Assembly (NCBI GenBank): GCA_049603795.1
Contig: JBMYSY010000011.1
Location: 920-64,919, forward strand
Direction of reading: 5' to 3'
Origin: Magnetovibrionaceae bacterium
GTDB lineage: Bacteria; Pseudomonadota; Alphaproteobacteria; Rhodospirillales; JBMYSY01
Length of the DNA stretch: 64,000 nucleotides
Part shown: one piece after another, positions 1 to 64,000 of the stretch
Numbering within the stretch: position 1 is the stretch's first letter
How the letters are laid out: every line of letters begins with the position of its first letter
The notes under the pieces: model-generated
Databases searched by the model: none
What the model was told of the DNA's origin: nothing
What the model saw: only the letters and a program-made list of their open reading frames with translations
Program-made: the position numbers and the translations under genes

Positions 1-1
1 C

Positions 2-205
2 TGGGGGGTCGAGCTGGCTCGTCAAGTGGGCTTGACCCTGATCGGGCGGGCCCGTGGCAGGCGTTTCATCGCGCTGTCCGGCGAGGACCGCATCGTCTTC
101 GACGGGGATCCCTCTGCTCAGGATGATGAGCCGGAACATCTCGGGCGGAAAGGTGCCCGGGGCCGGAAAGGTGGCGGGAAATCCGAAGCGGAGATCGACC
201 CATGA
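2..205 (+). CDS. fdhD: FdhD-like formate dehydrogenase accessory sulfurtransferase, C-terminal fragment (5' end outside window)
   Basis: The frame is open from the window edge to TGA 203-205. The translation ..VELARQVGLTLIGRARGRRFIALSGEDRIVFDG.. resembles the conserved FdhD C-terminus. Its stop overlaps the mobA start (ATGA). Confidence 0.6.
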   Translation, partial: WGVELARQVGLTLIGRARGRRFIALSGEDRIVFDGDPSAQDDEPEHLGRKGARGRKGGGKSEAEIDP

Positions 206-831
206 CGGGCGGGCCCCCGATCGCCGGGCTGATCCTGGCCGGAGGTCTCGCGCGCCGGATGGGGGGAGGTGACAAGGGCCTGAAACAGGTCGGCGGACGG
301 CCTGTTCTTGATTGGGTGGTTGAGCGCGCAAAGGCCCAGACGGCTCCCCTGATCCTCAATGCGGGCGGCGACCCCAATCGTTTCAAAGCCTATGGCCTGC
401 CGGTGGTCGAGGACGTGGTGCCGGGGGCGCAGGGACCTTTGGCAGGCATCCTGACCGGCCTCGACTGGCTGGCGCAGCATCACCCCGGAATTGAATGGAT
501 GGTCTCCTTCACGACCGATGCGCCCTTTATTCCCCGCGACCTGGCCCAACGGCTCTGGCAGTCTTGCGAAGAGCGCTCGGCGGAATTGGCCTGTGCGGTT
601 TCCAATGGACGAACCCATCCGGTGTTCGGTCTATGGCGGGTGGGTTTGCGCGCAGACCTCCGCGATGCCCTGGTCGGCGAGGAGATGCGGAAAATCGATC
701 GCTGGACCGCTCGCTACGCCCTTGCCGAGGTCGAATTCGACACCCACCCGGTCGATCCGTTTTTCAACATCAATCGCCCGGAAGACCTGGCCGAAGCGGA
801 AGAATTGTTGACGGCGAAAGCTATCAGTTGA
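202..831 (+). CDS. mobA: Molybdenum cofactor guanylyltransferase MobA
   Basis: The 209-aa ORF has the N-terminal LILAGGLARRMGGGDKGL nucleotide-binding signature and a MobA-like body. It is translationally coupled to fdhD. Confidence 0.9.
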   Translation: MTGGPPIAGLILAGGLARRMGGGDKGLKQVGGRPVLDWVVERAKAQTAPLILNAGGDPNRFKAYGLPVVEDVVPGAQGPLAGILTGLDWLAQHHPGIEWMVSFTTDAPFIPRDLAQRLWQSCEERSAELACAVSNGRTHPVFGLWRVGLRADLRDALVGEEMRKIDRWTARYALAEVEFDTHPVDPFFNINRPEDLAEAEELLTAKAIS

Positions 832-971
832 CTTTTGGTAGCACCTCTGTCACAGAGCGTTGTTAAGAATTGTTACAAGACGTCTGGACAACGATCCGGC
901 AGGCCCCATATGGGTGGGTACGACCACCCGGGACCACCAACAAAACAACCCCGGTAGGGGAGAGGTATCAC

Positions 972-1388
972 ATGATCGGTCTTTGCTGGCTCCGCGGCCT
1001 CGCGGTAGCCCTTTTCCTGCTTCCGTTCACCCTGACTGCGGTTTCCGCCGAAGAGGCGATGAATCAGGACGACGGTTCCTTTGCGACGGCGGCCATGGAG
1101 CCGGTGCCCTCTCTGCTTCAAACACCCATCCCGAGCGAAGGCCTGAAAGCCGCTTCGGTCGATGGCGTGATGGCGGACTGGTATGCCCGGGCCTATGTGG
1201 AAAACAGCGGCCACTTCTGCCCGTCGGATTTCCCCGACAGCCACTGGAGCCTGCCGGCACTTTGTTTCCAATCCTGTTCGGACGGCTATGAAGGCCACCT
1301 GTTCCCGGGCATTGCCGTCTGTGCGGCCTGCCCGAACGGCTTCCAAGAGGTCGACCTTGAAGGCGACGGGGTTATCTGTCGCCGGTAA
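972..1388 (+). CDS. Small exported Cys-rich hypothetical protein
   Basis: An ATG at 972 follows GGAGAGG. The N-terminus MIGLCWLRGLAVALFLLPFTLTAVSAEEA looks like a signal peptide. The C-terminal third holds 8 Cys. No family was recognised. The six-frame ORF extends to 870. Confidence 0.5.
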   Translation: MIGLCWLRGLAVALFLLPFTLTAVSAEEAMNQDDGSFATAAMEPVPSLLQTPIPSEGLKAASVDGVMADWYARAYVENSGHFCPSDFPDSHWSLPALCFQSCSDGYEGHLFPGIAVCAACPNGFQEVDLEGDGVICRR

Positions 1389-1579
1389 GCCCTGGCGTGC
1401 AGGGCCGGTTGGGATAACACGATAGGCACCCTGGCGGACCTTTCCGCCCGTAGCAGCCAGCGTTAAGATGATCGCGGTGATTCTGTTCGCAGAGCCACCG
1501 CGATTTTTTTTGATCCAAACCCGTGCACGCCGGGGGCCTGTCCGTTCCGTGCCGCATTTTTTTGGGGTGTGCTTCTCTC

Positions 1580-2227
1580 ATGGCCGTGAATCTCGACCTT
1601 CGTGTTGCCCAGCTGCTTTGTTCGCGTGTCTGCCACGACCTTGTCGGCCCCTCCGGTGCGATCAATGCGGGGTTGGAATTGATGATGGAGCAGTCGGGCC
1701 AATTGGACGGTCCTGATGGGCCCCTATCCCTGGTCGAACGTTCTGCACAGATGATGGGGCATCGCCTGGCTTTCTATCGGGTGGCCTTTGGCTCCGGTGG
1801 CGGCGGAGGGCCGAGGCCACTCGCAGAGGCGGCGAAACTGTCGCGGGACTTTTTGTCCGATAGTACGGTTTCACTGGAGTGGCAGCAGATTGAGGAACAA
1901 GCCCTGGCGGAAGGTGGTTCGAAGCTTCTGCTGAATATGGTGCTCCTGGGGCACGAATGCCTGCCGAGAGGGGGGCGACTCTCCGTCAGCTTTGCCGGAC
2001 TCGATGAAGGGATTGGTGCTGCCATGGTCGCCGAGGGGCCAGGCGCACGTCTGAAGGATGATGTCCGCGCGGCCCTTGACCCGGAAGCGCCGGCCGATCA
2101 TCTGACGGCCCGTAATGCCCACGCCCATTACGCCCAGAAACTCGCGGAAAGCCTGGGCGGCCTGATCGAGGTGGCCGATGGTGCGGGCGATGAAGTGCAG
2201 TTGGCGGTTCTGCTTCCTTTTGCCTAA
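1580..2227 (+). CDS. chpT: ChpT-type histidine phosphotransferase (CtrA phosphorelay)
   Basis: The N-terminal LLCSRVCHDLVGPSGAINAGLELM matches the ChpT H-box helix, followed by a degenerate HATPase-like C-terminal half. At about 215 aa from ATG 1580 it matches the size of Caulobacter ChpT. Confidence 0.7.
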   Translation: MAVNLDLRVAQLLCSRVCHDLVGPSGAINAGLELMMEQSGQLDGPDGPLSLVERSAQMMGHRLAFYRVAFGSGGGGGPRPLAEAAKLSRDFLSDSTVSLEWQQIEEQALAEGGSKLLLNMVLLGHECLPRGGRLSVSFAGLDEGIGAAMVAEGPGARLKDDVRAALDPEAPADHLTARNAHAHYAQKLAESLGGLIEVADGAGDEVQLAVLLPFA

Positions 2228-2511
2228 GGGTACGCCGTGGGGCGAACGAAGTTGACCCGGAACCCGGTGGCAGTCGCGATCAGTCTTCTCGTCTCTCCTG
2301 TCCCTGTGTGGTTGTCCTTGCAAACACGGGGGCACTGGCACTGGCCTGAATCTAGCCCGGATGGCTAGGTTTAAGCCTGGAAAATCAATTGATTGAAGAC
2401 AAGGTGCTGGAAATCGAGTAGAAAACGGTCAAGAGTGGTACAGGGGCAGGTCGCAGGGCCTGCGAAACGGCCCGCAAGACGGCCCGGGGATGAGCATTTG
2501 GGGACTGGCAG

Positions 2512-5500
2512 ATGGATGATCTTTTAAGCGAATTTTTGACCGAAACGTCGGAAAGCCTTGCGGTGATCGACGTTGAACTCGTGAAGTTCGAGCAGAACCC
2601 GAACGACGCGGACATACTTTCAAACATCTTCCGACTGGTTCACACCATCAAAGGCACCTGCGGGTTCTTGGGTCTCCCCCGGTTGGAATCTGTCGCCCAC
2701 GCGGGCGAGAATGTGCTCGGTAAATTCCGCGATGGGGCGCTGGAAGTGACACCCGATGCGGTGACGCTGATCTTGCGCTGCATCGATACCATTCGCGACC
2801 TGTTGGCCGAGTTGGAAGAGACCGGTCAGGAGCCCGATGGCGATGATAGCGAGATCATTGCCCAGTTGAATGACATGGCGGAAGGCAAGTATCACGCCGC
2901 GCCGGCGGCGGCTGCTCCTGCGGCAGATCCCGTCCCCGCGCCCGCCCCCGCTGTTGAAGACACGCCTTTCCCGGTTGCCAAGGAACTGCTGGACGAGGTG
3001 GCCGAAGCTGAAGCTGCCGGTGTCACTGCCGCTTCCGATGCCCAGATGGTTGCTGAAATGGAAGCCGAGGGTGCTTCCGATGCGGGGCCCGCCGAAGATA
3101 CGCCTTTCCCGGTCGCCAAGGAGTTGCTGGACGAAGTGGCCGAGGCCGAGGCTGCTGGTGTAACTGCGGCCTCTGATGCTCAGATGGTCGCAGAAATGGC
3201 TGAAGAGAGCGCTGCCGAACAGGCTCCCGCCACTCCGGCCCCGCCGGCTCCCGCCCCGACCCCGCCGGCTGTTGCCGCCAAGCCGCCCGCACCGGTGAAG
3301 AAAGATGCCGGACCGCCGGCTGAGAAGAAAGAACACAAGGAATCCTCCATCGCCGCATCTTCGATCCGCGTGAACGTGGATGTACTGGAAAACCTGATGA
3401 CGTTGGTCAGCGAAATGGTGCTGACCCGGAACCAGCTCTTGCAGATGATCCGCGGTAAGGACGATAGCGAGTTTGCCGCGCCGCTGCAGCGCCTCAGCCT
3501 GATCACGACCGACCTTCAGGAAGGCGTGATGAAAACCCGCATGCAGCCGATCGGCAATGCCTGGGCCAAGCTGCCTCGGATCGTGCGCGATCTGTCGGTT
3601 GAATCCGGCAAGAAGATCGAGCTGAAGATGCTGGGTGCCGAAACGGAACTGGACCGACAGGTGCTGGAGCTGATCAAGGATCCGCTGACGCACATGGTGC
3701 GGAACTCAGCCGATCACGGCCTGGAGGATCTGCAGGGCCGGCGTGCCGCGGGTAAGCCGGAAACCGGTACGATCACGCTCAACGCTTTCCACGAGGGCGG
3801 TCACATCATCATCGAGATCAAGGATGATGGCCGGGGCCTGAACCTGGATAAGATCAAGGAAAAAGCCATCGCCAACGGCGTCGCGACCGAGGCCGAGATG
3901 GAAAACATGGCGGATCAACAGATTTATCAGTTCATCTTTGCCGCCGGGTTCTCGACCGCCGAAAAAGTCACCAGCGTGTCGGGGCGTGGCGTCGGCATGG
4001 ATGTGGTGCGAACCAACATCGAAAAGATCGGCGGTACCATCCAGTTGAAGTCGGTGCCGGGCAAAGGCTCGACCTTTACCATCAAGATTCCGCTGACCCT
4101 CGCCATTGTGTCCGCTCTGATCGTCGAATGCGGTGGGGAGCGCTTTGCCGTTCCGCAGATCAGTGTGCTCGAACTGGTGCGCGCTTCCAACAACTCCGAG
4201 CATACAATCGAGATGATCAACAACTCGCCGGTTTTGCGTCTGCGCAATCGGTTGTTGCCGCTGGTTTCGCTGCGAGAGTTGCTGGCCCTTGATGCGCTCA
4301 AGGCAGAAAAAGAACGCGCCTCTGAGGTGCAGCTGATCAAGCAGCGCAAGGCGGATGCGCTTTCCCAGGCGACGGCAAACGGCTTCTCCGAGGAGGAGGC
4401 CGCACAGATCGCCGCTGCGGCGGCAGAGGGGGACGACACCGAAGGCCTGGATATGGACATGGGCCTGAAGCGGACCTCGGATGAGGTGTTCATCGTCGTG
4501 ACCCAGGTCGGCAACTATACCTTTGGGATCATTGTGGATCGGGTCTTCGACACCGAGGAAATCGTCGTCAAACCGACCGCGCCGATCCTGCGCGATATTC
4601 CCTTCTATTCCGGCAACACCATCCTGGGCGACGGCTCGGTGATCATGATCCTGGATCCGAATGGAATCGCGGCATCGACCGGCCAGGCCGGCATGCAGGG
4701 CGATGGCGAAGCCGAAGCTCAGATGTCTGCTCAGCAGGCCCTGCAGGACGAAACCACGAGCCTGCTCATTTTCCGGGCCGGAGGCCAGGAACTGAAGGCC
4801 GTGCCGCTGGCGCTCGTTGCCCGCCTGGAAGAAGTCGATATGGCAGAGACCGAATCGGCCCACGGCAATATGTTGGTTCAGTATCGCGGCCGCTTGATGC
4901 CTTTGGTCCCGTTCAACGACTACCACGAATGGAAATCCGAGGGTCGCCAACCGATCCTGGTGTTTACCGAAGGTGAGCATTCCATGGGGCTCGTCGTTGA
5001 TGAGATCGTCGATATTGTCGAAGACAAGCTGAAGGTCGAACTGTCGGCCGATGCACCTGGCCTGATTGGCAGCGCGATTATTGCGGGCAAGGCGACGGAC
5101 GTCATCGATGCGGGCCACTTCCTGACCCGGGCCTTCCCCGATTGGTTTGGTGCCAATCAGAACGAAGGTTTCGATACCATCGGCGGAAACAGTGATGGTC
5201 GCCGGGTTCTTCTCGTGGACGACAGTCCGTTTTTCCGCAACCTGCTCAGCCCGCTGCTCTCCGTTGCCGGTTATCAGGTGACCTCGGTCGAGAGCGCGGA
5301 GGGGGCCCTGGATATGCGCGAAAGGGGTTACGAATTCGATGTCATCATCTCGGACATCGAGATGCCGGGCATGAGCGGGTTCGAATTCTGTGCCGATGTG
5401 CGTTCCGATGAACGCTGGCGCGAAATTCCGATGGTAGCGCTGTCCAGTCATGCCACGGAACGGGATTTCGAACGCGGTCGGGAAGTCGGTTTCAATGATT

Positions 5501-5580
5501 ACGTCGCCAAATTTGATCGTGAAGCACTGGTGAGCACCATTGCCGATACGGTTGCCATGGCGAGTGTGACGCGGAATTGA
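2512..5580 (+). CDS. cheA: Hybrid chemotaxis histidine kinase CheA (Hpt, acidic repeat linker, dimerisation/HATPase, two CheW-like domains, C-terminal receiver)
   Basis: Domains read from the translation: Hpt motif RLVHTIKGTCGFLG; HATPase blocks (HMVRNSADHG, DDGRGL, GRGVGMDVV); two consecutive CheW-like segments (FAVPQISVLE.., LLIFRAGGQELKAVPL..); and a REC domain (RVLLVDDSPFFR..DVIISDIEMPGMSG..KF). Confidence 0.95.
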   Translation: MDDLLSEFLTETSESLAVIDVELVKFEQNPNDADILSNIFRLVHTIKGTCGFLGLPRLESVAHAGENVLGKFRDGALEVTPDAVTLILRCIDTIRDLLAELEETGQEPDGDDSEIIAQLNDMAEGKYHAAPAAAAPAADPVPAPAPAVEDTPFPVAKELLDEVAEAEAAGVTAASDAQMVAEMEAEGASDAGPAEDTPFPVAKELLDEVAEAEAAGVTAASDAQMVAEMAEESAAEQAPATPAPPAPAPTPPAVAAKPPAPVKKDAGPPAEKKEHKESSIAASSIRVNVDVLENLMTLVSEMVLTRNQLLQMIRGKDDSEFAAPLQRLSLITTDLQEGVMKTRMQPIGNAWAKLPRIVRDLSVESGKKIELKMLGAETELDRQVLELIKDPLTHMVRNSADHGLEDLQGRRAAGKPETGTITLNAFHEGGHIIIEIKDDGRGLNLDKIKEKAIANGVATEAEMENMADQQIYQFIFAAGFSTAEKVTSVSGRGVGMDVVRTNIEKIGGTIQLKSVPGKGSTFTIKIPLTLAIVSALIVECGGERFAVPQISVLELVRASNNSEHTIEMINNSPVLRLRNRLLPLVSLRELLALDALKAEKERASEVQLIKQRKADALSQATANGFSEEEAAQIAAAAAEGDDTEGLDMDMGLKRTSDEVFIVVTQVGNYTFGIIVDRVFDTEEIVVKPTAPILRDIPFYSGNTILGDGSVIMILDPNGIAASTGQAGMQGDGEAEAQMSAQQALQDETTSLLIFRAGGQELKAVPLALVARLEEVDMAETESAHGNMLVQYRGRLMPLVPFNDYHEWKSEGRQPILVFTEGEHSMGLVVDEIVDIVEDKLKVELSADAPGLIGSAIIAGKATDVIDAGHFLTRAFPDWFGANQNEGFDTIGGNSDGRRVLLVDDSPFFRNLLSPLLSVAGYQVTSVESAEGALDMRERGYEFDVIISDIEMPGMSGFEFCADVRSDERWREIPMVALSSHATERDFERGREVGFNDYVAKFDREALVSTIADTVAMASVTRN
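2956..3198 (+). repeat. Two copies of a 105-nt (35-aa) module inside cheA, separated by 33 nt
   Basis: Copies 2956-3060 and 3094-3198 both encode EDTPFPVAKELLDEVAEAEAAGVTAASDAQMVAEM. They differ at 16 nucleotide positions, all synonymous. Confidence 0.95.
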
Positions 5581-5891
5581 GGCGAAGCTGAACAGGCGGG
5601 CTGATTGGCCGTTCAAAAGGGTATTATCTGCGCTTGGCAACCGGGGGGCGGCATGAGTACTGTTGTCAGGACGCCCATTGGTTAAAAACAAGGGCCAGGG
5701 GTGATCCCGGGATATGGCCTTGGGTGTTCGGCACTTACGTGTCCGACGCGCGGGTGCGTACGATGCTCGGGGGTCGGCTAAGAGAACAGAGCGACCGAGG
5801 CAGGAGTCCTCTTCGGATCAGGCCTCGGGTGACCACCTGGGCGCGAGAGGCGCTCTGGTCAAGGGAAGCAGTTGGGGAAGCGAAGGTAGTC

Positions 5892-6257
5892 ATGAAATCT
5901 TGTTTGATCGTTGATGATTCCAAGGTCATCCGGATGGTCGCCCGGAAAATCCTTCAGGAATTGGAGTTTGGTACAGTCGAGGCAGCGGACGGCCAACAGG
6001 CGCTGGATGCCTGCAAGTCCAGTATGCCGGCAGCCATTCTGCTCGACTGGAACATGCCAGTCATGAGTGGGATCGAATTCCTGCGGGAGCTGCGCAAACT
6101 GCCGAGTGGCGGGGATCCTATTGTCGTATTCTGCACCACGGAAAACGACATTGAACACATCCAGGAAGCCATCGAAGCCGGTGCCAACGAGTACATCATG
6201 AAGCCCTTCGATAGCGAGATTATCCAGGCGAAGTTTTCCCAGGTTGGGCTTCTCTAG
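5892..6257 (+). CDS. cheY: Single-domain response regulator CheY
   Basis: The 121-aa protein from ATG 5892 (MKSCLIVDDSKVIRM..LLDWNMPVMSG..YIMKPF) is a complete receiver domain. The upstream part of ORF 5634..6257 is Arg/Trp-rich and not protein-like. Confidence 0.9.
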   Translation: MKSCLIVDDSKVIRMVARKILQELEFGTVEAADGQQALDACKSSMPAAILLDWNMPVMSGIEFLRELRKLPSGGDPIVVFCTTENDIEHIQEAIEAGANEYIMKPFDSEIIQAKFSQVGLL

Positions 6258-6275
6258 GCCATCGGGGACACGTTC

Positions 6276-7478
6276 GTGGGCATTGATACGCAAGGTAGAT
6301 CGACCGAAAGCAGCCCGTCTGGCGACGTCACCAGAGTGATGATCGTCGACGATTCGGCTGTTGTACGCGGTTTGATTTCGCGCATGGTCGATGGCGAAGC
6401 GAATTTTAAGGTCGTTGCCTCGGTTGGAAATGGCCAGATGGCGGTCAGCAACCTGCAGCGCAATCCCGTTGACGTGATTATCCTGGACATCGAAATGCCG
6501 GTGATGGACGGCCTGACCGCCATACCGAAGCTTTTGGAAGTTGATCCCGAGGTCAAGATCGTCATGGCCTCGACCCTGACCGTACACAACGCCGAGATTT
6601 CCATGAAGTGCCTGGCAGCGGGGGCCTGCGACACGATTGCAAAGCCTTCGTCGTCCCGCGAAATTTCCGGCGGTGTGGACTTCCGTGATCTGTTGCTCCA
6701 AAAAGTCCGCTCGTTGGGCGAGGCGCGAAAGAAGGCCGGGAATCGTCGCGGTGGCGGCACGGCACCGGCACGCCGCGTGCCATTTTCGCGACCGGGCACC
6801 ACACCCGCATCGGGTACGCCGGCATCGTCACCTTCGCCAAAACCCTCGTTGTTGTCGCCGACCGAGCCGGTCAAGGTCCGCCAGCCGGGCCGCCAGAAGC
6901 CAGAGATCCTAGCAATCGGATCCTCCACCGGCGGGCCACAGGCTCTGTTCGTTTTCCTGAAGGCCTTGGACAAGAATATTCGGGTTCCGATCGTCATCAC
7001 CCAGCATATGCCTAAGACCTTTACGACCATCCTGGCGGATCACATCAACCGCATGACGGGCTGGCCATGCGAAGAAGCGACAGACGGCATGTCTTTGCAG
7101 CCGGGCAGGATCGCGCTGGCGCCCGGTGACTACCACATGACCATCGAAGGCAGCGCAGCATCGAAGACCCTTCGACTCAATCAGGATCCGCCGGAGAATT
7201 TTTGCCGACCGGCTGTCGATCCGATGTTGCGCAGTGTTGTGAATGTCTACGGCGGTAAGGCTGCCGTTGTCATTCTGACCGGCATGGGTTCCGACGGGTG
7301 CAAGGGGGCCTCCAAGATCGTGGAGGCCGGGGGTACGGTGGTTGCTCAGGATGAGGAAACCAGCGTTGTTTGGGGTATGCCGGGTGCTGTGGCACAGGCA
7401 GGCCTGTGTTCAGCTGTTCTGGCGCTGGATGATCTGGCGCCCTATGTGAACAGGCTATTGGGTAGGGGCGTGGCATGA
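6276..7478 (+). CDS. cheB: Protein-glutamate methylesterase CheB (REC plus methylesterase, long Pro/Ser linker)
   Basis: It has a REC domain (MIVDDSAVVRG..ILDIEMPVMDG) and CheB catalytic blocks (IGSSTGGPQAL, ITQHMP, GMGSDG, AQDEETSVVWGMP). The start is GTG 6276 (GGGGA RBS) or ATG 6339. Confidence 0.92.
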   Translation: MGIDTQGRSTESSPSGDVTRVMIVDDSAVVRGLISRMVDGEANFKVVASVGNGQMAVSNLQRNPVDVIILDIEMPVMDGLTAIPKLLEVDPEVKIVMASTLTVHNAEISMKCLAAGACDTIAKPSSSREISGGVDFRDLLLQKVRSLGEARKKAGNRRGGGTAPARRVPFSRPGTTPASGTPASSPSPKPSLLSPTEPVKVRQPGRQKPEILAIGSSTGGPQALFVFLKALDKNIRVPIVITQHMPKTFTTILADHINRMTGWPCEEATDGMSLQPGRIALAPGDYHMTIEGSAASKTLRLNQDPPENFCRPAVDPMLRSVVNVYGGKAAVVILTGMGSDGCKGASKIVEAGGTVVAQDEETSVVWGMPGAVAQAGLCSAVLALDDLAPYVNRLLGRGVA

Positions 7479-8530
7479 AGCCAGAGGATTTCGACTTCAT
7501 CAGCACACTGGTGAAACAACGGTCCGGTTTGGTTTTGACAAAGGACAAGGCTTACCTGTTGGAAAGCCGCCTGATGCCGGTTGCCCGCAAGCGCGGCCTG
7601 AAAGGTTTGGAAGAGCTGATCGGTGTGGTCCGCACCCGCAAGGAAGAGGCGCTGATCAAGGAAATCACGGAAGCCATGACGACCAACGAGTCGTTCTTCT
7701 TCCGCGATCTGAAGCCCTTCGACCTTTTCCGAAATAACATTCTGCCTGAACTGATCAAATCCCGCGCGGCAAAGAAATCCTTCCGAATCTGGTGTGCCGC
7801 GGCTTCCAGTGGCCAAGAGCCCTATTCCCTGGCCATGATCCTGAAAGAGGAAGCCGCCAAGCTGGCAGGCTGGCGGATTGAGATTGTCGGCACGGATATC
7901 TCTTCGGACATCCTGAACAAGGCCAAGGCGGGCGTTTATACCCAGTTCGAGGTTCAGCGCGGTCTGCCGATCCAGCTTTTGGTGAAATACTTCAAGAAGC
8001 AGGACGAATATTGGGCGATTGACCCGCAGATCCGCTCGATGGTGCAATACCGCGAATACAATCTGCTGGATAACCTGAGGCCACTCGGTAATTTTGATGT
8101 GGTTTTCTGTCGTAACGTTTTGATTTACTTCGATCAGGAAACAAAGGGTCGGGTGCTGGAACAGGTTGCCAGCCTGATGCCGGATGATGGCGTCCTGTTC
8201 CTGGGTGGTGCCGAGACCGTGCTTGGCATTTCCGACAAATTCAAGCCGCTGGCTGGACAGCGCGGCGTCTACGGCCTGAGTGGCGGTGCCGCTGCCATCG
8301 GTGGTGCAGCAGCTCCCGCCCGGCCTGCCGCACCGGCTCCTGGGGCTCGTCCGGCACCGACGGCCGGTGCGCCACGTCCAGCGGCTCCGGCAACACCGAC
8401 GCGCCCTGCGGCTCCGGCAACTCCGCCACGCCCGACGACGCCACCCCGTCCCACGACACCGGGCTCAGCCGGTACGACCACGCGCCCGGGCTTTACGCCC
8501 AGGCCCAACAGCCCTTTTAAGAAGCCCTGA
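7475..8530 (+). CDS. cheR: Chemotaxis protein methyltransferase CheR with Pro/Ala/Thr-rich C-terminal tail
   Basis: It overlaps cheB by ATGA. It shows the CheR N-terminal helical domain, a SAM-MTase core (IWCAAASSGQEPYSLAM, VVFCRNVLIYFD), and an 80-aa low-complexity tail (RPAAPATP and PRPTTP repeats). Confidence 0.92.
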   Translation: MKPEDFDFISTLVKQRSGLVLTKDKAYLLESRLMPVARKRGLKGLEELIGVVRTRKEEALIKEITEAMTTNESFFFRDLKPFDLFRNNILPELIKSRAAKKSFRIWCAAASSGQEPYSLAMILKEEAAKLAGWRIEIVGTDISSDILNKAKAGVYTQFEVQRGLPIQLLVKYFKKQDEYWAIDPQIRSMVQYREYNLLDNLRPLGNFDVVFCRNVLIYFDQETKGRVLEQVASLMPDDGVLFLGGAETVLGISDKFKPLAGQRGVYGLSGGAAAIGGAAAPARPAAPAPGARPAPTAGAPRPAAPATPTRPAAPATPPRPTTPPRPTTPGSAGTTTRPGFTPRPNSPFKKP

Positions 8531-8551
8531 TACTTTTTCGTTTTTGAAAAC

Positions 8552-8588
8552 AAAAAAAGCGGCCCCGTTTCGGAAGCCGCTTTTTTTT
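8552..8588. terminator. Bidirectional rho-independent terminator between convergent cheR and ctrA
   Basis: The sequence is an A7 run, stem AGCGGC..GCCGCT with an inner CCG/CGG pairing, then a T8 run. This gives a U-tract on both strands. Confidence 0.8.
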
Positions 8589-8606
8589 CGCGTAATCGGT
8601 GAAAGG

Positions 8607-9314
8607 TCAGGCGGAGGCGGAGACCCGCGCTTCAGCCGCTTCCGGGTCGCGCAGGACGTAGCCCCGACCCCAGACGGTCTCAATGTAGTTCTCGCCTTCG
8701 GTGGCTTCGGTCAGCTTTTTGCGCAGCTTGCAGATGAAGACATCGATAATCTTCAATTCCGGCTCATCCATGCCGCCGTAGAGGTGGTTCAGGAACATTT
8801 CCTTGGTCAGCGTCGTACCTTTGCGCAGGCTCAACAGCTCCAGGATGCCGTATTCCTTGCCGGTCAGGTGGACCGAGCTTCCCTCGACCTCAACGGTGCG
8901 GGCGTCCAGGTTCACGGTCAGTTTGCCCGTTCGGATCACCGACTGGGCATGACCCTGGGACCGGCGAACAATCGCCTGAATACGGGCCAGCAGTTCCGCC
9001 TTGTTGAACGGCTTGGTGATGTAGTCGTCGGCACCGTGGCCGAGACCTTTCACCTTGTTGTCGGCCTCGGTCAGGCCCGACAGGATCAGAACCGGTGTCT
9101 GAATCCTTGAATCCCGAAGGCGGCGTAGAACCTCCATGCCGTCGATGTCCGGCAGCATCAAGTCCAGAATGATGATGTCATAGTCGTAAAGCTTGCCGAT
9201 CTCGAGCCCATCTTCCCCGAGATCGGTGGTATCAACCACCATGTTTTCCGACTTCAGCATCATCTCGACGCTTTGCCGGGTGGCGGGATCATCTTCGATG
9301 AGTAATACTCGCAC
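8607..9314 (-). CDS. ctrA: Cell-cycle/motility response regulator CtrA (OmpR family)
   Basis: It starts MRVLLIEDD (GTG start). Long stretches appear identical to Caulobacter CtrA as I remember it: [51 protein letters not shown] and [13 protein letters not shown]. Confidence 0.93.
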
Positions 9315-9330
9315 GGTCCTAACTCCAAAC

Positions 9331-9521
9331 GAATCGACTTGTCCAAAAACTTAGTCAAGTCTTAAGCATTTGTTAACCATAATTTACGTATTTTGGCACG
9401 GCGTTGTTTTCTAAGGATTATTTGAATCGCTCGATTCGTCTCAGATTCATGTAAGGACTCGCAAGTGGTTCATTTTTGCCCCCGATTCGCAAAAATAAGG
9501 CCCCGATTCGTTTGGCGATTC
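9331..9521. promoter_or_regulatory. Cluster of eight GANTC (CcrM-type methylation) sites, including four CGATTCG heptamers
   Basis: GANTC sites start at 9331, 9424, 9433, 9444, 9456, 9484, 9505 and 9517. CGATTCG starts at 9432, 9483, 9504 and 9516. The palindrome GAATCGCTCGATTC spans 9424-9437. Confidence 0.6.
9362..9380. promoter_or_regulatory. Canonical CtrA box TTAA-N7-TTAAC (TTAAGCATTTGTTAACCAT)
   Basis: TTAA lies at 9362-9365, a 7-nt spacer follows, and TTAA lies at 9373-9376. The second half extends to TTAACCAT, the extended CtrA half-site. The box sits 48-62 nt upstream of the ctrA GTG, in the ctrA-fliI divergent region. Confidence 0.6.
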
Positions 9522-9562
9522 GGTTTACCTTTAATTTGACCGCTTCAAAGAAGGATCCAGCC

Positions 9563-10963
9563 TTGGCTCTTCATGTCTCAAGCATCCTGAACGACATTGA
9601 ACGTATTGCGGATAAGCGAGTCGAAGGGCGCGTTTCCGCTGTCGTTGGGCTGATGGTCGAAGTGGCGGGCGTTGATGGGGTGCTGTCGATCGGTGATCAG
9701 TGTGTGATCCATGGACGCCATGGCGGACGGGTGGTTTGCGAATGCGTCGGGTTCCAGCGCGGCAAGGCGCTTTTGATGCCCTTTGGCTCCCTTGACGGCA
9801 TCGGGATCGGCTGCAAGGCGGAGGTTGGCCTGCAGGAACCCACGATTTCCCCCGACCACGGCTGGCTGGGCCGCGTCGTCAACGCCTTCGGTGATCCGAT
9901 TGACGGGCTGGGCCCTCTGCCGGCGGGTCGCCTCGCCTATCCCATCAAGGCGACGCCTCCATCCGCGCATGCTCGCCAGAGGGTTGGCGGCAAGGTCGAT
10001 CTGGGGGTTCGGGCGATGAACACTTTTCTGACCTGCTGCAAGGGCCAGCGGCTCGGCATCTTCGCCGGATCAGGCGTCGGCAAGTCGACGCTGCTGTCGA
10101 TGATGGCCCGTCACACGGATGCCGAAATCAACGTCATTGGCCTGATCGGTGAACGAGGGCGGGAAGCGCGGGAGTTCATCGAGGATAACCTGGGCCCGGA
10201 AGGGCTCGCGCGTTCCATCGTCATTGTGGCCACGGGGGATGAACCGCCGCTGATGCGCCGCCAGGCGGCCTATCTGACGCTCTCCGTCGCTGAATACTTC
10301 CGGGATCAGGGACACGACGTGCTCTGCATGATGGACAGCGTGACGCGCTTCGCCATGGCCCAGCGGGAAATCTCGCTCAGCGTGGGTGAGCCCCCGGCCT
10401 CGAAGGGCTATACGCCAAGCGTCTTCGCCGAACTACCGAGACTTCTTGAACGTGCCGGGCCGGGGCCGGAGGGGTCGGGCAACATCACGGGCCTGTTTAC
10501 CGTGCTCGTCGAGGGCGACGATCACAACGAGCCGATTTCGGATGCGGTACGTGGCATTCTGGACGGTCACGTCGTATTGGATCGCGACATCGCGGAGCGG
10601 GGGCGGTATCCGGCCATCAACGTTCTGCGCTCGATCAGCCGGACCATGCCGGGCTGCAATACGCCCGAACAGAACGAAGTGGTCAGCCGGGCCCGCCGCC
10701 TGATGGCGACCTATGACAACATGGCGGAATTGATCCGGCTGGGGGCCTATCGCGCGGGCTCCGATCCGGCGGTGGATGAATCGATCCAGTTCAATGCGGG
10801 CCTTGAGAGCTTCTTAACCCAATCGTCCGATGATCCTACAGGTCTCGATGCCGGATATGCCCTTCTCGCAGGTGTACTCGGCATGCCGGCCCCGCCGCCT
10901 CAACAGGTGGCGCAACAGGTGGCAGGGCCAGCTCAAGCGATGGATTTCGGCGAAGAAAGTTGA
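9563..10963 (+). CDS. fliI: Flagellum-specific ATPase FliI
   Basis: It has Walker A GSGVGKST, Walker B-like VLCMMDSVTRFA, and the F1/FliI-type body. The maximal ORF starts at TTG 9476. TTG 9563, preceded by AAGGA, gives a typical 466-aa FliI and leaves the GANTC array non-coding. The start remains uncertain. Confidence 0.9.
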   Translation: MALHVSSILNDIERIADKRVEGRVSAVVGLMVEVAGVDGVLSIGDQCVIHGRHGGRVVCECVGFQRGKALLMPFGSLDGIGIGCKAEVGLQEPTISPDHGWLGRVVNAFGDPIDGLGPLPAGRLAYPIKATPPSAHARQRVGGKVDLGVRAMNTFLTCCKGQRLGIFAGSGVGKSTLLSMMARHTDAEINVIGLIGERGREAREFIEDNLGPEGLARSIVIVATGDEPPLMRRQAAYLTLSVAEYFRDQGHDVLCMMDSVTRFAMAQREISLSVGEPPASKGYTPSVFAELPRLLERAGPGPEGSGNITGLFTVLVEGDDHNEPISDAVRGILDGHVVLDRDIAERGRYPAINVLRSISRTMPGCNTPEQNEVVSRARRLMATYDNMAELIRLGAYRAGSDPAVDESIQFNAGLESFLTQSSDDPTGLDAGYALLAGVLGMPAPPPQQVAQQVAGPAQAMDFGEES

Positions 10964-10980
10964 AGGGGAGGGACTAGGGC

Positions 10981-11409
10981 GTGGCGTCAGACTTGAAGAA
11001 CCTGATCAAACTCGCGGAATGGCGGGTGGACGAGAAGCGCCGCCGGTTGGGCGATTTTCTGCGCATGCTCGACGACCTCCATGATCGGGCACGCCGCCTG
11101 GAACAGGAAATGGTCCGCGAACAGGCGGAAGCGCTTCATGCCCCTACCGAGGCGGGTCTGTTTTACGGCACCTATGCCAACCAGGTGATCGCGCGGCGCG
11201 AGCGCATCCAGGAAACCATCCGCATGACCGAGGCCGAGGTCGATAAGGCCCGGGAAGAGCTGGCCGAAGAATTTCGGGACCTGAAGAAGTACGAACTCGC
11301 CCAGGCCGCCCGCGATGAGAAAGAAGCCCTCGAACAATCCCGCCGCGAACAGGCCTTCCTGGACGAACTCGGCATGCAGGCCCATCGGCGGAAGGCCGGT
11401 GGGTATTGA
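10981..11409 (+). CDS. fliJ: Flagellar export chaperone FliJ-like coiled-coil protein
   Basis: This 142-aa, charged, all-helical protein lies immediately downstream of fliI (GTG start). The position and composition are typical of alphaproteobacterial FliJ. Confidence 0.65.
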   Translation: MASDLKNLIKLAEWRVDEKRRRLGDFLRMLDDLHDRARRLEQEMVREQAEALHAPTEAGLFYGTYANQVIARRERIQETIRMTEAEVDKAREELAEEFRDLKKYELAQAARDEKEALEQSRREQAFLDELGMQAHRRKAGGY

Positions 11410-11497
11410 CGTCCGAGAAGAGTTTCACTACTTTTTGATGTGCAGAAAGGATTTTGCGATCAAAAGTGTTTGTTGACTTGATGAAGAGGTCCCGGAA

Positions 11498-12040
11498 ATG
11501 TCCACTACCTCAACTCGTTTCGAGCGGGCAACCAAATCGAACGGGCTTCTCGAGACCTTGTTGGACCGGTGGCGTGGGCAGTGCGAGACGTATAATGAGG
11601 ATTTTGATGACTATTCCCCAGAGCATATGAAGCATGCCCTGGAGATTGCAGCAGAGAATCCACCAGATCAGCGATACGGCATATATGTTTTGAACGATGG
11701 GGGAGAGTTTTTTGGTCTGTCTCACTTCAATCGCGCTCAGGTGAAGCGTACGACAGGCTGGACACTCAGGATTCACTGGACGTTGATGGCACCCCGCTTC
11801 GACTTCGAAGAGCAAAGTTTGGAAGATATTGCCGGAGTCACTGCGGATGTGCTCTACGCGGCTATCAAGGTTGCGGAAACCGAGTTGCCATGTGATCACA
11901 TCAAGTTTCATCTCAGCGGCATACCTGATCGACGGTACCTTTATGGCGTTGCTACTGGCCTTAAAATCGGAAGAATTTTTGGTGACGTCGAATACAGTGG
12001 TAACTGGCTGACACTCTCCGATTTGAATACAGGGCCTTGA
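11498..12040 (+). CDS. Hypothetical protein (orphan, lower-GC islet)
   Basis: The 180-aa ORF has a GAGG RBS. Its GC is visibly lower (about 49 percent by eye) than the flanks. No family was recognised. Confidence 0.55.
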   Translation: MSTTSTRFERATKSNGLLETLLDRWRGQCETYNEDFDDYSPEHMKHALEIAAENPPDQRYGIYVLNDGGEFFGLSHFNRAQVKRTTGWTLRIHWTLMAPRFDFEEQSLEDIAGVTADVLYAAIKVAETELPCDHIKFHLSGIPDRRYLYGVATGLKIGRIFGDVEYSGNWLTLSDLNTGP

Positions 12041-12185
12041 AACGACCGCATTTGCGAACTACAAAGTGTCAAGAGGAACGTTAATCTTTTGCATCTTATG
12101 ATCGAATAACGGACGATTGTGCCGCTAAAACTGCTAATAAACGGCCCCTATAGAAGGGCTGCAGCGACCGTGGGAGCCCGACACC

Positions 12186-12329
12186 ATGACTGACCAACAG
12201 CTATACTGCAAAGTCTTTGCGGCTTGCCTCAAGGCTGCCGTTGAAAACCCAGACAGCGCCCGTAACTTATCTTGGTTCCGTAAAAACATGATGGTCTGTG
12301 CGGGTGAGAAGGAAAAAAAGGCTGCCTAG
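12186..12329 (+). CDS. Possible 47-aa small ORF in the lower-GC islet
   Basis: The ATG..TAG ORF encodes MTDQQLYCKVFAACLKAAVENPDSARNLSWFRKNMMVCAGEKEKKAA. A 7-bp hairpin (AAAGGCT..AGCCTTT) follows. There is no homology evidence. Confidence 0.2.
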   Translation: MTDQQLYCKVFAACLKAAVENPDSARNLSWFRKNMMVCAGEKEKKAA

Positions 12330-12488
12330 CCGAGGAGCCTTTAGTCGAGTTCCGCCTGGAAGCTTAGGCGTATCCCGTCGGGTTAGCAGTTTCTGGCAGT
12401 TCAGGAGCCTGTCTATATAATTCGGCGTGCTGCGTAATACGCGAATGCACTACACAGATTCAACATTGCTTGAAACTTGCCGAGGACC

Positions 12489-13232
12489 ATGCCCACTGTC
12501 CTTATCACCGGCGGCAGCCGAGGCATTGGTGCCGCAACCGCCCGGCTGTTCGCCGAACGCGGGTTTGACCTCTGCTTCAGCTATGTGTCGGACGAAGCAT
12601 CGGCAGGGCGCGTTGTGGCCCAGTGTGAAGCCCTCGGACGACGTGCTCTGGCCCTAAAGGCGGACGTTGCCGACCCCGGCCAGATCAGGGCCCTGTTCGA
12701 GGCCTGCCGGGAGACCTTTGGTGGGCTCGATGTGCTGGTCAACAATGCCGGTATCGTCGGCGCGAGAGGCCGGTTCGAGGATCTCAACGGCGACGACATT
12801 CGCCGCACCTTCGACGTCAACGTTTATGGCCTGATTGCCGCCTGCCAAGCGGCCATTCCCCTGATGTCAACCCGCCAAGGGGGCCAAGGCGGGGCGATTG
12901 TGAACCTGTCGTCCATCGCCGCCACCTTGGGGAGCCCCGGTGAATATGTCCACTATGCGGCCTCCAAGGCGGCTGTGGATGCGATCACCATCGGGCTCGG
13001 CAAGGAACTGGGCCCGGAGGGCATCCGGGTGAACGCCGTCCAGGCCGGCACCACGGATACCGACATCCACGAGCGCGCAGGTAACCCCGAACGCCCGGCC
13101 ATGGTGGCCGCAACATCTCCGGTGGGCCGTTGTGCCGAGGCGGGAGAGATCGCCGAAGCCATCTATTGGCTCGCTTCGGATCAGGCGTCCTACGTCACCG
13201 CCAGCGTGATGCGCGTCGGCGGTGGGTTATAG
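12489..13232 (+). CDS. SDR-family oxidoreductase
   Basis: It shows TGGSRGIG, NNAG, and the YxxxK motif (YAASKAA). It is a classical 247-aa short-chain dehydrogenase starting at ATG 12489. Confidence 0.9.
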   Translation: MPTVLITGGSRGIGAATARLFAERGFDLCFSYVSDEASAGRVVAQCEALGRRALALKADVADPGQIRALFEACRETFGGLDVLVNNAGIVGARGRFEDLNGDDIRRTFDVNVYGLIAACQAAIPLMSTRQGGQGGAIVNLSSIAATLGSPGEYVHYAASKAAVDAITIGLGKELGPEGIRVNAVQAGTTDTDIHERAGNPERPAMVAATSPVGRCAEAGEIAEAIYWLASDQASYVTASVMRVGGGL

Positions 13233-13664
13233 GCCTTCCAGCTTCGCCGATAAAAACGCCCGCAGATCCACGACCTCTTTGTGGACCAATGAGACATAGA
13301 CCAGGTTCATGTTGGTCCGCTCCCGGACCATCTCACCGGTGAACGGCAGGTAGCTGAGCGCGCCCCGGCCGAATGAGGGTGAGGCGCTGCCAACCTGCCA
13401 TTCGGTCGAGAGTTGCACATCTACCAGCTTTAGCGATTCATCACCCTCGTTCTCGCCCGCGATCTCGAACGGAATGTTGGCGAGCCGCAGGTAGGCCATC
13501 TTGTCGGCGGCCTGGACGAAGCCGTCGATGAACTGGGCGGTCAGTACCTGCAACTCAGCCGCCCGGTCCGGCTCCTCCATGTGGCTGAGCAGATGGTCGC
13601 CGGTGTAGTGGTTGTGATGATGGTGGTGGTGAGTAGACCCGTGTTTCACGCCGTCATGTGGCAT
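13227..13664 (-). CDS. His-rich small protein (N-terminal HGSTHHHHHHNHYTGDH), function unknown; candidate metallochaperone
   Basis: The 145-aa ORF has a start that overlaps the stop of the upstream arginase-fold gene by 11 nt. Its N-terminus carries a His6 run plus 5 more His. The remainder matches no family I recognise. Confidence 0.65.
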   Translation of the reverse strand: MPHDGVKHGSTHHHHHHNHYTGDHLLSHMEEPDRAAELQVLTAQFIDGFVQAADKMAYLRLANIPFEIAGENEGDESLKLVDVQLSTEWQVGSASPSFGRGALSYLPFTGEMVRERTNMNLVYVSLVHKEVVDLRAFLSAKLEGL

Positions 13665-14901
13665 TGGACCAGCGCTCCCCTTCGAATTCGCCCGCCGGAA
13701 TGCGCACCGGCTTGTCGATCAGGCCCTTGTGGGCACCGAGCTTGCCGTTGGCGACCATGGAACCCAGCACGTCGACGACGATCCGCGTGCCCATCAGGGC
13801 GGTGATGTCGGACTGGTCATAGGGCGGGGAGATTTCCACCACTTCGATGCCGCAGATCCCTTCAGCGGCGACGGTGGATGCGATGGCCAGCGCCTCGCGC
13901 GGCAGGAAGCCGCCCGGTTCCGGCCAGCCTGTGCCGGGCACGAAGCCGCAGTCGATGCTGTCGATGTCAAAGGACATGTAGACCATATCGACGCCGTCCC
14001 AGGCCATCTCGAGGGCCATCTCGGCGACCTTGGCGGTGCCCAGCTGTTCCACGTCCGACATGGTGATGATGTTGGTCTCGCGTTCGCGCGCGACGGCCAC
14101 GGCTTCGCGGGGGACCTGCCAGCCGCCGATGCCGATCTGCACTAGGTTCTTGGCCGGTACGTTCGGCAGATTGGTGGCGTGGAACCAGGGTGTGGTGTGC
14201 ATGCGCTCGTCCAGGTCTTTTTCCTGGATGTCCGCATGGCGGTCAAAGTGGATGATGCCGATCTTCTTCGATGTACATTCGGCGAGACCCCGCACGGTGG
14301 GAAAGCCGATGGAGTGGTCACCACCGATGATGATTGGCAGCGAGCCTGTCGAGAAGACATGAGAGCAGGCGCGGCTGATCTGGTCGAAAGTCTTTTCGAT
14401 GTTGCCGGGGATGGTGAAGACATCGCCCGCATCGCAGAGCGTCATTTGCTCGCGCAGGTCCACCGACATTTCGTAGTTGTACGGCGTATAGAGCGCGGAG
14501 ATCCGCCGCACGGCCTGGGGACCGAAGCGGGTGCCGGGGCGGTAAGTGGTCCCACCGTCAAAGGGCACGCCCAGGACGGTGGCATCATACTTCGCCACTT
14601 CGGCCACATCTTCGGTGTAGGGTGCCTTCAGGAAGGTGTTGATGCCGGCATAGTGCGGCAGTTCGCCACGGGCGAAGGTCGGGATGGATTTGTCGTCCAG
14701 GCTGTCAGAGCCGGTAAGGCCCATCTTGAGCGCCCAGGCACGCTCTTTCTCCCATTCGCCACCGGGTAGGTTGGCTTCGTCCTGCATCGCCTTCCAGCCG
14801 CGCAACTTGCGCAGGTCCGGGTGGTGGTAGCGTCGCTCTCGTTCCCGGTTATCCGATTGATGGCGCGCGGTCGTGCGCTCAAACGGTTGGAAGAGTGTCA
14901 T
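13654..14901 (-). CDS. Arginase/agmatinase/ureohydrolase-family hydrolase (candidate guanidine hydrolase)
   Basis: It carries the metal-ligand blocks of the arginase fold: IIGGDHSIGF, HFDRHADI, SFDIDSIDCGF and EVVEISPPYD. It is 415 aa. Its start overlaps the ABC ATPase stop. Confidence 0.9.
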   Translation of the reverse strand: MTLFQPFERTTARHQSDNRERERRYHHPDLRKLRGWKAMQDEANLPGGEWEKERAWALKMGLTGSDSLDDKSIPTFARGELPHYAGINTFLKAPYTEDVAEVAKYDATVLGVPFDGGTTYRPGTRFGPQAVRRISALYTPYNYEMSVDLREQMTLCDAGDVFTIPGNIEKTFDQISRACSHVFSTGSLPIIIGGDHSIGFPTVRGLAECTSKKIGIIHFDRHADIQEKDLDERMHTTPWFHATNLPNVPAKNLVQIGIGGWQVPREAVAVARERETNIITMSDVEQLGTAKVAEMALEMAWDGVDMVYMSFDIDSIDCGFVPGTGWPEPGGFLPREALAIASTVAAEGICGIEVVEISPPYDQSDITALMGTRIVVDVLGSMVANGKLGAHKGLIDKPVRIPAGEFEGERWSNAT

Positions 14902-15649
14902 AGGTTTCCTCGCTTATTTGAAAGGGGATGCCGCCGTCGCGGGCATCGAAGTCATAGGTCACGGTAGCCCCGTAGGCGGCCGGGTCGTGTTCGTCCCAAC
15001 GCGGCTTGTCGAAAACCAGGACCCGGTCGCCGAGCTTGAAGCCCTCGGACAGGTCGTGCGTTACCATAAAGACGGTCATGGGTGATTCTGCGCGAAGTTC
15101 TGTGAGGAAATCGTGCATCTGAATCCTTGTGCCGGGGTCCAGCGCCCCGAAGGGCTCGTCGAGCAGCAGAATGCGCGGCTTCGCCATCAAGGCCTGACCG
15201 ATGGCGAGGCGCTGCTGCATGCCGCCGGATAAAGCCGACGGATAGGCCTTGGCCACATGCGACAGGCCGATGCGGTCCAAAACGACATCGGCCTCTTCGC
15301 TGGCCGCCCGTTTGGCCGGGCCGAACAAACGACCGAGGGGGCCAGTGGAAAACTCCTTCGCCGCGATCAGGTTGCCCTTGACGGTCAAGTGCGGAAACAC
15401 GGAATAGCGCTGGAAAACCACGCCCCGGTCCTGGCCGGGCTCCGTGGCGGGTTCGTTCCCGTCGATGCGGATTTCGCCCCTGGTCGGCGTTTCCTGGGCC
15501 AGCAGCATGCGGAGGAAAGTGGATTTGCCGCAGCCAGAGGCCCCGACGATGGAAACGAAGCTGCCCTCGTCCACATCCAGATTGACCCGTTCCAGGATCG
15601 GTCGGTTGTCGTAGTCCTTAAAGACGCCGCGTACGCTGACAAGGCTCAT
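14879..15649 (-). CDS. ABC transporter ATP-binding protein (NitT/TauT-type)
   Basis: It has Walker A GASGCGKST, the signature LSGGMQQRLAIG, and Walker B LLLDEPFGALD. It overlaps the permease stop by 4 nt. Confidence 0.92.
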   Translation of the reverse strand: MSLVSVRGVFKDYDNRPILERVNLDVDEGSFVSIVGASGCGKSTFLRMLLAQETPTRGEIRIDGNEPATEPGQDRGVVFQRYSVFPHLTVKGNLIAAKEFSTGPLGRLFGPAKRAASEEADVVLDRIGLSHVAKAYPSALSGGMQQRLAIGQALMAKPRILLLDEPFGALDPGTRIQMHDFLTELRAESPMTVFMVTHDLSEGFKLGDRVLVFDKPRWDEHDPAAYGATVTYDFDARDGGIPFQISEETYDTLPTV

Positions 15650-16458
15650 AGCGAGGCTCCTGCCCAGGGGAACAGTCGTTTGGACAACCGGTTCAGCAGC
15701 CAGTCGATGACGAAGGCCAGTGCGGTGATCCAGACGACGTAGTTCAGGATGATGTCCATGGCGAGATATCGCCGAACCAGGAAGATGCGATACCCGAGAC
15801 CGGAATCGGAGGCAATCGCCTCGGAGGCGATGAGGAACAGCCAGGCCGGCCCCAGCGACAGCCGTACGGCCTGTATAAGCCTCGGCAGGACCTGGGGAAG
15901 AGCGACGCGGAGCGCGATTACAAGGCTGGTTGCACCGAGCGTCTGGGCCTTCACGATCTGCTCGGTCGGTATTTCCCTCGTCCTTTGGGCCATGTCCCGG
16001 ATGAGAAACGGCGTTATGCCGATGGCAATCAGCGCGATCTTAGAGATCTCGCCCAAGCCGAATATGATGAAAAGAATGGGTAGAATGGCCAGCGGCGGCA
16101 CCATCGACAGGACCGCTATGAAACCGGCCAGGGTCGCACTGACGAAGGGCAGCAGGCCGATGGCGAGACCCAACCCTAGGCCAATGACCGCTGCCACACC
16201 AACGCCCACGGCCAGGCGTTGCAGGCTGATCACCGTGTCATTCCAGAACAGAATTTCGCCTGAGCGCCGGTCGGGCTGACTGATCAGCCGGGTGGCGGTG
16301 TCAACGATCTGGGCCGGGCTCGGCAGCAGTTTGTCGTTTGGATTGTCTGCACGGCGAATGTCGGATGCGACCGCATAAGCGATCAGCACCGCGAGGAAGG
16401 GCAACACTAAAAGTGCCAGCGCCACCCCTTTCTTCGGTGTTCGATTTATCAGTCGCAT
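15646..16458 (-). CDS. ABC transporter permease (NitT/TauT-type)
   Basis: It is a 270-aa polytopic membrane protein in the BPD_transp_1 style. It sits between the binding-protein and ATPase genes. Confidence 0.9.
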   Translation of the reverse strand: MRLINRTPKKGVALALLVLPFLAVLIAYAVASDIRRADNPNDKLLPSPAQIVDTATRLISQPDRRSGEILFWNDTVISLQRLAVGVGVAAVIGLGLGLAIGLLPFVSATLAGFIAVLSMVPPLAILPILFIIFGLGEISKIALIAIGITPFLIRDMAQRTREIPTEQIVKAQTLGATSLVIALRVALPQVLPRLIQAVRLSLGPAWLFLIASEAIASDSGLGYRIFLVRRYLAMDIILNYVVWITALAFVIDWLLNRLSKRLFPWAGASL

Positions 16459-16488
16459 CCGATTCTATCCCGCACTTGTGGTTGAACC

Positions 16489-17607
16489 TCAGAGTTCGCC
16501 TGCGACAGCCATTTCCATGTAGGAGGTATCAAACCGCAGCTTGACGTTGTTGGCGTCACCCGTGACAGAGCCATCCGGATAGGACACACCGACGAAGTCC
16601 GGGCTCGGCGCGCCTTCGCCCAGGATGCCCTTCTCGAACAGGAAGTTGGCAACGCTGACCATGGTCGCTGGCAGGGTCGGGTTCTTCACAAAGCCGACGG
16701 CGTGCTGGGGCGTGTAGAACATCTGAGTGGAGGCCAGTTGGGAGTCATAGCCTGCCAGATCGGTCCCCGAAGCTTCGGCCATCGCGGTACGGGCTGCAGC
16801 ACCTTCAGGGCTGTTGCTGGCCATGATGCCCATCAGTTCGTACCAGGCACCGACCAGGGCCTTGCCGAAGTTCGGGTTGGCGGCCAGGGTTTCGGTGTTG
16901 ACCACCATCATGTCGATGATCTCGCCCGGAATGTCGGAACTGTCAAAAAGCTTGGTCGTGCCCGGCGTTTCCAGAATCGTGGAAACCAGCGGGTTCCAGG
17001 TGACGACAGCTTCCACCTCGTCCGTACCGAAGACGGCGATCATGTCGGCGTCCGAGGTGTTGATGACCTTGGCGAGGTCGGCCTCGCTCAGGCCCACGGT
17101 ATCCAGGCCGCGCGCCAGCAGGTAGTGGGAAACAGAAAGCTCCACCAGATTGACCGGTTTGCCCTTCAGGCTGGCGAGGTCGCCTTCGCCCTTCAGGATA
17201 ATCGCGTCGTTGCCGTTGGAATAGTCGCCCACGATCAGTGCCGTCGTATCGATCCCACCGGCAGATGGGATGGAAAGGGTGTCCATGTTCGTGGCGCTGA
17301 CGCCGTCGAACTGGCCTGCCGTGTAAAGGTTGATGGATTCGACGTAGTCGTTGATCTGAACGATCTCGACGTCGATGCCGTATTTTTCGGCCCATTTGTC
17401 CATGATGCCGCTGGTCTCAAGATAGCCCCAGGGCATCCAGCCCACATAGATCGACCAGGCGACCTTGAAGGAGGTCTTCTCCTGGGCAACCACAGGGGCT
17501 GGCGCGGTGGCAAGTCCGAGGCAGAGGGCGGCGGCGGCCAAGGCCGACGTCAGATTTTTCTTCAGCGCCGAAAGAGGGGCGGCGAGCGTTTTAAGCGATT
17601 GAGTCAT
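16489..17607 (-). CDS. ABC transporter periplasmic substrate-binding protein (NMT1/NitT/TauT-like)
   Basis: ATG 17607 is preceded by GGGAGA. The signal peptide is MTQSLKTLAAPLSALKKNLTSALAAAALCLGLATAPAPVVAQ. The longer six-frame ORF (to 17793) runs through the riboswitch and is rejected. Confidence 0.88.
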   Translation of the reverse strand: MTQSLKTLAAPLSALKKNLTSALAAAALCLGLATAPAPVVAQEKTSFKVAWSIYVGWMPWGYLETSGIMDKWAEKYGIDVEIVQINDYVESINLYTAGQFDGVSATNMDTLSIPSAGGIDTTALIVGDYSNGNDAIILKGEGDLASLKGKPVNLVELSVSHYLLARGLDTVGLSEADLAKVINTSDADMIAVFGTDEVEAVVTWNPLVSTILETPGTTKLFDSSDIPGEIIDMMVVNTETLAANPNFGKALVGAWYELMGIMASNSPEGAAARTAMAEASGTDLAGYDSQLASTQMFYTPQHAVGFVKNPTLPATMVSVANFLFEKGILGEGAPSPDFVGVSYPDGSVTGDANNVKLRFDTSYMEMAVAGEL

Positions 17608-17699
17608 GAAGTCGGTCTCCCGCTTTGTCGTCCCGCCAAACAAGGGTGACGGACCGCCGGCGGAACAAAAGAGAAAAGGGGGGCGGAGGCGGCCCGACG

Positions 17700-17835
17700 C
17701 AGTTCTCTCCCGGGATTTTGTCCCGCCGTGTACCGCCCGGAATCTGCCGAAGCGGCGGCGTCTCTCGGACCAGTCTTTTCCCATTCCACCCATCAGGAGG
17801 AGGGCGGGAAAACGGAACCCTAGACGCCCTGCACC
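17700..17835 (-). promoter_or_regulatory. Guanidine-I riboswitch (ykkC-yxkD motif, subtype 1)
   Basis: The minus-strand RNA reads GGCGUCUAGGGUUCCG..CUGGUCCGAGAGACGCC..GGUACACGGCGGGACAAAAUCCCGGGAGAG. All three invariant ykkC blocks are present, with a closing P1 helix (GGCGUC/GACGCC). It lies about 95 nt upstream of the binding-protein ATG. Confidence 0.88.
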
Positions 17836-17981
17836 AACAACTCTGACGCAGCTGCAAAAACCGAGTCAAGCAGTCAATGATGCCTTTTTGAGCAAACTTG
17901 AATTTCGGGAAACAGTTGCATCAATGTTGGGCATGCTTTCCGGTGTTTGTTTGTTTTGGCGGCAGACTGTGGGCGTTATAT

Positions 17982-18018
17982 ATTGATAAGATCGATTATT
18001 TATATCGATTTCATCAAT
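17982..18018. promoter_or_regulatory. 37-nt AT-rich inverted repeat (candidate operator) in the divergent region between the riboswitch operon and the peroxiredoxin gene
   Basis: The sequence is ATTGATAAGATCGAT-TATTTAT-ATCGATTTCATCAAT. The 15-nt arms match at 13 of 15 positions around a 7-nt spacer. Confidence 0.35.
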
Positions 18019-18162
18019 TCACTTTGGTGTTGTGAGCGCCTGCAAAAAAGCTAACTCTGCAGGTGCGAACGGGGGAGCCGGCGCGCCGGGGAGCGGCGAG
18101 AGCAAGGTTGGCCCAATCCGCAGAAACACGATTGATCAACCCCAGCAGAGAGGAACATTCCC

Positions 18163-18699
18163 ATGATTGGACGTACCCTTCCCCAAGTCACCTTCCGGAC
18201 CCGCGTGCGCGATGAAAGCATCGAAGGCCCGAACCCCTTCCGGTGGGAAGACAAGACCACCGACGACTACTTCAAGGGCAAGCGCGTTGTCCTGTTCAGC
18301 CTGCCGGGTGCCTTCACGCCGACCTGTTCCACCTATCAGCTGCCGGACTTTGAGAAGCTCTTCCCGGATTTCCAAGCCAAAGGCATCGACGCCATCTACT
18401 GCCTGTCGGTGAACGACGCCTTCGTGATGAACGCCTGGGGCAAGGGCCAGGGCCTGGAAAACGTTGGTCTGATCCCGGACGGCTCCGGCGAGTTCACCCG
18501 CAAAATGGGCATGCTCGTTTGTAAGGATAACCTTGGCTTCGGTATGCGCTCCTGGCGCTATGCGGCTATCGTCAACGATGGCGTTGTCGAAGGCTGGTTC
18601 GAAGAGCCGGGCTACGAAGACAACTGCGAATCCGACCCTTATGGCGAATCCTCTCCGCAGAACCTGCTGGAGAAGCTGGACGCCTTGAAAGCGGCCTAA
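18163..18699 (+). CDS. Peroxiredoxin (Prx5/PrxD-type, AhpC/TSA family)
   Basis: It has the LFSLPGAFTPTCS peroxidatic Cys motif. The 178-aa body is typical of Prx5-like peroxiredoxins. Confidence 0.92.
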   Translation: MIGRTLPQVTFRTRVRDESIEGPNPFRWEDKTTDDYFKGKRVVLFSLPGAFTPTCSTYQLPDFEKLFPDFQAKGIDAIYCLSVNDAFVMNAWGKGQGLENVGLIPDGSGEFTRKMGMLVCKDNLGFGMRSWRYAAIVNDGVVEGWFEEPGYEDNCESDPYGESSPQNLLEKLDALKAA

Positions 18700-18738
18700 T
18701 TCGATTTCCCTGCTGGAGATCGGATCTGTCGGGTGTTT

Positions 18739-19143
18739 TTACACCCGGCGGATCCGGCCCAACAGATGCCGGTTGTCCCAGCGCGGCTGGCGGTCCTCAA
18801 GAATCACTTGGTAAGCAGGCCCGCTTTCGTCTGCCTGAGCCTCAGTCAAGATGATCTGAAGCCAGCGCGGCACGAGTTCATTATTCAAGTCGTCGCGGAT
18901 TAAAACAGCTATTTCTTCCAAATTGCTCTGTGGAGGTCTTAAGCTGCTCAGCATAGTATCGAAACTTTTAAGCCAGTATTTTACAGAATAAATATCGAGA
19001 ATGAGCTTGTCCGGTACGTACCATAAATCGACTGAGCGCTGGCCTATCTTGAGGTCTCTGAAGGTGACGATATAGTCTTTTTGTATTTCCGGATTGGGCT
19101 TAGTTTCGAGCCGTTCCCGTCTTTGCAACGCGTCCTCAATCAT
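18739..19143 (-). CDS. QueF-like T-fold protein lacking the catalytic Cys (function unknown), low GC
   Basis: WYVPDKLILDIYSVKYWLKSF and LEEIAVLIRDDL resemble the QueF signature (YIPD..[9 protein letters not shown].SF .. HE..). The position of the CPxTGQPD Cys reads DLKIGQRS. It overlaps the upstream gene by ATGA. GC is about 40 percent by eye. Confidence 0.45.
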   Translation of the reverse strand: MIEDALQRRERLETKPNPEIQKDYIVTFRDLKIGQRSVDLWYVPDKLILDIYSVKYWLKSFDTMLSSLRPPQSNLEEIAVLIRDDLNNELVPRWLQIILTEAQADESGPAYQVILEDRQPRWDNRHLLGRIRRV

Positions 19144-20858
19144 ACCGTCAGCCCCTCGCCTGGTCGCCGCAGTCGTTCTCCCTGCGACCGAACTTCGATA
19201 AAGCCCGGCGGTTGGGCCTGGAACAGTACGCCACCCTCGATCCCCGTGATCTCGCCCGCTTCGCGGAAGATCTCGCGGATGTGGTCGCGCATGCGCCCCG
19301 GCAGCGGTGCATCGGAGCGGATGATCAGGTCCAGCTGTTGGATTTCGCCTCGCTTCTTGACCATGCCATCGAGTTGCAGGTGACCGAGCTTGGTCATCTC
19401 CAGATCGACAACAAAGCGTGTTCCTTCGTCTCCCTTGTTGCCCTCTTCGTCTTCCTCGCCACCGAAGTTGCGGGTGTGGAAGCGGACCTGGCTCAGCTCC
19501 TCGCCGTTCATGACCGGAACGGCCACCGTCCGCCAGTCCCCCTCGCGGGACTCTTCCGAGCCCGTCTTCAGGCGCTGGAAGTCCCGATCCAGCCGTCCTG
19601 CGATTGTCGGGTTCAGCCGTGTCAGGCGGTCAAGGCCCTCGCCCAGAAGCGCCCGCATGTCGCCACCACGCAGGACGCTCATGAACAACAGCATTCCGGC
19701 CCCCAGTGCGGTGCCGTCGGCGCGCGGCAGGGCGCGGGCGACCTGTTGGAAGGCTTGGGGGTCCGCTGACTCCAGGGTCTTCAAGGCAGTGCGAAGGGCC
19801 GGCCATTCCCGTTGCAGATTGGCGAGCTCTGCCTCGGCGAAGGTGGCGGGCAGGGTCAAGGGGGCCGGGCCGGTCGGGCTTGTGCTGACCTTGAGTTGAA
19901 GGCTGCTGCCCACCTCCAACCCGGCGGCCTTGGCTGTTCCCAGAACCAGGCCCCGTGCTTCCAGGATGGCGCTGCCGTCCGGGGTGAGGCCGGTGACCCG
20001 GGCCGTGATCAGACCGCCCGGTGCAAGTTGGCCCGGTGCCGCCGTCGGTTGGGTGGCGAGGGCACCGCCGGCACCGCCGCCTGGGGCCTCTACCTTGATG
20101 ACCTGGGCGGAGAACTGACTTCCCGCTGGGACCGGCACACCGCGGCTGCCCGCCTGGGGGGCCTGGCCTTGCGCGTTCCCGGACTGCCCCTGCCGGAGGG
20201 AAGGGCCTGCGGATTGGGCTGTCGAGGGTTTGCCGGGAACTGGTGCCGTGCTTTGCTGGGTCTGTCCGTTGGAAGAGCTGGCCGTTGAAACTCCCGCCGG
20301 ACCGGACGAGGCGGCCAGAGGGGAGGCACCTTGGCCGGTTGCTGATGGGATCGTTCCCGTTTGCCCGGCCAAAGGAGCACCTTGTCCAGAAAATGGGCGC
20401 AGCACGGTAAGCCCAACGGTCTGGCCGGCGTTGAAGGTCGGTGATCCACCGGGTGCTGTCTGGGCGGCCCCTGCCTGCAGGCCGCCTTGGCTCAAGGCTC
20501 CGGTCAACTTGGGCCCGCCGGCCTGGAGACCGGCCAATTGTCCCGGCTCAGGTGGTTTACCATTGATTTTCAGGATGGCGAGCTGCAGCTGGTTGCCGGC
20601 GCGGGTGACCTGAAGCTGCAGGGCTGTCTGTTGGGGCAGGGTAAGTCCGGTAGCCAGTTGCGCAGGGCCGAGGGGGGTCTGGATTGAGGTTTGGCCATTG
20701 GCCGAATTGCCGAGGATTGTCGCCGTCAGTTGGGCCGCGAGGGGCAGTTTGGCCAGCGCCGGGGGCGGGTTCGCCACCAGGACCACCGGCTGTGTCGCTT
20801 TCGCGGTCGGCGGCGGCGCAGGTGATTGGACGATCGGCGGCGGGACCTGGGTGCTCAT
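19140..20858 (-). CDS. Pro/Gly/Gln/Ala-rich protein with C-terminal FliK-like (Flg_hook-type) domain
   Basis: It is a 572-aa protein with a low-complexity N-terminal two thirds. The C-terminal FVVDLEMTKLGHLQLDGMVKK..LDLIIRSD..IREIFREAGEITG follows the hook-length-control C-domain pattern. It is the last-but-one gene of the flhA-flhF-flhG operon. Confidence 0.5.
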   Translation of the reverse strand: MSTQVPPPIVQSPAPPPTAKATQPVVLVANPPPALAKLPLAAQLTATILGNSANGQTSIQTPLGPAQLATGLTLPQQTALQLQVTRAGNQLQLAILKINGKPPEPGQLAGLQAGGPKLTGALSQGGLQAGAAQTAPGGSPTFNAGQTVGLTVLRPFSGQGAPLAGQTGTIPSATGQGASPLAASSGPAGVSTASSSNGQTQQSTAPVPGKPSTAQSAGPSLRQGQSGNAQGQAPQAGSRGVPVPAGSQFSAQVIKVEAPGGGAGGALATQPTAAPGQLAPGGLITARVTGLTPDGSAILEARGLVLGTAKAAGLEVGSSLQLKVSTSPTGPAPLTLPATFAEAELANLQREWPALRTALKTLESADPQAFQQVARALPRADGTALGAGMLLFMSVLRGGDMRALLGEGLDRLTRLNPTIAGRLDRDFQRLKTGSEESREGDWRTVAVPVMNGEELSQVRFHTRNFGGEEDEEGNKGDEGTRFVVDLEMTKLGHLQLDGMVKKRGEIQQLDLIIRSDAPLPGRMRDHIREIFREAGEITGIEGGVLFQAQPPGFIEVRSQGERLRRPGEGLTV

Positions 20859-20908
20859 GGATTTAGCAGGCGCGGGGCCTTACGCGCGTCCTCCTCGCAG
20901 GGTTTGGC

Positions 20909-21703
20909 TCAATCGGGCTCCGACGTCAGCAGCTTGGCGATGGCTTCGACGTCGCTGGCGGCCTCGGCATTGGGGTAGCGGGTCAGGATCGGTGCCTGAT
21001 TGCGGATCGAATCCGGCACCTTGGTGTCACGGCGCACAATGCCCAAAAGCGTCGGTTTGAATTTCAGGAAACCCTCGCAGGCCTTCTTCAGCGTGTTGAA
21101 GGTCTTTTCGCCTTCCTTGACTGAATTGGCCATGTTGACCACGACCCGGATGTCCGTGCCGGGGCGCTCCATGCGCGTCAGCTTGATGAAGGCGTAGGCA
21201 TCGGTTAGCGATGTCGGCTCGTCGGTGACCAGCACGATGCAGGTATTGGCGAGGCCGGTCAGCTGCATGACGTTCTTTTCGACCCCGGCACCTGCGTCGA
21301 TGATCACATGATCATAGCCGGTCGCCAGCAGGCCCAATTCTTCGCCCAGGACGGTCAAACGGGAGGGGGCCACGTTCGCAAGGCCGCCGGACCCAGAGCG
21401 CCCGGCAACCACGTCAAAGCCCCCGTCTTCAAAGTGATCGACGGACTTGTCCAATTGGATGCGGCCCGCGATGACGCTGCCTAGGTCATGCTTCGGCATC
21501 AGGCCCAATTGGATGTCCAGGTTGGCCAAACCGAGGTCACCATCGAACAACAGCGTCTTGGCCCCCAGTTTTGTCAGGCATTGGGCGAGCGTGATCGAAA
21601 ACCAGGTCTTCCCCACGCCTCCCTTGCCGGAGGCTACGGCGAAGATGTTGCGGCCTTTGAGGCGGGCGGTGGGCGAGGGCGCAAAGGGTTTGGCGGTCGT
21701 CAT
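20909..21703 (-). CDS. flhG: MinD/ParA-family flagellar number/placement ATPase FlhG (FleN)
   Basis: It carries the deviant Walker A ASGKGGVGKT and has MinD-like architecture. It overlaps the flhF stop by 4 nt. Confidence 0.85.
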   Translation of the reverse strand: MTTAKPFAPSPTARLKGRNIFAVASGKGGVGKTWFSITLAQCLTKLGAKTLLFDGDLGLANLDIQLGLMPKHDLGSVIAGRIQLDKSVDHFEDGGFDVVAGRSGSGGLANVAPSRLTVLGEELGLLATGYDHVIIDAGAGVEKNVMQLTGLANTCIVLVTDEPTSLTDAYAFIKLTRMERPGTDIRVVVNMANSVKEGEKTFNTLKKACEGFLKFKPTLLGIVRRDTKVPDSIRNQAPILTRYPNAEAASDVEAIAKLLTSEPD

Positions 21704-22689
21704 GAGACGGCTTGGCTCCTGAAGAGGTATTCCGATGGTTTATCGGCTGCATGGGGCATAATCAATCGGGCAAGCGAGGCCGGGTTCACTTGGGCGAGGC
21801 CGTCTGCGATGTGCGGGCTTGTGCTGACATCCGAAAAGGCCAATCCGGCGGCATCTGCCGCTGCCAGCATGCCGCCGATCCGGCGCGCGAGGTCAAGCCT
21901 TGTCACGATCAGCCGCTCGGCCCCGAGCTGTCGGAAGGCCAGCGCCATATCGGCCATTTCGAAGGCGTCCGAACCCGCCGCGAGCACGAGAACCGGCTCG
22001 GCATGGCTCAACCGGATCAGATCGGCCAGGCTGTCCACTTCGGCTTCCGAATAGGGGTTTGTGCCGGGGCTGTCGATAAAACAAAAGTCCGCGCCATAGG
22101 CGTCGCGTACCGCATCTTCGAGCTCCTTGCCGGTTTCGGCAACGCCCAGGTCGGCTTTCAGGATACGGGTGAAGGCTTCCAACTGTTCGACGCCACCTGC
22201 GCGTTTGGTGTCCGTCGTGATGGCCTTGACGGTCTTGCCCTGCAACCCGGCCCGGGCGCAAAGCTTCGCGGTGACGATGGTCTTTCCGGCACACGGCGGT
22301 CCAACCAGGATCAGCGGTCGGCCACTGCCGGCCTGGTCGAGCGGCGAGAACCGGTAGTGCTCATCCAGTGCGGAGGCCAGAGCCAGCGTCGCATCCGTGG
22401 CCGTCCCCTTGCCGGCGGTGCGTGCCAGCGCATCGGCGAGCGGTCCGGGGGTTCCGTGAAAGGACAGGGTCTGGCGGATGGCCTCGGTAACGTCATCCGG
22501 CTCGGCCTCGTTGGTTGCGGCAAAGACCACTTCGTCCTGGAAGGTGTCTTCCAGGGCGGCCGTGACCCGGGCACCTTGCCCGTCGGAGGCCTTCTGGGTC
22601 GAGACGATAATGGCATCGTCGCCCAGTTCCTCCCGCACCAGGTCCATCGCCTGGTTCATGGTGGCTGCCGTGTAGGTCTTCAGGCGCAA
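21700..22689 (-). CDS. flhF: Flagellar biosynthesis SRP-type GTPase FlhF
   Basis: TTG 22689 gives MRLKTYTAATMNQAMDLVREELGDDAIIV, a typical FlhF N-terminus. G motifs read GPPCAGKT, DSPG and TRLD. The six-frame ORF extends to 22707. Confidence 0.85.
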   Translation of the reverse strand: MRLKTYTAATMNQAMDLVREELGDDAIIVSTQKASDGQGARVTAALEDTFQDEVVFAATNEAEPDDVTEAIRQTLSFHGTPGPLADALARTAGKGTATDATLALASALDEHYRFSPLDQAGSGRPLILVGPPCAGKTIVTAKLCARAGLQGKTVKAITTDTKRAGGVEQLEAFTRILKADLGVAETGKELEDAVRDAYGADFCFIDSPGTNPYSEAEVDSLADLIRLSHAEPVLVLAAGSDAFEMADMALAFRQLGAERLIVTRLDLARRIGGMLAAADAAGLAFSDVSTSPHIADGLAQVNPASLARLIMPHAADKPSEYLFRSQAVS

Positions 22690-22768
22690 GGGGCTCTCTC
22701 CCTCCAAGCGGGGTTCACATCTAACGTACCGTCAAAATGTGGTATCGCCCAACCTAAAGGACAAAACG

Positions 22769-24907
22769 TTAAACTTGCCCTACCGTCTTGATGCGGGCCT
22801 TGGGGTAAACCTCGTTCTGGGAAATCACCATGGTCATGGGCCGGAAACGTTCGACGATCGAGCGGACAAAGGGCCGGATGGCGGGGCTGGTCAGCAGGAC
22901 AGGGTTTTCGCCCATCATGGCCTGGCGTTCGAAGGTGGTGCGCAGCGCGCCGATGAATTCCTGCAACTTGGTCGGCGGCATGGACAACTGTCGGTCGTCG
23001 CCCTGGCCGACCAGACTTTCGGCAAAGGCCTGTTCCCATTCCGGCGAGAGGGTGACCAGCGGGATGACACCCTGGTCATTGGTGCAGGCGTTGCTGATCT
23101 GGCGCGACAGCCGGGCGCGGACGTGTTCGGTGATCAGGAGCACATTGCGGGTGTGGCCCGTGGCTTCCTGAATACCCTCCATGATGGTCGGCAGGTCGCG
23201 GATCGAGATCCGCTCTGACAGCAGGTTCTGCAGGGTGCGCTGGACGCCGCCCATGGAGATCTGGGCCGGGATCATATCGGCGATCAGTTTCTGCTGTTCC
23301 TTGTCCAGGTCGTCCAGCAGCTTCTGGGTTTCGGCATAGGACAACAGTTCCGACATGTTGTCCTTGATCACTTCCGTCAGGTGCGTGGTGATCACGGTGG
23401 CCGGGTCGACAACCGTATAGCCGCGGAACAGGGCTTCTTCCCGGTTGGCTTCGTCGATCCACATGGCGGGCAGGCCAAAGGTCGGTTCGATGGTCTTCTC
23501 GCCCGGCAGGGTGATGTCTTCGCCGCGTGGGTCCATCACCAGCAGCATGTTTGGCCGGAGGTCGCCCCGGCCGGAATCGATCTCTTTCACCCGGACAACG
23601 TAGGAATTGGCCGGCAGCTGCATGTTGTCCTGGATGCGCACGCTGGGCATCACGAAGCCGATATCGGCTGCGATCTGGCGGCGCAGGGCCTTGATCTGAT
23701 CGGTCAGGCGCTGGCCATCGCGCGGACTGTTGATCAGCGACAGCAGGCCATAGCCCAATTCCAGCCGGATGTAGTCAATGCGCAACGCGGTCGAGATCGG
23801 CTCTTCGGCCACCTTGGGCGGCTCGACCGCCTGTTCGGCCATCTGCACCTGTCGTTCTTTCTCGCGGCGCTTGTTTTCCCGGTCCAACAGAAAGGCCCCG
23901 CCGCCTGCGACAATGCCCAGCAACAGGAAGGGGACAGCCGGAATGCCCGGAATGACCGCGAGAGAGATCAACAGGAAACAGCTGACGCCGAGGGCCTTAG
24001 GTTCACGCGTGAACTGGGCGAACAGCGCCTTTTCCGTAGCACCTTCGGTACCCGATTTGGTCACCATCATGCCGGCGGCGGTGGATACGATCAGCGCCGG
24101 GATCTGACTGACCAGGCCATCCCCGACGGTAAGCCGGGTATAGGTATCGGCGGCATCGATGAAGGCCATGTTGTTCTGGGCCATACCGATGATCATCCCG
24201 CCTAGGACATTGATCACCGTGATCAGCAGGCCCGCGATGGCGTCACCGCGTACGAACTTCGAAGCACCGTCCATGGACCCGAAGAAAGTGCTTTCGTCTT
24301 CCAGTTCCTTGCGTCGGTTCTTGGCCGTGTCTTCGTCGATCAGGCCCGCCGAGAGGTCGGCATCAATGGCCATCTGCTTGCCCGGCATGGCATCCAAAGA
24401 GAACCGGGCCGAGACTTCCGCGATCCGGCTGGAACCCTTGGTGATCACGATGAAGTTCACGATCACCAGAATGGCGAAGACGATGATCCCGATGACGAAG
24501 TTGCCGCCCATGATGAAGCCGCCGAAGGCCTCGATCACCTGGCCCGCCGCATCGGTTCCCGTATGTCCTTCGGCCAGGATCAGCCTTGTGGAGGCGAGGT
24601 TCAGGCTGAGCCGGATCATGGTGGCCAGCAGCAGAACCGTCGGGAAGGCACTGAACTGGAGGGGTTTTTCCAGAAACAGCGAGGTCATCAGGATCATCAC
24701 CGAAAAGGTGATCGAGAATGCCAGAAGCAGGTCCAGCATCCAGGTCGGCAGTGGCAGAATCAGCACCACCAGGATGGCGACCACGCCAAGGGCCAGCATG
24801 ATGTCGCCGCGCCCGAGCGCCCCCATCAGGCGCCCGCGCAGGCGGCTCATATCAACGCCGCCACCGCCGCCTTCGCCGCCTTCCGCTCCTGATCCCGCGT
24901 CAGCCAT
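22769..24907 (-). CDS. flhA: Flagellar export gate protein FlhA
   Basis: This 712-aa protein has an N-terminal 8-TM region (FSAFPTVLLLATMIRLSLN, FVRGDAIAG) and a cytoplasmic FlhA_C domain. Confidence 0.95.
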   Translation of the reverse strand: MADAGSGAEGGEGGGGGVDMSRLRGRLMGALGRGDIMLALGVVAILVVLILPLPTWMLDLLLAFSITFSVMILMTSLFLEKPLQFSAFPTVLLLATMIRLSLNLASTRLILAEGHTGTDAAGQVIEAFGGFIMGGNFVIGIIVFAILVIVNFIVITKGSSRIAEVSARFSLDAMPGKQMAIDADLSAGLIDEDTAKNRRKELEDESTFFGSMDGASKFVRGDAIAGLLITVINVLGGMIIGMAQNNMAFIDAADTYTRLTVGDGLVSQIPALIVSTAAGMMVTKSGTEGATEKALFAQFTREPKALGVSCFLLISLAVIPGIPAVPFLLLGIVAGGGAFLLDRENKRREKERQVQMAEQAVEPPKVAEEPISTALRIDYIRLELGYGLLSLINSPRDGQRLTDQIKALRRQIAADIGFVMPSVRIQDNMQLPANSYVVRVKEIDSGRGDLRPNMLLVMDPRGEDITLPGEKTIEPTFGLPAMWIDEANREEALFRGYTVVDPATVITTHLTEVIKDNMSELLSYAETQKLLDDLDKEQQKLIADMIPAQISMGGVQRTLQNLLSERISIRDLPTIMEGIQEATGHTRNVLLITEHVRARLSRQISNACTNDQGVIPLVTLSPEWEQAFAESLVGQGDDRQLSMPPTKLQEFIGALRTTFERQAMMGENPVLLTSPAIRPFVRSIVERFRPMTMVISQNEVYPKARIKTVGQV

Positions 24908-24945
24908 GGTTATAGAAGGTTGCCTTGATTATGGGAGATGACCGT

Positions 24946-26310
24946 TCAAATGCCGCCGCCTTCACCGGGTTGCGGGACGGAAAAGCCTTCTTCGGAATAC
25001 TGCTTCAGCTTGTTGCGCAGGGTCCGGATCGAAATGCCAAGAATATTCGCGGCATGGGTCCGGTTGCCGAGGCAATGGCTCAGCGTGTCGATGATCAGCG
25101 CGCGCTCAACGTCCGAGACCGTCTGGCCGACCCATCCCACCGTGGGATCGCCGCTCGCCACCGCGGGCTGGGCTGCGGGACCTGCCGGTGTCGCCGGAGC
25201 CGGTGCGCCGGGCGCGCCGGAAAGCAGGATCGCCTCCGGCCCGATGGCTTCACCGGTGGCCAGCAGGACAGCGCGGTGCAGGGTGTTTTCCAACTCCCGC
25301 ACGTTACCGGGCCAGGGGTGGCTTTTCAGCAGCGCCAGCGCCTCGGGCGACAGGGGGCGAGGGGGCACCTTGTTCATTTCGGCGTACTTCTTGATGAAGT
25401 GGGCCGATAGCGGCGCGATGTCGTCGCGTCTTTCGCTCAAGGACGGCAGGTCCAGGTTGACCACGTTCAGCCGGAAATAGAGATCCCCCCGGAAGGTGCC
25501 TTTGGCGACTTCCTCTTCCAGGTTGCGGTTGGAGGTTGCGATCAGTCGCACATCCACCTTGACCGGCTTGTTGCTGCCGACGCGGTCGATTTCGCGTTCC
25601 TGGATGGCGCGCAGCAGCTTGGCCTGCAGGCGCACATCCATCTCGGAGATCTCGTCCAGCAGCAGCGTGCCGCCCGCGGCTTCCTCGAACTTGCCGATGC
25701 GGCGCGACACGGCTCCGGTGAAGGCACCTTTTTCATGGCCGAACAATTCGCTTTCCAGCAGGTTTTCGGGGATCGCCGCGCAGTTGACCGCGATAAAGGC
25801 CCTGCCCGCGCGCTTGGAATTGCGGTGGACGAAACGGGCCATGACCTCTTTACCCGTTCCGCTCGGACCCGTGATCAGAACGCTGGCCTCCGACGGTGCG
25901 ATCTGTTTGGCCAACGTCAGGGTTTGTTCCATGCGTCCGTCCTGGGCGACGAGCGCGTGGCTTTCTTCCGCGATGGCCGAGAGGACGGCGGCGATCAGGT
26001 CCGCATCGGGTGGCAGGGGCACGTATTCCTTGGCACCCGCCTTGATGGCGCGGACGGCGGCCTGGGCGTCGGTTCCGGTGCCGCAGGCGATGACGGGGAT
26101 GTGGATGTGCTCTTCTTCCAGGGCCTTGCAGAGCGTCGCCACGTCCTGGACCACGTCGATCATAACCAGATCGGCTCCGCGCCCGGCCCGGAGTTCCGCC
26201 AGCCCCTGGGCGATCTGATCGACCTGGGAAACCTTGGCCCCCCGGGACATGGCGATCTGGCTCGCCGCGCCCAGTTGTCCGCTTAAGATTCCGATGATCA
26301 ACAATCGCAT
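24946..26310 (-). CDS. Sigma54-dependent transcriptional activator with atypical receiver (FleQ/FlbD-type flagellar regulator)
   Basis: It has an AAA+ core (GPSGTGKE, GAFTGA, LLLDEI), a C-terminal Fis-type HTH, and a receiver-like N-terminus that lacks the acidic DD pair (MRLLIIGILSG). Confidence 0.88.
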   Translation of the reverse strand: MRLLIIGILSGQLGAASQIAMSRGAKVSQVDQIAQGLAELRAGRGADLVMIDVVQDVATLCKALEEEHIHIPVIACGTGTDAQAAVRAIKAGAKEYVPLPPDADLIAAVLSAIAEESHALVAQDGRMEQTLTLAKQIAPSEASVLITGPSGTGKEVMARFVHRNSKRAGRAFIAVNCAAIPENLLESELFGHEKGAFTGAVSRRIGKFEEAAGGTLLLDEISEMDVRLQAKLLRAIQEREIDRVGSNKPVKVDVRLIATSNRNLEEEVAKGTFRGDLYFRLNVVNLDLPSLSERRDDIAPLSAHFIKKYAEMNKVPPRPLSPEALALLKSHPWPGNVRELENTLHRAVLLATGEAIGPEAILLSGAPGAPAPATPAGPAAQPAVASGDPTVGWVGQTVSDVERALIIDTLSHCLGNRTHAANILGISIRTLRNKLKQYSEEGFSVPQPGEGGGI

Positions 26311-26350
26311 GGCTTGGTCTCGTTACACCTTTTGGGGGCCATTGCCCCCG

Positions 26351-27160
26351 TCAGTCAAAATACTGGACCCGTTTGGCCGGCGGTAAAATGCTGTTCAACA
26401 ACATTTCCAACCGGCGGGGGTTTTCCTGTCTGCCGATGGAGGAAGCCCCCATCATGTAAACGTTGTTCAGGAGCAGCTCCTCGGACGAGTTGCGCTCCAG
26501 CTTGGCGGCCAGCGGCGAGAACACCATGTTCGCAAGCACAGCGCCATAAAAAGTCGTCAACAGGGCCACCGCCATGCTGGGGCCGATGCTGGAGGGGTCA
26601 TCCAGGTTGCCCAACATCTGAACCAGGCCGATCAGCGTCCCGATCAGGCCCATGGCCGGTGCGAATTCGGCGGCCTTGCGCAACACACCGGTGCTGGCCT
26701 GGTGGCGCTGGACGGTGGCGTGCATGTCCCGACGCAAAATGTTTTCCACCTCTTCGCCCGAGGTGCCATCGACCACCATGGCCATGCCTTTGTACAAAAA
26801 GGGCTCACTTTCGAGAGAGCCCAACATGTTCTGCATGGCCAGCACACCCTGCTTGCGCGCCACTTCGGCAATCTGAAGAACCTGAACGGCAGCGTCACCG
26901 ACATCCCGGCGGGTGCGAAATACGGTCTTCATGATCACCCGGGTCGTCCGGATCATCTCCCCGAAGGTGAAGCACATCGTGGTGATCGACAGCGTGCCAC
27001 CGATCACGATCAGGATGGAGGGGATATTGATGAAGGATCCAGGAGATCCGCCCAGGACAATTGCCATGGCAACCAGGCCGAAGCCCGACAACAGGCCCAG
27101 CACGGTCGCAAAGTCCATTCCACTGGAGGAGCCGGCTATTTCGTCAGTGCCATTGGCCAT
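26351..27160 (-). CDS. motA: Flagellar stator protein MotA/PomA family
   Basis: It has the four-TM MotA/ExbB architecture and the C-terminal plug/channel motif GLIGTLIGLVQML..ALLTTFYGAVLAN. The start may be ATG 27118 (MDFATVLG). No motB is adjacent. Confidence 0.85.
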   Translation of the reverse strand: MANGTDEIAGSSSGMDFATVLGLLSGFGLVAMAIVLGGSPGSFINIPSILIVIGGTLSITTMCFTFGEMIRTTRVIMKTVFRTRRDVGDAAVQVLQIAEVARKQGVLAMQNMLGSLESEPFLYKGMAMVVDGTSGEEVENILRRDMHATVQRHQASTGVLRKAAEFAPAMGLIGTLIGLVQMLGNLDDPSSIGPSMAVALLTTFYGAVLANMVFSPLAAKLERNSSEELLLNNVYMMGASSIGRQENPRRLEMLLNSILPPAKRVQYFD

Positions 27161-27222
27161 GTGTGTCTGTTCGTCTGCCTGTTATCCGCATGATGGCTTA
27201 TGCTTCGGCTCGAAGAGCGCGA

Positions 27223-27594
27223 TCAGCCCCGATCCGTTTTAATGATTTCCGTCATGGTCACGCCGAGCTTGTCTTCGACCACCACCACCTCGCCACGGGC
27301 AACCAGTCGGTTGTTGACGTAGATGTCGATGGCTTCGCCCACTTTGCGGTCCAGTTCCACAACGGCACCACGTCCCAACTTCAACAACTGGCTGACCTGC
27401 ATATTCGTCTTTCCCAGCACGGCGGAGACCTTCACCGGGATGTCGTAGACCGGCTCCAGGTCGCGACTGGATCGCGGCAGATCGCCGATTTCCGGCATCT
27501 GCTCGTCATAGCCGTCATCCATATCCGCGTCGGGGCTGCCAGCCCTCTGGATGGGTCCCTCAAGGTCGGCCAGATCGAGTGTTTCTTCGGCCAT
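27223..27594 (-). CDS. fliN: Flagellar motor switch protein FliN
   Basis: It has the C-terminal SpoA domain IPVKVSAVLGKTNMQVSQLLKLGRGAVVELDRKVGEAIDIYVNNRLVARGEVVVVEDKLGV. Confidence 0.92.
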   Translation of the reverse strand: MAEETLDLADLEGPIQRAGSPDADMDDGYDEQMPEIGDLPRSSRDLEPVYDIPVKVSAVLGKTNMQVSQLLKLGRGAVVELDRKVGEAIDIYVNNRLVARGEVVVVEDKLGVTMTEIIKTDRG

Positions 27595-27611
27595 GGGCTG
27601 TGCGTCCTACC

Positions 27612-29063
27612 TCACGCCTGAAGACCGGGATCGGAAGGTGCCGATTCCGTTTCTTGCGATTCGCCATCCAGTCTATCACGGGCATCGTCCGCTTGCGCCT
27701 CTTGGACAAGGGCCCCATCGATCTGGTTCTTGTCTGTCTGGTCCTGTCCGTCCACGGGTTCAACTTCCGGGCCGCGCTCTGCAGGGGGGGACTCTCCTTC
27801 CGACGTTTGTTCTGCTTCCGCCTCGATTTCGGCCTCGACGGCGGCGCTCAGGCCTTCTACCAGATCGCGGGCGGCCTGGATGTCATCCATTTCCTGGTGG
27901 CTGAAGCTTTCTTCCAGGCTGCCGGCCTGCCCCTGCTTTGCGGCTTCTTCGATCTCAGCGAGTTCCTCGACTGAGAACATTTCATCGTAATCCACAGGTT
28001 CCAGTTCGGTCATGCCGTCTTCGGGAGAGGCTTCGCCGAATTCACCCTCTTCCAGAGGCGGGGCCTCAGCTTCTTCCGACGCCTCCTCAGACTCGGCCTC
28101 CACGGGGGCTTCCGGCTCGGGGTCCGTCTCGGTCTGCTCCTCTGCTTCGGGCGGTGTCTCTGGATCGTTGCCAGAGTCGTCACCAATATCCTCACCGTCA
28201 GAAGAAGGGTCGGCATCTTCCCCTTCCGCTGCTTCGCCTTCTTCGAGCCCCGCTTCCTCCGGATCGACTTCGTCGAGAGCCTCCTCTTCAGGCTCGGCCT
28301 CCGGTTCGGTCTCCGGCTCGGTCTCCGGCTCGGTCTCCGGCTGGGGCTCAGGGGGCTCGCCCAGGGTGCCCTCGCTGCCGGCCAGATGGCGTTCGATGAT
28401 CTCGTCGATCTGCTGCCAGATGGCCGCCGTGTCGCGATAGGCGGCTCCATCGGCCCATTCGACCTTGCAGTCGCCGGGTTCCAGATTTTCATCGACCACG
28501 ATGGCGACACCACCGGCCTGGACCGATTGAGAGGCCGCCTCCCGCAGGTAGGCCGCCATCTCCTGGGCGAGAGAGGGGTGCAGCCAGATGGTCAGCTTCG
28601 GCTCTTCAAAGGTGAGGTTGAGGGCTTCCTCGACAACGCGGGTCACTTCTCCCAGGGCATTTTTCGCGCTCAGGTCCGGCAATAGCTTGCGGGAAATGAC
28701 ACTGGCAACGGCAACGCCGTCATGCAGGGCCTGTTCCCGGTCCGCGAGGCGATCGGTAAAAAGCTGGCCCATGTTCTGGGCGATCTGGCTAAGGGTTGCG
28801 GCGATGACTTGCGAATGGGCTTCTGTCGCCTGGTTCATGCCCTCCTGGCGGCCCTGTTCAAACCCTTCGGCACGGGCAACACGCAAGTCGTCTTCGCTGA
28901 AGGTCGGCTGTTCCGGTTCCGGCTCCTGAGCCGCCGGATCGGGTGCTTCCGGCTCATCCGTTGCGCCCTCCGACTGCCCGTTCTGGTCCTGCTTTTTTTT
29001 CAGGCGGATGGTCGGATCGTCGTCGAAGCTGCGATCAAACAGGAACTTCTGTACTGTGGACAT
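27612..29063 (-). CDS. fliH: FliH-like flagellar export assembly protein with about 250-aa polyacidic C-terminal extension
   Basis: The first roughly 230 aa resemble FliH/FlbE (ARAEGFEQGRQEG, then a C-domain ending CKVEWADG). The rest is Glu/Asp/Pro-rich (ETEPETEPETEPEAEPEEE...). It sits between fliG and fliN. Confidence 0.75.
   Translation of the reverse strand: MSTVQKFLFDRSFDDDPTIRLKKKQDQNGQSEGATDEPEAPDPAAQEPEPEQPTFSEDDLRVARAEGFEQGRQEGMNQATEAHSQVIAATLSQIAQNMGQLFTDRLADREQALHDGVAVASVISRKLLPDLSAKNALGEVTRVVEEALNLTFEEPKLTIWLHPSLAQEMAAYLREAASQSVQAGGVAIVVDENLEPGDCKVEWADGAAYRDTAAIWQQIDEIIERHLAGSEGTLGEPPEPQPETEPETEPETEPEAEPEEEALDEVDPEEAGLEEGEAAEGEDADPSSDGEDIGDDSGNDPETPPEAEEQTETDPEPEAPVEAESEEASEEAEAPPLEEGEFGEASPEDGMTELEPVDYDEMFSVEELAEIEEAAKQGQAGSLEESFSHQEMDDIQAARDLVEGLSAAVEAEIEAEAEQTSEGESPPAERGPEVEPVDGQDQTDKNQIDGALVQEAQADDARDRLDGESQETESAPSDPGLQA
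28306..28341. repeat. Three perfect tandem copies of a 12-bp unit (TCGGTCTCCGGC) inside fliH
   Basis: The copies are at 28306-28317, 28318-28329 and 28330-28341. They encode the (ETEP)n stretch on the minus strand. The unit is in frame (4 codons). Confidence 0.9.
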
Positions 29064-29122
29064 GAGGCTGAGAGGTTCCTGTTAAAGGGCTTGCGTCCGG
29101 TAGGGCTTGCATCCTGGCCTGG

Positions 29123-30142
29123 TCAGTAGACCAACTCGTCTTCATCACCACCGGCAGCGATCACGATTTCACCGGCGTCCGCCATGGCCTTGGCTACGTT
29201 GACGATGGCCGACTGGGCCTCGTCCACGTCCTTCAGGCGCACAGCGCCCATGGCTTCCATGTCTTCGCGCATCATCTTGCCGGCACGCTCCGACATGTTG
29301 GAGAAGAACAATTCCTTCACGTCGTCGGAGGCACCTTTGAGGGCCATCGCCAACTGATCTTTTTCGATGCCACGCAGCAGGGTCTGGACGCTGCCCGGGT
29401 CCAGGTTGGACAGGTCGTCGAAGGTGAACATCAGTTGCTTGATGCGTTCGGCCGATTCCCGGTTGCGTTCTTCCAGTGCGGTGATGAAGCGGTTTTCGGT
29501 ATTGCGGTCCAGGTTGTTGAAGATGTCCGCCATCAATTCGTGGCTGTCGCGGCGGCTGGTCCGCGCCAGGTTGGTCATGAATTCGGACCGGAGTGTCTTT
29601 TCGACGTGATCCAGGATTTCCTTCTGCACGGTTTCCATGCGCAGCATCCGCATGATCACTTCCATGGCGAAGTTTTCCGGCAGCAGGGACAGCACGCGCG
29701 AGGCGTGGTCGGCCTTGATCTTGGACAGCACGACGGCAACGGTCTGGGGATATTCGTTCTTCAGGTAGTTGGCGAGGACGGCCTCGTTCACGTTGCCGAG
29801 CTTGTCCCACATGGTCCGGCCAGCCGGGCCGCGAATCTCTTCCATGATCTGCTGTACCCGGTCGGCGGGCAGAGACTTGATCAGGAGACGTTCCGTGGAG
29901 TCGTAAGAACCGACAAGGGAACCGGCAGAGGACAGTTGATCGGCAAATTCCACGAAGAGCCGTTCAACCACAGTGGAGCTGATGGAACCGAGCTGGGCCA
30001 TGGTCTGGGAAAGCTCACGGATTTCCTCGTCGTCCATCTTGGCGAAAAGGGCGGCTGACTGGTCTTCCCCGATGGCCAACATGAAGATGGCGGCCTTCTG
30101 GGGCCCTGACAGTGTGCGGTAGTCTTCCTTGACGCGCGCCAT
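29123..30142 (-). CDS. fliG: Flagellar motor switch protein FliG
   Basis: The 339-aa protein shows [17 protein letters not shown], an armadillo-like middle domain, and the C-terminal torque helix region (MFTFDDL..MSERA). Confidence 0.95.
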
Positions 30143-30212
30143 AACCTTCCCTCTCCAAACCCTGTCGGAAACCCAGGTCCCTCACCCGGGCCTCCGGCAA
30201 AACGATAAGGCT

Positions 30213-31868
30213 CTATTCCTGATACATCCAGTTGCGGACAATGGACAGAGCTTCGTCGGGGTGTTTGGTGACGATTTCACTCACTTTCTTGACAGAGGAC
30301 GCTTTCACGCGGCCTTCCACCCGGTCGATGTCGATCAGTTCTTCGTAGTCTTCGTCGTCCGGAGCCGCTTCCGTCGGCACCGGTGCCAGGCCACCCGGCC
30401 CGGTCAGTGCCGGTGCGCCGGACTGGTCGGTGATCATCTTGCCGTCAGGGCCGATGGCTGCGGGCGAGGGCATGGATTCGAAGGCCCGGCTGATCAGGGG
30501 GCGGACAACCAGCAGGATCACCAGGGAGGCCACGATGATCAACACCAGGTATTCGGCCAGCTTCAGAAGGTCCTGCTTGTCGAAGCCCAGGAAGAGGTCC
30601 AGCGGCTCATCCGGTTCCGCATCGATCTGGGCGAAGCGCATCTCGATCACCTGCAGAACGTCGCCCCGGCCTTCATCAAATCCGATGGCACCGGCGACCA
30701 GTTGGCGAATGTTTGCGATTTCCTCTGCCGAGCGGGGCTCATAGGACCAGGTTTCTTCTTCTTCGTCCCAGATGCCTTTCTGGTCGACCAGGACGGAGAC
30801 GGACAGCCGGTCCACCACACCGACTTCGCGGACATGGTTGGTGACCGTCTTGGAAATCCGGAAATTGACGGTTTCCTCGGTCCGGGACTCGGAGCTTTCG
30901 GCGGTCGCGCCGTCCCCGGTGTCCGAAGTGGGATCGGGCAGGTTCTCCCCGACGCTGACCGGCGGGGTGTCCTGTTCGCGGTTGGTGGCGAGTTCTTCGA
31001 TGGTCTGGGTTGATTCCACCACTTGGCCGTCCGGGTCGTAGACTTCTTCGTTGGTGGCGACTCGGGCGAAATCCATCTCGGCAGCCACCTGGGCGCGGAC
31101 CCGACCGACACCGACGGCGCGTTCGAGCATTTGTTCGATGGTCTGGCTGAGCCTGGCTTCGTAGCGACGGCGGCGGTCATCCGCCTTTTCCGCCTGCAAG
31201 GAAACATCGGCTTCGTCATCCACGCCGGCGGCGAGAAGCGTGCCACGATCATCGATGATGGTGATCTGTTGAGGATTCAGGCCCGGGACGGCATTGGCGA
31301 CCAGGTGCTGAACAGCCGCGACTTGGCCTTTCTCGAGCCGCTTTCCACCGCGCATCTTGAGCACGACCGAGGCGCTGGGCTCTTCGCGTTCGCGCGAGAA
31401 CAACTCCCGCTTCGGCAGGACAAGGTGCACGCGGGCCGACCGGACGCTGTCGATGGCCTTGATCGTGCGCTGCAACTCTCCTTCGAGGGCGCGCACCAGA
31501 TTGACGTTCTGGACAAAGTTGGTCGATCCCAGAGCATCCGAGTTGTCAAACAGCTCGTAGCCGATGGAACCGCCACTCGGCAGGCCCTGTTCCGACATGC
31601 GCATGCGCATCGGGCCAACCTGATCGCGCGGAACGAAGATGGCCGTGCCACCGCTTTTGATTTCGTAGGGAACCCCGGCAGCGTCCAACTCGGAGCTGAT
31701 CGAGGAGACGTCCTGTTCTTCCAGATCGGCGTAGAGCTGGCTCAGGCTGGCGTCACCGACGCGGGTCAAAAAGTAAATAAAGAAACCGATCAGACCGAGC
31801 AGAACTGCCCCCATGATGGCGATCCGCGTCGGGCCCAAATTGCGGAGCATCTGCGTAAAGGTATCCAT
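30213..31868 (-). CDS. fliF: Flagellar MS-ring protein FliF
   Basis: The 551-aa protein has an N-terminal TM segment (RIAIMGAVLLGLIGFFIYF), YscJ/FliF ring-building motifs, and a second TM segment near the C-terminus. Confidence 0.95.
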   Translation of the reverse strand: MDTFTQMLRNLGPTRIAIMGAVLLGLIGFFIYFLTRVGDASLSQLYADLEEQDVSSISSELDAAGVPYEIKSGGTAIFVPRDQVGPMRMRMSEQGLPSGGSIGYELFDNSDALGSTNFVQNVNLVRALEGELQRTIKAIDSVRSARVHLVLPKRELFSREREEPSASVVLKMRGGKRLEKGQVAAVQHLVANAVPGLNPQQITIIDDRGTLLAAGVDDEADVSLQAEKADDRRRRYEARLSQTIEQMLERAVGVGRVRAQVAAEMDFARVATNEEVYDPDGQVVESTQTIEELATNREQDTPPVSVGENLPDPTSDTGDGATAESSESRTEETVNFRISKTVTNHVREVGVVDRLSVSVLVDQKGIWDEEEETWSYEPRSAEEIANIRQLVAGAIGFDEGRGDVLQVIEMRFAQIDAEPDEPLDLFLGFDKQDLLKLAEYLVLIIVASLVILLVVRPLISRAFESMPSPAAIGPDGKMITDQSGAPALTGPGGLAPVPTEAAPDDEDYEELIDIDRVEGRVKASSVKKVSEIVTKHPDEALSIVRNWMYQE

Positions 31869-32051
31869 GCCCGTCGATCCTTTTCAAAAAATCCCAGAAT
31901 TCAGAAGACTTTAGCGTCTTTCAATTGACCGGTTCCCCCTTGGCCTCGCTGTAGGCCGCCTGGGAGTTGTCAACATTAAGGAAAGGATGGTGAAGAGAAG
32001 GTTAACGGTGGGTAATTTTTGCCGGGTGCCCGAAATCCGCCGTCCGCGCAC

Positions 32052-32079
32052 AAAAAAACGGCCCCCAGAGGGAGCCGTT
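32052..32079 (-). terminator. Rho-independent terminator after sciP
   Basis: The minus strand reads AACGGCUCCCUCUGGGGGCCGUUUUUUUG. The GC stem (ACGGC/GCCGU plus an inner CCC/GGG pairing) is followed by a U7 run. Confidence 0.7.
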
Positions 32080-32105
32080 CCAATCCGATGTCTTAACGAT
32101 TTGGC

Positions 32106-32393
32106 TCAGGTGCCGCGGCGGTATTCCTTAATGCGCGTGGTGCGCAAGCCCGGCAGGCCATGGTCGTCCAGCAGTCGTTGCCAGGACAAGAATTCATCCA
32201 CGGAAAGCTTGTAGCGATCACAGGCCTCTTCGAGAGTGATGACGCCTGTGCGGACACCGTTGACCACTTCGGCCTTGCGGCGAATAACCCAGCGTTTGGT
32301 GTCGGGCGGCGGCAGGTCCTTCAAGGACCGCGAGCGGCCACCGGATCCAGTCAATACACGAAGGTTTTCGCGGAGTGTTTTACGGTCGGTCAT
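32106..32393 (-). CDS. sciP: SciP-family small CtrA-modulating transcription factor (DUF1153)
   Basis: The 95-aa protein reads LPPPDTKRWVIRRKAEVVNGVRTGVITLEEACDRYKLSVDEFLSWQRLLDDHGLPGLRTTR. This closely parallels Caulobacter SciP as I remember it. Confidence 0.85.
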   Translation of the reverse strand: MTDRKTLRENLRVLTGSGGRSRSLKDLPPPDTKRWVIRRKAEVVNGVRTGVITLEEACDRYKLSVDEFLSWQRLLDDHGLPGLRTTRIKEYRRGT

Positions 32394-32462
32394 GTTCTGT
32401 CCGTTCCCCTGGCACGTCTAAGAGCGAAATCGGTCAACGCACACAAAGTAGGGCCGGAGCCT

Positions 32463-32477
32463 TTAAAGAAACGCTAA
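32463..32477. promoter_or_regulatory. Near-consensus CtrA box (TTAA-N7-CTAA) upstream of sciP
   Basis: The sequence TTAAAGAAACGCTAA matches 7 of 8 consensus positions. It lies 70-84 nt upstream of the sciP ATG. Confidence 0.3.
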
Positions 32478-32571
32478 GGGCCAAGGTAAATCTTGGGTAA
32501 ACGGGGAAACGGCATGACACGACGTATGGCGTTCGCTGGACGGTGTTTCAGAAAATCCGTAAGATGACGCT

Positions 32572-32799
32572 ATGAACAAGTTGCTCGAACAGGCTTTCGC
32601 GGCAGCCTCCCACCTGTCAGAGGACGGGCAGAAGGAAATCGCGCGCCGGATCATGGATGAGACGAAGCAACTCGCCATCCGAGAAGGCATAGCCGACCTG
32701 GATGCCGGGAGAACAATCGCTCATGAAGAAATGAAAGCCTGGCTGGAAAGCTGGGGCTCTAAAGCCGAGCTTGACCCACCTGCGGTGAAGTCTCGGTAG
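32572..32799 (+). CDS. Type II antitoxin (partner of a ParE/RelE-family toxin)
   Basis: The 75-aa protein has the C-terminal IREGIADLDAGRTIAHEEMKAWLESWG typical of ParD-like antidote proteins. It is immediately followed by a ParE-like reading frame. Confidence 0.7.
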   Translation: MNKLLEQAFAAASHLSEDGQKEIARRIMDETKQLAIREGIADLDAGRTIAHEEMKAWLESWGSKAELDPPAVKSR

Positions 32800-32823
32800 G
32801 CCCGACGGAATTTCGTGTCTGCT

Positions 32824-33117
32824 GTGATCGTGGTCTGGTCCAAAGCTGCTCGCGACAGCCTTCTGGATGTTCGAACTTTTATCGGGCGAGAAAATCCGAA
32901 GGCGGCCTTGCGGCTTGCATAGCGCTTGGTTCGAGCAAGTGAAAGCCTTGCTGATTTCCCGAAGCAAGGCCGTCCGATCGCAGAGTCCAATCTACGGGAA
33001 CTGTTTGTTCCCGGAACGCCCTACCTTTTGGTCTATCGCCTATCGTCAGATATGGTCGAAATCGCTCAAGTTTGGCATGTCGCTCAGCATCGGGGGCCTC
33101 TTGATCAGGCTCCCTGA
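32824..33117 (+). pseudogene. ParE/RelE-family toxin gene interrupted by an in-frame amber codon
   Basis: A single frame reads VIVVWSKAARDSLLDVRTFIGRENPKAALRLA*RLVRASESLADFPKQGRPIAESNLRELFVPGTPYLLVYRLSSDMVEIAQVWHVAQ. The TAG lies at 32920-32922. Both halves fit the ParE pattern. Confidence 0.65.
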
Positions 33118-33193
33118 TGTGGCTCGGGGGTGCCACGGCGGGCGGGTCCGGACTATGCTGTGCTTTCCTTTCTGATTCGAGCCCGTTTCCCCC

Positions 33194-34996
33194 ATGCCGC
33201 AGAGCAAATCCAAACGAAAGAAGCCCAAGAAGAAGGCCCCAGGCGGTGGCACGTCGCCCAAGACCCAGCCGATGATCACGGCCAGCGCGCGCGAGTTGGA
33301 CAGCGGCCAGGGCGGGGAGGCGAAGCTGGCAGAGGCTTTGGAGGCCTTCAACGCCCAAAACTGGCGCCGGGCCCTGACCCTGCTGGGCCATTATCTGAAG
33401 GATCATCCGACCCATCTTAAAGCCAACAAGATGGTCGTCGCCGCCTGGTTCGGGGAAGCGCAGCCGCTGAAGGCCGTCCCCGCCATGCGCATCGTGGCGG
33501 AACAGGAACCGGACAACCTGAACGGGCTGATCCGACTGGCCCATGTTCTGATCGAGGCCAACGAACTGCCGGAAGCCGAGAGCTGGCTGCGAAAGGCACT
33601 GAAACTGGCGCCGGAGAACGCCACCGTGCTGCGGTCTTTGGGGGCGGTCCTGCGCGATACCGGCCAGTTGAAGGAAGCGGTAGAGATCCTGAAGCGCGGC
33701 GTCGCTATCGACCCCCGGCCCTATGATATGGAATCCGGGCTGATCTTCTGTCTCGATTTTGTCCAGGATTCGACAACCGCCGAACAGCAGGCACAGCGAA
33801 GAGCCTGGGTTGATCGCTGGGTCGTGCCCCATGTGACGCCGATGCGCCATGACCCTTCGGGCCAGGTTCCGGATCGGAAGATCCGGGTCGGATATGTCTC
33901 GGGCGATTTCCGGAACCATTCGGCGGCGCGTTGTTTCGGACCGGTCGTCCTGAACCATGACCGGGAATCCTTTGAGGTTCACCTCTATTCGGCTTCCCCC
34001 GTCTACGACGACCTCTCGCAACGTTTTCGCGCCCATGCGGATGGCTGGCATCCGGTATGGCGGCTGAAGGAACAGGAGCTGTTCAGCAAGATCCAGGAAG
34101 ACCGGATCGATATCCTGGTCGATCTTTCCGGGTTCACCCTGGGCAACCGGCTGGGAGCCTTGTCGGGGAGGCCTGCCCCGATCCAGATCACCGCCTGGGG
34201 GCATGCCCATGGCGTCGGCATGCCTTCGATTGATTTCCTGTTTTCCGATCCTGTCTGTGTGCCGGAAGAGGAACGTTCCCTGTTCCCGGAAGAAATCGCC
34301 GACCTTCCCTGCCTGATCAGCTTTGATGCACCGGCGGATGCGCATCACCCGGGTCCTCTGCCGGCCCGGACGCGCGGCTTCGTCACCTTTGGCTGTTTCA
34401 ACCGGATCGTGAAGGTGACCGACGAGAGCCTGGCGCTTTTTGTTCGCGTGTTGGACGCCGTGCCGGACAGTCGGATCGTCTTCAAGGCGGGTGATTTCAG
34501 CAAACCCGGCGTCGTGTCACATTTCCGAACCTTCTTTGCGAAGGCAGGCATTGCGGAGGACCGCGTGACCCTGCTGGGCGACACCGACCGGGCGGAGCAC
34601 CTGGCGGCCATGTCGTCGGTGGATATCGCGCTTGACCCCATCCCGCACGGTGGAGGGGTCACGACCTTCGAGACCCTCTGGCAGGGCGTGCCGGTGGTGT
34701 CGCTCTATGGCAAGTCGGTGCCGGGCCGGGTCTCTGCGGCGATCCTGACCGCCTGCGGTCTGCCGGATTGGGTGGCCGGATCGGAAGACGACTATGTGGC
34801 GCTGGCTGCCGCCAAGGCCCGGGATCGAGAAACCCTCGGGAGTCTGCGCAGTGGCCTGCGCGATCAGGTCGCGTCCTCCGATGCTGTCCGCCCCGGCGCC
34901 TACGTCGCCGCCGTCGAGGCCTCTTACCGCGCCATGTGGCGGCGATACTGCGCGACCGGCAGCCCTCGAAGCCGCCCGCGAGAAGGCCAGGTTTGA
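33194..34996 (+). CDS. TPR-repeat protein with C-terminal GT41 (OGT/SPINDLY-like) glycosyltransferase domain, paralogue 1
   Basis: N-terminal TPRs are followed by the SPINDLY-family pattern: RVGYVSGDFRNHSAA, IDILVDLSGFTLGNRL, RPAPIQITAWGH, FGCFNR, IALDPIPHGGGVTTFETLWQGVPVV. Confidence 0.85.
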   Translation: MPQSKSKRKKPKKKAPGGGTSPKTQPMITASARELDSGQGGEAKLAEALEAFNAQNWRRALTLLGHYLKDHPTHLKANKMVVAAWFGEAQPLKAVPAMRIVAEQEPDNLNGLIRLAHVLIEANELPEAESWLRKALKLAPENATVLRSLGAVLRDTGQLKEAVEILKRGVAIDPRPYDMESGLIFCLDFVQDSTTAEQQAQRRAWVDRWVVPHVTPMRHDPSGQVPDRKIRVGYVSGDFRNHSAARCFGPVVLNHDRESFEVHLYSASPVYDDLSQRFRAHADGWHPVWRLKEQELFSKIQEDRIDILVDLSGFTLGNRLGALSGRPAPIQITAWGHAHGVGMPSIDFLFSDPVCVPEEERSLFPEEIADLPCLISFDAPADAHHPGPLPARTRGFVTFGCFNRIVKVTDESLALFVRVLDAVPDSRIVFKAGDFSKPGVVSHFRTFFAKAGIAEDRVTLLGDTDRAEHLAAMSSVDIALDPIPHGGGVTTFETLWQGVPVVSLYGKSVPGRVSAAILTACGLPDWVAGSEDDYVALAAAKARDRETLGSLRSGLRDQVASSDAVRPGAYVAAVEASYRAMWRRYCATGSPRSRPREGQV

Positions 34997-36657
34997 TGAG
35001 CGATCCGGTACGAGACGCCGCCGTCGAAATCTCTCAATTGATGCAGAAGGGCGACAGCGCCGAGGCCTGTGACCGGGCCGAGTTGCTGGTCGAGGCCCAT
35101 CCCGAGAGCCGGATCGCCCGCCAGGTGGCCGCCGCTGCCGCCCTGCAGGACGAAGATCCGGAAACCGGACTGATTCATCTGCTCTGGCTGCTGAAGCGCG
35201 ATCCCGAAGACGTCGAACGGCTGCGCCAGGTGGCGACCGTGCTTCTGGATATGAAACGCATGGCAAAGGCCGAACCTTACCTGCGCCTAGCAATGGGCAA
35301 GGAGCCGAAGCGCCCGGACCTGCATATCGATCTCGCCCGTTCGCTCGCGTCACAGAAAAAACATGCCGAGGCCGCGCATCACTATCGGGTGGCGATGGAA
35401 CTGGATCCCGACAACGAGATCACGCCGGAGAACCTGATCTTTATCCTGGACTTCATCCCGGAAGAAGACACCGCCCGTCAGCAGTTGGAGCGTCGGCGTT
35501 GGTACGAACGCTTCGTCGAACCCAATGTGGAGGCAAAGACCTATGATCCGGCCGAGGCCGACCCGGACAAGCCGGTGCTTCGCATCGGTTACGTCAGTGG
35601 TGATTTCAAACTGCACTCGGCCGCCCGGATTTTCGGGCCCATGATCCGGGACTACGACCGTGAGCGGTTCGAGGTCTATTGCTATCACACCGAACCGGAC
35701 GAGGACGAAGAGACCGAACGCTACCAGGCGGCGGCAACAGAATTCCGTATGGTCAGCCAGTACGACTATGGCGGCCTGACCAATCTGATCCGCAGGGATG
35801 CCCCTGATATCCTGGTGGACCTGTCCACCTTCACCCGCGGCGGTCGGCTCGAGACCTTCGCCCGCCGAGCGGCCCCGGTGCAGATTTCCGCCTGGGGCCA
35901 TTGCCATGGGACCGGCCTGCCGACCATGGACTATCTGTTTTCGGATAAAAACTGCATTCCGGCGGAAGAGCGATCGCTGTTTTCCGAGACCATCGTCGAT
36001 CTGCCTTGCGTGATTACCTTCGCGCCCGAAGACGGCCTGCCCGATGTGTCGGATGCCCCCTTCCGGCGAAACGGATACATCACTTTCGGTAGCTTCAACC
36101 GTATGGAAAAGCTGACAGCCGAATCCCTGGCGCTCTGGTGCCGGGTGCTGGCGGCGGTGCCGGGGTCGAGGCTGCTGTTGAAGGCGGGTGGGTTCGAGAC
36201 GGCTGTCGAGCGGGACCGGGTCTGGCAGGCTCTCCAGTCCGCCGGACTGGATCCCAATCGGGTGACCATGGCCGGCAGCACGGAACGCGACATCCATCTG
36301 ACCGCCATGAGCGACTGCGACATCGGTCTGGACACCTATCCCCATGGCGGCGGCATGACCACCTGCGAGATGCTCTGGATGGGCGTACCCGTGATCGCTT
36401 TGCGCGGCCGGGCGGTCGCGGGGCGGGTCTCGTCTTCGGTTTTGAGCACCCTCGGACTGGATGACCTTGTCGCGGATCATCCCGACACTTACGTTTCCGC
36501 TGCACAGGCCCTGGCGGCAGATCCTGATCGCCTTTTGGACTTGCGCCGTGAAATGCGGTCACGGATGACCACTTCGCCGCTTCTGGGTATCGAGCGCTAT
36601 GTGCGCGCGGTGGAAGACATCTACTTCAGGCTCTGGCGCGACTGGGCCGCGGGTTGA
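34996..36657 (+). CDS. TPR-repeat protein with GT41-like glycosyltransferase domain, paralogue 2
   Basis: ATG 34996 overlaps the upstream stop (TGATG). It shows the same motif series: RIGYVSGDFKLHSAA, PDILVDLSTFTRGGRL, RAAPVQISAWGH, FGSFNR, IGLDTYPHGGGMTTCEMLWMGVPV. Confidence 0.85.
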   Translation: MSDPVRDAAVEISQLMQKGDSAEACDRAELLVEAHPESRIARQVAAAAALQDEDPETGLIHLLWLLKRDPEDVERLRQVATVLLDMKRMAKAEPYLRLAMGKEPKRPDLHIDLARSLASQKKHAEAAHHYRVAMELDPDNEITPENLIFILDFIPEEDTARQQLERRRWYERFVEPNVEAKTYDPAEADPDKPVLRIGYVSGDFKLHSAARIFGPMIRDYDRERFEVYCYHTEPDEDEETERYQAAATEFRMVSQYDYGGLTNLIRRDAPDILVDLSTFTRGGRLETFARRAAPVQISAWGHCHGTGLPTMDYLFSDKNCIPAEERSLFSETIVDLPCVITFAPEDGLPDVSDAPFRRNGYITFGSFNRMEKLTAESLALWCRVLAAVPGSRLLLKAGGFETAVERDRVWQALQSAGLDPNRVTMAGSTERDIHLTAMSDCDIGLDTYPHGGGMTTCEMLWMGVPVIALRGRAVAGRVSSSVLSTLGLDDLVADHPDTYVSAAQALAADPDRLLDLRREMRSRMTTSPLLGIERYVRAVEDIYFRLWRDWAAG

Positions 36658-36685
36658 CGACAAAAACAAGGAAAAGAGACCGATC

Positions 36686-37453
36686 ATGAGCGACCAGGCA
36701 CCCCTGAACCGGGCGGAACGACGCAGGCGCGAACGCGAGGCCCGCAGGCTGGCGAAGCGCGACCAGGTGCCGCTCAAGGTGCTCTATCAGGATGCCATGC
36801 GCTTTCTCCAGGGCGGCGAGTTGGACCAGGCCGAAGCCCTGTTCCGGGATTTGTTGGACAAACAGCCGGGAGACCCGGGCCTGAACCAGATGCTCGGCAT
36901 TACCATGCTGCAAGCGGGCCGCTATGAAGAGGCACTGGAATGCTTTGACGAGGTCTTGGCCGTCGATCCGGGCTCTTTCGCCGTGATCGAAAACAAGGGC
37001 ATCACGCTGAAGGAACTAGGACGCCTGGAAGAGGCCAAGGTCTTGTTCGAGAAGGGCTTGGAAATTCGCCCTGATTCGACCGAAGCCCAGAACAATCTCG
37101 GCACCGCCCTGCACGATCTGGGTGATTTGGAAGGGGCGGGAGAAGCCTACCGACGCGCGTTGAAAGGGGCCTGGGGCTATGCCGACGCGCACTACAATCT
37201 CGGCCGCCTCTGTCGTGAACAAGGAGAGCCGGAAAAGGCCCTGGCCAGTCTCCACGAGGCTCTTCGCACCAAGCCCGATTGGATCGACGCCGGTATGGAG
37301 GTCGCGCGATCCCTGGCCGATCTCGGCCGTTTCGAGGTGGCCTTGGGCGAAATCGAAAAATGGTGTGAACGAGCCCCGGAGCACCAGCCCGTTCTGGATT
37401 TGCGCGATGAGATCAAACAGCGGGCAGAGGCACCGTCTACCGTTTTGAATTAG
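36686..37453 (+). CDS. TPR-repeat protein (no catalytic domain)
   Basis: The 255-aa protein from ATG 36686 has a basic N-terminus (RAERRRREREARRLAKR) followed by about six TPR units. Confidence 0.75.
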   Translation: MSDQAPLNRAERRRREREARRLAKRDQVPLKVLYQDAMRFLQGGELDQAEALFRDLLDKQPGDPGLNQMLGITMLQAGRYEEALECFDEVLAVDPGSFAVIENKGITLKELGRLEEAKVLFEKGLEIRPDSTEAQNNLGTALHDLGDLEGAGEAYRRALKGAWGYADAHYNLGRLCREQGEPEKALASLHEALRTKPDWIDAGMEVARSLADLGRFEVALGEIEKWCERAPEHQPVLDLRDEIKQRAEAPSTVLN

Positions 37454-37470
37454 AGCCCGGAGGAGGATCC

Positions 37471-38400
37471 TTGTCGGAAACCATCGATACGGAACTGTTG
37501 CGGGCTTTCGTGACCGTGGTGGATGCGGGTGGTTTCTCCCAGGCTGCCGAGCGGCTGATGCGGGGGCAGTCTGCGGTCTCCCTCCAGATCAAGCGTTTGG
37601 AAACCCACTTGGGTGTGAAAGTGCTCGACCGCGGGCCGCGTCATGTCGTGTTGACGACCGAAGGCGAGATGATCCTTGATCGGGCGAGACGTATTCTGCA
37701 GCTCTCCGAAGAACTGGTGGCACGGGCGCGCGAACCGGAGCTGGCCGGACTGGTTCGCCTTGGTGCGCCGGAGGATTTCGCTTCCAGCCATTTGGCCGAG
37801 GTTTTGGCCCGCTTCTCCCGCGCCCATCCGAAGGTGGCGCTCGAGGTGACCTGCGAGTTGACCCTGGATCTGCTGAAGCGGTTCAGCGATGGCGGCCTCG
37901 ACCTCGCCTTGATCAAGCGCGAACCCGCTGGTCCGGCGAGACCTCGGAAGGCGGCAAAACCTGGGGGCGACAAAGAGAGCGACGGCGTCCGTGTCTGGCG
38001 CGAACCCCTGGTGTGGGTGGCGGACAAACGTCCCGAACCCTCTGGCGCAGATGAAAACCAGTTGGAAGCGCTTCCCCTGGTGGTCTCGCCCCGGCCCTGT
38101 GTCTACCGAAAGCGCGCGACGGATGCCCTGGACGCTGCTGGGCGACCCTGGCGGATCGCCTATACTTGCGCTTCGCTTGCGGGAACCCAGGCGGCAGTGC
38201 GCGCGGGCCTGGGGCTGAGCGTCTTGCCGAAAGACATGGTCCCGTCTGATCTGGCCATTCTCAGTGAAGAAAGCCTTGGCCTGCCCCAACTGGAAGACAC
38301 TGAAATCGCCCTGATCGAGGCGGCGGGCCTGACCGCACCGGCTGTCCGGATGCGGGACTATATCGTTCGGCAACTCGAGTTGGGGCCAGCCAGAGATTGA
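37471..38400 (+). CDS. LysR-family transcriptional regulator
   Basis: It has the N-terminal wHTH LRAFVTVVDAGGFSQAAERLMRGQSAVSLQIKRLE and a LysR substrate-binding domain. It starts at TTG. Confidence 0.88.
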   Translation: MSETIDTELLRAFVTVVDAGGFSQAAERLMRGQSAVSLQIKRLETHLGVKVLDRGPRHVVLTTEGEMILDRARRILQLSEELVARAREPELAGLVRLGAPEDFASSHLAEVLARFSRAHPKVALEVTCELTLDLLKRFSDGGLDLALIKREPAGPARPRKAAKPGGDKESDGVRVWREPLVWVADKRPEPSGADENQLEALPLVVSPRPCVYRKRATDALDAAGRPWRIAYTCASLAGTQAAVRAGLGLSVLPKDMVPSDLAILSEESLGLPQLEDTEIALIEAAGLTAPAVRMRDYIVRQLELGPARD

Positions 38401-38413
38401 AACCTCGGCAAAG

Positions 38414-38440
38414 AAAAACGCCCCGGCGTCGGCCGGGGCG
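38414..38440 (-). terminator. Rho-independent terminator after flgE (shared hairpin with convergent lysR-type gene)
   Basis: It has a perfect 9-bp GC stem CGCCCCGGC-GTCG-GCCGGGGCG. An A5 run on the plus strand gives a U5 tail on the minus strand. Confidence 0.75.
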
Positions 38441-38477
38441 TAAGGGGTGAGAAAAGGTCTGCTGAAAGGGGTCAGGC

Positions 38478-40217
38478 TTATCGCTTGATCCGGACCAGCT
38501 CTTCCAGCATTTCGTCTGTGGTCGAAATCACCTTGGCCGCTGCGGAATAGGCCCGCTGCACCACGATCATGTTGGTGAATTCTTCCCCGATGTCCACGGT
38601 GGAGGCCTCCAAGGCACCTTGGATGGTCTGACCGGCGGAGCCGTTATCGGCCACCCGCAGGGTATAGTCGCCAGAGGCCTCGGTTGAGTTCCAGACGTTA
38701 CCCGTCCGGCTTTCCAGCCCGTTCGGGTTCACGAAGGTCGCAACCGGGATCTGGAATACCGTTCGGGTTTCCCCGTTGTCGAACAGCGCGGTCACCAGCC
38801 CCGAGGTATCCACCGTCACACCGGCGAAGGTCCCGAACTGCGATCCGTTCTGCTGAATGAAGATCGGGGTGAAGTCCCCACCGAACTGGGTCAAGCCGTT
38901 GGCTTCCGAGGTGTCCCCGAAGTCCAGCGCGATCTTGGCGACATCCGTTACACCGTCCGCGTTGAGGTCGGTGTTGTTGAAGTCCGCCGCACCATTGGTG
39001 AAGTTGTGCAGGGAGAGCACGGTCGGTTCGATTGCGCCCGGCAATCCATCGGCCTGGAACACGAACGAACTGGTGGTCGTAGCCGTGATTTGGGGCACCG
39101 TGAAGTTGTTGGTCGCCTGGCCCTGCTTCGTGGCAATCCCGGTGGAACCCGAAATCGTCAGGCCGGTCAGGCCGCTGAAGGCCATGCTGCCGGTGCCGTT
39201 TTCTTCAAAGATGATGGTCGTTGCCGTCCCATCCTTTGCCGCAAATCGCGAACCGGCAAAGTCGGTGTTGAGTTCCGTGATCAGGTCACTGACCACTTGG
39301 GCCAGGGTGGCACCGTTGGTCGAGATGATGTTATCCGACGTTGTGGTATTGGCACCGGTCGTGAAGGTGTAAACCGAACCGCCGATGGTGACCGTTGCAC
39401 CCGTCCCCGGGATCCCTGTGAACTCCAACTGACCGATCGCCATGACCACCTGACTGGAGGCATTTTCCAGCGTCGCATAGGCCACGCCCAGCGGCGGCTC
39501 GGCGGTCAGGTTCCATTCGTTCGCCGTCGACGTCTTGGTGTATTCGAACGACATCGTATTCGCCGTGCCAAGGGTGTCGAAGAACTGAACGTCCGTCTTC
39601 TGGTAGCCGGCCTGTGTGGTCGGGTTCGGCAGCGAAGAGTCATAGGGGTCCGCCGTCGCCGGCAGGTTCGCGCCTACGCCGATCGAGGTCGTCTCTGCCG
39701 CCGTACCGCCAACCCGGTTCAGGTTGATCGATTCCAGATAATCGGTCGAGATGATGTTCTGGTTGGCAATCGAGAGGCTTTCGTTCGCCGGGGTGACGTT
39801 GCCGCTGGCGTCCGTCGGCCAACCCTGCAGGAAGAACCCCTGGGAGTTCTGCAGGAAGCCTTCGTCGTTCAGCCGGAACGAACCGGATCGGGTGAACAGG
39901 AACTCGTTCGAAATCCCCGGCTGGGAGGCTTCGTTGACAACGAAGAAACCCTGGCCGGAAACCGCGAAGTCCGTCGATGACGACGAGGCCTGAAGCAAGC
40001 CTTGGATGTCCGCGTTCTGCCGGGGCCTGGATTGCACACCACCAGCGGAATAGAAGGTCGCCGAGGTCTGGGTGGTTACCAGGGTCTGAAAGTTGACCGT
40101 GGTTCCCTTGAACCCCACCGTGGAGACGTTCGTGATGTTATCTGAGATGGCGCCCATGGCGCTGGATTGCGCCTGCAGGCCGGACACCCCCGAAAACAAT
40201 GCACCATAGAGTGACAT
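38478..40217 (-). CDS. flgE: Flagellar hook protein FlgE
   Basis: The N-terminus MSLYGALFSGVSGLQAQSSAMGAISDNITNVSTVGFK and the C-terminus EEFTNMIVVQRAYSAAAKVISTTDEMLEELV are the conserved rod/hook terminal helices. It is 579 aa. Confidence 0.93.
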   Translation of the reverse strand: MSLYGALFSGVSGLQAQSSAMGAISDNITNVSTVGFKGTTVNFQTLVTTQTSATFYSAGGVQSRPRQNADIQGLLQASSSSTDFAVSGQGFFVVNEASQPGISNEFLFTRSGSFRLNDEGFLQNSQGFFLQGWPTDASGNVTPANESLSIANQNIISTDYLESINLNRVGGTAAETTSIGVGANLPATADPYDSSLPNPTTQAGYQKTDVQFFDTLGTANTMSFEYTKTSTANEWNLTAEPPLGVAYATLENASSQVVMAIGQLEFTGIPGTGATVTIGGSVYTFTTGANTTTSDNIISTNGATLAQVVSDLITELNTDFAGSRFAAKDGTATTIIFEENGTGSMAFSGLTGLTISGSTGIATKQGQATNNFTVPQITATTTSSFVFQADGLPGAIEPTVLSLHNFTNGAADFNNTDLNADGVTDVAKIALDFGDTSEANGLTQFGGDFTPIFIQQNGSQFGTFAGVTVDTSGLVTALFDNGETRTVFQIPVATFVNPNGLESRTGNVWNSTEASGDYTLRVADNGSAGQTIQGALEASTVDIGEEFTNMIVVQRAYSAAAKVISTTDEMLEELVRIKR

Positions 40218-40434
40218 AACCTTTTCTCCTTCACCGGGCCGGGCCGCGCTTGCTCAACGCGCCGTCCCTGAATTCCGTGTTGGCGGGCTGACCTTCTTGT
40301 CGGGTTCCGCCGCCGACGCATACCCATTCAATCCTTCTGTTTGATTTGCCCGAGTGGCTGTTTTCGCTCTCCCGGGCGGCGGCCTTCTGGCCACCTTTAA
40401 GCTGCACGTCTCTTCTGACTGACTGTCTGTCTGT

Positions 40435-41133
40435 CTATTCTTCGGCGTCGAGTTGCGGCACGTTGTATTCCTGCACCGCCAGGACATCCGCCTGGTCGAC
40501 CACGATGGAGCCCATCGACAGGGTGACGTTTCCGTTCTCGGATCCCGCCCCGGTCACCTTGCCGGTCACGGTGGTCGTCACGTCCATTGGCTCCCGGTCG
40601 GCATTGATCGGGCTGACGATCAATTGATAGGCCCCGTCGTCCAGTTGCTGACCGCCATTGGTCTTGCCGTCCCAAACCACGGCATGAGTGCCGGCAGAGG
40701 TATTGCCGTCGACCGAGTAGTAGATCGTCCCATCCGGCCCGGCGATGGAGACGGTGGTCGCCTCCGCGTTGGTATCCAGCGTGTAGGTGAACTGGGCGAC
40801 ACCATCTTCGAGGGGCAACTCGTCGCCGACGGCGGTGATGGCATTGCCGATGTAGTTCACCATGTCGGCGATCTGGGTGTTCTGGTTCAGGCCGATCAGC
40901 GTTTCCAGGTTCGAGTTGGTGTGGATCGCCTGTTCAACGCCCGCGAAGGCGACCAACTGGGCCGTGAACTCGTTGGCGTCCATCGGGTCCAGCGGGTCCT
41001 GGTTCTGCAGCTGGGTGACCAGCAGGGTGAGGAACTGGTTCAGGTCCTCTTCCAGCTGTTGCTGATCCTGCGTCGCCTGGGTGCCGGTCGCATTCGATTG
41101 GGTCGCCGACAGACTGTTTCCGATGATAGGCAT
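40435..41133 (-). CDS. flgD: Flagellar hook capping/assembly protein FlgD
   Basis: It has the FLTLLVTQLQNQDPLDPMDANEFTAQLVAFAGVEQ signature and a C-terminal FlgD Ig-like region. Confidence 0.92.
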   Translation of the reverse strand: MPIIGNSLSATQSNATGTQATQDQQQLEEDLNQFLTLLVTQLQNQDPLDPMDANEFTAQLVAFAGVEQAIHTNSNLETLIGLNQNTQIADMVNYIGNAITAVGDELPLEDGVAQFTYTLDTNAEATTVSIAGPDGTIYYSVDGNTSAGTHAVVWDGKTNGGQQLDDGAYQLIVSPINADREPMDVTTTVTGKVTGAGSENGNVTLSMGSIVVDQADVLAVQEYNVPQLDAEE

Positions 41134-41183
41134 GATCCTGCACTCACATGGTTAAGGGTTGATCCGATGGGGGAACCTGGCCG

Positions 41184-42986
41184 TTAAGCCAGGAAATCCA
41201 CCCGACCGTCGGGTCGGATCCCGACAAAGTTCTCGGTTACCTCTTCCAGCGCGGCCTGGACGGGGTCTTCGGAGACGGCAGATTGATCGCCGAAGCCGCC
41301 TTTTCCGTTTCCGTTCTGGGCAAAGGCGCTGCCGTCACCCTGTTCGCGAAGGTTGAAGGACAGCGAGCTTGAATCGGCCTGCAGACCGGCATCCTGAAGC
41401 GCTTTCTCCAGCTGCTTCGCATCGGCCTTCAACTGGTCGAGGGTTTCCTGCTTCTCGACGGTCACAACGGCGGAGACCTTGCCGTCCTTGGCCAGTTCGA
41501 GTTGGACTTCCACCCGACCCAGTTCCGCCGGCTTCAACTGGATCGAAATCCGGTCTTCGCCGTCGGCCAGCGCCTTGGTGATCGAAACATTCACCTGGTC
41601 GGCGACGTTCTGGGCCTGGCTTTGCGGCTTGGTCTGTTGGGCTATGGCCTTCGGATCGTTCGCCGCGTTGGTGTGGGTGTTGCCTGCCGTGTTGGTATTG
41701 GCGGCGGCTGCGGCATCGGCCTGGACCATGCCTTGCGGGCCGGAATTCAGATTGGCCTGAGCCACCTGGGCTTGCGGGGCGGCGGCCTTGGCATCAAGCC
41801 CACTTGCCGCTTGGACGGCCTGCTTTGCCCCGGCATTCTGCGCCTGCTGGGCCTGGTTCTGATTTTGTTGCTGCGTCTGTTGGGCAGCCATGCCGATCTG
41901 CCCGGCATTGGGGTTCTGTTGGCTCCGCAGCGTCGGCTGTTGTTCGTTCGCGCCCGCCTGAGCCTGCTGGCCGGCCTTGTCCGTGACCACTTCGCGGTTC
42001 ACCTGAACCTGGACGTCCAGCTTCTGGCCCTCTCCCAGCTTCTGAGACAGGTCGGCTGCCTGCTGGGCGGCGTTGGTTTGTGTCTTCGGCTGGCTCGCGG
42101 CCTTATCCGCATTCTTGCTGGCATCCGCCTGAGCCTGGGCTGCCGCCTGGGCATCGGCCTTTCCTTGGCCTGTGTTCTGGGCCTGGCCATTCTGCGGGCC
42201 GGCCTGCTGTTTCTGCGCACCCTGCTGGGTGGCGGCAGCGGCGACGACCGTCTGTGCCTGGTTCTGGCTTGTCGCGTTCTGGGCCTGGGCATTCGGGTCA
42301 ACAACCTGCGCCTGCTGCCCTTGCGTGTTCTGCGCCTGTTGAGCCGCACCGGCAACGGCACCTGCGAGCATCTGTTCAGGTGTCAGTCCGGGGTTCTGAA
42401 CAGCCGCCTGGGCTGCCTCGGCACCACCCTGGTTCTGCTGCGGGCCCTGCTTGTTCTGGCCGGCCATCTGCTGATTGCTGTCCGACATATTCTGTTCGCC
42501 GCTGTCAGCACTGGCCTTGTCGGATGCGCCCTTGTCGGAGGAGGAGGTGTCAGAGGCGGACTTGTTGTCGCGCACATCACCGCTGTCGCGATCCCGGGCC
42601 ACGACGTCATCGTTGCTGTTCGAATTGGCATCGCGCGGCTCGTCGCGGGGCCCCTGGTCGCCCCGGTCCTGGCGGTTCGTGTCGGGTCGGTCGTCGACGC
42701 GGTCATCCTGTGCGCGGGCTGTATCGTCGCGCTGCGGTTCCCGTTCGGACCGATTGGTTTCCGGTTCGGGACGGGTGTCCGGGCGGTCATTGCCGTGTTC
42801 AACGGTCGCGATGCCGCCCCGGTCGGTAATGGTCTGCAAGGTGCTGTCCACGCGCCCGGTGGCCAACTGCATCATATCGGCGAAGTTTACCGGCAGGCCG
42901 CCCAGGCCCTCCAGCGTCTGCTGCGCCTGACCAGCCTGGCTGACGTTTCCGCCGAAGATGCGGGATTTGACCTCTGAAACATCCAT
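41184..42986 (-). CDS. fliK: Flagellar hook-length control protein FliK
   Basis: ATG 42986 is preceded by GGAGA. It has a Gln/Ala-rich central ruler and the C-terminal Flg_hook domain ISIQLKPAELGRVEVQLELAKDGKVSAVVTVEKQETLDQLK. The six-frame ORF extends to 43076, over the predicted promoter. Confidence 0.85.
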   Translation of the reverse strand: MDVSEVKSRIFGGNVSQAGQAQQTLEGLGGLPVNFADMMQLATGRVDSTLQTITDRGGIATVEHGNDRPDTRPEPETNRSEREPQRDDTARAQDDRVDDRPDTNRQDRGDQGPRDEPRDANSNSNDDVVARDRDSGDVRDNKSASDTSSSDKGASDKASADSGEQNMSDSNQQMAGQNKQGPQQNQGGAEAAQAAVQNPGLTPEQMLAGAVAGAAQQAQNTQGQQAQVVDPNAQAQNATSQNQAQTVVAAAATQQGAQKQQAGPQNGQAQNTGQGKADAQAAAQAQADASKNADKAASQPKTQTNAAQQAADLSQKLGEGQKLDVQVQVNREVVTDKAGQQAQAGANEQQPTLRSQQNPNAGQIGMAAQQTQQQNQNQAQQAQNAGAKQAVQAASGLDAKAAAPQAQVAQANLNSGPQGMVQADAAAAANTNTAGNTHTNAANDPKAIAQQTKPQSQAQNVADQVNVSITKALADGEDRISIQLKPAELGRVEVQLELAKDGKVSAVVTVEKQETLDQLKADAKQLEKALQDAGLQADSSSLSFNLREQGDGSAFAQNGNGKGGFGDQSAVSEDPVQAALEEVTENFVGIRPDGRVDFLA

Positions 42987-43071
42987 TTTTCTTTCTCCGT
43001 CCCTTAGAGGAGTCTGTTGTCGCCGGACCTTCTCTCTGGACCTGCGACGGGAATTCGCTCGAGCCCTATTC

Positions 43072-43088
43072 AGCAAGGGGCGGGCCAG
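43072..43088 (-). promoter_or_regulatory. Sigma54-type promoter (-24 TGGCCC / -12 TTGCT) upstream of fliK-flgD-flgE
   Basis: The minus strand reads CTGGCCCGCCCCTTGCTG, which has exact GG-N10-GC spacing and matches 10 of 11 consensus positions. It lies about 90 nt upstream of the fliK ATG. A sigma54 activator is encoded in the window. Confidence 0.5.
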
Positions 43089-43299
43089 TTTGTTTTGGTG
43101 AGGTTAAGGTGCTGTTTTTATGTATTTATTTTGGATTCCCGCCAGCGGCTATTGGGTTTTTTCCCTTGCCGCCCGGCAATAATTGCAGGGTCTGCCGGTC
43201 ACGATTTTCCGGGTTGTGCCGGAAATCGGCCGTCTGGCGTATACTCCTGGCAACGGATTCGGTGCCGGGTCCTCCGGCAAACAGGCCAGAAGAAAACCG

Positions 43300-44265
43300 A
43301 TGAGATTTCTGATTTGCGGGCTCGGCTCCATCGGACGGCGGCACTTGCAGCTGGTCCGTTCCCGCTTTCCCGGCGATGTCCCTCTGGTTCTGCGCCGGGC
43401 CGAGACCTTTGGGGATGACACATCAGAAGCCGAAGTGGTCTTTTCTCTCGATCAGGCCATTGCCGGAAAACCCCAAGCGGCGATCATCGCGACCCCGGCA
43501 CCTTTCCATGTGGAAGCCGCCCGCCGCCTGCTTGAAGCCCAGATCACCTGCCTGATCGAGAAGCCCTTGAGCCATCAACTGAGCGTACTTTCTCCCGCCT
43601 TGCCAGAGACCGCGCCCGCCCGTGTCGCCTATTGTCTGAGGTTTCATCCGGTGGTGCGCTGCGTAATGGATAACCTGGCAAAGGTGGGCAGGCCGCAATC
43701 CTTGCGCCTTCGGGTTGGTCAGCATTTGTCCCAATGGCGCCCGGGCAGTGATTGGCGCTCCGGCGTATCCGCCCGGAAGGATCTGGGCGGTGGGGTGTTG
43801 CGCGAACTCAGCCACGAAATCGATCTTGCCCTCTTGATTGCCCGCCAGTTCGGTCTGGGAGACCGGCCCGGCGTCCAGGCGGAGCTGACAAAGGGGGGGC
43901 CGCTCGGCCTTGAGGTCGAGGAGGCGGCCAGCCTTCTGCTCGACTTCGACGGGATGCGCGCCGGGGTAGACCTGGATTTTCACGCCGACCCACCGGTGCG
44001 CCTCGGCGCGGTCGAAGGAACGTACGGCAGCCTGCACTGGGATATGATCAGCTGCCGGGTCGCCTTTACCGATCCAAGCGGCGTCACGAAGGCCCTCAGC
44101 CTGCCCGAGGGCGACATGTACGCTGACCAACTGGAAGACTTCCTGGGCCTGATCGGCGGCGGCACTTCTGGCGCAGCGGACTTGTCAGAAGCGACGGCCG
44201 TGCTCAGGATCATCGAAGCCGCCGAGGCCTCAGGGGTGAAAGGCCCGATCAAGGAAACACCATGA
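43300..44265 (+). CDS. Gfo/Idh/MocA-family NAD(P)-dependent oxidoreductase (sugar pathway)
   Basis: ATG 43300 gives MRFLICGLGSIGRRH, a Rossmann N-terminus. The protein is 321 aa. Its stop overlaps the start of the downstream cytidylyltransferase gene. Confidence 0.75.
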   Translation: MRFLICGLGSIGRRHLQLVRSRFPGDVPLVLRRAETFGDDTSEAEVVFSLDQAIAGKPQAAIIATPAPFHVEAARRLLEAQITCLIEKPLSHQLSVLSPALPETAPARVAYCLRFHPVVRCVMDNLAKVGRPQSLRLRVGQHLSQWRPGSDWRSGVSARKDLGGGVLRELSHEIDLALLIARQFGLGDRPGVQAELTKGGPLGLEVEEAASLLLDFDGMRAGVDLDFHADPPVRLGAVEGTYGSLHWDMISCRVAFTDPSGVTKALSLPEGDMYADQLEDFLGLIGGGTSGAADLSEATAVLRIIEAAEASGVKGPIKETP

Positions 44266-44948
44266 CCGTTACCGCCTTCATCTTTGCCCGTGGTGGCTCG
44301 AAAGGAGTTCCGGGAAAAAACATCCGCCCCCTGGCCGGGCGATCCCTGATCGCGCGGGCGGTGGATTGCGCCAAGGGTGTACCGGCGATCAAGCGGGTTG
44401 TCCTGTCGACCGATGATCCGGCCCTGGCCGAAGAGGGCGAGCGGGCCGGGGCGGAGGTGCCGTTTCTGCGCCCCGCCGAACTGGCGGCGGACGACGCGCC
44501 GGAATGGCTCGCCTGGCGTCATGCGTTGCAGGCCTGCCCGGACACCAGCCTGTTCGTCTCCGTTCCGCCCACGGCACCGCTCCGGGCACCGCAGGATGTC
44601 TCGGCCTGCCTGGATCGCTATGCCGAAGGCGATGTGGACGTCGTCATCACGGCCATGCCCGCCAAGCGTCATCCGGCTTTCAACATGGTGCGCCTGGATG
44701 ATGCCGGTCTCGCTGGCCTGGCTCAGCCGATGGAAAAGATCATCCGCCGCCAGGATGCCCCCGCGCTCTTTGACATGACCACGGTCTGCTATGTTGCTGA
44801 TCCGGGCTTCGTGAAGCTTAAAATGGGCCTCTTCGAAGGGCGGGTCGGCATGGTCGAGGTGCCGGAGGAACGTGCCCTGGATATCGATACACCGCTCGAC
44901 TGGCAAATCGCCGAGGCTCTGATCGTTGCGAAAGAGGATGCTGCATGA
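44262..44948 (+). CDS. Acylneuraminate (nonulosonic acid) cytidylyltransferase, NeuA/LegF/PseF/PtmB-like
   Basis: The N-terminus AFIFARGGSKGVPGKNIRPLAGRSLI is the CTP_transf_3 signature. The protein is 228 aa. Confidence 0.85.
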   Translation: MTVTAFIFARGGSKGVPGKNIRPLAGRSLIARAVDCAKGVPAIKRVVLSTDDPALAEEGERAGAEVPFLRPAELAADDAPEWLAWRHALQACPDTSLFVSVPPTAPLRAPQDVSACLDRYAEGDVDVVITAMPAKRHPAFNMVRLDDAGLAGLAQPMEKIIRRQDAPALFDMTTVCYVADPGFVKLKMGLFEGRVGMVEVPEERALDIDTPLDWQIAEALIVAKEDAA

Positions 44949-45718
44949 TGCCGCCTAAACTACCCAAGGGCTTCGATCTGTCCGGGCGCGTCGTCCTGGT
45001 CACCGGCGGGGCGGGACACCTGGGCCGATCAACCGTTGGCTTTTTCGAAGACCTGGGTGCCACGGTCTGTGTGGCTGATCGGACGTCGGCCGAAGGCCTG
45101 GGGTCTTTCGGCTTCACGGTGGATCTCGAGGACGAAGCCGCAACACGAGCCCTGCCCACCCAGGTGGTCGAGGCCTGCGCACGGCTCGACATCATTGTCG
45201 CCAATGCGGCCTTTGTGGGCACGAGCGATCTTGACGGCTGGGCGGTGCCTTTCGAACAGCAAAGCCTGGAGACCTGGCGGCGCGCGGTCGAAGTCAACCT
45301 GACGTCCGTCTTCAACCTGGTCCAGGCTGCAACCCCGCACCTGAAGGCTTCAGGGCAGGGAGCGGTTGTCCTGGTCTCGTCGATCTATGGTGCCCACGGG
45401 CCGGATTGGGGTCTCTACGAGGGCACGACCCTTGGAAATCCGGCAGCCTATGGTGCCTCCAAGGGGGGACTGGAACAGCTTTGCCGCTGGCTGGCGACAA
45501 CACTGGCCCCCGACATCCGCGTCAATGCCGTTCGTCCGGGCGGCATTGAACGTGGACAGGACCCCGCCTTTCAGGGGCGCTACTGCGAAAAAGTGCCCAT
45601 GGGCCGCATGGCGGTCGAGGCCGATGTGGCCGCGGCCATCGGTTTTCTGGCGAGTGATCTGGCTGGCTATATCACGGGCCAGGTGCTGGCGGTGGACGGA
45701 GGATGGAGCGCCTGGTAA
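44945..45718 (+). CDS. SDR-family oxidoreductase (PtmA-like position next to the cytidylyltransferase)
   Basis: It shows VTGGAGHLG, the YGASKGG catalytic motif, and RVNAVRPG. It overlaps the upstream gene by 4 nt. Confidence 0.85.
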   Translation: MMPPKLPKGFDLSGRVVLVTGGAGHLGRSTVGFFEDLGATVCVADRTSAEGLGSFGFTVDLEDEAATRALPTQVVEACARLDIIVANAAFVGTSDLDGWAVPFEQQSLETWRRAVEVNLTSVFNLVQAATPHLKASGQGAVVLVSSIYGAHGPDWGLYEGTTLGNPAAYGASKGGLEQLCRWLATTLAPDIRVNAVRPGGIERGQDPAFQGRYCEKVPMGRMAVEADVAAAIGFLASDLAGYITGQVLAVDGGWSAW

Positions 45719-45739
45719 CGGGCCGGACAGCCGCATCTT

Positions 45740-46897
45740 ATGACCATCGAACGGATCATCCTTGTCACCCACAATGTGCCGAACCACTTTCACCCCCGTC
45801 TGGTGCGGGACCTGGGCGCGGCTTTTGAAGGCTTGGGATTTGAGACCCAGGTTTTCCTGCCGGCCATCGACGGGTCCGATGCCGCACCTTTTCTCCAGGC
45901 CTTGGCGGAAGGGGCCAAAGCCGGACCGGAGAAGACCCTGTTGGTCGACGTCAATGCGCGGGTCCGATTGCCCGATGCCGAACCGTTCAGGCGGTTTTCC
46001 ATCATTATCGATCACGCCTATCAGCATGTAGAGCGTCTGCGCGCGTTGCCGGACCAAGCCGTTGTCGGCTTCATGGACAGCGACAGTCCGGCTTTTCTCA
46101 GCAAGCTTGGAATCAACAGAAGCCATATTCGCCTGCACCATGCGGCATCGGTCACGCCCGAGCCGCCGATGCCGATCCCCGAACGCGAAATCGATATTCT
46201 GTTTCCGGGAAGGCTGGAACGTCAGCACGCTCGCGATGCTTTCCAGGCCCATCTGGCGGAAGCGCCCCCTCCCGTCGCCCGGGCGACCTTGGAATTTGCT
46301 GATCGCCTGGTGGCCGGGCAGGAGACCTCGGAGGCCTTTCCTGCGGCCTTTTCGGCGCAAGGGATCGGGCTGGAGCAGTTGGACGATGAAAGCCTCTTTC
46401 AGGTGGGGCAGATGGCCTATGGCTACGCGGAGGCTCACCTGCGTTACCGGGTGTTGACGGCGCTGGAGGGGCTTCCTGTTACTGTCATCGGGCAGGTTTC
46501 GCGGGACTTCTTTTCCAGGCCTCCCGGCGGCTTCCGGTTTCTCGGGCCGCAATCCTTCGATCAGGTGGTCGAGGCCATGGGGCGGTCGAAAATCTGTTTG
46601 AACCTGCTGGGCGTGAACCCTTTGTCCAGCCATGAGCGGATGTTCTACGCCAGTGCCGCCGGGGCCGTGCTGGCGACCGATGGCAATCTCTTTGTCCAAG
46701 AGACCTACCGGGACGGCCATTCCTGTGCCGTGATCTCGCCAGAGTCCGCCCGCTCGAAAGTGGAAGCTCTCTTGGCGGAGCCGGAAAAGGCCGGGGCCAT
46801 CGCCGCGACCGGGCGAGCCCTGGTGGCTTCCGCTCACAGTTGGACCCACCGGGCCAGAGATATTCTTGCCGCTTGCGGCGTCGCGGTTTCAGCCTGA
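45740..46897 (+). CDS. Hypothetical protein with CgeB/GT1-like C-terminal region
   Basis: In this 385-aa protein the C-terminal third (ICLNLLGVNPLSSHERMFYASAAGAVLATD..AEPEKAGAIAATGRALV..HSWTHRA) resembles CgeB-type glycosyltransferase tails. The assignment is weak. Confidence 0.45.
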   Translation: MTIERIILVTHNVPNHFHPRLVRDLGAAFEGLGFETQVFLPAIDGSDAAPFLQALAEGAKAGPEKTLLVDVNARVRLPDAEPFRRFSIIIDHAYQHVERLRALPDQAVVGFMDSDSPAFLSKLGINRSHIRLHHAASVTPEPPMPIPEREIDILFPGRLERQHARDAFQAHLAEAPPPVARATLEFADRLVAGQETSEAFPAAFSAQGIGLEQLDDESLFQVGQMAYGYAEAHLRYRVLTALEGLPVTVIGQVSRDFFSRPPGGFRFLGPQSFDQVVEAMGRSKICLNLLGVNPLSSHERMFYASAAGAVLATDGNLFVQETYRDGHSCAVISPESARSKVEALLAEPEKAGAIAATGRALVASAHSWTHRARDILAACGVAVSA

Positions 46898-49075
46898 GCC
46901 TGAGGCGGATATCTGACGGTAGAGCGCGCGCAATTTGGTATCGAAATCCCTCGCGAATCCTGCGCTGTCGCATACGGGCGAAGCCACGAAGCGTTCCCTC
47001 AATCCCTTCCGGGCTTCGGCCAGAGTATCCTTGTCCCGCCCGAGAGCGACGGCCTTGGCCACGAAGTCGGCCTTGTCTTCCGCGATCCATTCGGCCAGCC
47101 CGGCATGGTACAGGTGGCTGGCGGCATGGCGGCTGACGAAGCGCCTGCCCTTCCAGGCAATCACCGGGACCCCCATCCAAAGCGCCTCGCAGGCCGTCAC
47201 ACCGGCGGAATAGGGGGTCGAATCGAGCGCGACGTCAATCTGGTCATATGCCCCGATGAAGGCATGATGGCCGGCCCCCGGGATCAAGGTGATGCGGTCT
47301 TCTGAAAGGCCCAGGGCAGCGAGCCGGTCGAGAAAGGCCCGCGCGATGTCGCGCTGATCGAAACCGGGGGAGTTCAGCACCAATCGGCTGTCCGGCAGAG
47401 TGTTCAGAATCTCGGCAAAGGCTTCGAGGCAGCGGGGCGACAGCTTGAAGCTGGCACTGAAACAACCGAAGGTCAGCGGCCCGCCCGACAGAAGACTTCC
47501 CCTGGAGGGCAGAAGCGGCGTGTGGTCCGGTCCATAGGCCGGGGGGCGGAAGCAGGTATGGTCACCGCCCAGCCGGATCACCCGTTCCGAATAGAGCCCG
47601 TCATCGGCTTCCGGCGATTGGATGGCATCCCCGATGAAAGCGTCCACGGCGTCCAGGCACGTTGTCGAGACGGCATCCATCCAGACGGCCTGAACCGGCG
47701 CGGGGCGGCGCGCCAGGAGATCCAGGCTATTGCCGCGCACATGGCCGTCCATCTCGACCAGCACGTCGATCCCCGCGGCCCTGACAGTTTCGGCGCGGGC
47801 CTCCAGGCTCATCCCCGCCAGGTCGAAAAACCGCGTCGCGTGCCGCTCGAAGACGGGGGTCCAGCCATCGGGTTTGGGCGTGGTCGAAAAGAGAACGATG
47901 TCGGTCCTGGTCTGGTCCCAGGCCTGGAGCGGGCCCAAAAACAGTGACATGTGGGCATATTCGCGAAAACCACTGGAAAGAAAGCCGATGGTGAACCGGT
48001 TGCCCTCTTCCAGTTCCCGCATCGGTGGCCGGTCGGGGGTTGCCGCGTTCAGGGGTTCTGCCCGCCTTGTCCTTGGTCGAAGGCGCTCCTCCGGGCCGCA
48101 GTCCTGGGCATAGAGCTGGCAGGAAATGAAGGTGTCGAGAAGCGCCGTCTGTTCAGGCTTCAAAGCCGCCGCCCGCTCCAGATCGCTCAAAGCCTCATCG
48201 GCAAGTCCCAGGGCAAAGCGGCCCATGCCCCGGTTGTAGAGAGCGTCGGCGTTATCGGGTTCGATCCGGAGCACGTCTTCCCAGAGCCGCATCGCCTCGC
48301 CCAGCCGTCCCGCGGCTTGCAGGCATTCGCCCAACCGGACGCGGGGGGCCGTGAGCCAGGGCTGCAACTCGACGGCCTGAACTTGGTGGTGCAGGGCACG
48401 TTCGGGGTCGTTCAGGGCCATGTGGGCTTCGGCGGCGAGGCCTTGTATTTCGCCGCTTTCGGGCTTTTGGGCGACCAGGGTTTCGGCTTCCGTCAGGGCT
48501 TCCCGGCCCCGGCCCAACTGGATCAAGGCCAGGGCCAGATTGCGCCGCGCCTCCTGGAACCCGGGGTCCTGGTCGAGCGCCCGGTTCAAAACCGAAAGCG
48601 CCTCATCTGCGCGCTGCTGGGCGACCAGCAATCCGCCCAACCCGGACATCAGGGCCGGATCGCCGGGCGCGGCCTGGAGAGCCTGCCGGTAGAGGCCTTC
48701 TGCCGCTGTCCGGTCGCCCGCCTGCCAGCACCAGAAGGCCAGGGGGCCCAGAACCCGGGGATCCTCTGGCCGGAGCAGGCGCGCGCGTTTCAGGGCTTCG
48801 CCTGAAACAGCCATGTCCCCGGCGGCCAGGGCGATTGTTCCAAGGTTGGTCAGGATGTCCGGATCACGGGGTTTGAGCTGCGCCGCCCGTCCCAGCAGCA
48901 GGCGGGCGGTTTTGGCATCCCCCGCAGCATGGCGGACAAGGCCGCGAAGATGATGCGCCTCGGCGAGGTCAGGGGTCTCGCGCAGCAGGTCGTCCAGCAG
49001 CGAGTCGGCCTCCGTCAGTTCGCCCTGCTGAAAAGCCTGTGCCGCTCGGGCAAGGACGGTCCCTGCTTCCGTCAC
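46889..49075 (-). CDS. TPR-repeat protein with GT41-like glycosyltransferase domain, paralogue 3
   Basis: The 728-aa protein has about ten TPRs followed by FTIGFLSSGFREYAHM, IDVLVEMDGHVRGNSL, RPAPVQAVWM, FGCFSA and VALDSTPYSAGVTACEALWMGVPV. Confidence 0.8.
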   Translation of the reverse strand: MTEAGTVLARAAQAFQQGELTEADSLLDDLLRETPDLAEAHHLRGLVRHAAGDAKTARLLLGRAAQLKPRDPDILTNLGTIALAAGDMAVSGEALKRARLLRPEDPRVLGPLAFWCWQAGDRTAAEGLYRQALQAAPGDPALMSGLGGLLVAQQRADEALSVLNRALDQDPGFQEARRNLALALIQLGRGREALTEAETLVAQKPESGEIQGLAAEAHMALNDPERALHHQVQAVELQPWLTAPRVRLGECLQAAGRLGEAMRLWEDVLRIEPDNADALYNRGMGRFALGLADEALSDLERAAALKPEQTALLDTFISCQLYAQDCGPEERLRPRTRRAEPLNAATPDRPPMRELEEGNRFTIGFLSSGFREYAHMSLFLGPLQAWDQTRTDIVLFSTTPKPDGWTPVFERHATRFFDLAGMSLEARAETVRAAGIDVLVEMDGHVRGNSLDLLARRPAPVQAVWMDAVSTTCLDAVDAFIGDAIQSPEADDGLYSERVIRLGGDHTCFRPPAYGPDHTPLLPSRGSLLSGGPLTFGCFSASFKLSPRCLEAFAEILNTLPDSRLVLNSPGFDQRDIARAFLDRLAALGLSEDRITLIPGAGHHAFIGAYDQIDVALDSTPYSAGVTACEALWMGVPVIAWKGRRFVSRHAASHLYHAGLAEWIAEDKADFVAKAVALGRDKDTLAEARKGLRERFVASPVCDSAGFARDFDTKLRALYRQISASGSG

Positions 49076-49905
49076 GGGGTAGCTCCGCCGAACGCCAGGT
49101 CTGCCCGGTAGCGTGCCAAGATGGCCTGGTTGATGTCTTCGTATCCCGGATAGTCATATTGGTGAATGACAGCGCTGATCGATCCGTCCCGGTTCACGAT
49201 GAAGCCATCGTTGCGCAGGCTGAGGTCCGCCCGTGGAACCAGGCCCAGGGTGTTGACCAGTTTCTGATTCGGCACCAGGACCGCCCCTGGGACGATCCCC
49301 TGGTGGACGATCATCAAATGCGTCGCCTGATCAATGCCCGGCATGAACAGGCTGTCGGGGTTCAGGTGCTCGGCGAGTTTCAGGGTCGCCGAGACATGGG
49401 CGCGCATCCCCAGCGCTGATCCCAGGATCGTGCCGCCACAGAAGATCGCCTTGGCCTCCAGACGCCGCAGAGCCGCTTCGCCAAACCCGGCCCGTACCCA
49501 GTCGCGGTTCGATTCCGATTGGCCGATCAGGCGTCGACCCTCTTCGGCGAAGTGATAGAGCGGAACAGACAGATCGACGGCGAAGGGATCGGACTGGAAA
49601 ACCACATCTCGGGTGTCGCAGTGTAGAAAGTAGTCGTAGGACCGTCCCCGGTCGCTGTCCAAAAATGCCGCAAGCTTGTAGTGTCGCGCCATATGGGGGC
49701 AGCAGGGTGCAGGTTCCGGCATCTGGAACGGTTCCCAGTCGATCCGCCAGGTCTCAAGAAGCTTCTGCGTGCGCGCGTCGGGCGCGGGGTAGTCGCAAAA
49801 AAGCAGGCAGTCGCCCAGATAGCCTGCCCGGCGCAGCGAGATCACGAAGGGGGCGAGCTTGTCCGCATTGTAGCCAAGCGCAGCACCGACAATCAGCGTC
49901 TTCAT
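49072..49905 (-). CDS. Hypothetical protein (278 aa) co-transcribed with TPR-GT41 paralogue 3
   Basis: ATG 49905 gives MKTLIVGAALGYNADKLAPFVISL. Its stop overlaps the downstream start by 4 nt. No family was recognised. Confidence 0.55.
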   Translation of the reverse strand: MKTLIVGAALGYNADKLAPFVISLRRAGYLGDCLLFCDYPAPDARTQKLLETWRIDWEPFQMPEPAPCCPHMARHYKLAAFLDSDRGRSYDYFLHCDTRDVVFQSDPFAVDLSVPLYHFAEEGRRLIGQSESNRDWVRAGFGEAALRRLEAKAIFCGGTILGSALGMRAHVSATLKLAEHLNPDSLFMPGIDQATHLMIVHQGIVPGAVLVPNQKLVNTLGLVPRADLSLRNDGFIVNRDGSISAVIHQYDYPGYEDINQAILARYRADLAFGGATP

Positions 49906-50063
49906 AGCCGAACCACAGTCTGTCTCACCAGGCACACCTGTCTTTATAAACGCTGGACAAGGGGAATCCCGCTCTCTAACACTCTCAACCCTAGACTTAG
50001 ACCGCTGGTCAGTGTTCCCAAAGCCTATCCTGCCCACCTTCCACAAAAACAGGCAAGCCAACC

Positions 50064-50930
50064 GTGACCGTCCGCATCATTCCTCGTTTGGAGATTAAAG
50101 GTCCGAACCTGGTTAAGGGGATACGGTTTGAAGGCCTGCGTGTGATGGGCAAACCCGAAGCCTTCGCCAAGGCCTACTACGAAGCCGGTGCGGACGAGAT
50201 CATCTACGTCGATGCGGTGGCCAGTCTCTATGAACGTAACAGCCTGCTCGACCTCGTGCAGCGCACAGCGCGGGAGACCTTCGTGCCGCTGACTGTCGCG
50301 GGGGGGCTGCGGACGATTGACGATATCCGCACGGTGCTGCGCGCCGGGGCCGACAAGGTTGCCCTGAATACCGCCGCCGTGCGCAATCCGGATCTGATCA
50401 ACGAGGCGGCGCGGACTTTTGGTTCCTCCACCATCGTGGTTTCCATCGAGGCGATCCGTCACGGCGATGATCGATATGAGGCCTATACCGATTTCGGTCG
50501 CGAGGAGTCGGGCAAGGATGCCTTCGCCTGGGCGGAAGAGGCCGTCTCGCGCGGGGCGGGCGAGCTGCTGGTTCAGTCCATCGACCGGGATGGCACGGGG
50601 CAGGGTTTCGATCTGGAACTCACCAAGCGGATATCCAGCACGGTGACCGTCCCGGTGATCGCGGCGGGCGGAGCGGGCTCTGTCGACCATGTGGCCGAGG
50701 TGGTGACGGGCGGGGCAGCCGATGCCGTCAGCCTGTCGTCACTGCTGCATTACCACCTCATCCAGACCCTGCCCGTGGACAGCGATGCTTTCAGTGACGA
50801 AGGAAACATCAACTTCCTGAAGACGGGTCGCCAGATCAATCGCCTGGCACCTGCGGGCCTGGTCGCAACCAAGCAGACGCTGCTGGATGCGGGCATTCCT
50901 GTCCGTCCCACCCAGGAGGTGGCAGCCTGA
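50064..50930 (+). CDS. HisF-like imidazole glycerol phosphate synthase cyclase subunit homologue (WbuZ-type, sugar amidotransfer)
   Basis: IIPRLEIKG, PLTVAGGLRT, GADKVALNTAA, SIDRDGTGQGFD and PVIAAGGAG are the HisF barrel motifs. It starts at GTG and lies in a glycan gene context. Confidence 0.85.
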   Translation: MTVRIIPRLEIKGPNLVKGIRFEGLRVMGKPEAFAKAYYEAGADEIIYVDAVASLYERNSLLDLVQRTARETFVPLTVAGGLRTIDDIRTVLRAGADKVALNTAAVRNPDLINEAARTFGSSTIVVSIEAIRHGDDRYEAYTDFGREESGKDAFAWAEEAVSRGAGELLVQSIDRDGTGQGFDLELTKRISSTVTVPVIAAGGAGSVDHVAEVVTGGAADAVSLSSLLHYHLIQTLPVDSDAFSDEGNINFLKTGRQINRLAPAGLVATKQTLLDAGIPVRPTQEVAA

Positions 50931-51559
50931 TGACCTCCCTCGCGATCATCGACTACGGAATGGGAAATCTGTTCAGCATCGCCCGTGCGGTCGAACGGGC
51001 CGGTTTTTCACCGACGATTACCGGCGATGCCGACGAAGTCCGAAAGGCCGATGCCGTTCTTTTGCCGGGTGTCGGTGCCTTTGGCGATGCCATCGCAGAC
51101 CTTGCGCGCGCCAGCTTGGACGAAGCCCTGCGTGAGCGGGTCGCGGCGGGCAGGCCGCTGATCGGTGTCTGTCTCGGTCTTCAGTTGCTTTTTGAGACAA
51201 GCGAGGAATTCGGCAGCCACAAAGGTTTGGGCCTGATCAAGGGGCGTGTGAAGCGGCTGCCCAGAGGTCTCCTGAAGGTTCCGAGTGTCGGCTGGTGTCA
51301 GGTGAATAAGCGTGCGGCGGCGCAAGGGACCCCCCTTGACCAGTTGCCCGATGGTGCCTGGCAATACTTCGTCCATTCCTACGTTGTGGAGCCCGAGGAC
51401 GAGACCGTCATCGCTTCCGATACGGCCTTCGGCGATCTGGCTTTTTGTTCAGCCGTGGCCCAGGGTGCGATTTTCGCCTGTCAGTTTCACCCGGAACGGA
51501 GCGGCGATCAGGGGCTTGCGGTCTATGAGGCCCTGCCGGGTTGGATGGGCAGCCTGTAG
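50930..51559 (+). CDS. HisH-like glutamine amidotransferase subunit homologue (WbuY-type)
   Basis: It has LPGVGAFG, the GVCLGLQLL nucleophile elbow, and the C-terminal QFHPERSG. It is coupled to the HisF-like gene (ATGA-type junction). Confidence 0.88.
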   Translation: MTSLAIIDYGMGNLFSIARAVERAGFSPTITGDADEVRKADAVLLPGVGAFGDAIADLARASLDEALRERVAAGRPLIGVCLGLQLLFETSEEFGSHKGLGLIKGRVKRLPRGLLKVPSVGWCQVNKRAAAQGTPLDQLPDGAWQYFVHSYVVEPEDETVIASDTAFGDLAFCSAVAQGAIFACQFHPERSGDQGLAVYEALPGWMGSL

Positions 51560-51580
51560 GCCCGAGGAGAGGATCGGAAC

Positions 51581-52576
51581 ATGACCGAACAGATCACAGA
51601 TCGTCCTCTCGGACGCGTACTCGTCACCGGTGCCGGCGGCTTCATCGGCAGCCATTTGGTGGAAGCCCTGGTCGGCGAAGGTGCCGATGTGAAAGCGATG
51701 GTTCACTACAACGCGCTCGGATCCAAGGGCTGGTTGGACTCCAGTGAAGCCGTCCGCGACGTCGAGGTGCTGGCTGGTGATATCCAGGATGGCGATTTCG
51801 TGCGCCGGGCGGTCGCGGGCTGCGATACCATCCTGCACCTCGCCGCGCTGATCGGGATTCCTTATTCCTATGTCGCCCCTCGATCTTATGTGCGGACCAA
51901 TGTGGAAGGTACGCTGAACATACTGGAGGCTGCACGGGATTGCGGTGTCTCCCGCATCATTCAGACCTCGACCAGCGAAACCTACGGTACGGCCCTGCGC
52001 GTGCCCATCGACGAAGACCACCCCATGCAAGGCCAGTCGCCCTATTCGGCCAGCAAGATCGCAGCCGACAAGATGTGCGAGGCCTACATCAAATCGTTTG
52101 AGCTGCCGGTGGTTATCCTGCGGCCCTTCAACACCTTCGGCCCGCGTCAGTCGCTGCGGGCCGTCATTCCGACGATCATTTCCCAGGCGGTCTCTGGTGC
52201 GGAAGTGCGCATCGGCAACCTGACGCCGACCCGCGACCTTACCTTTGTCTCGGATACGGTTGCGGGCTTCTTGAGGGCGGCCAAAACCTCCGGCGTTGAC
52301 GGGGAAACCATCAATCTCGGCACAGGACGGGAAATCTCCATCGGCGATCTGGCCGTCCTGATCGGCAAACGGGTCGGTCGGGAGTTGGACCTGATCTCGG
52401 AGCAGAACCGTCTCCGCCCGGAGGCCAGTGAGGTGGAGCGTCTGTTGTCAGATAACACCAAGGCCAAGAATTTGTTGCACTGGGCACCCCAGGTGTCGTT
52501 GGAAGAGGGGCTCGACCGGACGATTGCCTGGGTCAAGGACCAGGGCGGCTTGAATGGCAGCGGCTATGTTGTCTGA
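51581..52576 (+). CDS. NAD-dependent nucleotide-sugar 4,6-dehydratase/epimerase (extended SDR; LegB/PseB-like role possible)
   Basis: It shows VTGAGGFIGSH, STSETYG and YSASKIAADKM. The protein is 331 aa. Confidence 0.85.
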   Translation: MTEQITDRPLGRVLVTGAGGFIGSHLVEALVGEGADVKAMVHYNALGSKGWLDSSEAVRDVEVLAGDIQDGDFVRRAVAGCDTILHLAALIGIPYSYVAPRSYVRTNVEGTLNILEAARDCGVSRIIQTSTSETYGTALRVPIDEDHPMQGQSPYSASKIAADKMCEAYIKSFELPVVILRPFNTFGPRQSLRAVIPTIISQAVSGAEVRIGNLTPTRDLTFVSDTVAGFLRAAKTSGVDGETINLGTGREISIGDLAVLIGKRVGRELDLISEQNRLRPEASEVERLLSDNTKAKNLLHWAPQVSLEEGLDRTIAWVKDQGGLNGSGYVV

Positions 52577-53744
52577 TCCGCCAATCCGCATTCCCTTGTC
52601 CGTGCCGGTGCTGGACGGCAACGAGGCGGCCTATCTGCGCGATTGTGTCGAGACCGGCTGGGTGTCCACCGCAGGGCCTTTCGTTAATGGCTTCGAAGCC
52701 GCCTTCGCGAAGCGTCTCGGCGTCGAGAAAGCCGTGCCCGTGCAAAGCGGCACGGCAGCGCTGCACCTGGCTTTGTTGGTCGCAGGTGTGAAGCCGGGTG
52801 ATCTGGTCCTGACCTCTACGCTGACCTTTGTCGCCACGGCGAACGCCATACGCTATTGCGGGGCGGAGCCCGTCTTTGTCGATAGTTTCGAAGCCGACTG
52901 GCAATTCGATGTTGCCTTGGCCGAGGCCTTTTTGGCGGATGACTGCCGGCATTCGGACGGCTATCTGAGGGAGAAGGCCTCGGGAAAGCGGATCGCAGCA
53001 CTTCTGCCCGTGCATTTGATGGGCGGCATGGTCGATATGACGGCGCTCTTGGCCCTGGCCGAACGCTATGGATTGCCCGTCATCGAAGATGCGACCGAGG
53101 CTTTGGGGGCGACGTTTGATGGGCACCCGGCGGGGACGCTGGGGGATTTCGGTTGTTTCAGCTTCAATGGCAACAAGCTGGTCACCGCCGGTGGGGGCGG
53201 TATGGTGATCGGACGGGACGACGCACAGGTGGAACGTTGCCGTCATCTGAGCACCCAGGCCAAGTTGGATCCGATTGAGGGAACCTTCGAGGAGATGGGT
53301 TTCAACTATCGCCTGACCAACCTGCAGGCCGCCGTTGGCCTGGCTCAACTGGAACGCCTGGAGGCAAAGCTATCGCGCCGTCGGGAGATCTTTGCGGTCT
53401 ATGCGGATGCCTTCGCCGACCGCCCGGGCCTGCAGATGATGCCTTCGGGACAGGCTGTGAAGGCCGCCTGTTGGCTTTCGACCCTGCGACTCTGGCCTGA
53501 TCAATGCGGGTTTACGTCCCGCCAGGCGATGGCAGCCCTGCGGGCAGAGGGAATCGACAGCAGACCCTTCTGGGAGCCACTGCACCTTAGTGCGTCGCAG
53601 CAGGGGGGCGACGGCCGTCCTCCCCGTGTTCTGGGTGGTGAAATGGCGGCGTCCCTGCAACGGGACTGTCTCTGTCTTCCCTCCAGCCCTGATCTCACGG
53701 CTGACGATCAGCAAATCGTGGTATCAACGATCCTGGCGCTTTAA
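52554..53744 (+). CDS. DegT/DnrJ/EryC1/StrS-family PLP-dependent sugar aminotransferase (LegC/PseC-like)
   Basis: It has the fold-type I aminotransferase pattern (SGTAALHLAL, DATEALG, FSFNGNKLVT with the PLP Lys). The start is 52554 or 52566 and overlaps the dehydratase stop. Confidence 0.88.
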   Translation: MAAAMLSDPPIRIPLSVPVLDGNEAAYLRDCVETGWVSTAGPFVNGFEAAFAKRLGVEKAVPVQSGTAALHLALLVAGVKPGDLVLTSTLTFVATANAIRYCGAEPVFVDSFEADWQFDVALAEAFLADDCRHSDGYLREKASGKRIAALLPVHLMGGMVDMTALLALAERYGLPVIEDATEALGATFDGHPAGTLGDFGCFSFNGNKLVTAGGGGMVIGRDDAQVERCRHLSTQAKLDPIEGTFEEMGFNYRLTNLQAAVGLAQLERLEAKLSRRREIFAVYADAFADRPGLQMMPSGQAVKAACWLSTLRLWPDQCGFTSRQAMAALRAEGIDSRPFWEPLHLSASQQGGDGRPPRVLGGEMAASLQRDCLCLPSSPDLTADDQQIVVSTILAL

Positions 53745-53839
53745 GCTTTGTTAACCTTAGTGGGTTCTATTGCCTGGAAGGACGCTCTTATCCCATGGGG
53801 TAGGTGCTTGCGACACTTGATGCCAGGAAGGCCGAGGCC

Positions 53840-54754
53840 ATGACCGATATTACGCTTTCGACTGCTGTTCGCTCCAACCTGCTGTCCCTGCAGAACACCG
53901 CAGGCTTCATTGACCGGACGCAGAGTCGATTGTCGACCGGGTTGAAGGTCGCGAGCCCCACGGATGACGCCGTGAAATTCTTCCAGGCGAAGTCGCTCTC
54001 TGACCGGGCGATCGATTTGGGAAACCGAAAATCGGCGGTCGATCAGGGAATTTCTTCGTTGGACACGGCGCTGAAGGCGACCGAGGCCATTGAACAGTTG
54101 GTCAGCCAGTTGAAAGGGATCGTGGACAGCGCGAGGTCCGGCGACGAGACGCAGCGCAAGGACTTCGGTGCCCAACTCCGCGAGATCGCCGACCAGATTG
54201 AGAAGCTGGTGGAAGACGCGAGCTACCAAGGTTTGAACCTGCTGAACTCCTCAGCCTCCAAGCTTTCCGTTCGCTTCTCCGATAAGACAGATTCAAAGCT
54301 GGATGTGGATGGGATCGATTTCCAATCGTCCGCGTTCTTCCTGACCTCCGCCGGTGTCGCCATCGGCGCGGCGGGTGTCAGCACGGATGGGGTGATCTCC
54401 GGCGTTCTTGGCTTTTCGGAGTTGCTGTCCAGCTTCAACTTCGACGACTCCTCAGACCTGGCCTCCTTCAACGCCCAGGCTGACTTGGCCATCACCCGTC
54501 TCGATCAGGTGATCTCCAACGTGCAATCGCAGTCGGCAACGCTCGCGACCAACGTGGCCATCTTGCAGGTGCGGTCCGACTTCACCAAGGAATACATCAA
54601 CACGCTTGAGACCGGTGCCGGCAAGCTGACGGTGGCCGACCTGAACGAGGAAGGGGCGAACCTTTTGGCGCTCCAGACCCGTCAACAGTTGGGTATTCAG
54701 GCGCTGTCCTTCGCCGGACAATCGGAACAGTCGATCCTGGGCCTCTTCGGCTAG
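53840..54754 (+). CDS. Flagellin (paralogue 1, 304 aa)
   Basis: It has the flagellin N-domain (LSTAVRSNLLSLQNT..RLSTGLKVASPTDDAV) and C-domain (LATNVAILQVRSDFT..LLALQTRQQLGIQALSFA). The centre is Ser/Thr-rich. It starts at ATG 53840. Confidence 0.9.
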   Translation: MTDITLSTAVRSNLLSLQNTAGFIDRTQSRLSTGLKVASPTDDAVKFFQAKSLSDRAIDLGNRKSAVDQGISSLDTALKATEAIEQLVSQLKGIVDSARSGDETQRKDFGAQLREIADQIEKLVEDASYQGLNLLNSSASKLSVRFSDKTDSKLDVDGIDFQSSAFFLTSAGVAIGAAGVSTDGVISGVLGFSELLSSFNFDDSSDLASFNAQADLAITRLDQVISNVQSQSATLATNVAILQVRSDFTKEYINTLETGAGKLTVADLNEEGANLLALQTRQQLGIQALSFAGQSEQSILGLFG

Positions 54755-54810
54755 AGCCTGACCTTTCGCTCTCTGATTAACGCTCTCTGGTTGATGCTTT
54801 TTGGGCCTTT

Positions 54811-54843
54811 GGGGTCGATACTGTGATGTGTCGGCCCCTTTTT
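54811..54843 (+). terminator. Rho-independent terminator after flagellin 1
   Basis: The hairpin is GGGGTCGA-12 nt-TCGGCCCC, with one G-U pair, followed by a T5 run. Confidence 0.65.
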
Positions 54844-55017
54844 GTGCCAGAGCGAACGTGACCGGCGTCACAAAGGATGCGTTAGGGCCGCCAAGTGCTC
54901 TCACGAGGCCGAAAAAAGAAGATGATTTTTGTGGCGAAACGAAATTTAGCCTGCTAATATCTTGGCCGCGTGAGAAGCACGCATGAATGGTGACCATCCT
55001 AGAAAGGGATTCGTGTT

Positions 55018-55932
55018 ATGTCCGACCTTACACTTTCGACAGCCGTTCGCTCGAACCTGCTGTCTCTTCAAAACACCTCCGGCTTGATCGACCGTACACA
55101 AAGCCGTCTGTCCACGGGCTTGAAAGTTGCCAGCCCGACCGATGACGCTGTGAAGTTCTTCCAAGCCAAATCGCTCTCCGACCGTGCAACCGACCTCGGC
55201 AACCGTAAATCTGCGGTGGACCAGGGGATTTCGGCTCTCGATACCGCGCTGAAAGCAACGGAAGCGATCGAAAGCCTCGTCAGCCAGCTCAAGGGTATTG
55301 TTGACAGTGCCCGGTCCGGTGACGAAACCCAACGTAAAGATTTTGGTGCCCAGCTGAAGGAAATCGCCAGCCAGATCGAAAAACTGGTCGACGATGCGAG
55401 CTACCAAGGTTTGAACCTGTTGAACTCCTCGGCTTCCAAGCTTTCCGTCCGGTTCTCCGATAAAACGGACTCCAAGCTGGATGTGGATGGGATCGACTTC
55501 CAGTCGTCCGCTTTCTTCCTGACGTCCGCCGGTGCCGCTATCGGTGCTGCCGGTGTTAGTACGGATGCGGTGATCTCCGGTATCCTTGGCTTCTCGGAGT
55601 TGCTGTCCAGCTTCAACTTCGATGACTCCTCCGACCTGGCTTCCTTCAACGCTCAGGCCGACTTGGCCATCACCCGGCTTGACCAGGTGATCTCCAACGT
55701 GCAGTCGCAGTCCGCAACGCTCGCGACCAACGTCGCCATCTTGCAGGTGCGTTCCGACTTCACGCAGGAATACATCAACACACTTGAAACCGGTGCCGGT
55801 AAATTGACCGTGGCCGACCTCAACGAAGAGGGTGCAAACCTTCTGGCCCTGCAGACCCGGCAGCAGCTGGGTATTCAGGCCCTGTCGTTCGCTGGTCAGT
55901 CCGAACAGTCGATCCTGGGTCTCTTCCGGTAA
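55018..55932 (+). CDS. Flagellin (paralogue 2, 304 aa)
   Basis: It differs from paralogue 1 at about 15 of 304 residues, by my alignment. It has its own upstream region and terminator. Confidence 0.9.
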   Translation: MSDLTLSTAVRSNLLSLQNTSGLIDRTQSRLSTGLKVASPTDDAVKFFQAKSLSDRATDLGNRKSAVDQGISALDTALKATEAIESLVSQLKGIVDSARSGDETQRKDFGAQLKEIASQIEKLVDDASYQGLNLLNSSASKLSVRFSDKTDSKLDVDGIDFQSSAFFLTSAGAAIGAAGVSTDAVISGILGFSELLSSFNFDDSSDLASFNAQADLAITRLDQVISNVQSQSATLATNVAILQVRSDFTQEYINTLETGAGKLTVADLNEEGANLLALQTRQQLGIQALSFAGQSEQSILGLFR

Positions 55933-55954
55933 GTCTAGGGTTCGCCTGATATGG

Positions 55955-55994
55955 GGCCGGGGAAGGGTGGCTATCCTTCTCCGGCCTCTTTATT
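55955..55994 (+). terminator. Rho-independent terminator after flagellin 2
   Basis: It has the 12-bp stem GGCCGGGGAAGG-8 nt-CCTTCTCCGGCC, with one G-U pair, followed by TCTTTATT. Confidence 0.7.
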
Positions 55995-56032
55995 ATCAAT
56001 TCCCTTTCTTCTTCGCTTTCCGGGAATGGCTC

Positions 56033-56482
56033 ATGCCCCTTAATATCCACCTCCGCAAAAGCCAGCGCATCATCATCAACGGTGCCGTGATCGAAAACGT
56101 CGGCGCGCAGAACGCGTCGCTTCGCGTCATGAACAATGCACTTGTCCTGCGGGATTCGGATGTGCTGACACCTGAAGATGCCGTCACGCCCGCCAGCCGG
56201 GCGTATTATGCTTTACAATGTCTTTACCTCTTTCCTGAAGACTGGGCCGAGAACCTTGCCCGGTTCCGGCAGTTTCTGGACCCTTACGTTCAGGCCGCTC
56301 CCAGCGCCAAACCGATTTCAGAAGCCGTGTTGGATTTAATCGACAAGGGCAAGATGTATCAGGCACTCAAGAAGGGCCAAGAGCTGATCAATCACGAGCA
56401 CGAGGTTTTTGCTCATGTACAAGAACGACTTAGTGAAAAACTACAATCAGGCTCCGGCTCCGGGGAACTCGAGACAAACTGA
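56033..56482 (+). CDS. flbT: Flagellin translation repressor FlbT
   Basis: ATG 56033 gives MPLNIHLRKSQRIIINGAVIENVG..LRVMNNALVLRDSDVLTPEDAVTPASRAYY. This parallels Caulobacter/Brucella FlbT. Confidence 0.85.
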   Translation: MPLNIHLRKSQRIIINGAVIENVGAQNASLRVMNNALVLRDSDVLTPEDAVTPASRAYYALQCLYLFPEDWAENLARFRQFLDPYVQAAPSAKPISEAVLDLIDKGKMYQALKKGQELINHEHEVFAHVQERLSEKLQSGSGSGELETN

Positions 56483-56852
56483 AGCCTGGGGGATGATGCA
56501 GGCGGCGATTCGTCTGCGCGAAGCCAAAGAATCCGGGGACCCGGACATGATCCAGGCCGCCGTCCGGATCAACTGGCAGCTCTGGACCATCATTCAGGCC
56601 GATCTTCTGGAACCCGATTGCCCCCTGCCGACCGACCTGCGCAGCAATGCGCTGTCCTTGGCGACATTTATTGATAAGCATTCTATGCAGACCCTGACCA
56701 ACCCGGTGCCAGAGCGCCTGGAGGTGTTGATCAACATCAACCGGGAATTGGCGAGCGGCCTCTATCAAAACCCCACCGAGGAAGGCACCCAGCAGACAGA
56801 GGCGGCACCACCCGCGCCTGCGGTTCCCGGCATGACCGACACGTCCGTTTGA
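56415..56852 (+). CDS. flaF: Flagellar biosynthesis regulator FlaF
   Basis: ATG 56415 is preceded by GAGG. The FlaF-like pattern is present (YNQA..SRQTEAWGMMQAAIRL, NWQLWTI). It overlaps the flbT 3' end by 68 nt in another frame. Confidence 0.8.
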   Translation: MYKNDLVKNYNQAPAPGNSRQTEAWGMMQAAIRLREAKESGDPDMIQAAVRINWQLWTIIQADLLEPDCPLPTDLRSNALSLATFIDKHSMQTLTNPVPERLEVLININRELASGLYQNPTEEGTQQTEAAPPAPAVPGMTDTSV

Positions 56853-56864
56853 TCAGAGGCTTCC

Positions 56865-58787
56865 ATGGATATCCAGAACGAAAAACCGGCGGCCTTGGAA
56901 CAGGCCGTTGTTGATCGCCTGACCGAGTTGGCCAAGGCGGGCCAATGGGACGAGATCGAAAAAATTTGCCGCCCTCTCGCCGAAGCAGAACATGTGTCGG
57001 CAGAGATCTATTACCTCTTGGGACTGGCCGCATTCCAACGCTCTAACTATGCGGATATGTTGACCTTTGCCCGTGCGGCTGTCGATTCCAACGCCATGGT
57101 ATCCGAATGCGCGGATCTGACCGCCGTTGCCTTCGGCCTGGTTGGCGACATGAACAACGCGCTTTTCTATGCCAAGCTTGGCGGTGCTGTCCCCTCGGCG
57201 GAGCCGTTCAAGACGTGGAAACCGGTCGAGTTCCCCACCGTCCAAGCCACCTTTGCCGATGTCCAGGAAGCACCCTTGTTGGCCAGGGGCATGTTGGAAC
57301 TGTCGGTGGGCAATCTGGACAAGGCCGCGCACTGGTTCCACCAGGCGATTGCCGTGGACAATGCTGATCTTCAGGCCTACCTCGGTCTCGTTCAGTGCCT
57401 GAACCTTCAGGAATCCTTCTTCGAAAGTTGCGACGTCCTGCGGGCCGCCCGCCACAGCCTGCCTGACAATGTTCAGATTGCAGCCGAACTGGGCTCGGCC
57501 CTGGCGGCCCTTGGTGAATACGACCGCTCGTTGGCGGTTCACCAGGCTGTTCGGGAAATGGGCGCACCGGATCCTCAGCTCGAACGCGATGCGCTGTTCG
57601 ATCTGATGAGTACCCCGGGGACCACTCAGGCCCAGATCGCAGAGGCCATGAAGAGTTGGGGCGAACGGCACGGGGTTCCCGGAGCCGCTTTGTCGTCCCC
57701 TACCAAGCCGGTCGAGAAGCCGCGTCTGACCGTGGGCTATGTGCTGGGCCGTCGCCGCGCACGCCAGGTTGGCCAGCTGCTCAGTGGCATTATGGCGCAT
57801 CATAACTTCAGTGAATGGCGCGTGGTCGGTTTTGGCGACGGAACGCTTACAGATGACGTCAACACACCGTTCCAGAAAGCCTGCGAGGTCTGGCACGATA
57901 CCCGGGACATGGACCCCTATACCTTCGGGGCCATCGTTACGTCAGAAGGGGTCGACATTCTGATTGATGCGTCAGGCCTGACCACACCGGGCATCTATGG
58001 CGCATTCGCCAGCCGTCTTGCACCTGTTCAGATCGCCTGGGCCGGCGCTGAAGATGCCTCGATCTTCGATGCTACCGATGTGGTGCTCGGCGATGCGGGT
58101 ATGGATCCGGATGGCGCCAAGGTCGGGCCCCTTACACCCTCTCTTCTGAAGACGGGCTTTGTTCTGTGCGAAAAACCCGCCCCGGCACCCGATTCTGCGC
58201 CGACGGAGGACGCGGCTCCTCTAACCTTTGGCGTTGATGCCACGCTGGCGGAGTTGGTCCCGGCTACGGTTTCCCTGTTTGCCGAGGTGCTCGGGAAAGT
58301 GCCGGATGCGAGCCTTGTTTTGCGAGATCATGGATTTCATGCTCCGGCCCAGGTGGATCGGCTGATTTCCTTGTTTGGCGACCATGGCGTCTCTCACCGG
58401 ATCGACGTGATTTCCGCCGAAACGGACGATCAGTTCCTGGCCGAAACGGATGTCTGCCTGGTCCCGCTCGGCTCCCGCCGGCTTGAAATCCCGCTGGTGG
58501 CGATGGCGCAAGGCAAGCCCGTTGTGGCGTTGCAAGGCCCGGTTCGATCCGCCCGCGTCGTTGATTCCCTGCTCATGGCTATCGCGCCCGAAACCTGCCC
58601 GCCGGTGGCGGACAGGGCGGCCTACGTGTCATCTGCCGTGCAATGGGCATCCGATGCCGATCGCCGTGCCGCCGTGAAGGCGCCCCTGTCTCAGGCGGTC
58701 CAAGATTCTAGCCTGTTTGCTGCGGACAAAAGGGCGACCGAGTTGGAGGCCCTCTACAAGGATCTCTGGCAAAAAGCCATCAGCTGA
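56865..58787 (+). CDS. TPR-repeat protein with divergent GT41-like glycosyltransferase domain, paralogue 4
   Basis: The 640-aa protein has TPRs followed by LTVGYVLGRRRARQV, VDILIDASGLTTPG, RLAPVQIAWAG and FGVDATL. It is more divergent than paralogues 1-3. It starts 12 nt after the flaF stop. Confidence 0.7.
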   Translation: MDIQNEKPAALEQAVVDRLTELAKAGQWDEIEKICRPLAEAEHVSAEIYYLLGLAAFQRSNYADMLTFARAAVDSNAMVSECADLTAVAFGLVGDMNNALFYAKLGGAVPSAEPFKTWKPVEFPTVQATFADVQEAPLLARGMLELSVGNLDKAAHWFHQAIAVDNADLQAYLGLVQCLNLQESFFESCDVLRAARHSLPDNVQIAAELGSALAALGEYDRSLAVHQAVREMGAPDPQLERDALFDLMSTPGTTQAQIAEAMKSWGERHGVPGAALSSPTKPVEKPRLTVGYVLGRRRARQVGQLLSGIMAHHNFSEWRVVGFGDGTLTDDVNTPFQKACEVWHDTRDMDPYTFGAIVTSEGVDILIDASGLTTPGIYGAFASRLAPVQIAWAGAEDASIFDATDVVLGDAGMDPDGAKVGPLTPSLLKTGFVLCEKPAPAPDSAPTEDAAPLTFGVDATLAELVPATVSLFAEVLGKVPDASLVLRDHGFHAPAQVDRLISLFGDHGVSHRIDVISAETDDQFLAETDVCLVPLGSRRLEIPLVAMAQGKPVVALQGPVRSARVVDSLLMAIAPETCPPVADRAAYVSSAVQWASDADRRAAVKAPLSQAVQDSSLFAADKRATELEALYKDLWQKAIS

Positions 58788-58788
58788 T

Positions 58789-60885
58789 GTGAGCGGGGTG
58801 ATCGTGGCGGGGGAGACGGAGCTGTTCCAGCGAAACCTCGACGCTTGGGTCGATTTTCTGAAAGACCACAAGGCGCGCGGTGTCGCCCCGCTAATTGATG
58901 CAGCCCGTTCATCACCGCCGGATTTGACGGGCGATGCCTTCGAGAGAGATGACGCAGGGCGCATCATCAATCTTAAAAAGGGCGACCAGCCGCTGTACCC
59001 GAAGGCCGGTGACGTCTTTGCGGCAGAGCAGATCGATCACTATTTTGCCGATCCAGATCGGATTCACACGGATGCGGTAAAATATGGCTCTCTCGCGCTT
59101 CGGGGAAAGCAGTTCTGGGTCGATCTGACCCGGGTCCGTTCCGAGCTTTGTTCGAAGCCGCCCCTTGCCCTGCCCAAGAAGGACGTCGGGTACAGCTTCG
59201 TCTTCGGATTGGGGCTTGGATATCACATTCGGGACGTGATCAAGCGGACCCATAGCCAGCACGTTCTTGTCTACGAGCCGAGCGAGGCCTTTTTCCTGGC
59301 TTCCCTGGAAGCGATGGACTGGGAGGCTGTGTTCGCTGCCGTGGAAGCCGAGGGCTCTGAACTTTACATCTGTGTTGGAGACACGCCCCAGGAATTCGCT
59401 CTCGCGGCAGAACTGATGGTCGAAAAATATGGTCCGACGCTGCTGGATGGGTCCTACGCCTATGTCCACGACACCCGTTGGGCCGTGACGGAAGCCCGGG
59501 CTCTGCTCAATACCGCCCTGCCGTCATATTTTCACACCAAAGGCTTCTTTGATGATGAGCTTTTGATGATGAAGAACAGCTACCGCAATTTCTCGAAGCG
59601 GGATTTTTTCTTTATCGATCGCTCTGTTCCCAAACAGCAGACCGTGCCCGTTTTCATCGTCGGTTCCGGACCGTCTCTGGATCGCGATCTTGCGGCCATC
59701 AAGCGCTACAAGGACCAGGCATTGGTCTATTCCTGCGGCAGCTCGCTGGGCGTCTTGCTGAAAAATGGCATTCGCCCTGACCTGCACGTGGAAAATGAAA
59801 ACACTCCGCAATTGGTCTCCAACTTAAGGGATTTCGAAGCGGAATATGGGCTTCAAGGCATCACGCTCACCGCTTCCAGCACGGTCAACACAGAAGCCTT
59901 GGAGCTGTTTGACGAAACCTGGCTCTATTTCCGGGACTATCTGAGCCCATCTTTCCTTCTGAACCCCGGAATCACGCCCGTGCTTGGGGCGGCTCCGTTG
60001 GTTTCCAACGCTGCCTTTTCGGTCGCCGTTACCCTTGGCTTTCGGGAGATTTATCTGTTCGGTTGCGATTGTGGTCGTCGCGAGGCGGCGGGCCATCACG
60101 CGGAAGGTGCCGTCTACTACGAGGACGGCTACGACAATTTCCTACCTGGCGAAGGGCTCGATTTGTTGGATCGGGAATTCGACCGGCGCGTGCCGGCCAA
60201 TTTCGGCGGGGAGGCGCTCACGACCTGGTACCTCGACATGTCCAGAACCGCCATGGCCATGTTGCAGCGGGTGGCGAAGACCCAACTGGTGAACTGTTCC
60301 GATGGTGCGCGCATTGAAGGAGCGCGGCCCATGGCCTCCTCCGCGTTGCGCTTAACGGGGCCTCGGTTTGACCGACTGCGTCTGAAAGCGGGGCTGAAAA
60401 ACGATCGACTGAAGGCCTATTCCCGGGGCCAGGTGCTGGAAGAGGTCGATTTGGCAGGCACAATTGGGGATGTCCGGCAGCTGGCGGATCGCTTTCGCGA
60501 TGCCATGGCCCAGGCCCGGAGCCAAGATGGTTGCTACAAGTCCTTTCTTGCGCGTATCCAGCGGTTGCGAGAAGAAACACCGAAAGACCAGGCCGGGCCG
60601 TTTTATCTGCTGTCCGCATCGCTCTATTCCTTCATTCGGGCCGGCGCCTATCTTGGCTCCCGGATTGACGAGGCGGAGGCCTATGACATTTTCCGGGAGA
60701 TTTTTTTCGACGCTTATGAAGAAGCGGTCCTGGCCATGCTGTCTGATGCCGAAGACCATTTGAAGGTCATGGAAGCAGGGGGGGGGCCGCTGCCGGAGTT
60801 CTGGACCCCGGACGGAGCGGACCTGGGCGAACAGCTGGTCCCGCGCGATCTCTTGGGCCGACGGGCGGCGGAGCAATCCTCTTGA
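58789..60885 (+). CDS. maf: Motility accessory factor (Maf/DUF115) flagellin glycosyltransferase, copy 1
   Basis: It has the DUF115 core VFIVGSGPSLDRDLAAIKRYKDQALVYSCGSSLGVLLKNGIRPDLHVENEN and GCDCGRR. The likely start is GTG 58789. The six-frame ORF starts at 58717, inside the upstream gene. Confidence 0.8.
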   Translation: MSGVIVAGETELFQRNLDAWVDFLKDHKARGVAPLIDAARSSPPDLTGDAFERDDAGRIINLKKGDQPLYPKAGDVFAAEQIDHYFADPDRIHTDAVKYGSLALRGKQFWVDLTRVRSELCSKPPLALPKKDVGYSFVFGLGLGYHIRDVIKRTHSQHVLVYEPSEAFFLASLEAMDWEAVFAAVEAEGSELYICVGDTPQEFALAAELMVEKYGPTLLDGSYAYVHDTRWAVTEARALLNTALPSYFHTKGFFDDELLMMKNSYRNFSKRDFFFIDRSVPKQQTVPVFIVGSGPSLDRDLAAIKRYKDQALVYSCGSSLGVLLKNGIRPDLHVENENTPQLVSNLRDFEAEYGLQGITLTASSTVNTEALELFDETWLYFRDYLSPSFLLNPGITPVLGAAPLVSNAAFSVAVTLGFREIYLFGCDCGRREAAGHHAEGAVYYEDGYDNFLPGEGLDLLDREFDRRVPANFGGEALTTWYLDMSRTAMAMLQRVAKTQLVNCSDGARIEGARPMASSALRLTGPRFDRLRLKAGLKNDRLKAYSRGQVLEEVDLAGTIGDVRQLADRFRDAMAQARSQDGCYKSFLARIQRLREETPKDQAGPFYLLSASLYSFIRAGAYLGSRIDEAEAYDIFREIFFDAYEEAVLAMLSDAEDHLKVMEAGGGPLPEFWTPDGADLGEQLVPRDLLGRRAAEQSS

Positions 60886-62807
60886 CCCGGGCAGCCGAGA
60901 GGGCAGCGGCCGGACTGGTCACCCTTCGCCAGGCGATGCCGGAGGTCGCGGAGGCGTTGGTGGGATTCCCTCCGAACCGTCCCGCCCTGGAAGGGAGATG
61001 GTCGGAAGACAGGCTGGTCAACATAAAGGTCGGACCCAGCGACTGGCTCTATGAGCACAGCGCTGCTGCCACGACCGAAGCGCAAGTGTCGGAGTTGAAG
61101 AGCAACCCGGATCTGATTTGCTTCCCCGACCCTGCGGACGAGCCGCCAGCGGCGTTTTTGTCGACCTTCGCAGCCGAAGTCCCGTCAAGTGGATCGGAAC
61201 GCCCCTGTTCCGGCGGCTATGGCTTTCTGTTCGGTGTCGGACTTGGGGACCATCTTGAACCACTGATCGAAGCGACTGAATGCCGCCAACTCGTGTTGAT
61301 CGAACCCAACCCGGTTTTGCTGCATGCCAGCTTGTTTGCGGTCGACTGGACGGCGATCTTTCGCCGGGCCGGGGAGTGTGGGATCGGATTGCGGTTCATT
61401 CTCGGTTCCGACCCCGAAGCCCTGGTGCGCCAAATAGAAGAGCTCTTGATCCGCGATGGCCTGCCAGCCGTCCTCGATGGTTCCTTTGCCCACCTGCATT
61501 ATCCGGCCTGGGCCCTGGTGGAAGCCCGGAAACTTTTCAATCAGCGTATTCGGAATTTTCTGATCAGACCGAATACGCACGAAGACGAAGCCATCATGTT
61601 GCGCCACAGTGCCGCCAACCTGGACCTCGCCTCCGAACGCGATGTCCGCCTGCTTTGTCCCGGACCAGTTATCGAAGAGGCACCGCCGGTGCTGATCGTC
61701 GGCTCCGGCCCCTCTCTGGACAGGGACCTGGAAAACCTGAGAAGGCTGAAGGACCACCTGGTGATCGTCAGTTGCGGGACGGCACTGGGGGTTTTGTTGA
61801 AGAATGGCATACGCCCGCATCTGCATATCGAAAACGAAAACACCGCCCCCCTGGTGCAGAACCTGAGGAATTTTCGCGCCAATTATGGCTTCGACGGGAT
61901 CAGGCTCTGCTGCTCGACAACCGTTTCAAGCGCCGTTCTGCCACTTTTCGATCAGGCATGGATGTACTTTCGCGCTGCCCTGTCGCCAGCCGAAGCCTTT
62001 GGATTCGGCGACCAGGCGATCCCTTTTGCAGGGCCTCTGGTCGCCAATGCTGCTCTGGCGGCGCTTTCGGCCCTGGGGTTCCGGCGGTTCATCCTGGCCG
62101 GCGTCGATTGCGGGCGTCGCGAACACCTCGATCACCATGCGGCGGATAGCGTCTACCTGGATGAAGCCTACGATAACTACGAAGACGGCGTCGACGAAGC
62201 CTTTATCAAAGGCGAGTTCGTTCGGGAGGTGCCGGGCAACTTCGGCGGGTCCGTGTTGACGTCCTCCTTTTATGACCTTTCCCGTAGGACCTTGGCCGAG
62301 ACCATTCTTCACAATGGCCTGGATGTTTTGAATCTGGCCGACGGGGCGCGGATCGACGGGGCGAGACCGAAGGTTTCATCGGCCCTCGATCTGCCGCCTT
62401 GCCCGATTCTACCGGCAGAAGTTTTGGATCGCCTGTGGCGTGGTGCGGTCCGTTCCGATGCGGGCGTACAGGCCCGCAAGGCCCGCCTGAGATCTGCCAG
62501 GGCTGAACTCGCAAGTTGGCGCGAAACGTACCGGCAACGTGTGGCGGAAACAGATCCCGGGCTCGATCCCTGGGACTTGGCTCGGTCGTTGAAGAGCCTG
62601 AGAGGGCCGGATGCCGGCATGCCGACCAGGCTCGAAAAGACCCTGTCCGGTTCGCTTTCATGGCTGGAAAGGATCGGGTTGTATCGGGCCATCCGTACAC
62701 CGGCATCCGACAGGGAAGCCTTCAACGAGCGCTTTCTGGCCGCGCTGATCCCCGCCGTGGATCAGGTGATCGCAGATGTCGAGGAGATTTTGAACCGTCA
62801 GGCGTAG
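60882..62807 (+). CDS. maf: Motility accessory factor (Maf/DUF115) flagellin glycosyltransferase, copy 2
   Basis: It has the same core: VLIVGSGPSLDRDLENLRRLKDHLVIVSCGTALGVLLKNGIRPHLHIENEN and GVDCGRR. Its start overlaps the copy 1 stop. Confidence 0.8.
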   Translation: MTRAAERAAAGLVTLRQAMPEVAEALVGFPPNRPALEGRWSEDRLVNIKVGPSDWLYEHSAAATTEAQVSELKSNPDLICFPDPADEPPAAFLSTFAAEVPSSGSERPCSGGYGFLFGVGLGDHLEPLIEATECRQLVLIEPNPVLLHASLFAVDWTAIFRRAGECGIGLRFILGSDPEALVRQIEELLIRDGLPAVLDGSFAHLHYPAWALVEARKLFNQRIRNFLIRPNTHEDEAIMLRHSAANLDLASERDVRLLCPGPVIEEAPPVLIVGSGPSLDRDLENLRRLKDHLVIVSCGTALGVLLKNGIRPHLHIENENTAPLVQNLRNFRANYGFDGIRLCCSTTVSSAVLPLFDQAWMYFRAALSPAEAFGFGDQAIPFAGPLVANAALAALSALGFRRFILAGVDCGRREHLDHHAADSVYLDEAYDNYEDGVDEAFIKGEFVREVPGNFGGSVLTSSFYDLSRRTLAETILHNGLDVLNLADGARIDGARPKVSSALDLPPCPILPAEVLDRLWRGAVRSDAGVQARKARLRSARAELASWRETYRQRVAETDPGLDPWDLARSLKSLRGPDAGMPTRLEKTLSGSLSWLERIGLYRAIRTPASDREAFNERFLAALIPAVDQVIADVEEILNRQA

Positions 62808-63868
62808 ACGTTGATCAGCGCGTTGACGAAGCCGCTGTTGAACGAACTGAACAGGGCCTGGTACTGGTTCTTGGCGGCGAAGCCCAGAGCCACCGAGTTG
62901 CTGGTGGCCTGAAATTCGCGCGAAAGCTTCGCCTGGAGTTCCTGGATTTCCGCCACGCGAGCCAACTGGGTATCGTTGATGGTTTCCTGGCGGCCCTGGA
63001 TTTCCTCGTTCGCCCGGGTCTCATAGAAGCTGGATATGGTTTTCGCCGCCTCATACCGGGAGAGTTCCAGTTCAAGTCCAACCTTGGCGCTGCGCAGGTC
63101 TTCCAAGGCGCTGGTCCGGTTGGCATCGCTCGCCAGGTTCCCGTAGAACCAGGAATCTTTCAGTCCGGCACCGCTGGACTTGATCGTACCGGAAAACTGC
63201 TTCGGATCCGCCGAGTCAGGATTGATCGTGAAGGTGATATCGGTACCGCTGAGCGAGTCCAATTGGATGCCGCCCCGAAGATAGGCCACATCGCTGGTCC
63301 CGCCATCCGGATAGTCTGTGTAGCGCTTCAGGTTGCCGGCCTGCCGGTCCAACTGCCAGCGGTCACCATTGCTATCCAGGATGTAATAGTCACTGGTGAC
63401 GGAAACACCCTGCACCTCGGCCGTCTGGCCGTTGATATTGATCTCGTATTCGAGTTTGGCATTGTCGTCAGACAGCAGCTTCGGGTTGCCACTGTTGCGG
63501 GCAACAGAATCCATACCCCGAATGGCAGCATCGAACCCGTTCGCGTAAATATCCGTATTGACGGTTTTTCCCGCGGCCACATCCAGGTTGATACGGTTGA
63601 TGGCGCTGATTTGACTTTCGATGCGGTTCAGCAGGGTTTTGAGCTTGCCGACAGTCCCCGAGAGCGCCGTTGTCGCCTTGCCGGTATCCGCTTTGACATC
63701 GCGCCACTGGTCCTGCAGCCGCAGCTCGTTATTCAGCCTTGCCTGGTATTTGCTGGAGACGGCTGCCGTCTCGGCTTCCGCTTTCTTGTTCTGCTGAGCC
63801 TCCAACTGCCCCATCAATTGGTTGGACGCGATCTGGGTCCTGGAGGTCGGGTTCAGGATGGTGGTCAT
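62798..63868 (-). CDS. Hypothetical protein with coiled-coil termini and a beta-rich centre (possible flagellar accessory/structural protein)
   Basis: The 356-aa protein starts at ATG 63868 (AGGA RBS). Helical, Gln/Ala-rich N- and C-terminal segments flank a central region. A sigma54-like promoter lies upstream. It is convergent with maf copy 2 and overlaps it by 10 nt. Confidence 0.6.
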   Translation of the reverse strand: MTTILNPTSRTQIASNQLMGQLEAQQNKKAEAETAAVSSKYQARLNNELRLQDQWRDVKADTGKATTALSGTVGKLKTLLNRIESQISAINRINLDVAAGKTVNTDIYANGFDAAIRGMDSVARNSGNPKLLSDDNAKLEYEININGQTAEVQGVSVTSDYYILDSNGDRWQLDRQAGNLKRYTDYPDGGTSDVAYLRGGIQLDSLSGTDITFTINPDSADPKQFSGTIKSSGAGLKDSWFYGNLASDANRTSALEDLRSAKVGLELELSRYEAAKTISSFYETRANEEIQGRQETINDTQLARVAEIQELQAKLSREFQATSNSVALGFAAKNQYQALFSSFNSGFVNALINVYA

Positions 63869-63890
63869 GTTCTCATTCCTCACCGCCGAT

Positions 63891-63906
63891 TTGCAGAAAA
63901 CCGGCC
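63891..63906 (-). promoter_or_regulatory. Sigma54-like promoter (TGGCCG-N5-CTGCA) upstream of the 356-aa gene
   Basis: The minus strand reads TGGCCGGTTTTCTGCA with correct GG-N10-GC spacing. It lies about 24 nt upstream of ATG 63868. Confidence 0.35.
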
Positions 63907-64000
63907 AAAAAACGGATGAATGTCTTCATCGACATGGTGCAGCTGGGCCTTTCTAGCCCACAACATCTCAATATACCCTAAAATGCCTGGAGGAACAAAG

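Follow-up and report, generated by a model that had tools for sequence, protein, structure and literature searches.

A QueF-related T-fold protein encoded at the end of a flagellar operon in Rhodospirillales

Downstream of flhA, flhF and flhG in a Magnetovibrionaceae bacterium lies a short gene, hereafter called QueFL, whose product resembles QueF, the preQ0 reductase of the queuosine pathway. This raises the question of why a flagellar operon should end with a relative of a tRNA-modification enzyme, and whether that relative has kept the chemistry of QueF. An earlier note on this DNA had proposed some answers, which are considered below together with the results that bear on them. Hereafter, the window denotes the whole stretch of DNA analysed (64,000 nt of contig JBMYSY010000011.1), and X denotes the gene immediately upstream of QueFL.

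In the window, a string of genes runs from an flbD-like activator through flhA, flhF, flhG and X to QueFL, all of them on the minus strand. Its components and the start signals of QueFL are the following.

24946 to 26310, minus strand: flbD-like sigma-54 activator, the first gene of the string
22769 to 24907, minus strand: flhA, identified by a tblastn match to FlhA homologues with the FHIPEP domain
21700 to 22707, minus strand: flhF, SRP-type GTPase
20909 to 21703, minus strand: flhG, MinD/ParA-type ATPase with a short N-terminus devoid of a DQAxxLR motif
19140 to 20858, minus strand: X, 572 residues; the N-terminal half is rich in Pro, Ala and Gln, and ~220 C-terminal residues form a conserved domain
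18739 to 19143, minus strand: QueFL, 134 residues, ATG start, acidic (pI 5.5), no Cys
19140 to 19143, minus strand: ATGA overlap between the X stop (TGA, 19142-19140) and the QueFL start (ATG, 19143-19141)
19152 to 19157, minus strand: GAGGGG, a Shine-Dalgarno-like box read from the sequence, 8 nt before the QueFL ATG and within the end of X

The flhF and flhG genes overlap by 4 nt, and gaps of 61 and 50 nt separate flhA from flhF and flhG from X, respectively. The next gene after QueFL (18163-18699) codes for a peroxiredoxin and is convergent. The common strand, the short gaps and the convergent neighbour agree with the description of QueFL in the earlier note as the last cistron after flhA, flhF, flhG and X, and the ATGA overlap with the upstream stop codon that it pointed out can be read directly from the sequence. 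The QueFL ORF is real. A terminator scan found none 3' of QueFL, and a search for the sigma-54 promoter consensus gave matches below chance level, none of them upstream of X. Among public sequencing runs, the QueFL sequence was present in three DNA runs of seawater metagenomes and in 0 RNA runs.

Distribution and genetic environment of the QueFL family

A word-indexed protein search yielded 30 relatives of QueFL, and an exhaustive profile search collected 560 representatives at 50% identity. Of these, 422 have E values of 1e-10 or lower, i.e., the family comprises at least 422 clusters at 50% identity. Neither Pfam nor NCBIfam holds a model specific to it.

We scanned loci using one genome per species, which gave 57 QueFL loci. 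Nearly all belong to Rhodospirillales, with many Azospirillum and also Pacificispira, Caenispirillum, Hwanghaeella, Roseospira and metagenome-assembled genomes (MAGs). Flagellar neighbours, called by tblastn with the flagellar proteins of the window, are present at 50 of the 57 loci, and flhG is found upstream on the same strand at 41 of the 48 loci for which at least 3.5 kb of upstream sequence is available. The recurrence of homologues downstream of flagellar genes, which the earlier note had raised, is borne out by these counts. The usual gene order is flbD-flhA-flhF-flhG-X-QueFL, and independent metagenome contigs with precomputed Pfam labels display the same order. Convergent to this string, fliJ-fliI and a gene for an OmpR-type regulator are often found. 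In the RefSeq record of Azospirillum lipoferum 4B, the corresponding string reads fliN-motA-sigma54 activator-flhA-GTPase-MinD/ParA-hypothetical-hypothetical, the last two genes being X (WP_014188891) and QueFL (WP_014188890), both annotated as "hypothetical protein". QueFL is an old, conserved and probably vertically inherited last cistron after flhA-flhF-flhG(-X) in Rhodospirillales. A search of the accessible literature retrieved no paper that links QueF-like proteins to flhF or to flagellar clusters.

Of the 43 loci with X, 27 have the 4-nt overlap between X and QueFL, and most of the remaining gaps do not exceed 39 nt. At 10 loci, QueFL follows flhG directly and no X is found within 10 kb, and X can therefore not be an obligatory adjacent partner of QueFL. 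One 816-residue protein (P0146) combines, in a single ORF, an X-like sequence with a C-terminal QueFL domain (residues 690-814); it may be a Rosetta-stone fusion, or else a product of read-through or an assembly artefact.

The X protein itself has no match in Pfam, NCBIfam or PHROG, and a search of the PDB with an X profile returned a chance-level match to PulS alone. The earlier note had called this upstream gene FliK-like. The profile collections lend no weight to that label, and the structural comparison gives a faint indication in its favour. A model of X built from a 3-sequence alignment is poor (pLDDT 45.9); its C-terminal unit, in this low-confidence model, has a strand-strand-strand-helix-strand arrangement, and the highest-probability Foldseek match is the domain by which the needle ruler PscP switches substrate specificity (5cuk, E 0.18, probability 0.82). 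This is a hint from modelling that X may be a ruler of the FliK/YscP type.

Two QueFL loci come from MAG records with Bacteroidota names, namely L028 (CP051228.1, 'Mesoflavibacter sp.') and L030 ('uncultured Flavobacteriaceae'). Their clusters have the flbD-flhA-flhF-flhG-X-QueFL order of Rhodospirillales and are nearly collinear with that of Pacificispira (L027), and these MAGs are probably mislabelled or mis-binned. At three loci, a gene for a J-domain (DnaJ) protein of 412-448 residues directly follows QueFL (L036, 5704-6765; L055, 10421-11656; L057, 10269-11612). In Roseospira goensis, the pair formed by QueFL and the J-domain protein is distant from flagellar genes.

Fold and conserved residues

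The QueFL protein of the window matches the Pfam QueF signature PF14489 with an E value of 2.4e-5 (24.9 bits, below the cut-off of 27.3) and TIGR03139 with an E value of 1.8e-6 (27.8 bits, below the cut-off of 86.9). A phmmer search of the PDB with the single protein gave no match. A profile of 28 relatives retrieved Bacillus subtilis QueF from the same database (E 8e-5), followed by weak matches to archaeal QueF-Like and thereafter to GTP cyclohydrolase I. The AlphaFold model of QueFL, computed as a monomer, is confident (pLDDT 89.9) and has the beta-beta-alpha-alpha-beta-beta topology of a T-fold. With this model, the top Foldseek match is QueF (4f8b, E 9.4e-8, TM 0.69); FolE, QueF-L and FolB rank next, all with E values below 1e-3. 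The resemblance of QueFL to QueF and to T-fold proteins is beyond chance, and the QueF-type T-fold that the earlier note had proposed is upheld by both the Foldseek and the PDB profile results. The best explanation is that QueFL descends from a unimodular QueF and has kept the T-fold.

The features that define QueF are the thioimide-forming nucleophile Cys55, the proton donor Asp62, the substrate anchor Glu97 and the NADPH-binding QueF motif (PMC5372742). QueFL contains no Cys, and an alignment of 85 relatives has no conserved Cys column. With respect to the family profile, the SLCPKTGQPD loop of QueF, which carries Cys55 and Asp62, is an insertion; in QueFL, a tight hairpin leads from strand 1 to strand 2, and the loop of the proton donor is missing. 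The absence of the catalytic Cys had been noticed before and attributed to a replacement by Asp. The absence stands and the substitution does not, the Cys55 loop being deleted. In place of the NADPH motif E(S/L)K(S/A)hK(L/Y)(Y/F/W), which includes Glu78, QueFL has DIYSVKYW, and the corresponding positions 50-56 vary across the family, with only the final aromatic residue kept. Similarly, the earlier statement that the conserved Glu is replaced holds for Glu78, and not for Glu97, which has a counterpart in E76 that had gone unnoticed. This residue and the two family signatures are located as follows.

18916 to 18918, minus strand: codon of E76, a residue found without exception in 85 relatives and aligned with the substrate anchor Glu97 of QueF
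18862 to 18894, minus strand: DDLNNELVPRW, codons 84-94, signature of the family, running from the end of helix 2 into the start of strand 3
18778 to 18798, minus strand: EDRQPRW, codons 116-122, second signature of the family, where strand 4 ends

Having lost both the loop with Cys55 and Asp62 and the NADPH motif, QueFL is incapable of nitrile reduction and, in agreement with the earlier note, cannot act as a preQ0 reductase. Nevertheless, E76 is aligned with the residue that was mutated in 5UDG (E97Q), and the retention of the substrate-anchoring Glu suggests that a ligand pocket may survive in QueFL. In QueF, Glu97 is dispensable for the fold and its loss has a 280-fold effect on the Km for preQ0 (PMC5372742).

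Eight residues are invariant in the 85 sequences: E76, then D85, N88, E89 and V91 within the DDLNNELVPRW signature, and D117, P120 and W122 within EDRQPRW. Those 85 sequences are only 30-48% identical to the QueFL protein of the window. At the level of sequence, this pattern shows strong purifying selection on two polar motifs. The family is acidic, with a median pI of 5.15. An invariant E76 together with many invariant polar residues would fit a pure scaffold no better than a ligand pocket or an active site.

The closest known relatives are the unimodular QueF proteins (YkvM, EC 1.7.1.13; structures 4F8B, 4FGC and 5UDG), which likewise consist of a single T-fold of similar size and provide the best match to QueFL in both profile and structure searches. 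The two groups have in common a YVPD motif that closes strand 2 and, in helix 2, the anchoring Glu at its start and a D-L-x-E-L-x-P-R-aromatic motif at its end. Unlike QueF, QueFL is devoid of the Cys55/Asp62 loop, does not conserve the Glu78 motif, scores below the cut-offs of the QueF signatures and is found in a flagellar rather than a queuosine context. Archaeal QueF-Like (archaeosine synthase, 5JYX and 5K0P; Foldseek E ~2e-4) is a precedent for a QueF derivative that has lost the NADPH chemistry and taken on a new role. Its substrate is preQ0-tRNA and its catalytic Cys and Asp are retained (PMC5485725), whereas QueFL is an acidic, bacterial protein devoid of both residues. FolE and FolB have in common with QueFL the fold and the principle of a Glu anchor (Foldseek E from 1.5e-5 to 1e-3). 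However, QueFL lacks their zinc-binding and catalytic residues, and the sequence similarity is not significant (E > 1). QueFL is best placed in the QueF branch of the T-fold superfamily, as a variant without reductase function that has become fixed in a flagellar operon.

Possible roles of QueFL at the flagellar locus

The reading that we favour, with a probability of about 0.5, is that QueFL is a repurposed, non-reductase T-fold protein that serves as an accessory to the polar flagellum and is produced together with X. Translation of QueFL would be coupled to that of X, providing the two proteins in a fixed proportion, and QueFL would probably assemble as a T-fold oligomer. In the T-fold superfamily, such oligomers are rings around a beta-barrel tunnel, with the pocket between subunits. 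QueFL looks cytoplasmic and has no hydrophobic segment on inspection of its sequence; it would act through protein-protein contacts, possibly as a partner or a chaperone-like regulator of the proline-rich X. Alternatively, its partner might be the FlhF/FlhG/export-gate machinery. Either choice of partner would allow QueFL to influence flagellar assembly, through the control of hook length or of flagellar number. The patch formed by DDLNNELVPRW and EDRQPxW would be the likely surface of interaction or oligomerisation.

Two types of proteins invite comparison with QueFL in such an accessory role. The chaperones of type III and flagellar export systems are small acidic proteins encoded beside their clients; QueFL has ~130 residues and a pI of ~5, and its gene directly follows, and is coupled to, that of a proline-rich and possibly secreted protein. 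Unlike these chaperones, QueFL is a T-fold protein, and ten lineages have no adjacent client; chaperone structures are absent from the Foldseek matches of QueFL. The fipA gene of gammaproteobacteria (PMC11620751) resembles QueFL in being a small, lineage-restricted gene located just downstream of flhF-flhG. Unlike FipA, QueFL is a T-fold protein without a hydrophobic segment, and there is no apparent homology between the two. FipA is a membrane protein, from a family different from that of QueFL.

The FlhG proteins of these operons have short N-termini. About 15-25 residues precede the P-loop in FlhG of the window (20909-21703) and of nine other loci (L003, L007, L009, L010, L019, L022, L039, L050 and L058). 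In a preprint, DQAxxLR is described as the motif by which Vibrio FlhG activates the FlhF GTPase (bioRxiv 10.1101/2022.03.19.484964). This motif is absent from FlhG of the window and of the nine loci, and a similar motif was also sought in X and in QueFL and is absent from both. Speculatively, an FlhG with a short N-terminus and without DQAxxLR leaves room for another modulator of FlhF.

The main alternative, tentative and rather unlikely, is that QueFL still binds a small molecule, either to sense it or to convert it by a new chemistry, and is coupled to the control of flagellar number or placement by FlhF and FlhG. E76 would then bind a ligand of the 2-amino-4-oxo-pyrimidine type, with guanine, GTP/GDP, preQ0/preQ1 and pterin as candidates. 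The invariance of E76 and the marked effect of its QueF counterpart on the Km for preQ0 without any requirement for folding speak for this alternative, as do the YVPD motif on strand 2 in common with QueF and nine further invariant or nearly invariant polar residues, reminiscent of an active site. So do the presence of QueFL after flhF-flhG even at loci devoid of X, and the absence of the FlhF-activating motif from FlhG in this clade. Against it, the QueF loop that closes the pocket has been deleted, the NADPH motif is gone, queuosine or pterin genes are not recurrent in the vicinity, and the secondary structure of the model would place the invariant patch at the end of helix 2 opposite to E76.

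We consider it unlikely that a QueF-derived T-fold ring represents a new component of flagellar biogenesis, either as a metabolite or nucleotide sensor that regulates FlhF/FlhG or as the first dedicated partner of a FliK-type ruler. If the sensor version were true, a pocket of the guanine/7-deazaguanine type, marked by the invariant Glu, would have been retained. If flagellar, QueFL would link a T-fold protein to flagella for the first time, and the scaffold of a queuosine-pathway enzyme, involved in tRNA modification, would have been repurposed after loss of its catalytic loop. QueFL may also explain the control of FlhF/FlhG or of hook length in alphaproteobacteria whose FlhG lacks the activator motif. 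X and QueFL are two conserved genes annotated without a function in flagellar clusters, which count among the best-annotated bacterial loci, including those of plant-growth-promoting Azospirillum.

At 7 of the 57 loci, QueFL is found in non-flagellar contexts, where its neighbours include genes for an Mrp antiporter, a phasin, acyl-CoA dehydrogenases, MnmA and a J-domain protein adjoining yacG/RNase G. These unrelated neighbours would fit a housekeeping role with no relation to flagella, the position after flhG being the outcome of historical hitch-hiking. This explanation is distinctly improbable, since rearrangements on both sides have left the position unchanged across families of Rhodospirillales, the coupling to X has been conserved as well, and some of the apparent exceptions (L057) still adjoin fliJ-fliI.

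The low-GC segment of this copy and other features of the window

The composition of the window copy sets it apart. Over the whole gene, its GC content is 49.4% and its GC3 58.5%, in comparison with GC3 values of 74-82% for neighbouring genes and a GC content of 61% for the window. The deviation is concentrated in one segment.

18874 to 19098, minus strand: compositionally foreign segment, codons 16-90, ~225 bp, GC 41.3%, GC3 49.3%

The GC content of about 40% given in the earlier note is thus accurate for this segment and too low for the gene as a whole. In the other 53 genes of the window, 3,043 coding stretches of equal length were compared, and codons 16-90 have a lower GC content than any of them. 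At all other loci, the GC content of QueFL lies within -0.05 to +0.07 of that of the locus. Across the 57 loci, the GC content of the segment homologous to codons 16-90 follows that of the locus (r = 0.95, residual SD 0.025). The value for the window, 0.413, compares with an expected 0.605 (z = -7.7), whereas codons 91-134 are on the trend (0.636 vs 0.644 expected, z = -0.2). The 3' boundary of the foreign segment coincides with the invariant DDLNNELVPRW motif, and the GC trend across loci points to a source genome of ~45% GC.

The sequence of the window is reproduced, for the same organism, in independent assemblies of three seawater samples, which makes an assembly chimera unlikely. The contigs of the three seawater runs contain no variant QueFL alleles and give no clue to the origin of the patch. 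In a segment-wise identity search for a donor, both segments have the same closest relative (P0002), and the sampled sequences include no low-GC donor. An Rfam scan of the AT-rich segment gave no match inside QueFL. Judging from composition, codons 16-90 are most likely a recombination patch that stems from the allele of a relative of ~45% GC, and the crossover would lie at DDLNNELVPRW, the most conserved stretch of QueFL. The sharply bounded patch would provide an example of intragenic allele replacement with a crossover at the most conserved motif.

It is very unlikely that the low GC content reflects decay instead, i.e., that the window copy has lost its function under relaxed selection and AT-biased mutation. 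In favour of decay, the low GC and GC3 values are confined to this copy, two nearly invariant positions deviate in it (W57, usually Y, and Y111, usually H), and a guanidine-utilisation island has broken its ancestral adjacency to fliJ-fliI. However, the reading frame is intact, all eight fully invariant residues are present, the Shine-Dalgarno box and the ATGA coupling are retained and the structural model is confident. Decay is less likely because the invariant residues, the frame and the coupling signals are all intact, and the sharp boundary at codon 90 followed by a native 3' third fits recombination rather than uniform decay. The suggestion that QueFL is a recently acquired pseudo-enzyme, a selfish or defence-related passenger of the operon, draws on the low GC content of this copy and is hardly credible, as homologues of 30-48% identity stand at this place in the operon in at least 50 species, the gene has the GC content of its host at every other locus, and the 3' third of the window copy is native in composition, with no PADLOC or PHROG matches and no integrase, transposase or other mobile-element neighbours.

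The two other stretches of lowest GC content in the window (45-49%) are at 9041-9351 and 11401-12071. The former spans the 5' end of a response-regulator gene (8607-9314) and the start of the intergenic region between the regulator and fliI, and the latter lies just after fliJ, at the edge of an inserted block. A guanidine-I riboswitch (17705-17834, minus strand; Rfam RF00442, 82 bits, E 1.3e-14) precedes genes at 13654-17700 (minus strand) for an ABC transporter, with an NMT1-like binding protein, a permease and an ATPase, and for an agmatinase-like ORF. This riboswitch and transporter block of ~7 kb, together with the peroxiredoxin gene, separates QueFL of the window from fliJ-fliI, to which it is adjacent in most related genomes.

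The response regulator at 8607-9314 (minus strand) is of the OmpR type and adjoins fliI-fliJ (9476-11409, plus strand). With the OmpR-type regulator of L003 as a query, identities of 68-91% were found at most of the fetched loci, and of 72% with the window copy. The window also codes for an HPTransfase (ChpT-like) protein (1523-2227, plus strand) and a DUF1153 (SciP-like) protein (32106-32393, minus strand); together with the regulator, they look like the CtrA motility-control module of alphaproteobacteria. A FliH-like ORF (27612-29063, minus strand) is called with 483 residues, compared with 286 at the same position in L007, and residues 117-206 alone match the Pfam FliH model. Finally, a protein with TPR and GT41 (O-GlcNAc-transferase-like) domains (33194-34996, plus strand) adjoins the flagellar cluster and is a candidate flagellin-modifying enzyme.

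Follow-up and report, generated by a model that had tools for sequence, protein, structure and literature searches.

A flagellin glycosylation island with TPR-GT41 and maf genes in an uncultured Rhodospirillales-like alphaproteobacterium

Which of the many putative glycosyltransferase genes beside a pair of flagellin genes are likely to encode enzymes that act on flagellin, and what might the others do? The question is raised by a stretch of 64,000 nucleotides (hereafter the window), for which an earlier note had proposed six candidate transferases, namely four TPR-GT41 paralogues and two tandem Maf proteins.

Gene content of the island

Flagellar genes of an uncultured Rhodospirillales-like alphaproteobacterium here surround an island for flagellin glycosylation, which comprises a partial legionaminic-acid-type nonulosonate pathway, two flagellins, the string flbT-flaF-GT41_4-maf1-maf2 and several TPR-GT41 genes (Table 1). 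All open reading frames listed in the earlier note were present, and the flagellin and nonulosonic-acid context it described was borne out. The island extends beyond position 62807: just past the window end, the overlapping contig L001 carries two more TPR-GT41 genes (GT41_5 and GT41_6), a NUDIX gene and a second flaF, bringing the TPR-GT41 genes of the locus to six.

Table 1. Features of the island, with positions in the window and supporting matches.
Feature	Position	Strand	Evidence or remark
GT41_1, TPR + GT41 (OGT/SPINDLY-like)	33194-34996	+	PF13844 136 bits, E 1.3e-39
GT41_2, TPR + GT41	34996-36657	+	PF13844 166 bits, E 1e-48
TPR-only protein, 255 aa, no catalytic domain	36686-37453	+	good RBS before ATG
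flgE	38478-40217	-	Pfam
flgD	40435-41133	-	Pfam
fliK	41184-43076	-	Pfam
GFO/IDH/MocA oxidoreductase	43183-44265	+	Pfam/NCBIfam
PseF/LegF-like cytidylyltransferase	44262-44948	+	Pfam/NCBIfam
SDR	44945-45718	+	Pfam/NCBIfam
Glyco_trans_1_2 (CgeB-like) putative glycosyltransferase	45740-46897	+	PF13524 3.8e-18
GT41_3, long TPR array + GT41	46889-49075	-	PF13844 116 bits, E 1.6e-33
Conserved protein, no family match	49072-50061	-	probable start 49905
WbuZ/HisF-like	50064-50930	+	NCBIfam TIGR03572, 264 bits
HisH-like	50930-51559	+	NCBIfam TIGR01855, 196 bits
LegB-like dehydratase	51581-52576	+	NCBIfam TIGR04180, 447 bits (cut-off 475)
LegC-like aminotransferase	52554-53744	+	NCBIfam TIGR04181, 394 bits (cut-off 420)
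Flagellin 1	53804-54754	+	Pfam Flagellin_N + Flagellin_C; probable start 53840
Terminator-like hairpin	54811-54838		after flagellin 1
Flagellin 2	55018-55932	+	Pfam
Terminator-like hairpin	55953-55988		after flagellin 2; 16-bp stem
flbT	56033-56482	+	PF07378 3.4e-31; probable start
flaF	56409-56852	+	PF07309 3.1e-23
GT41_4, TPR + GT41 fold	56865-58787	+	PF13844 36 bits, E 3e-9
Maf1 (Maf_flag10_N + MptE-like)	58789-60885	+	Pfam 1.6e-32 and 1.8e-29
Maf2 (Maf_flag10_N + MptE-like)	60882-62807	+	Pfam 2.3e-32 and 2.3e-26
Conserved 356-aa protein	62798-63868	-	convergent with maf2

The legionaminic-acid-type genes are those for the LegB-like and LegC-like proteins, the cytidylyltransferase and the HisH/HisF-like amidation proteins. 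No homologues of NeuB/LegI, LegG, LegH or PtmE were found in the 69.5 kb of sequence covered, so the nonulosonate pathway is incomplete there, a point that counts against the explanation favoured below. Biosynthesis genes for a second dedicated sugar were likewise absent from the window; housekeeping UDP- or GDP-sugars would therefore have to supply the intact GT41 proteins. The triad of oxidoreductase, cytidylyltransferase and SDR also lies beside flagellin in locus L011. Two further minus-strand genes are conserved. The one overlapping the GT41_3 start by 4 bp is coding-like (GC3 0.72) and matched nothing in Pfam or NCBIfam, and its 39% identical homologue in L006 is flanked by legC and flagellin. 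Domain searches likewise gave no family match for the 356-aa protein, whose homologues adjoin maf or flagellin in L003 (40%), L007 (62%), L010 (30%) and L011 (27%).

The flagellins are nearly identical, as had been noted (95% identity over 303 aa), and their central region is rich in Ser and Thr. The flbT gene probably starts downstream of the strong terminator that follows flagellin 2, as judged from the terminator position and the sequence MPLNIHL. The gaps between flaF and GT41_4 (12 bp), GT41_4 and maf1 (1 bp) and maf1 and maf2 (-4 bp) are consistent with the tight linkage to flbT-flaF proposed for the fourth TPR-GT41 gene and both maf genes, as is the gene order in other loci (see below), and the five genes are probably co-transcribed.

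Intact and degenerate GT41 proteins

Pfam family PF13844 (Glyco_transf_41, gathering score 25 bits) matched all four TPR proteins of the window above threshold, each with N-terminal TPR matches (GT41_2 was scanned as the longer ORF 34768-36657), and the Pfam searches support the GT41 and Maf/DUF115 assignments of the earlier note. The fifth TPR protein matches TPR families alone, as it had been read; together with a LysR regulator it comes after GT41_1 and GT41_2.

The motifs of GT41_1 are intact (H242, K407, T490-T491), and the protein matches the solved structures of SPINDLY (8.5e-83), TtOGT (8.5e-81) and human OGT (4e-57). It has one homologue at 69% identity followed by more than 2800 at about 40-45%, and proteins of its type are abundant in many non-flagellar contexts. 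GT41_2, whose ATG overlaps the GT41_1 stop and which is 42% identical to GT41_1, has the motifs FKLH, MEKL and GGGMTT; the catalytic Lys, the His and the Thr-Thr loop are retained in both. GT41_3 keeps the Lys, with Tyr for His and Thr-Ala for Thr-Thr. Judged by the frequencies among 90 mainstream homologues (H80/Q6/Y3 at the His position, T71/A12/S7 at the second Thr), both substitutions fall within natural family variation. The description of the GT41 genes as four paralogues is right for the window, but it undercounts the locus, and local duplication did not hold: each paralogue is placed in its own well-supported old orthogroup and is not a recent duplicate.

GT41_4 differs from these proteins. 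In a MAFFT and, independently, a HMMER alignment, Glu463 occupies the position of the catalytic Lys, and the His and the Thr-Thr phosphate loop are absent. The residue aligned with Glu463 is K341 of TtOGT, mutated to Met in 5DJS (title 'mutant K341M'), and a Lys is found there in GT41_1, 2, 3, 5 and 6. The mainstream homologues have Lys (87) or Arg (3) at this site, with His in 80 of the 90 and a conserved Thr-Thr loop, whereas the 47 members of the GT41_4 subfamily have Glu (26), Asp (10) or Gln (4) and in no case Lys, and their His and Thr-Thr positions vary. Bootstrapping gave the subfamily as monophyletic in all 50 of 50 replicates. Where the Lys used to be, its members share a new conserved motif, F-[GA]-A-D-A-x-L-x-[ED]-L, which could point to an active site that is remodelled and not dead. 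The count of six candidate transferases is not upheld, since GT41_4, like its whole subfamily, is without catalytic Lys, His and Thr-Thr phosphate loop, and GT41_4 is unlikely to be an OGT-type nucleotide-sugar transferase. Its sequence nevertheless matches TtOGT (5e-30), and the AlphaFold model (pLDDT 93; Foldseek TM 0.81 to TtOGT 5DJS) predicts an intact TPR superhelix and a preserved bilobal GT41 fold.

The Maf pair and the proposed role of GT41_4

Both genes downstream of GT41_4 encode full-length Maf proteins, as previously read (Maf_flag10_N + MptE-like, E about 1e-27 to 1e-32), with all family-invariant residues present. For maf1 two starts are possible, a GTG at 58789 and position 58804, the one called on the Logan contig. 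Maf1 and Maf2 are 38% identical; Maf2 matches the M. magneticum Maf (5MU5) at 1.3e-48 and has 110 homologues, the best 46% identical, in Rhodospirillales-type genomes. To recognise its acceptor, Maf depends on either a TPR fused to it or a separate accessory protein (bioRxiv 10.1101/2023.12.03.569772). Pfam detected no TPR domain in Maf1 or Maf2, and the gaps beside the maf genes leave no room for a GlfM-like gene.

The order flaF, GT41_4-like gene, maf recurs in each of the 11 other flagellar maf loci examined. It was seen in L003, L004, L006, L008, L009, L010, L011, L012 and L013 as well as in the window, and in L007 the C-terminal end of a GT41_4-like gene directly precedes maf. In L010-L013 the GT41_4-like gene is the only GT41 and the Maf is single, so the minimal unit would be one dead GT41 and one Maf. 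The cassette, of which we found no description in the literature searched, travels with Pse/Leg genes. As such, gene order shows a coupling of GT41_4 with Maf, not a mechanism.

We give a little better than an even chance to the following explanation, taken as a whole. Maf1 and Maf2 would be flagellin nonulosonic-acid transferases, and GT41_4 a pseudo-glycosyltransferase that has lost the residues holding the nucleotide-sugar. Given this loss and its constant place between flaF and maf, GT41_4 is probably a helper of Maf and not a second enzyme. As a non-catalytic partner it would help Maf to recognise flagellin, most likely by holding it on the TPR/GT41 scaffold and offering it to Maf ahead of export assisted by FlaF, a role functionally comparable to those of GlfM for Shewanella Maf-2, the fused TPR of Maf-1 and GtfB for GtfA. 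GT41_1, GT41_2, GT41_5, GT41_6 and probably GT41_3 would be active OGT/SPINDLY-type enzymes that attach a monosaccharide, activated by UDP or GDP, to Ser/Thr of flagellin or of some other flagellar protein; the abundance of GT41_1-type proteins outside flagellar contexts is a counter-point to flagellin as their acceptor.

It is possible, although unlikely, that GT41_4 has kept enzymatic activity in a remodelled donor pocket, e.g. as a CMP-nonulosonate:flagellin transferase of GT41 ancestry that has come to function like FlmG; two or three nonulosonate transferases, differing in sites or sugars, would in that case be encoded by the cassette. CMP-nonulosonates lack a beta-phosphate, and a protein without the Lys might therefore still use such donors. 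Throughout the subfamily Asn and Lys have given way to conserved acidic residues (D458 and E/D463), and AlphaFold and Foldseek show the complete fold with high confidence. Moreover, CMP-Pse or CMP-Leg can serve as donor for FlmG, which combines TPR with GT-B (PMC7591256; bioRxiv 10.1101/2022.03.25.485807), and one Shewanella flagellin is served by two nonulosonate transferases (bioRxiv 10.1101/2023.12.03.569772). However, the former phosphate loop and His vary freely in the 47 members with no conserved substitute, which is unexpected for a nucleotide-binding pocket, homology between GT41_4 and the FlmG catalytic domain was not detectable, and the minimal loci always pair the GT41_4-like gene with a Maf that would already supply this activity.

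Improbably, the intact TPR-GT41 proteins, perhaps with GT41_4, might instead modify or regulate other proteins (hook or export components, regulators) or be GmaR-like regulatory TPR proteins, GT41_4 then modulating FlbT/FlaF control of flagellin translation or export. Listeria GmaR is a glycosyltransferase that is also an anti-repressor, and the very broad substrate ranges of the GT41 family in eukaryotes would suit such a role, as would the position of GT41_4 directly after flbT-flaF in every locus examined and the LysR and TPR-only genes behind GT41_1 and GT41_2. Yet maf is the invariant downstream neighbour, so the association is not with flaF alone, the cassette is accompanied by Pse/Leg genes, and no DNA-binding or regulator domain was detected. 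About as improbable is the earlier note's own reading, a multi-sugar or multi-site glycan built on the flagellins by all TPR-GT41 proteins and both Mafs: all have GT41 or Maf domains and lie amid flagellar and sugar genes, GT41 enzymes are predicted in enterobacterial flagellin glycosylation islands (PMC4875605) and the flagellins offer a Ser/Thr-rich centre, but GT41_4 is devoid of every donor-binding hallmark, second-sugar genes are missing from the window and GT41_1-type proteins are widespread outside flagellar loci.

Comparison with known systems

The TPR and bilobal GT-B architecture of human OGT, Arabidopsis SPINDLY, Thermobaculum TtOGT and Xanthomonas XcOGT is common to all four window proteins; GT41_1 and GT41_2 share their Lys, His and Thr-Thr and GT41_3 the Lys, whereas GT41_4 has Glu. 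Enterobacterial flagellin glycosylation islands also contain SPINDLY-type GT41 genes, a prediction from genomics; these are mostly fused to methyltransferase domains, GT families are reported to be mutually exclusive per island, and in contrast to the present locus they are described without Maf pairing or a catalytically degenerate GT41 subfamily (PMC4875605).

FlmG of Caulobacter and Brevundimonas likewise has an N-terminal TPR region followed by a GT-B-type domain and is encoded near flbT/flaF (PMC7591256; bioRxiv 10.1101/2022.03.25.485807). The comparison with FlmG, offered before as an analogy, stands for the TPR region, which binds flagellin in FlmG (PMC7591256) and aligns with the TPR here (hhalign probability 96%). 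It does not extend to the transferase domain, which is not GT41: FlmG has no PF13844 match, and beyond the TPR region BLAST, phmmer and hhalign aligned nothing with the window proteins or the subfamily profile. Furthermore, FlmG is itself the nonulosonate transferase, in a genome without Maf (PMC7591256).

Maf1 and Maf2 resemble the Maf transferases of M. magneticum AMB-1 (5MU5), Campylobacter, Aeromonas and Shewanella in architecture, in invariant residues and in adjoining flagellin and nonulosonate genes. Unlike these, they form a tandem pair of 38% identity with neither TPR extension nor GlfM neighbour, and a GT41-fold gene is always upstream of maf. In Shewanella oneidensis, Maf-2 is likewise a Maf without its own flagellin-binding domain, beside a conserved accessory gene, glfM (bioRxiv 10.1101/2023.12.03.569772). 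The proposed logic of accessory protein, Maf and flagellin is the same. GlfM, a four-helix bundle of 89 residues, has its gene downstream of maf (bioRxiv 10.1101/2023.12.03.569772), whereas the candidate partner here is a 640-residue TPR + GT41-fold protein encoded upstream, with no sequence relationship to GlfM.

A precedent for GT41_4 as a partner of Maf is GtfA-GtfB, in which catalysis falls to one GT-like subunit and acceptor binding, as a chaperone, to the other. GtfA and GtfB are related to each other, whereas no such relationship joins the catalytic Maf (GT-A-like) to the proposed chaperone (GT41 fold), and the GT families differ. GtfA-GtfB acts in the cytoplasmic O-glycosylation of serine-rich-repeat adhesins of Gram-positive bacteria and sets the precedent for a chaperone subunit with a GT fold (PMC6973325).

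Flagellar setting and extent of the GT41 and Maf genes

In this alphaproteobacterium the window spans a flagellar and chemotaxis region, with genes for CheA/Y/B/R, CtrA and FliI, for FlhF-, FlhA-, MotA-, FliH-, FliG- and FliF-type proteins, for a sigma-54 activator and for FlgE, FlgD and FliK; the database entries most closely related to it are metagenome-assembled genomes of the Rhodospirillales type (GT41_1 69% and Maf2 46% identical). All of the genes named in the earlier note were recovered as open reading frames with the same boundaries. The four TPR proteins that it had placed in the GT41 family each scored above the gathering cut-off (25 bits) of the Pfam family PF13844 (Glyco_transf_41), the protein described as TPR-only matched TPR families alone, and the two Maf/DUF115 proteins both carry Maf_flag10_N (PF20157) and MptE-like (PF01973) domains above threshold. 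Alignment of Maf1 and Maf2 with 23 homologues revealed 18 invariant columns common to all. Among solved structures, GT41_1 best matched Arabidopsis SPINDLY (8.5e-83), the Thermobaculum OGT (TtOGT, 8.5e-81) and human OGT (4e-57), GT41_4 was nearest to TtOGT (5e-30) and Maf2 matched the Magnetospirillum magneticum Maf 5MU5 (1.3e-48); these matches are far beyond chance, and those of the window GT41s cover both the TPR and the catalytic regions of SPINDLY and TtOGT, in agreement with a TPR superhelix that leads into a bilobal GT-B fold. NCBIfam held no model naming any GT41 or Maf protein here and gave TPR or partial matches only. The earlier observation is confirmed and its interpretation partly supported.

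Features of the locus, with Pfam scores in bits
Feature	Position	Strand	Observation
572-aa ORF	19140-20858	-	no Pfam match; just downstream of the flagellar cluster's flhF/MinD-like genes
GT41_1	33194-34996	+	PF13844 136
GT41_2	34996-36657	+	PF13844 166
TPR-only protein	36686-37453		TPR families
GT41_3	46889-49075	-	PF13844 116
Conserved unknown protein	49072-50061	-	probable start 49905; no Pfam/NCBIfam match
Terminator-like hairpin, strong	54811-54838	+	3' of flagellin 1
Terminator-like hairpin, strong	55953-55988	+	3' of flagellin 2
GT41_4	56865-58787	+	PF13844 36
Maf1	58789-60885	+	PF20157 113; PF01973 103
Maf2	60882-62807	+	PF20157 113; PF01973 93
356-aa protein	62798-63868	-	no Pfam/NCBIfam match
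GT41_5	past window end, on L001		739 aa; PF13844 248 (2e-73)
GT41_6	past window end, on L001		707 aa; PF13844 70 (1e-19)

The count of four TPR-GT41 paralogues proved too low. The overlapping contig L001, which is identical to the window in the overlap and reaches 5.5 kb past its end, brings the locus to at least six such genes; at L001 7704-13080 (about 64105-69481) a NUDIX hydrolase gene lies between GT41_5 and GT41_6, with a second copy of flaF after them. Both GT41s have orthologues at the same position in the related locus L003, where, at 17583-19697, genes for a Gtf3_C-type glycosyltransferase, an APS kinase and a PEP-utilising enzyme come after the GT41_5-like/GT41_6-like pair, a hint of additional modification there, for instance sulfation.

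GT41_1 and GT41_2 share 42% identity and every other pair 21-28%. Across loci, GT41_1 is 69% identical to the database protein P0273, GT41_4 35-36% to its orthologues in L003 and L004, GT41_5 37% to a 692-aa and GT41_6 33% to a 707-aa protein of L003. A phylogeny of the GT41 domains had been proposed earlier as a way of dating the duplications; the neighbour-joining tree of the catalytic domain recovered the orthologue groups in 50/50 bootstraps. Recent local duplication is ruled out by the identities of 21-42% among the paralogues and by a closer orthologue elsewhere for each; judged by these sequences, the GT41 copies are old, separate orthogroups, not a recent local expansion.

Between the GT41 genes, within 43183-53744, lie those for a GFO/IDH/MocA oxidoreductase, a PseF/LegF-like cytidylyltransferase, an SDR protein, a CgeB-like glycosyltransferase, WbuZ/HisF-like and HisH-like amidation proteins and LegB-like and LegC-like enzymes, the last two scoring slightly below their NCBIfam equivalog cut-offs and far higher than against the models for PseB and PseC. 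No homologue of NeuB/LegI synthase, LegG, LegH or PtmE was found in the 69.5 kb read, L001 included, so the nonulosonate pathway is incomplete locally; since the source contig is 135 kb long, the absent genes may sit elsewhere. WbuX-type amidotransferase models had no match among the proteins scanned.

The two flagellins, described earlier as nearly identical, share 95% identity. Because a strong terminator-like hairpin follows each, they are probably monocistronic, and the second hairpin places the start of flbT at about 56033, not at the longest-ORF start of 55832. It is followed by flbT, flaF, GT41_4, maf1 and maf2 with gaps of 12 (flaF/GT41_4), 1 (GT41_4/maf1) and -4 bp (maf1/maf2), a spacing with which co-transcription of the five genes is plausible. 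A scan for sigma-70-like promoters gave no site in 53-64 kb and is uninformative for flagellar promoters.

Two proteins of this region are conserved unknowns. The 356-aa protein, convergent with maf2, has homologues next to genes for Maf or flagellin in L003 (40% identity), L007 (62%), L010 (30%) and L011 (27%) and thus recurs as a component of these flagellar/glycosylation loci. The gene at 49072-50061 probably belongs to the GT41_3 operon, since it overlaps the GT41_3 start by 4 bp, and in L006 the gene for a 39% identical homologue of its product is flanked by legC and flagellin.

Catalytic motifs and the GT41_4 subfamily

Aligning GT41_1 with SPINDLY, TtOGT and human OGT in HMMER revealed three catalytic hallmarks: the His of the DF-x-x-H motif (H242 in GT41_1, H558 in human OGT), the Lys of the F-G-x-F-N-x-x-x-K motif (K407) and the G-G-x-T-T loop (T490-T491). 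K407 is aligned with the SPINDLY Lys and with Met341 of the TtOGT structure 5DJS, whose title in the Foldseek listing is 'O-GlcNAc transferase mutant - K341M'; since the aligned residue is the one mutated there, we read this position as that of the catalytic Lys. We take this residue (TtOGT K341, the beta-phosphate Lys) to be the equivalent of K842 of human OGT.

In the MAFFT alignment all three hallmarks were kept in GT41_1, GT41_2, GT41_5 and GT41_6. GT41_3 keeps the Lys and has Tyr at the His position and Thr-Ala at Thr-Thr. Out of 90 mainstream homologues, the Lys position holds Lys in 87 and Arg in 3, the His position His in 80, Gln in 6 and Tyr in 3, and the second Thr position Thr in 71, Ala in 12 and Ser in 7. 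As both GT41_3 variants (3/90 and 12/90) thus occur among mainstream homologues, the protein falls within natural variation and may be catalytically active, and the idea of GT41_3 as a second pseudoenzyme was dropped. For the intact GT41s, common UDP- or GDP-sugars are the probable donors; proteins of the GT41_1 type number in the thousands and occur in many contexts. The one flagellar locus carries up to five apparently active OGT/SPINDLY-type genes, so that flagellar proteins of bacteria may conceivably undergo O-GlcNAc- or O-Fuc-type modification.

In GT41_4 the Lys, the His and the Thr-Thr pair are all missing, both in the MAFFT alignment and, independently, in the HMMER alignment to TtOGT and SPINDLY: Glu463 stands at the Lys position, Arg or Ala at the His and Glu-Ile at Thr-Thr. 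A word-indexed search (12 weak matches of at most 30% identity) suggested that this protein is an orphan, a view overturned by the exhaustive HMMER search, which detected some 46 full-length relatives (617-668 aa, 26-38% identical). Across the resulting 47-member alignment the Lys position holds Glu in 26, Asp in 10, Gln in 4 and Lys in none, and the His and Thr-Thr positions are free to vary. The structural motifs R-x-A-P-x-Q, D-x-x-L-x-P and G-x-P-V-V are still present, and the subfamily conserves a new motif, F-[GA]-A-D-A-x-L-x-[ED]-L. Residues conserved in the subfamily include K104, Q160, D458 and E463. The AlphaFold model built from the subfamily alignment (mean pLDDT 93, pTM 0.90) was closest in Foldseek to TtOGT 5DJS (TM 0.81, rmsd 4.2), followed by SPINDLY, XcOGT and human OGT. 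GT41_4 is predicted from model and alignment to have retained the fold and lost the donor site. In the databases, members of the subfamily are annotated as 'hypothetical protein' or as generic SPINDLY-family OGT. The top-scoring matches of the exhaustive search were giant proteins (P0123-P0126) of about 3,000-3,800 aa with up to nine tandem GT41 modules.

Gene order around flaF and maf

The neighbourhoods of Maf homologues and subfamily members were retrieved; co-occurrence is based on 11 other loci, each fetched individually, and is not a census. In these 11 loci a conserved gene upstream of maf was seen as a candidate partner. The order in every flagellar locus fetched was flagellin, flbT, flaF, GT41_4-like gene and maf: L003 (GCA_054033415.1), L004 (Magnetospirillum sp. 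WYHS-4), L006 (Hyphomicrobiales MAG), L008 (Logan SRR22388185), L009 (GCA_040216475.1), L010 (GCA_048268385.1), L011 (JGI metagenome 3300050014), L012 (Haematospirillum, GCA_012102705.1) and L013 (GCA_054781475.1, with a Maf match named Novispirillum itersonii). L007 begins within the C-terminal end of a GT41_4-like gene directly before two mafs. The Lys, His and Thr-Thr are missing in 9/9 complete syntenic orthologues. In L010-L013 there is one Maf each and the GT41_4-like gene is the sole GT41 gene, so the minimal conserved unit is one degenerate GT41 and one Maf beside Pse/Leg genes. Only one Maf copy departed from this pattern, that of Magnetospira thiophila in a non-flagellar context, which has no GT41 neighbour; the link therefore applies to flagellar-locus Mafs, not to every Maf. 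The cassette is carried by many Rhodospirillales-type genomes, including cultured Magnetospirillum and Haematospirillum, with Novispirillum itersonii and Terasakiella pusilla as probable further carriers according to the source names of Maf matches.

GT41_4 as a candidate Maf partner, and comparison with FlmG and GlfM

The selection of flagellin from the cytoplasm by Maf is a standing problem. For acceptor recognition, Maf enzymes depend on a further element, which is a fused C-terminal TPR in Shewanella Maf-1 and the small cis-encoded GlfM for Maf-2 (bioRxiv 10.1101/2023.12.03.569772), and published Maf reconstitution required the prior discovery of one or the other. Since such an element is needed and the TPR of FlmG binds flagellin (PMC7591256), since the window Mafs have no TPR match in Pfam and leave no room for a GlfM gene, and since GtfA/GtfB offers the precedent of a glycosyltransferase-like subunit confined to acceptor binding (PMC6973325), we propose a pseudo-glycosyltransferase role for GT41_4, in which it would bind flagellin, and probably Maf too, and present flagellin for nonulosonate transfer ahead of FlaF-assisted export. 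We offer as a tentative reading, conceivable rather than probable, that the flaF-linked TPR and GT41-fold proteins are an unrecognised pseudo-glycosyltransferase family serving as the acceptor-specificity subunit of alphaproteobacterial Mafs.

The main rival is a GT41_4 pocket remodelled for a donor lacking the beta-phosphate, e.g. CMP-nonulosonate, which the conserved acidic residues of the subfamily would allow; the former phosphate loop, however, is unconstrained there, and this counts against a remodelled pocket. A GlfM-like adaptor (about 89 aa) flanking maf is ruled out by the want of free ORF space, as neighbouring genes touch or overlap (gaps 1 and -4 bp) and maf2 overlaps the convergent 356-aa gene.

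If the adaptor role is correct, GT41_4 would represent a third way of recognising flagellin, besides the fused TPR (FlmG, Maf-1) and the small adaptor GlfM (Maf-2); here a former OGT-type enzyme would have become a scaffold that presents flagellin to an unrelated GT-A-like transferase. It would be a clear example of a GT41 enzyme becoming a non-catalytic scaffold, of relevance to pseudoenzyme evolution and to the engineering of cytoplasmic protein sialylation-like systems. The GT41_4-like protein is a testable candidate for the missing Maf component in alphaproteobacteria, a group that includes the organism of the solved Maf structure. The most interesting content of the locus is this conserved, putatively dead GT41 partner of Maf, which the earlier note missed. 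Our full-text search for literature linking GT41/SPINDLY to flagellin, or flaF/flbT to Maf, found no description of the cassette. GT41 genes were predicted in enterobacterial flagellin islands (PMC4875605), and the recognised classes of flagellin nonulosonate transferase are Maf and FlmG only (bioRxiv 10.1101/2022.03.25.485807).

The TPR-glycosyltransferase layout had been likened to that of Caulobacter FlmG. A genome search with the gene-specific segment of primer NK-74, taken from the literature, recovered flmG, whose 596-aa product begins with MSRKSAL and ends with DFAAS, matching the primer prediction. Pfam found TPR repeats only in FlmG and no PF13844/GT41 match, BLAST and phmmer of FlmG against all window proteins gave no alignment outside the TPR region, and hhalign against the 47-member subfamily profile (probability 96%, E 4.7e-9) aligned FlmG residues 59-310, again TPR only. 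The analogy of architecture therefore holds, with an N-terminal TPR domain in FlmG as in the window GT41s, but family membership does not: the FlmG C-terminal catalytic domain has no homology to them detectable by BLAST, phmmer or hhalign, which rules out placing the GT41 proteins in the FlmG class. In the GlfM-Maf-2 system, in contrast to the window mafs, a small GlfM gene flanks maf; the window Mafs have no TPR match of their own, and a conserved upstream gene is the candidate for a partner on which they may depend.
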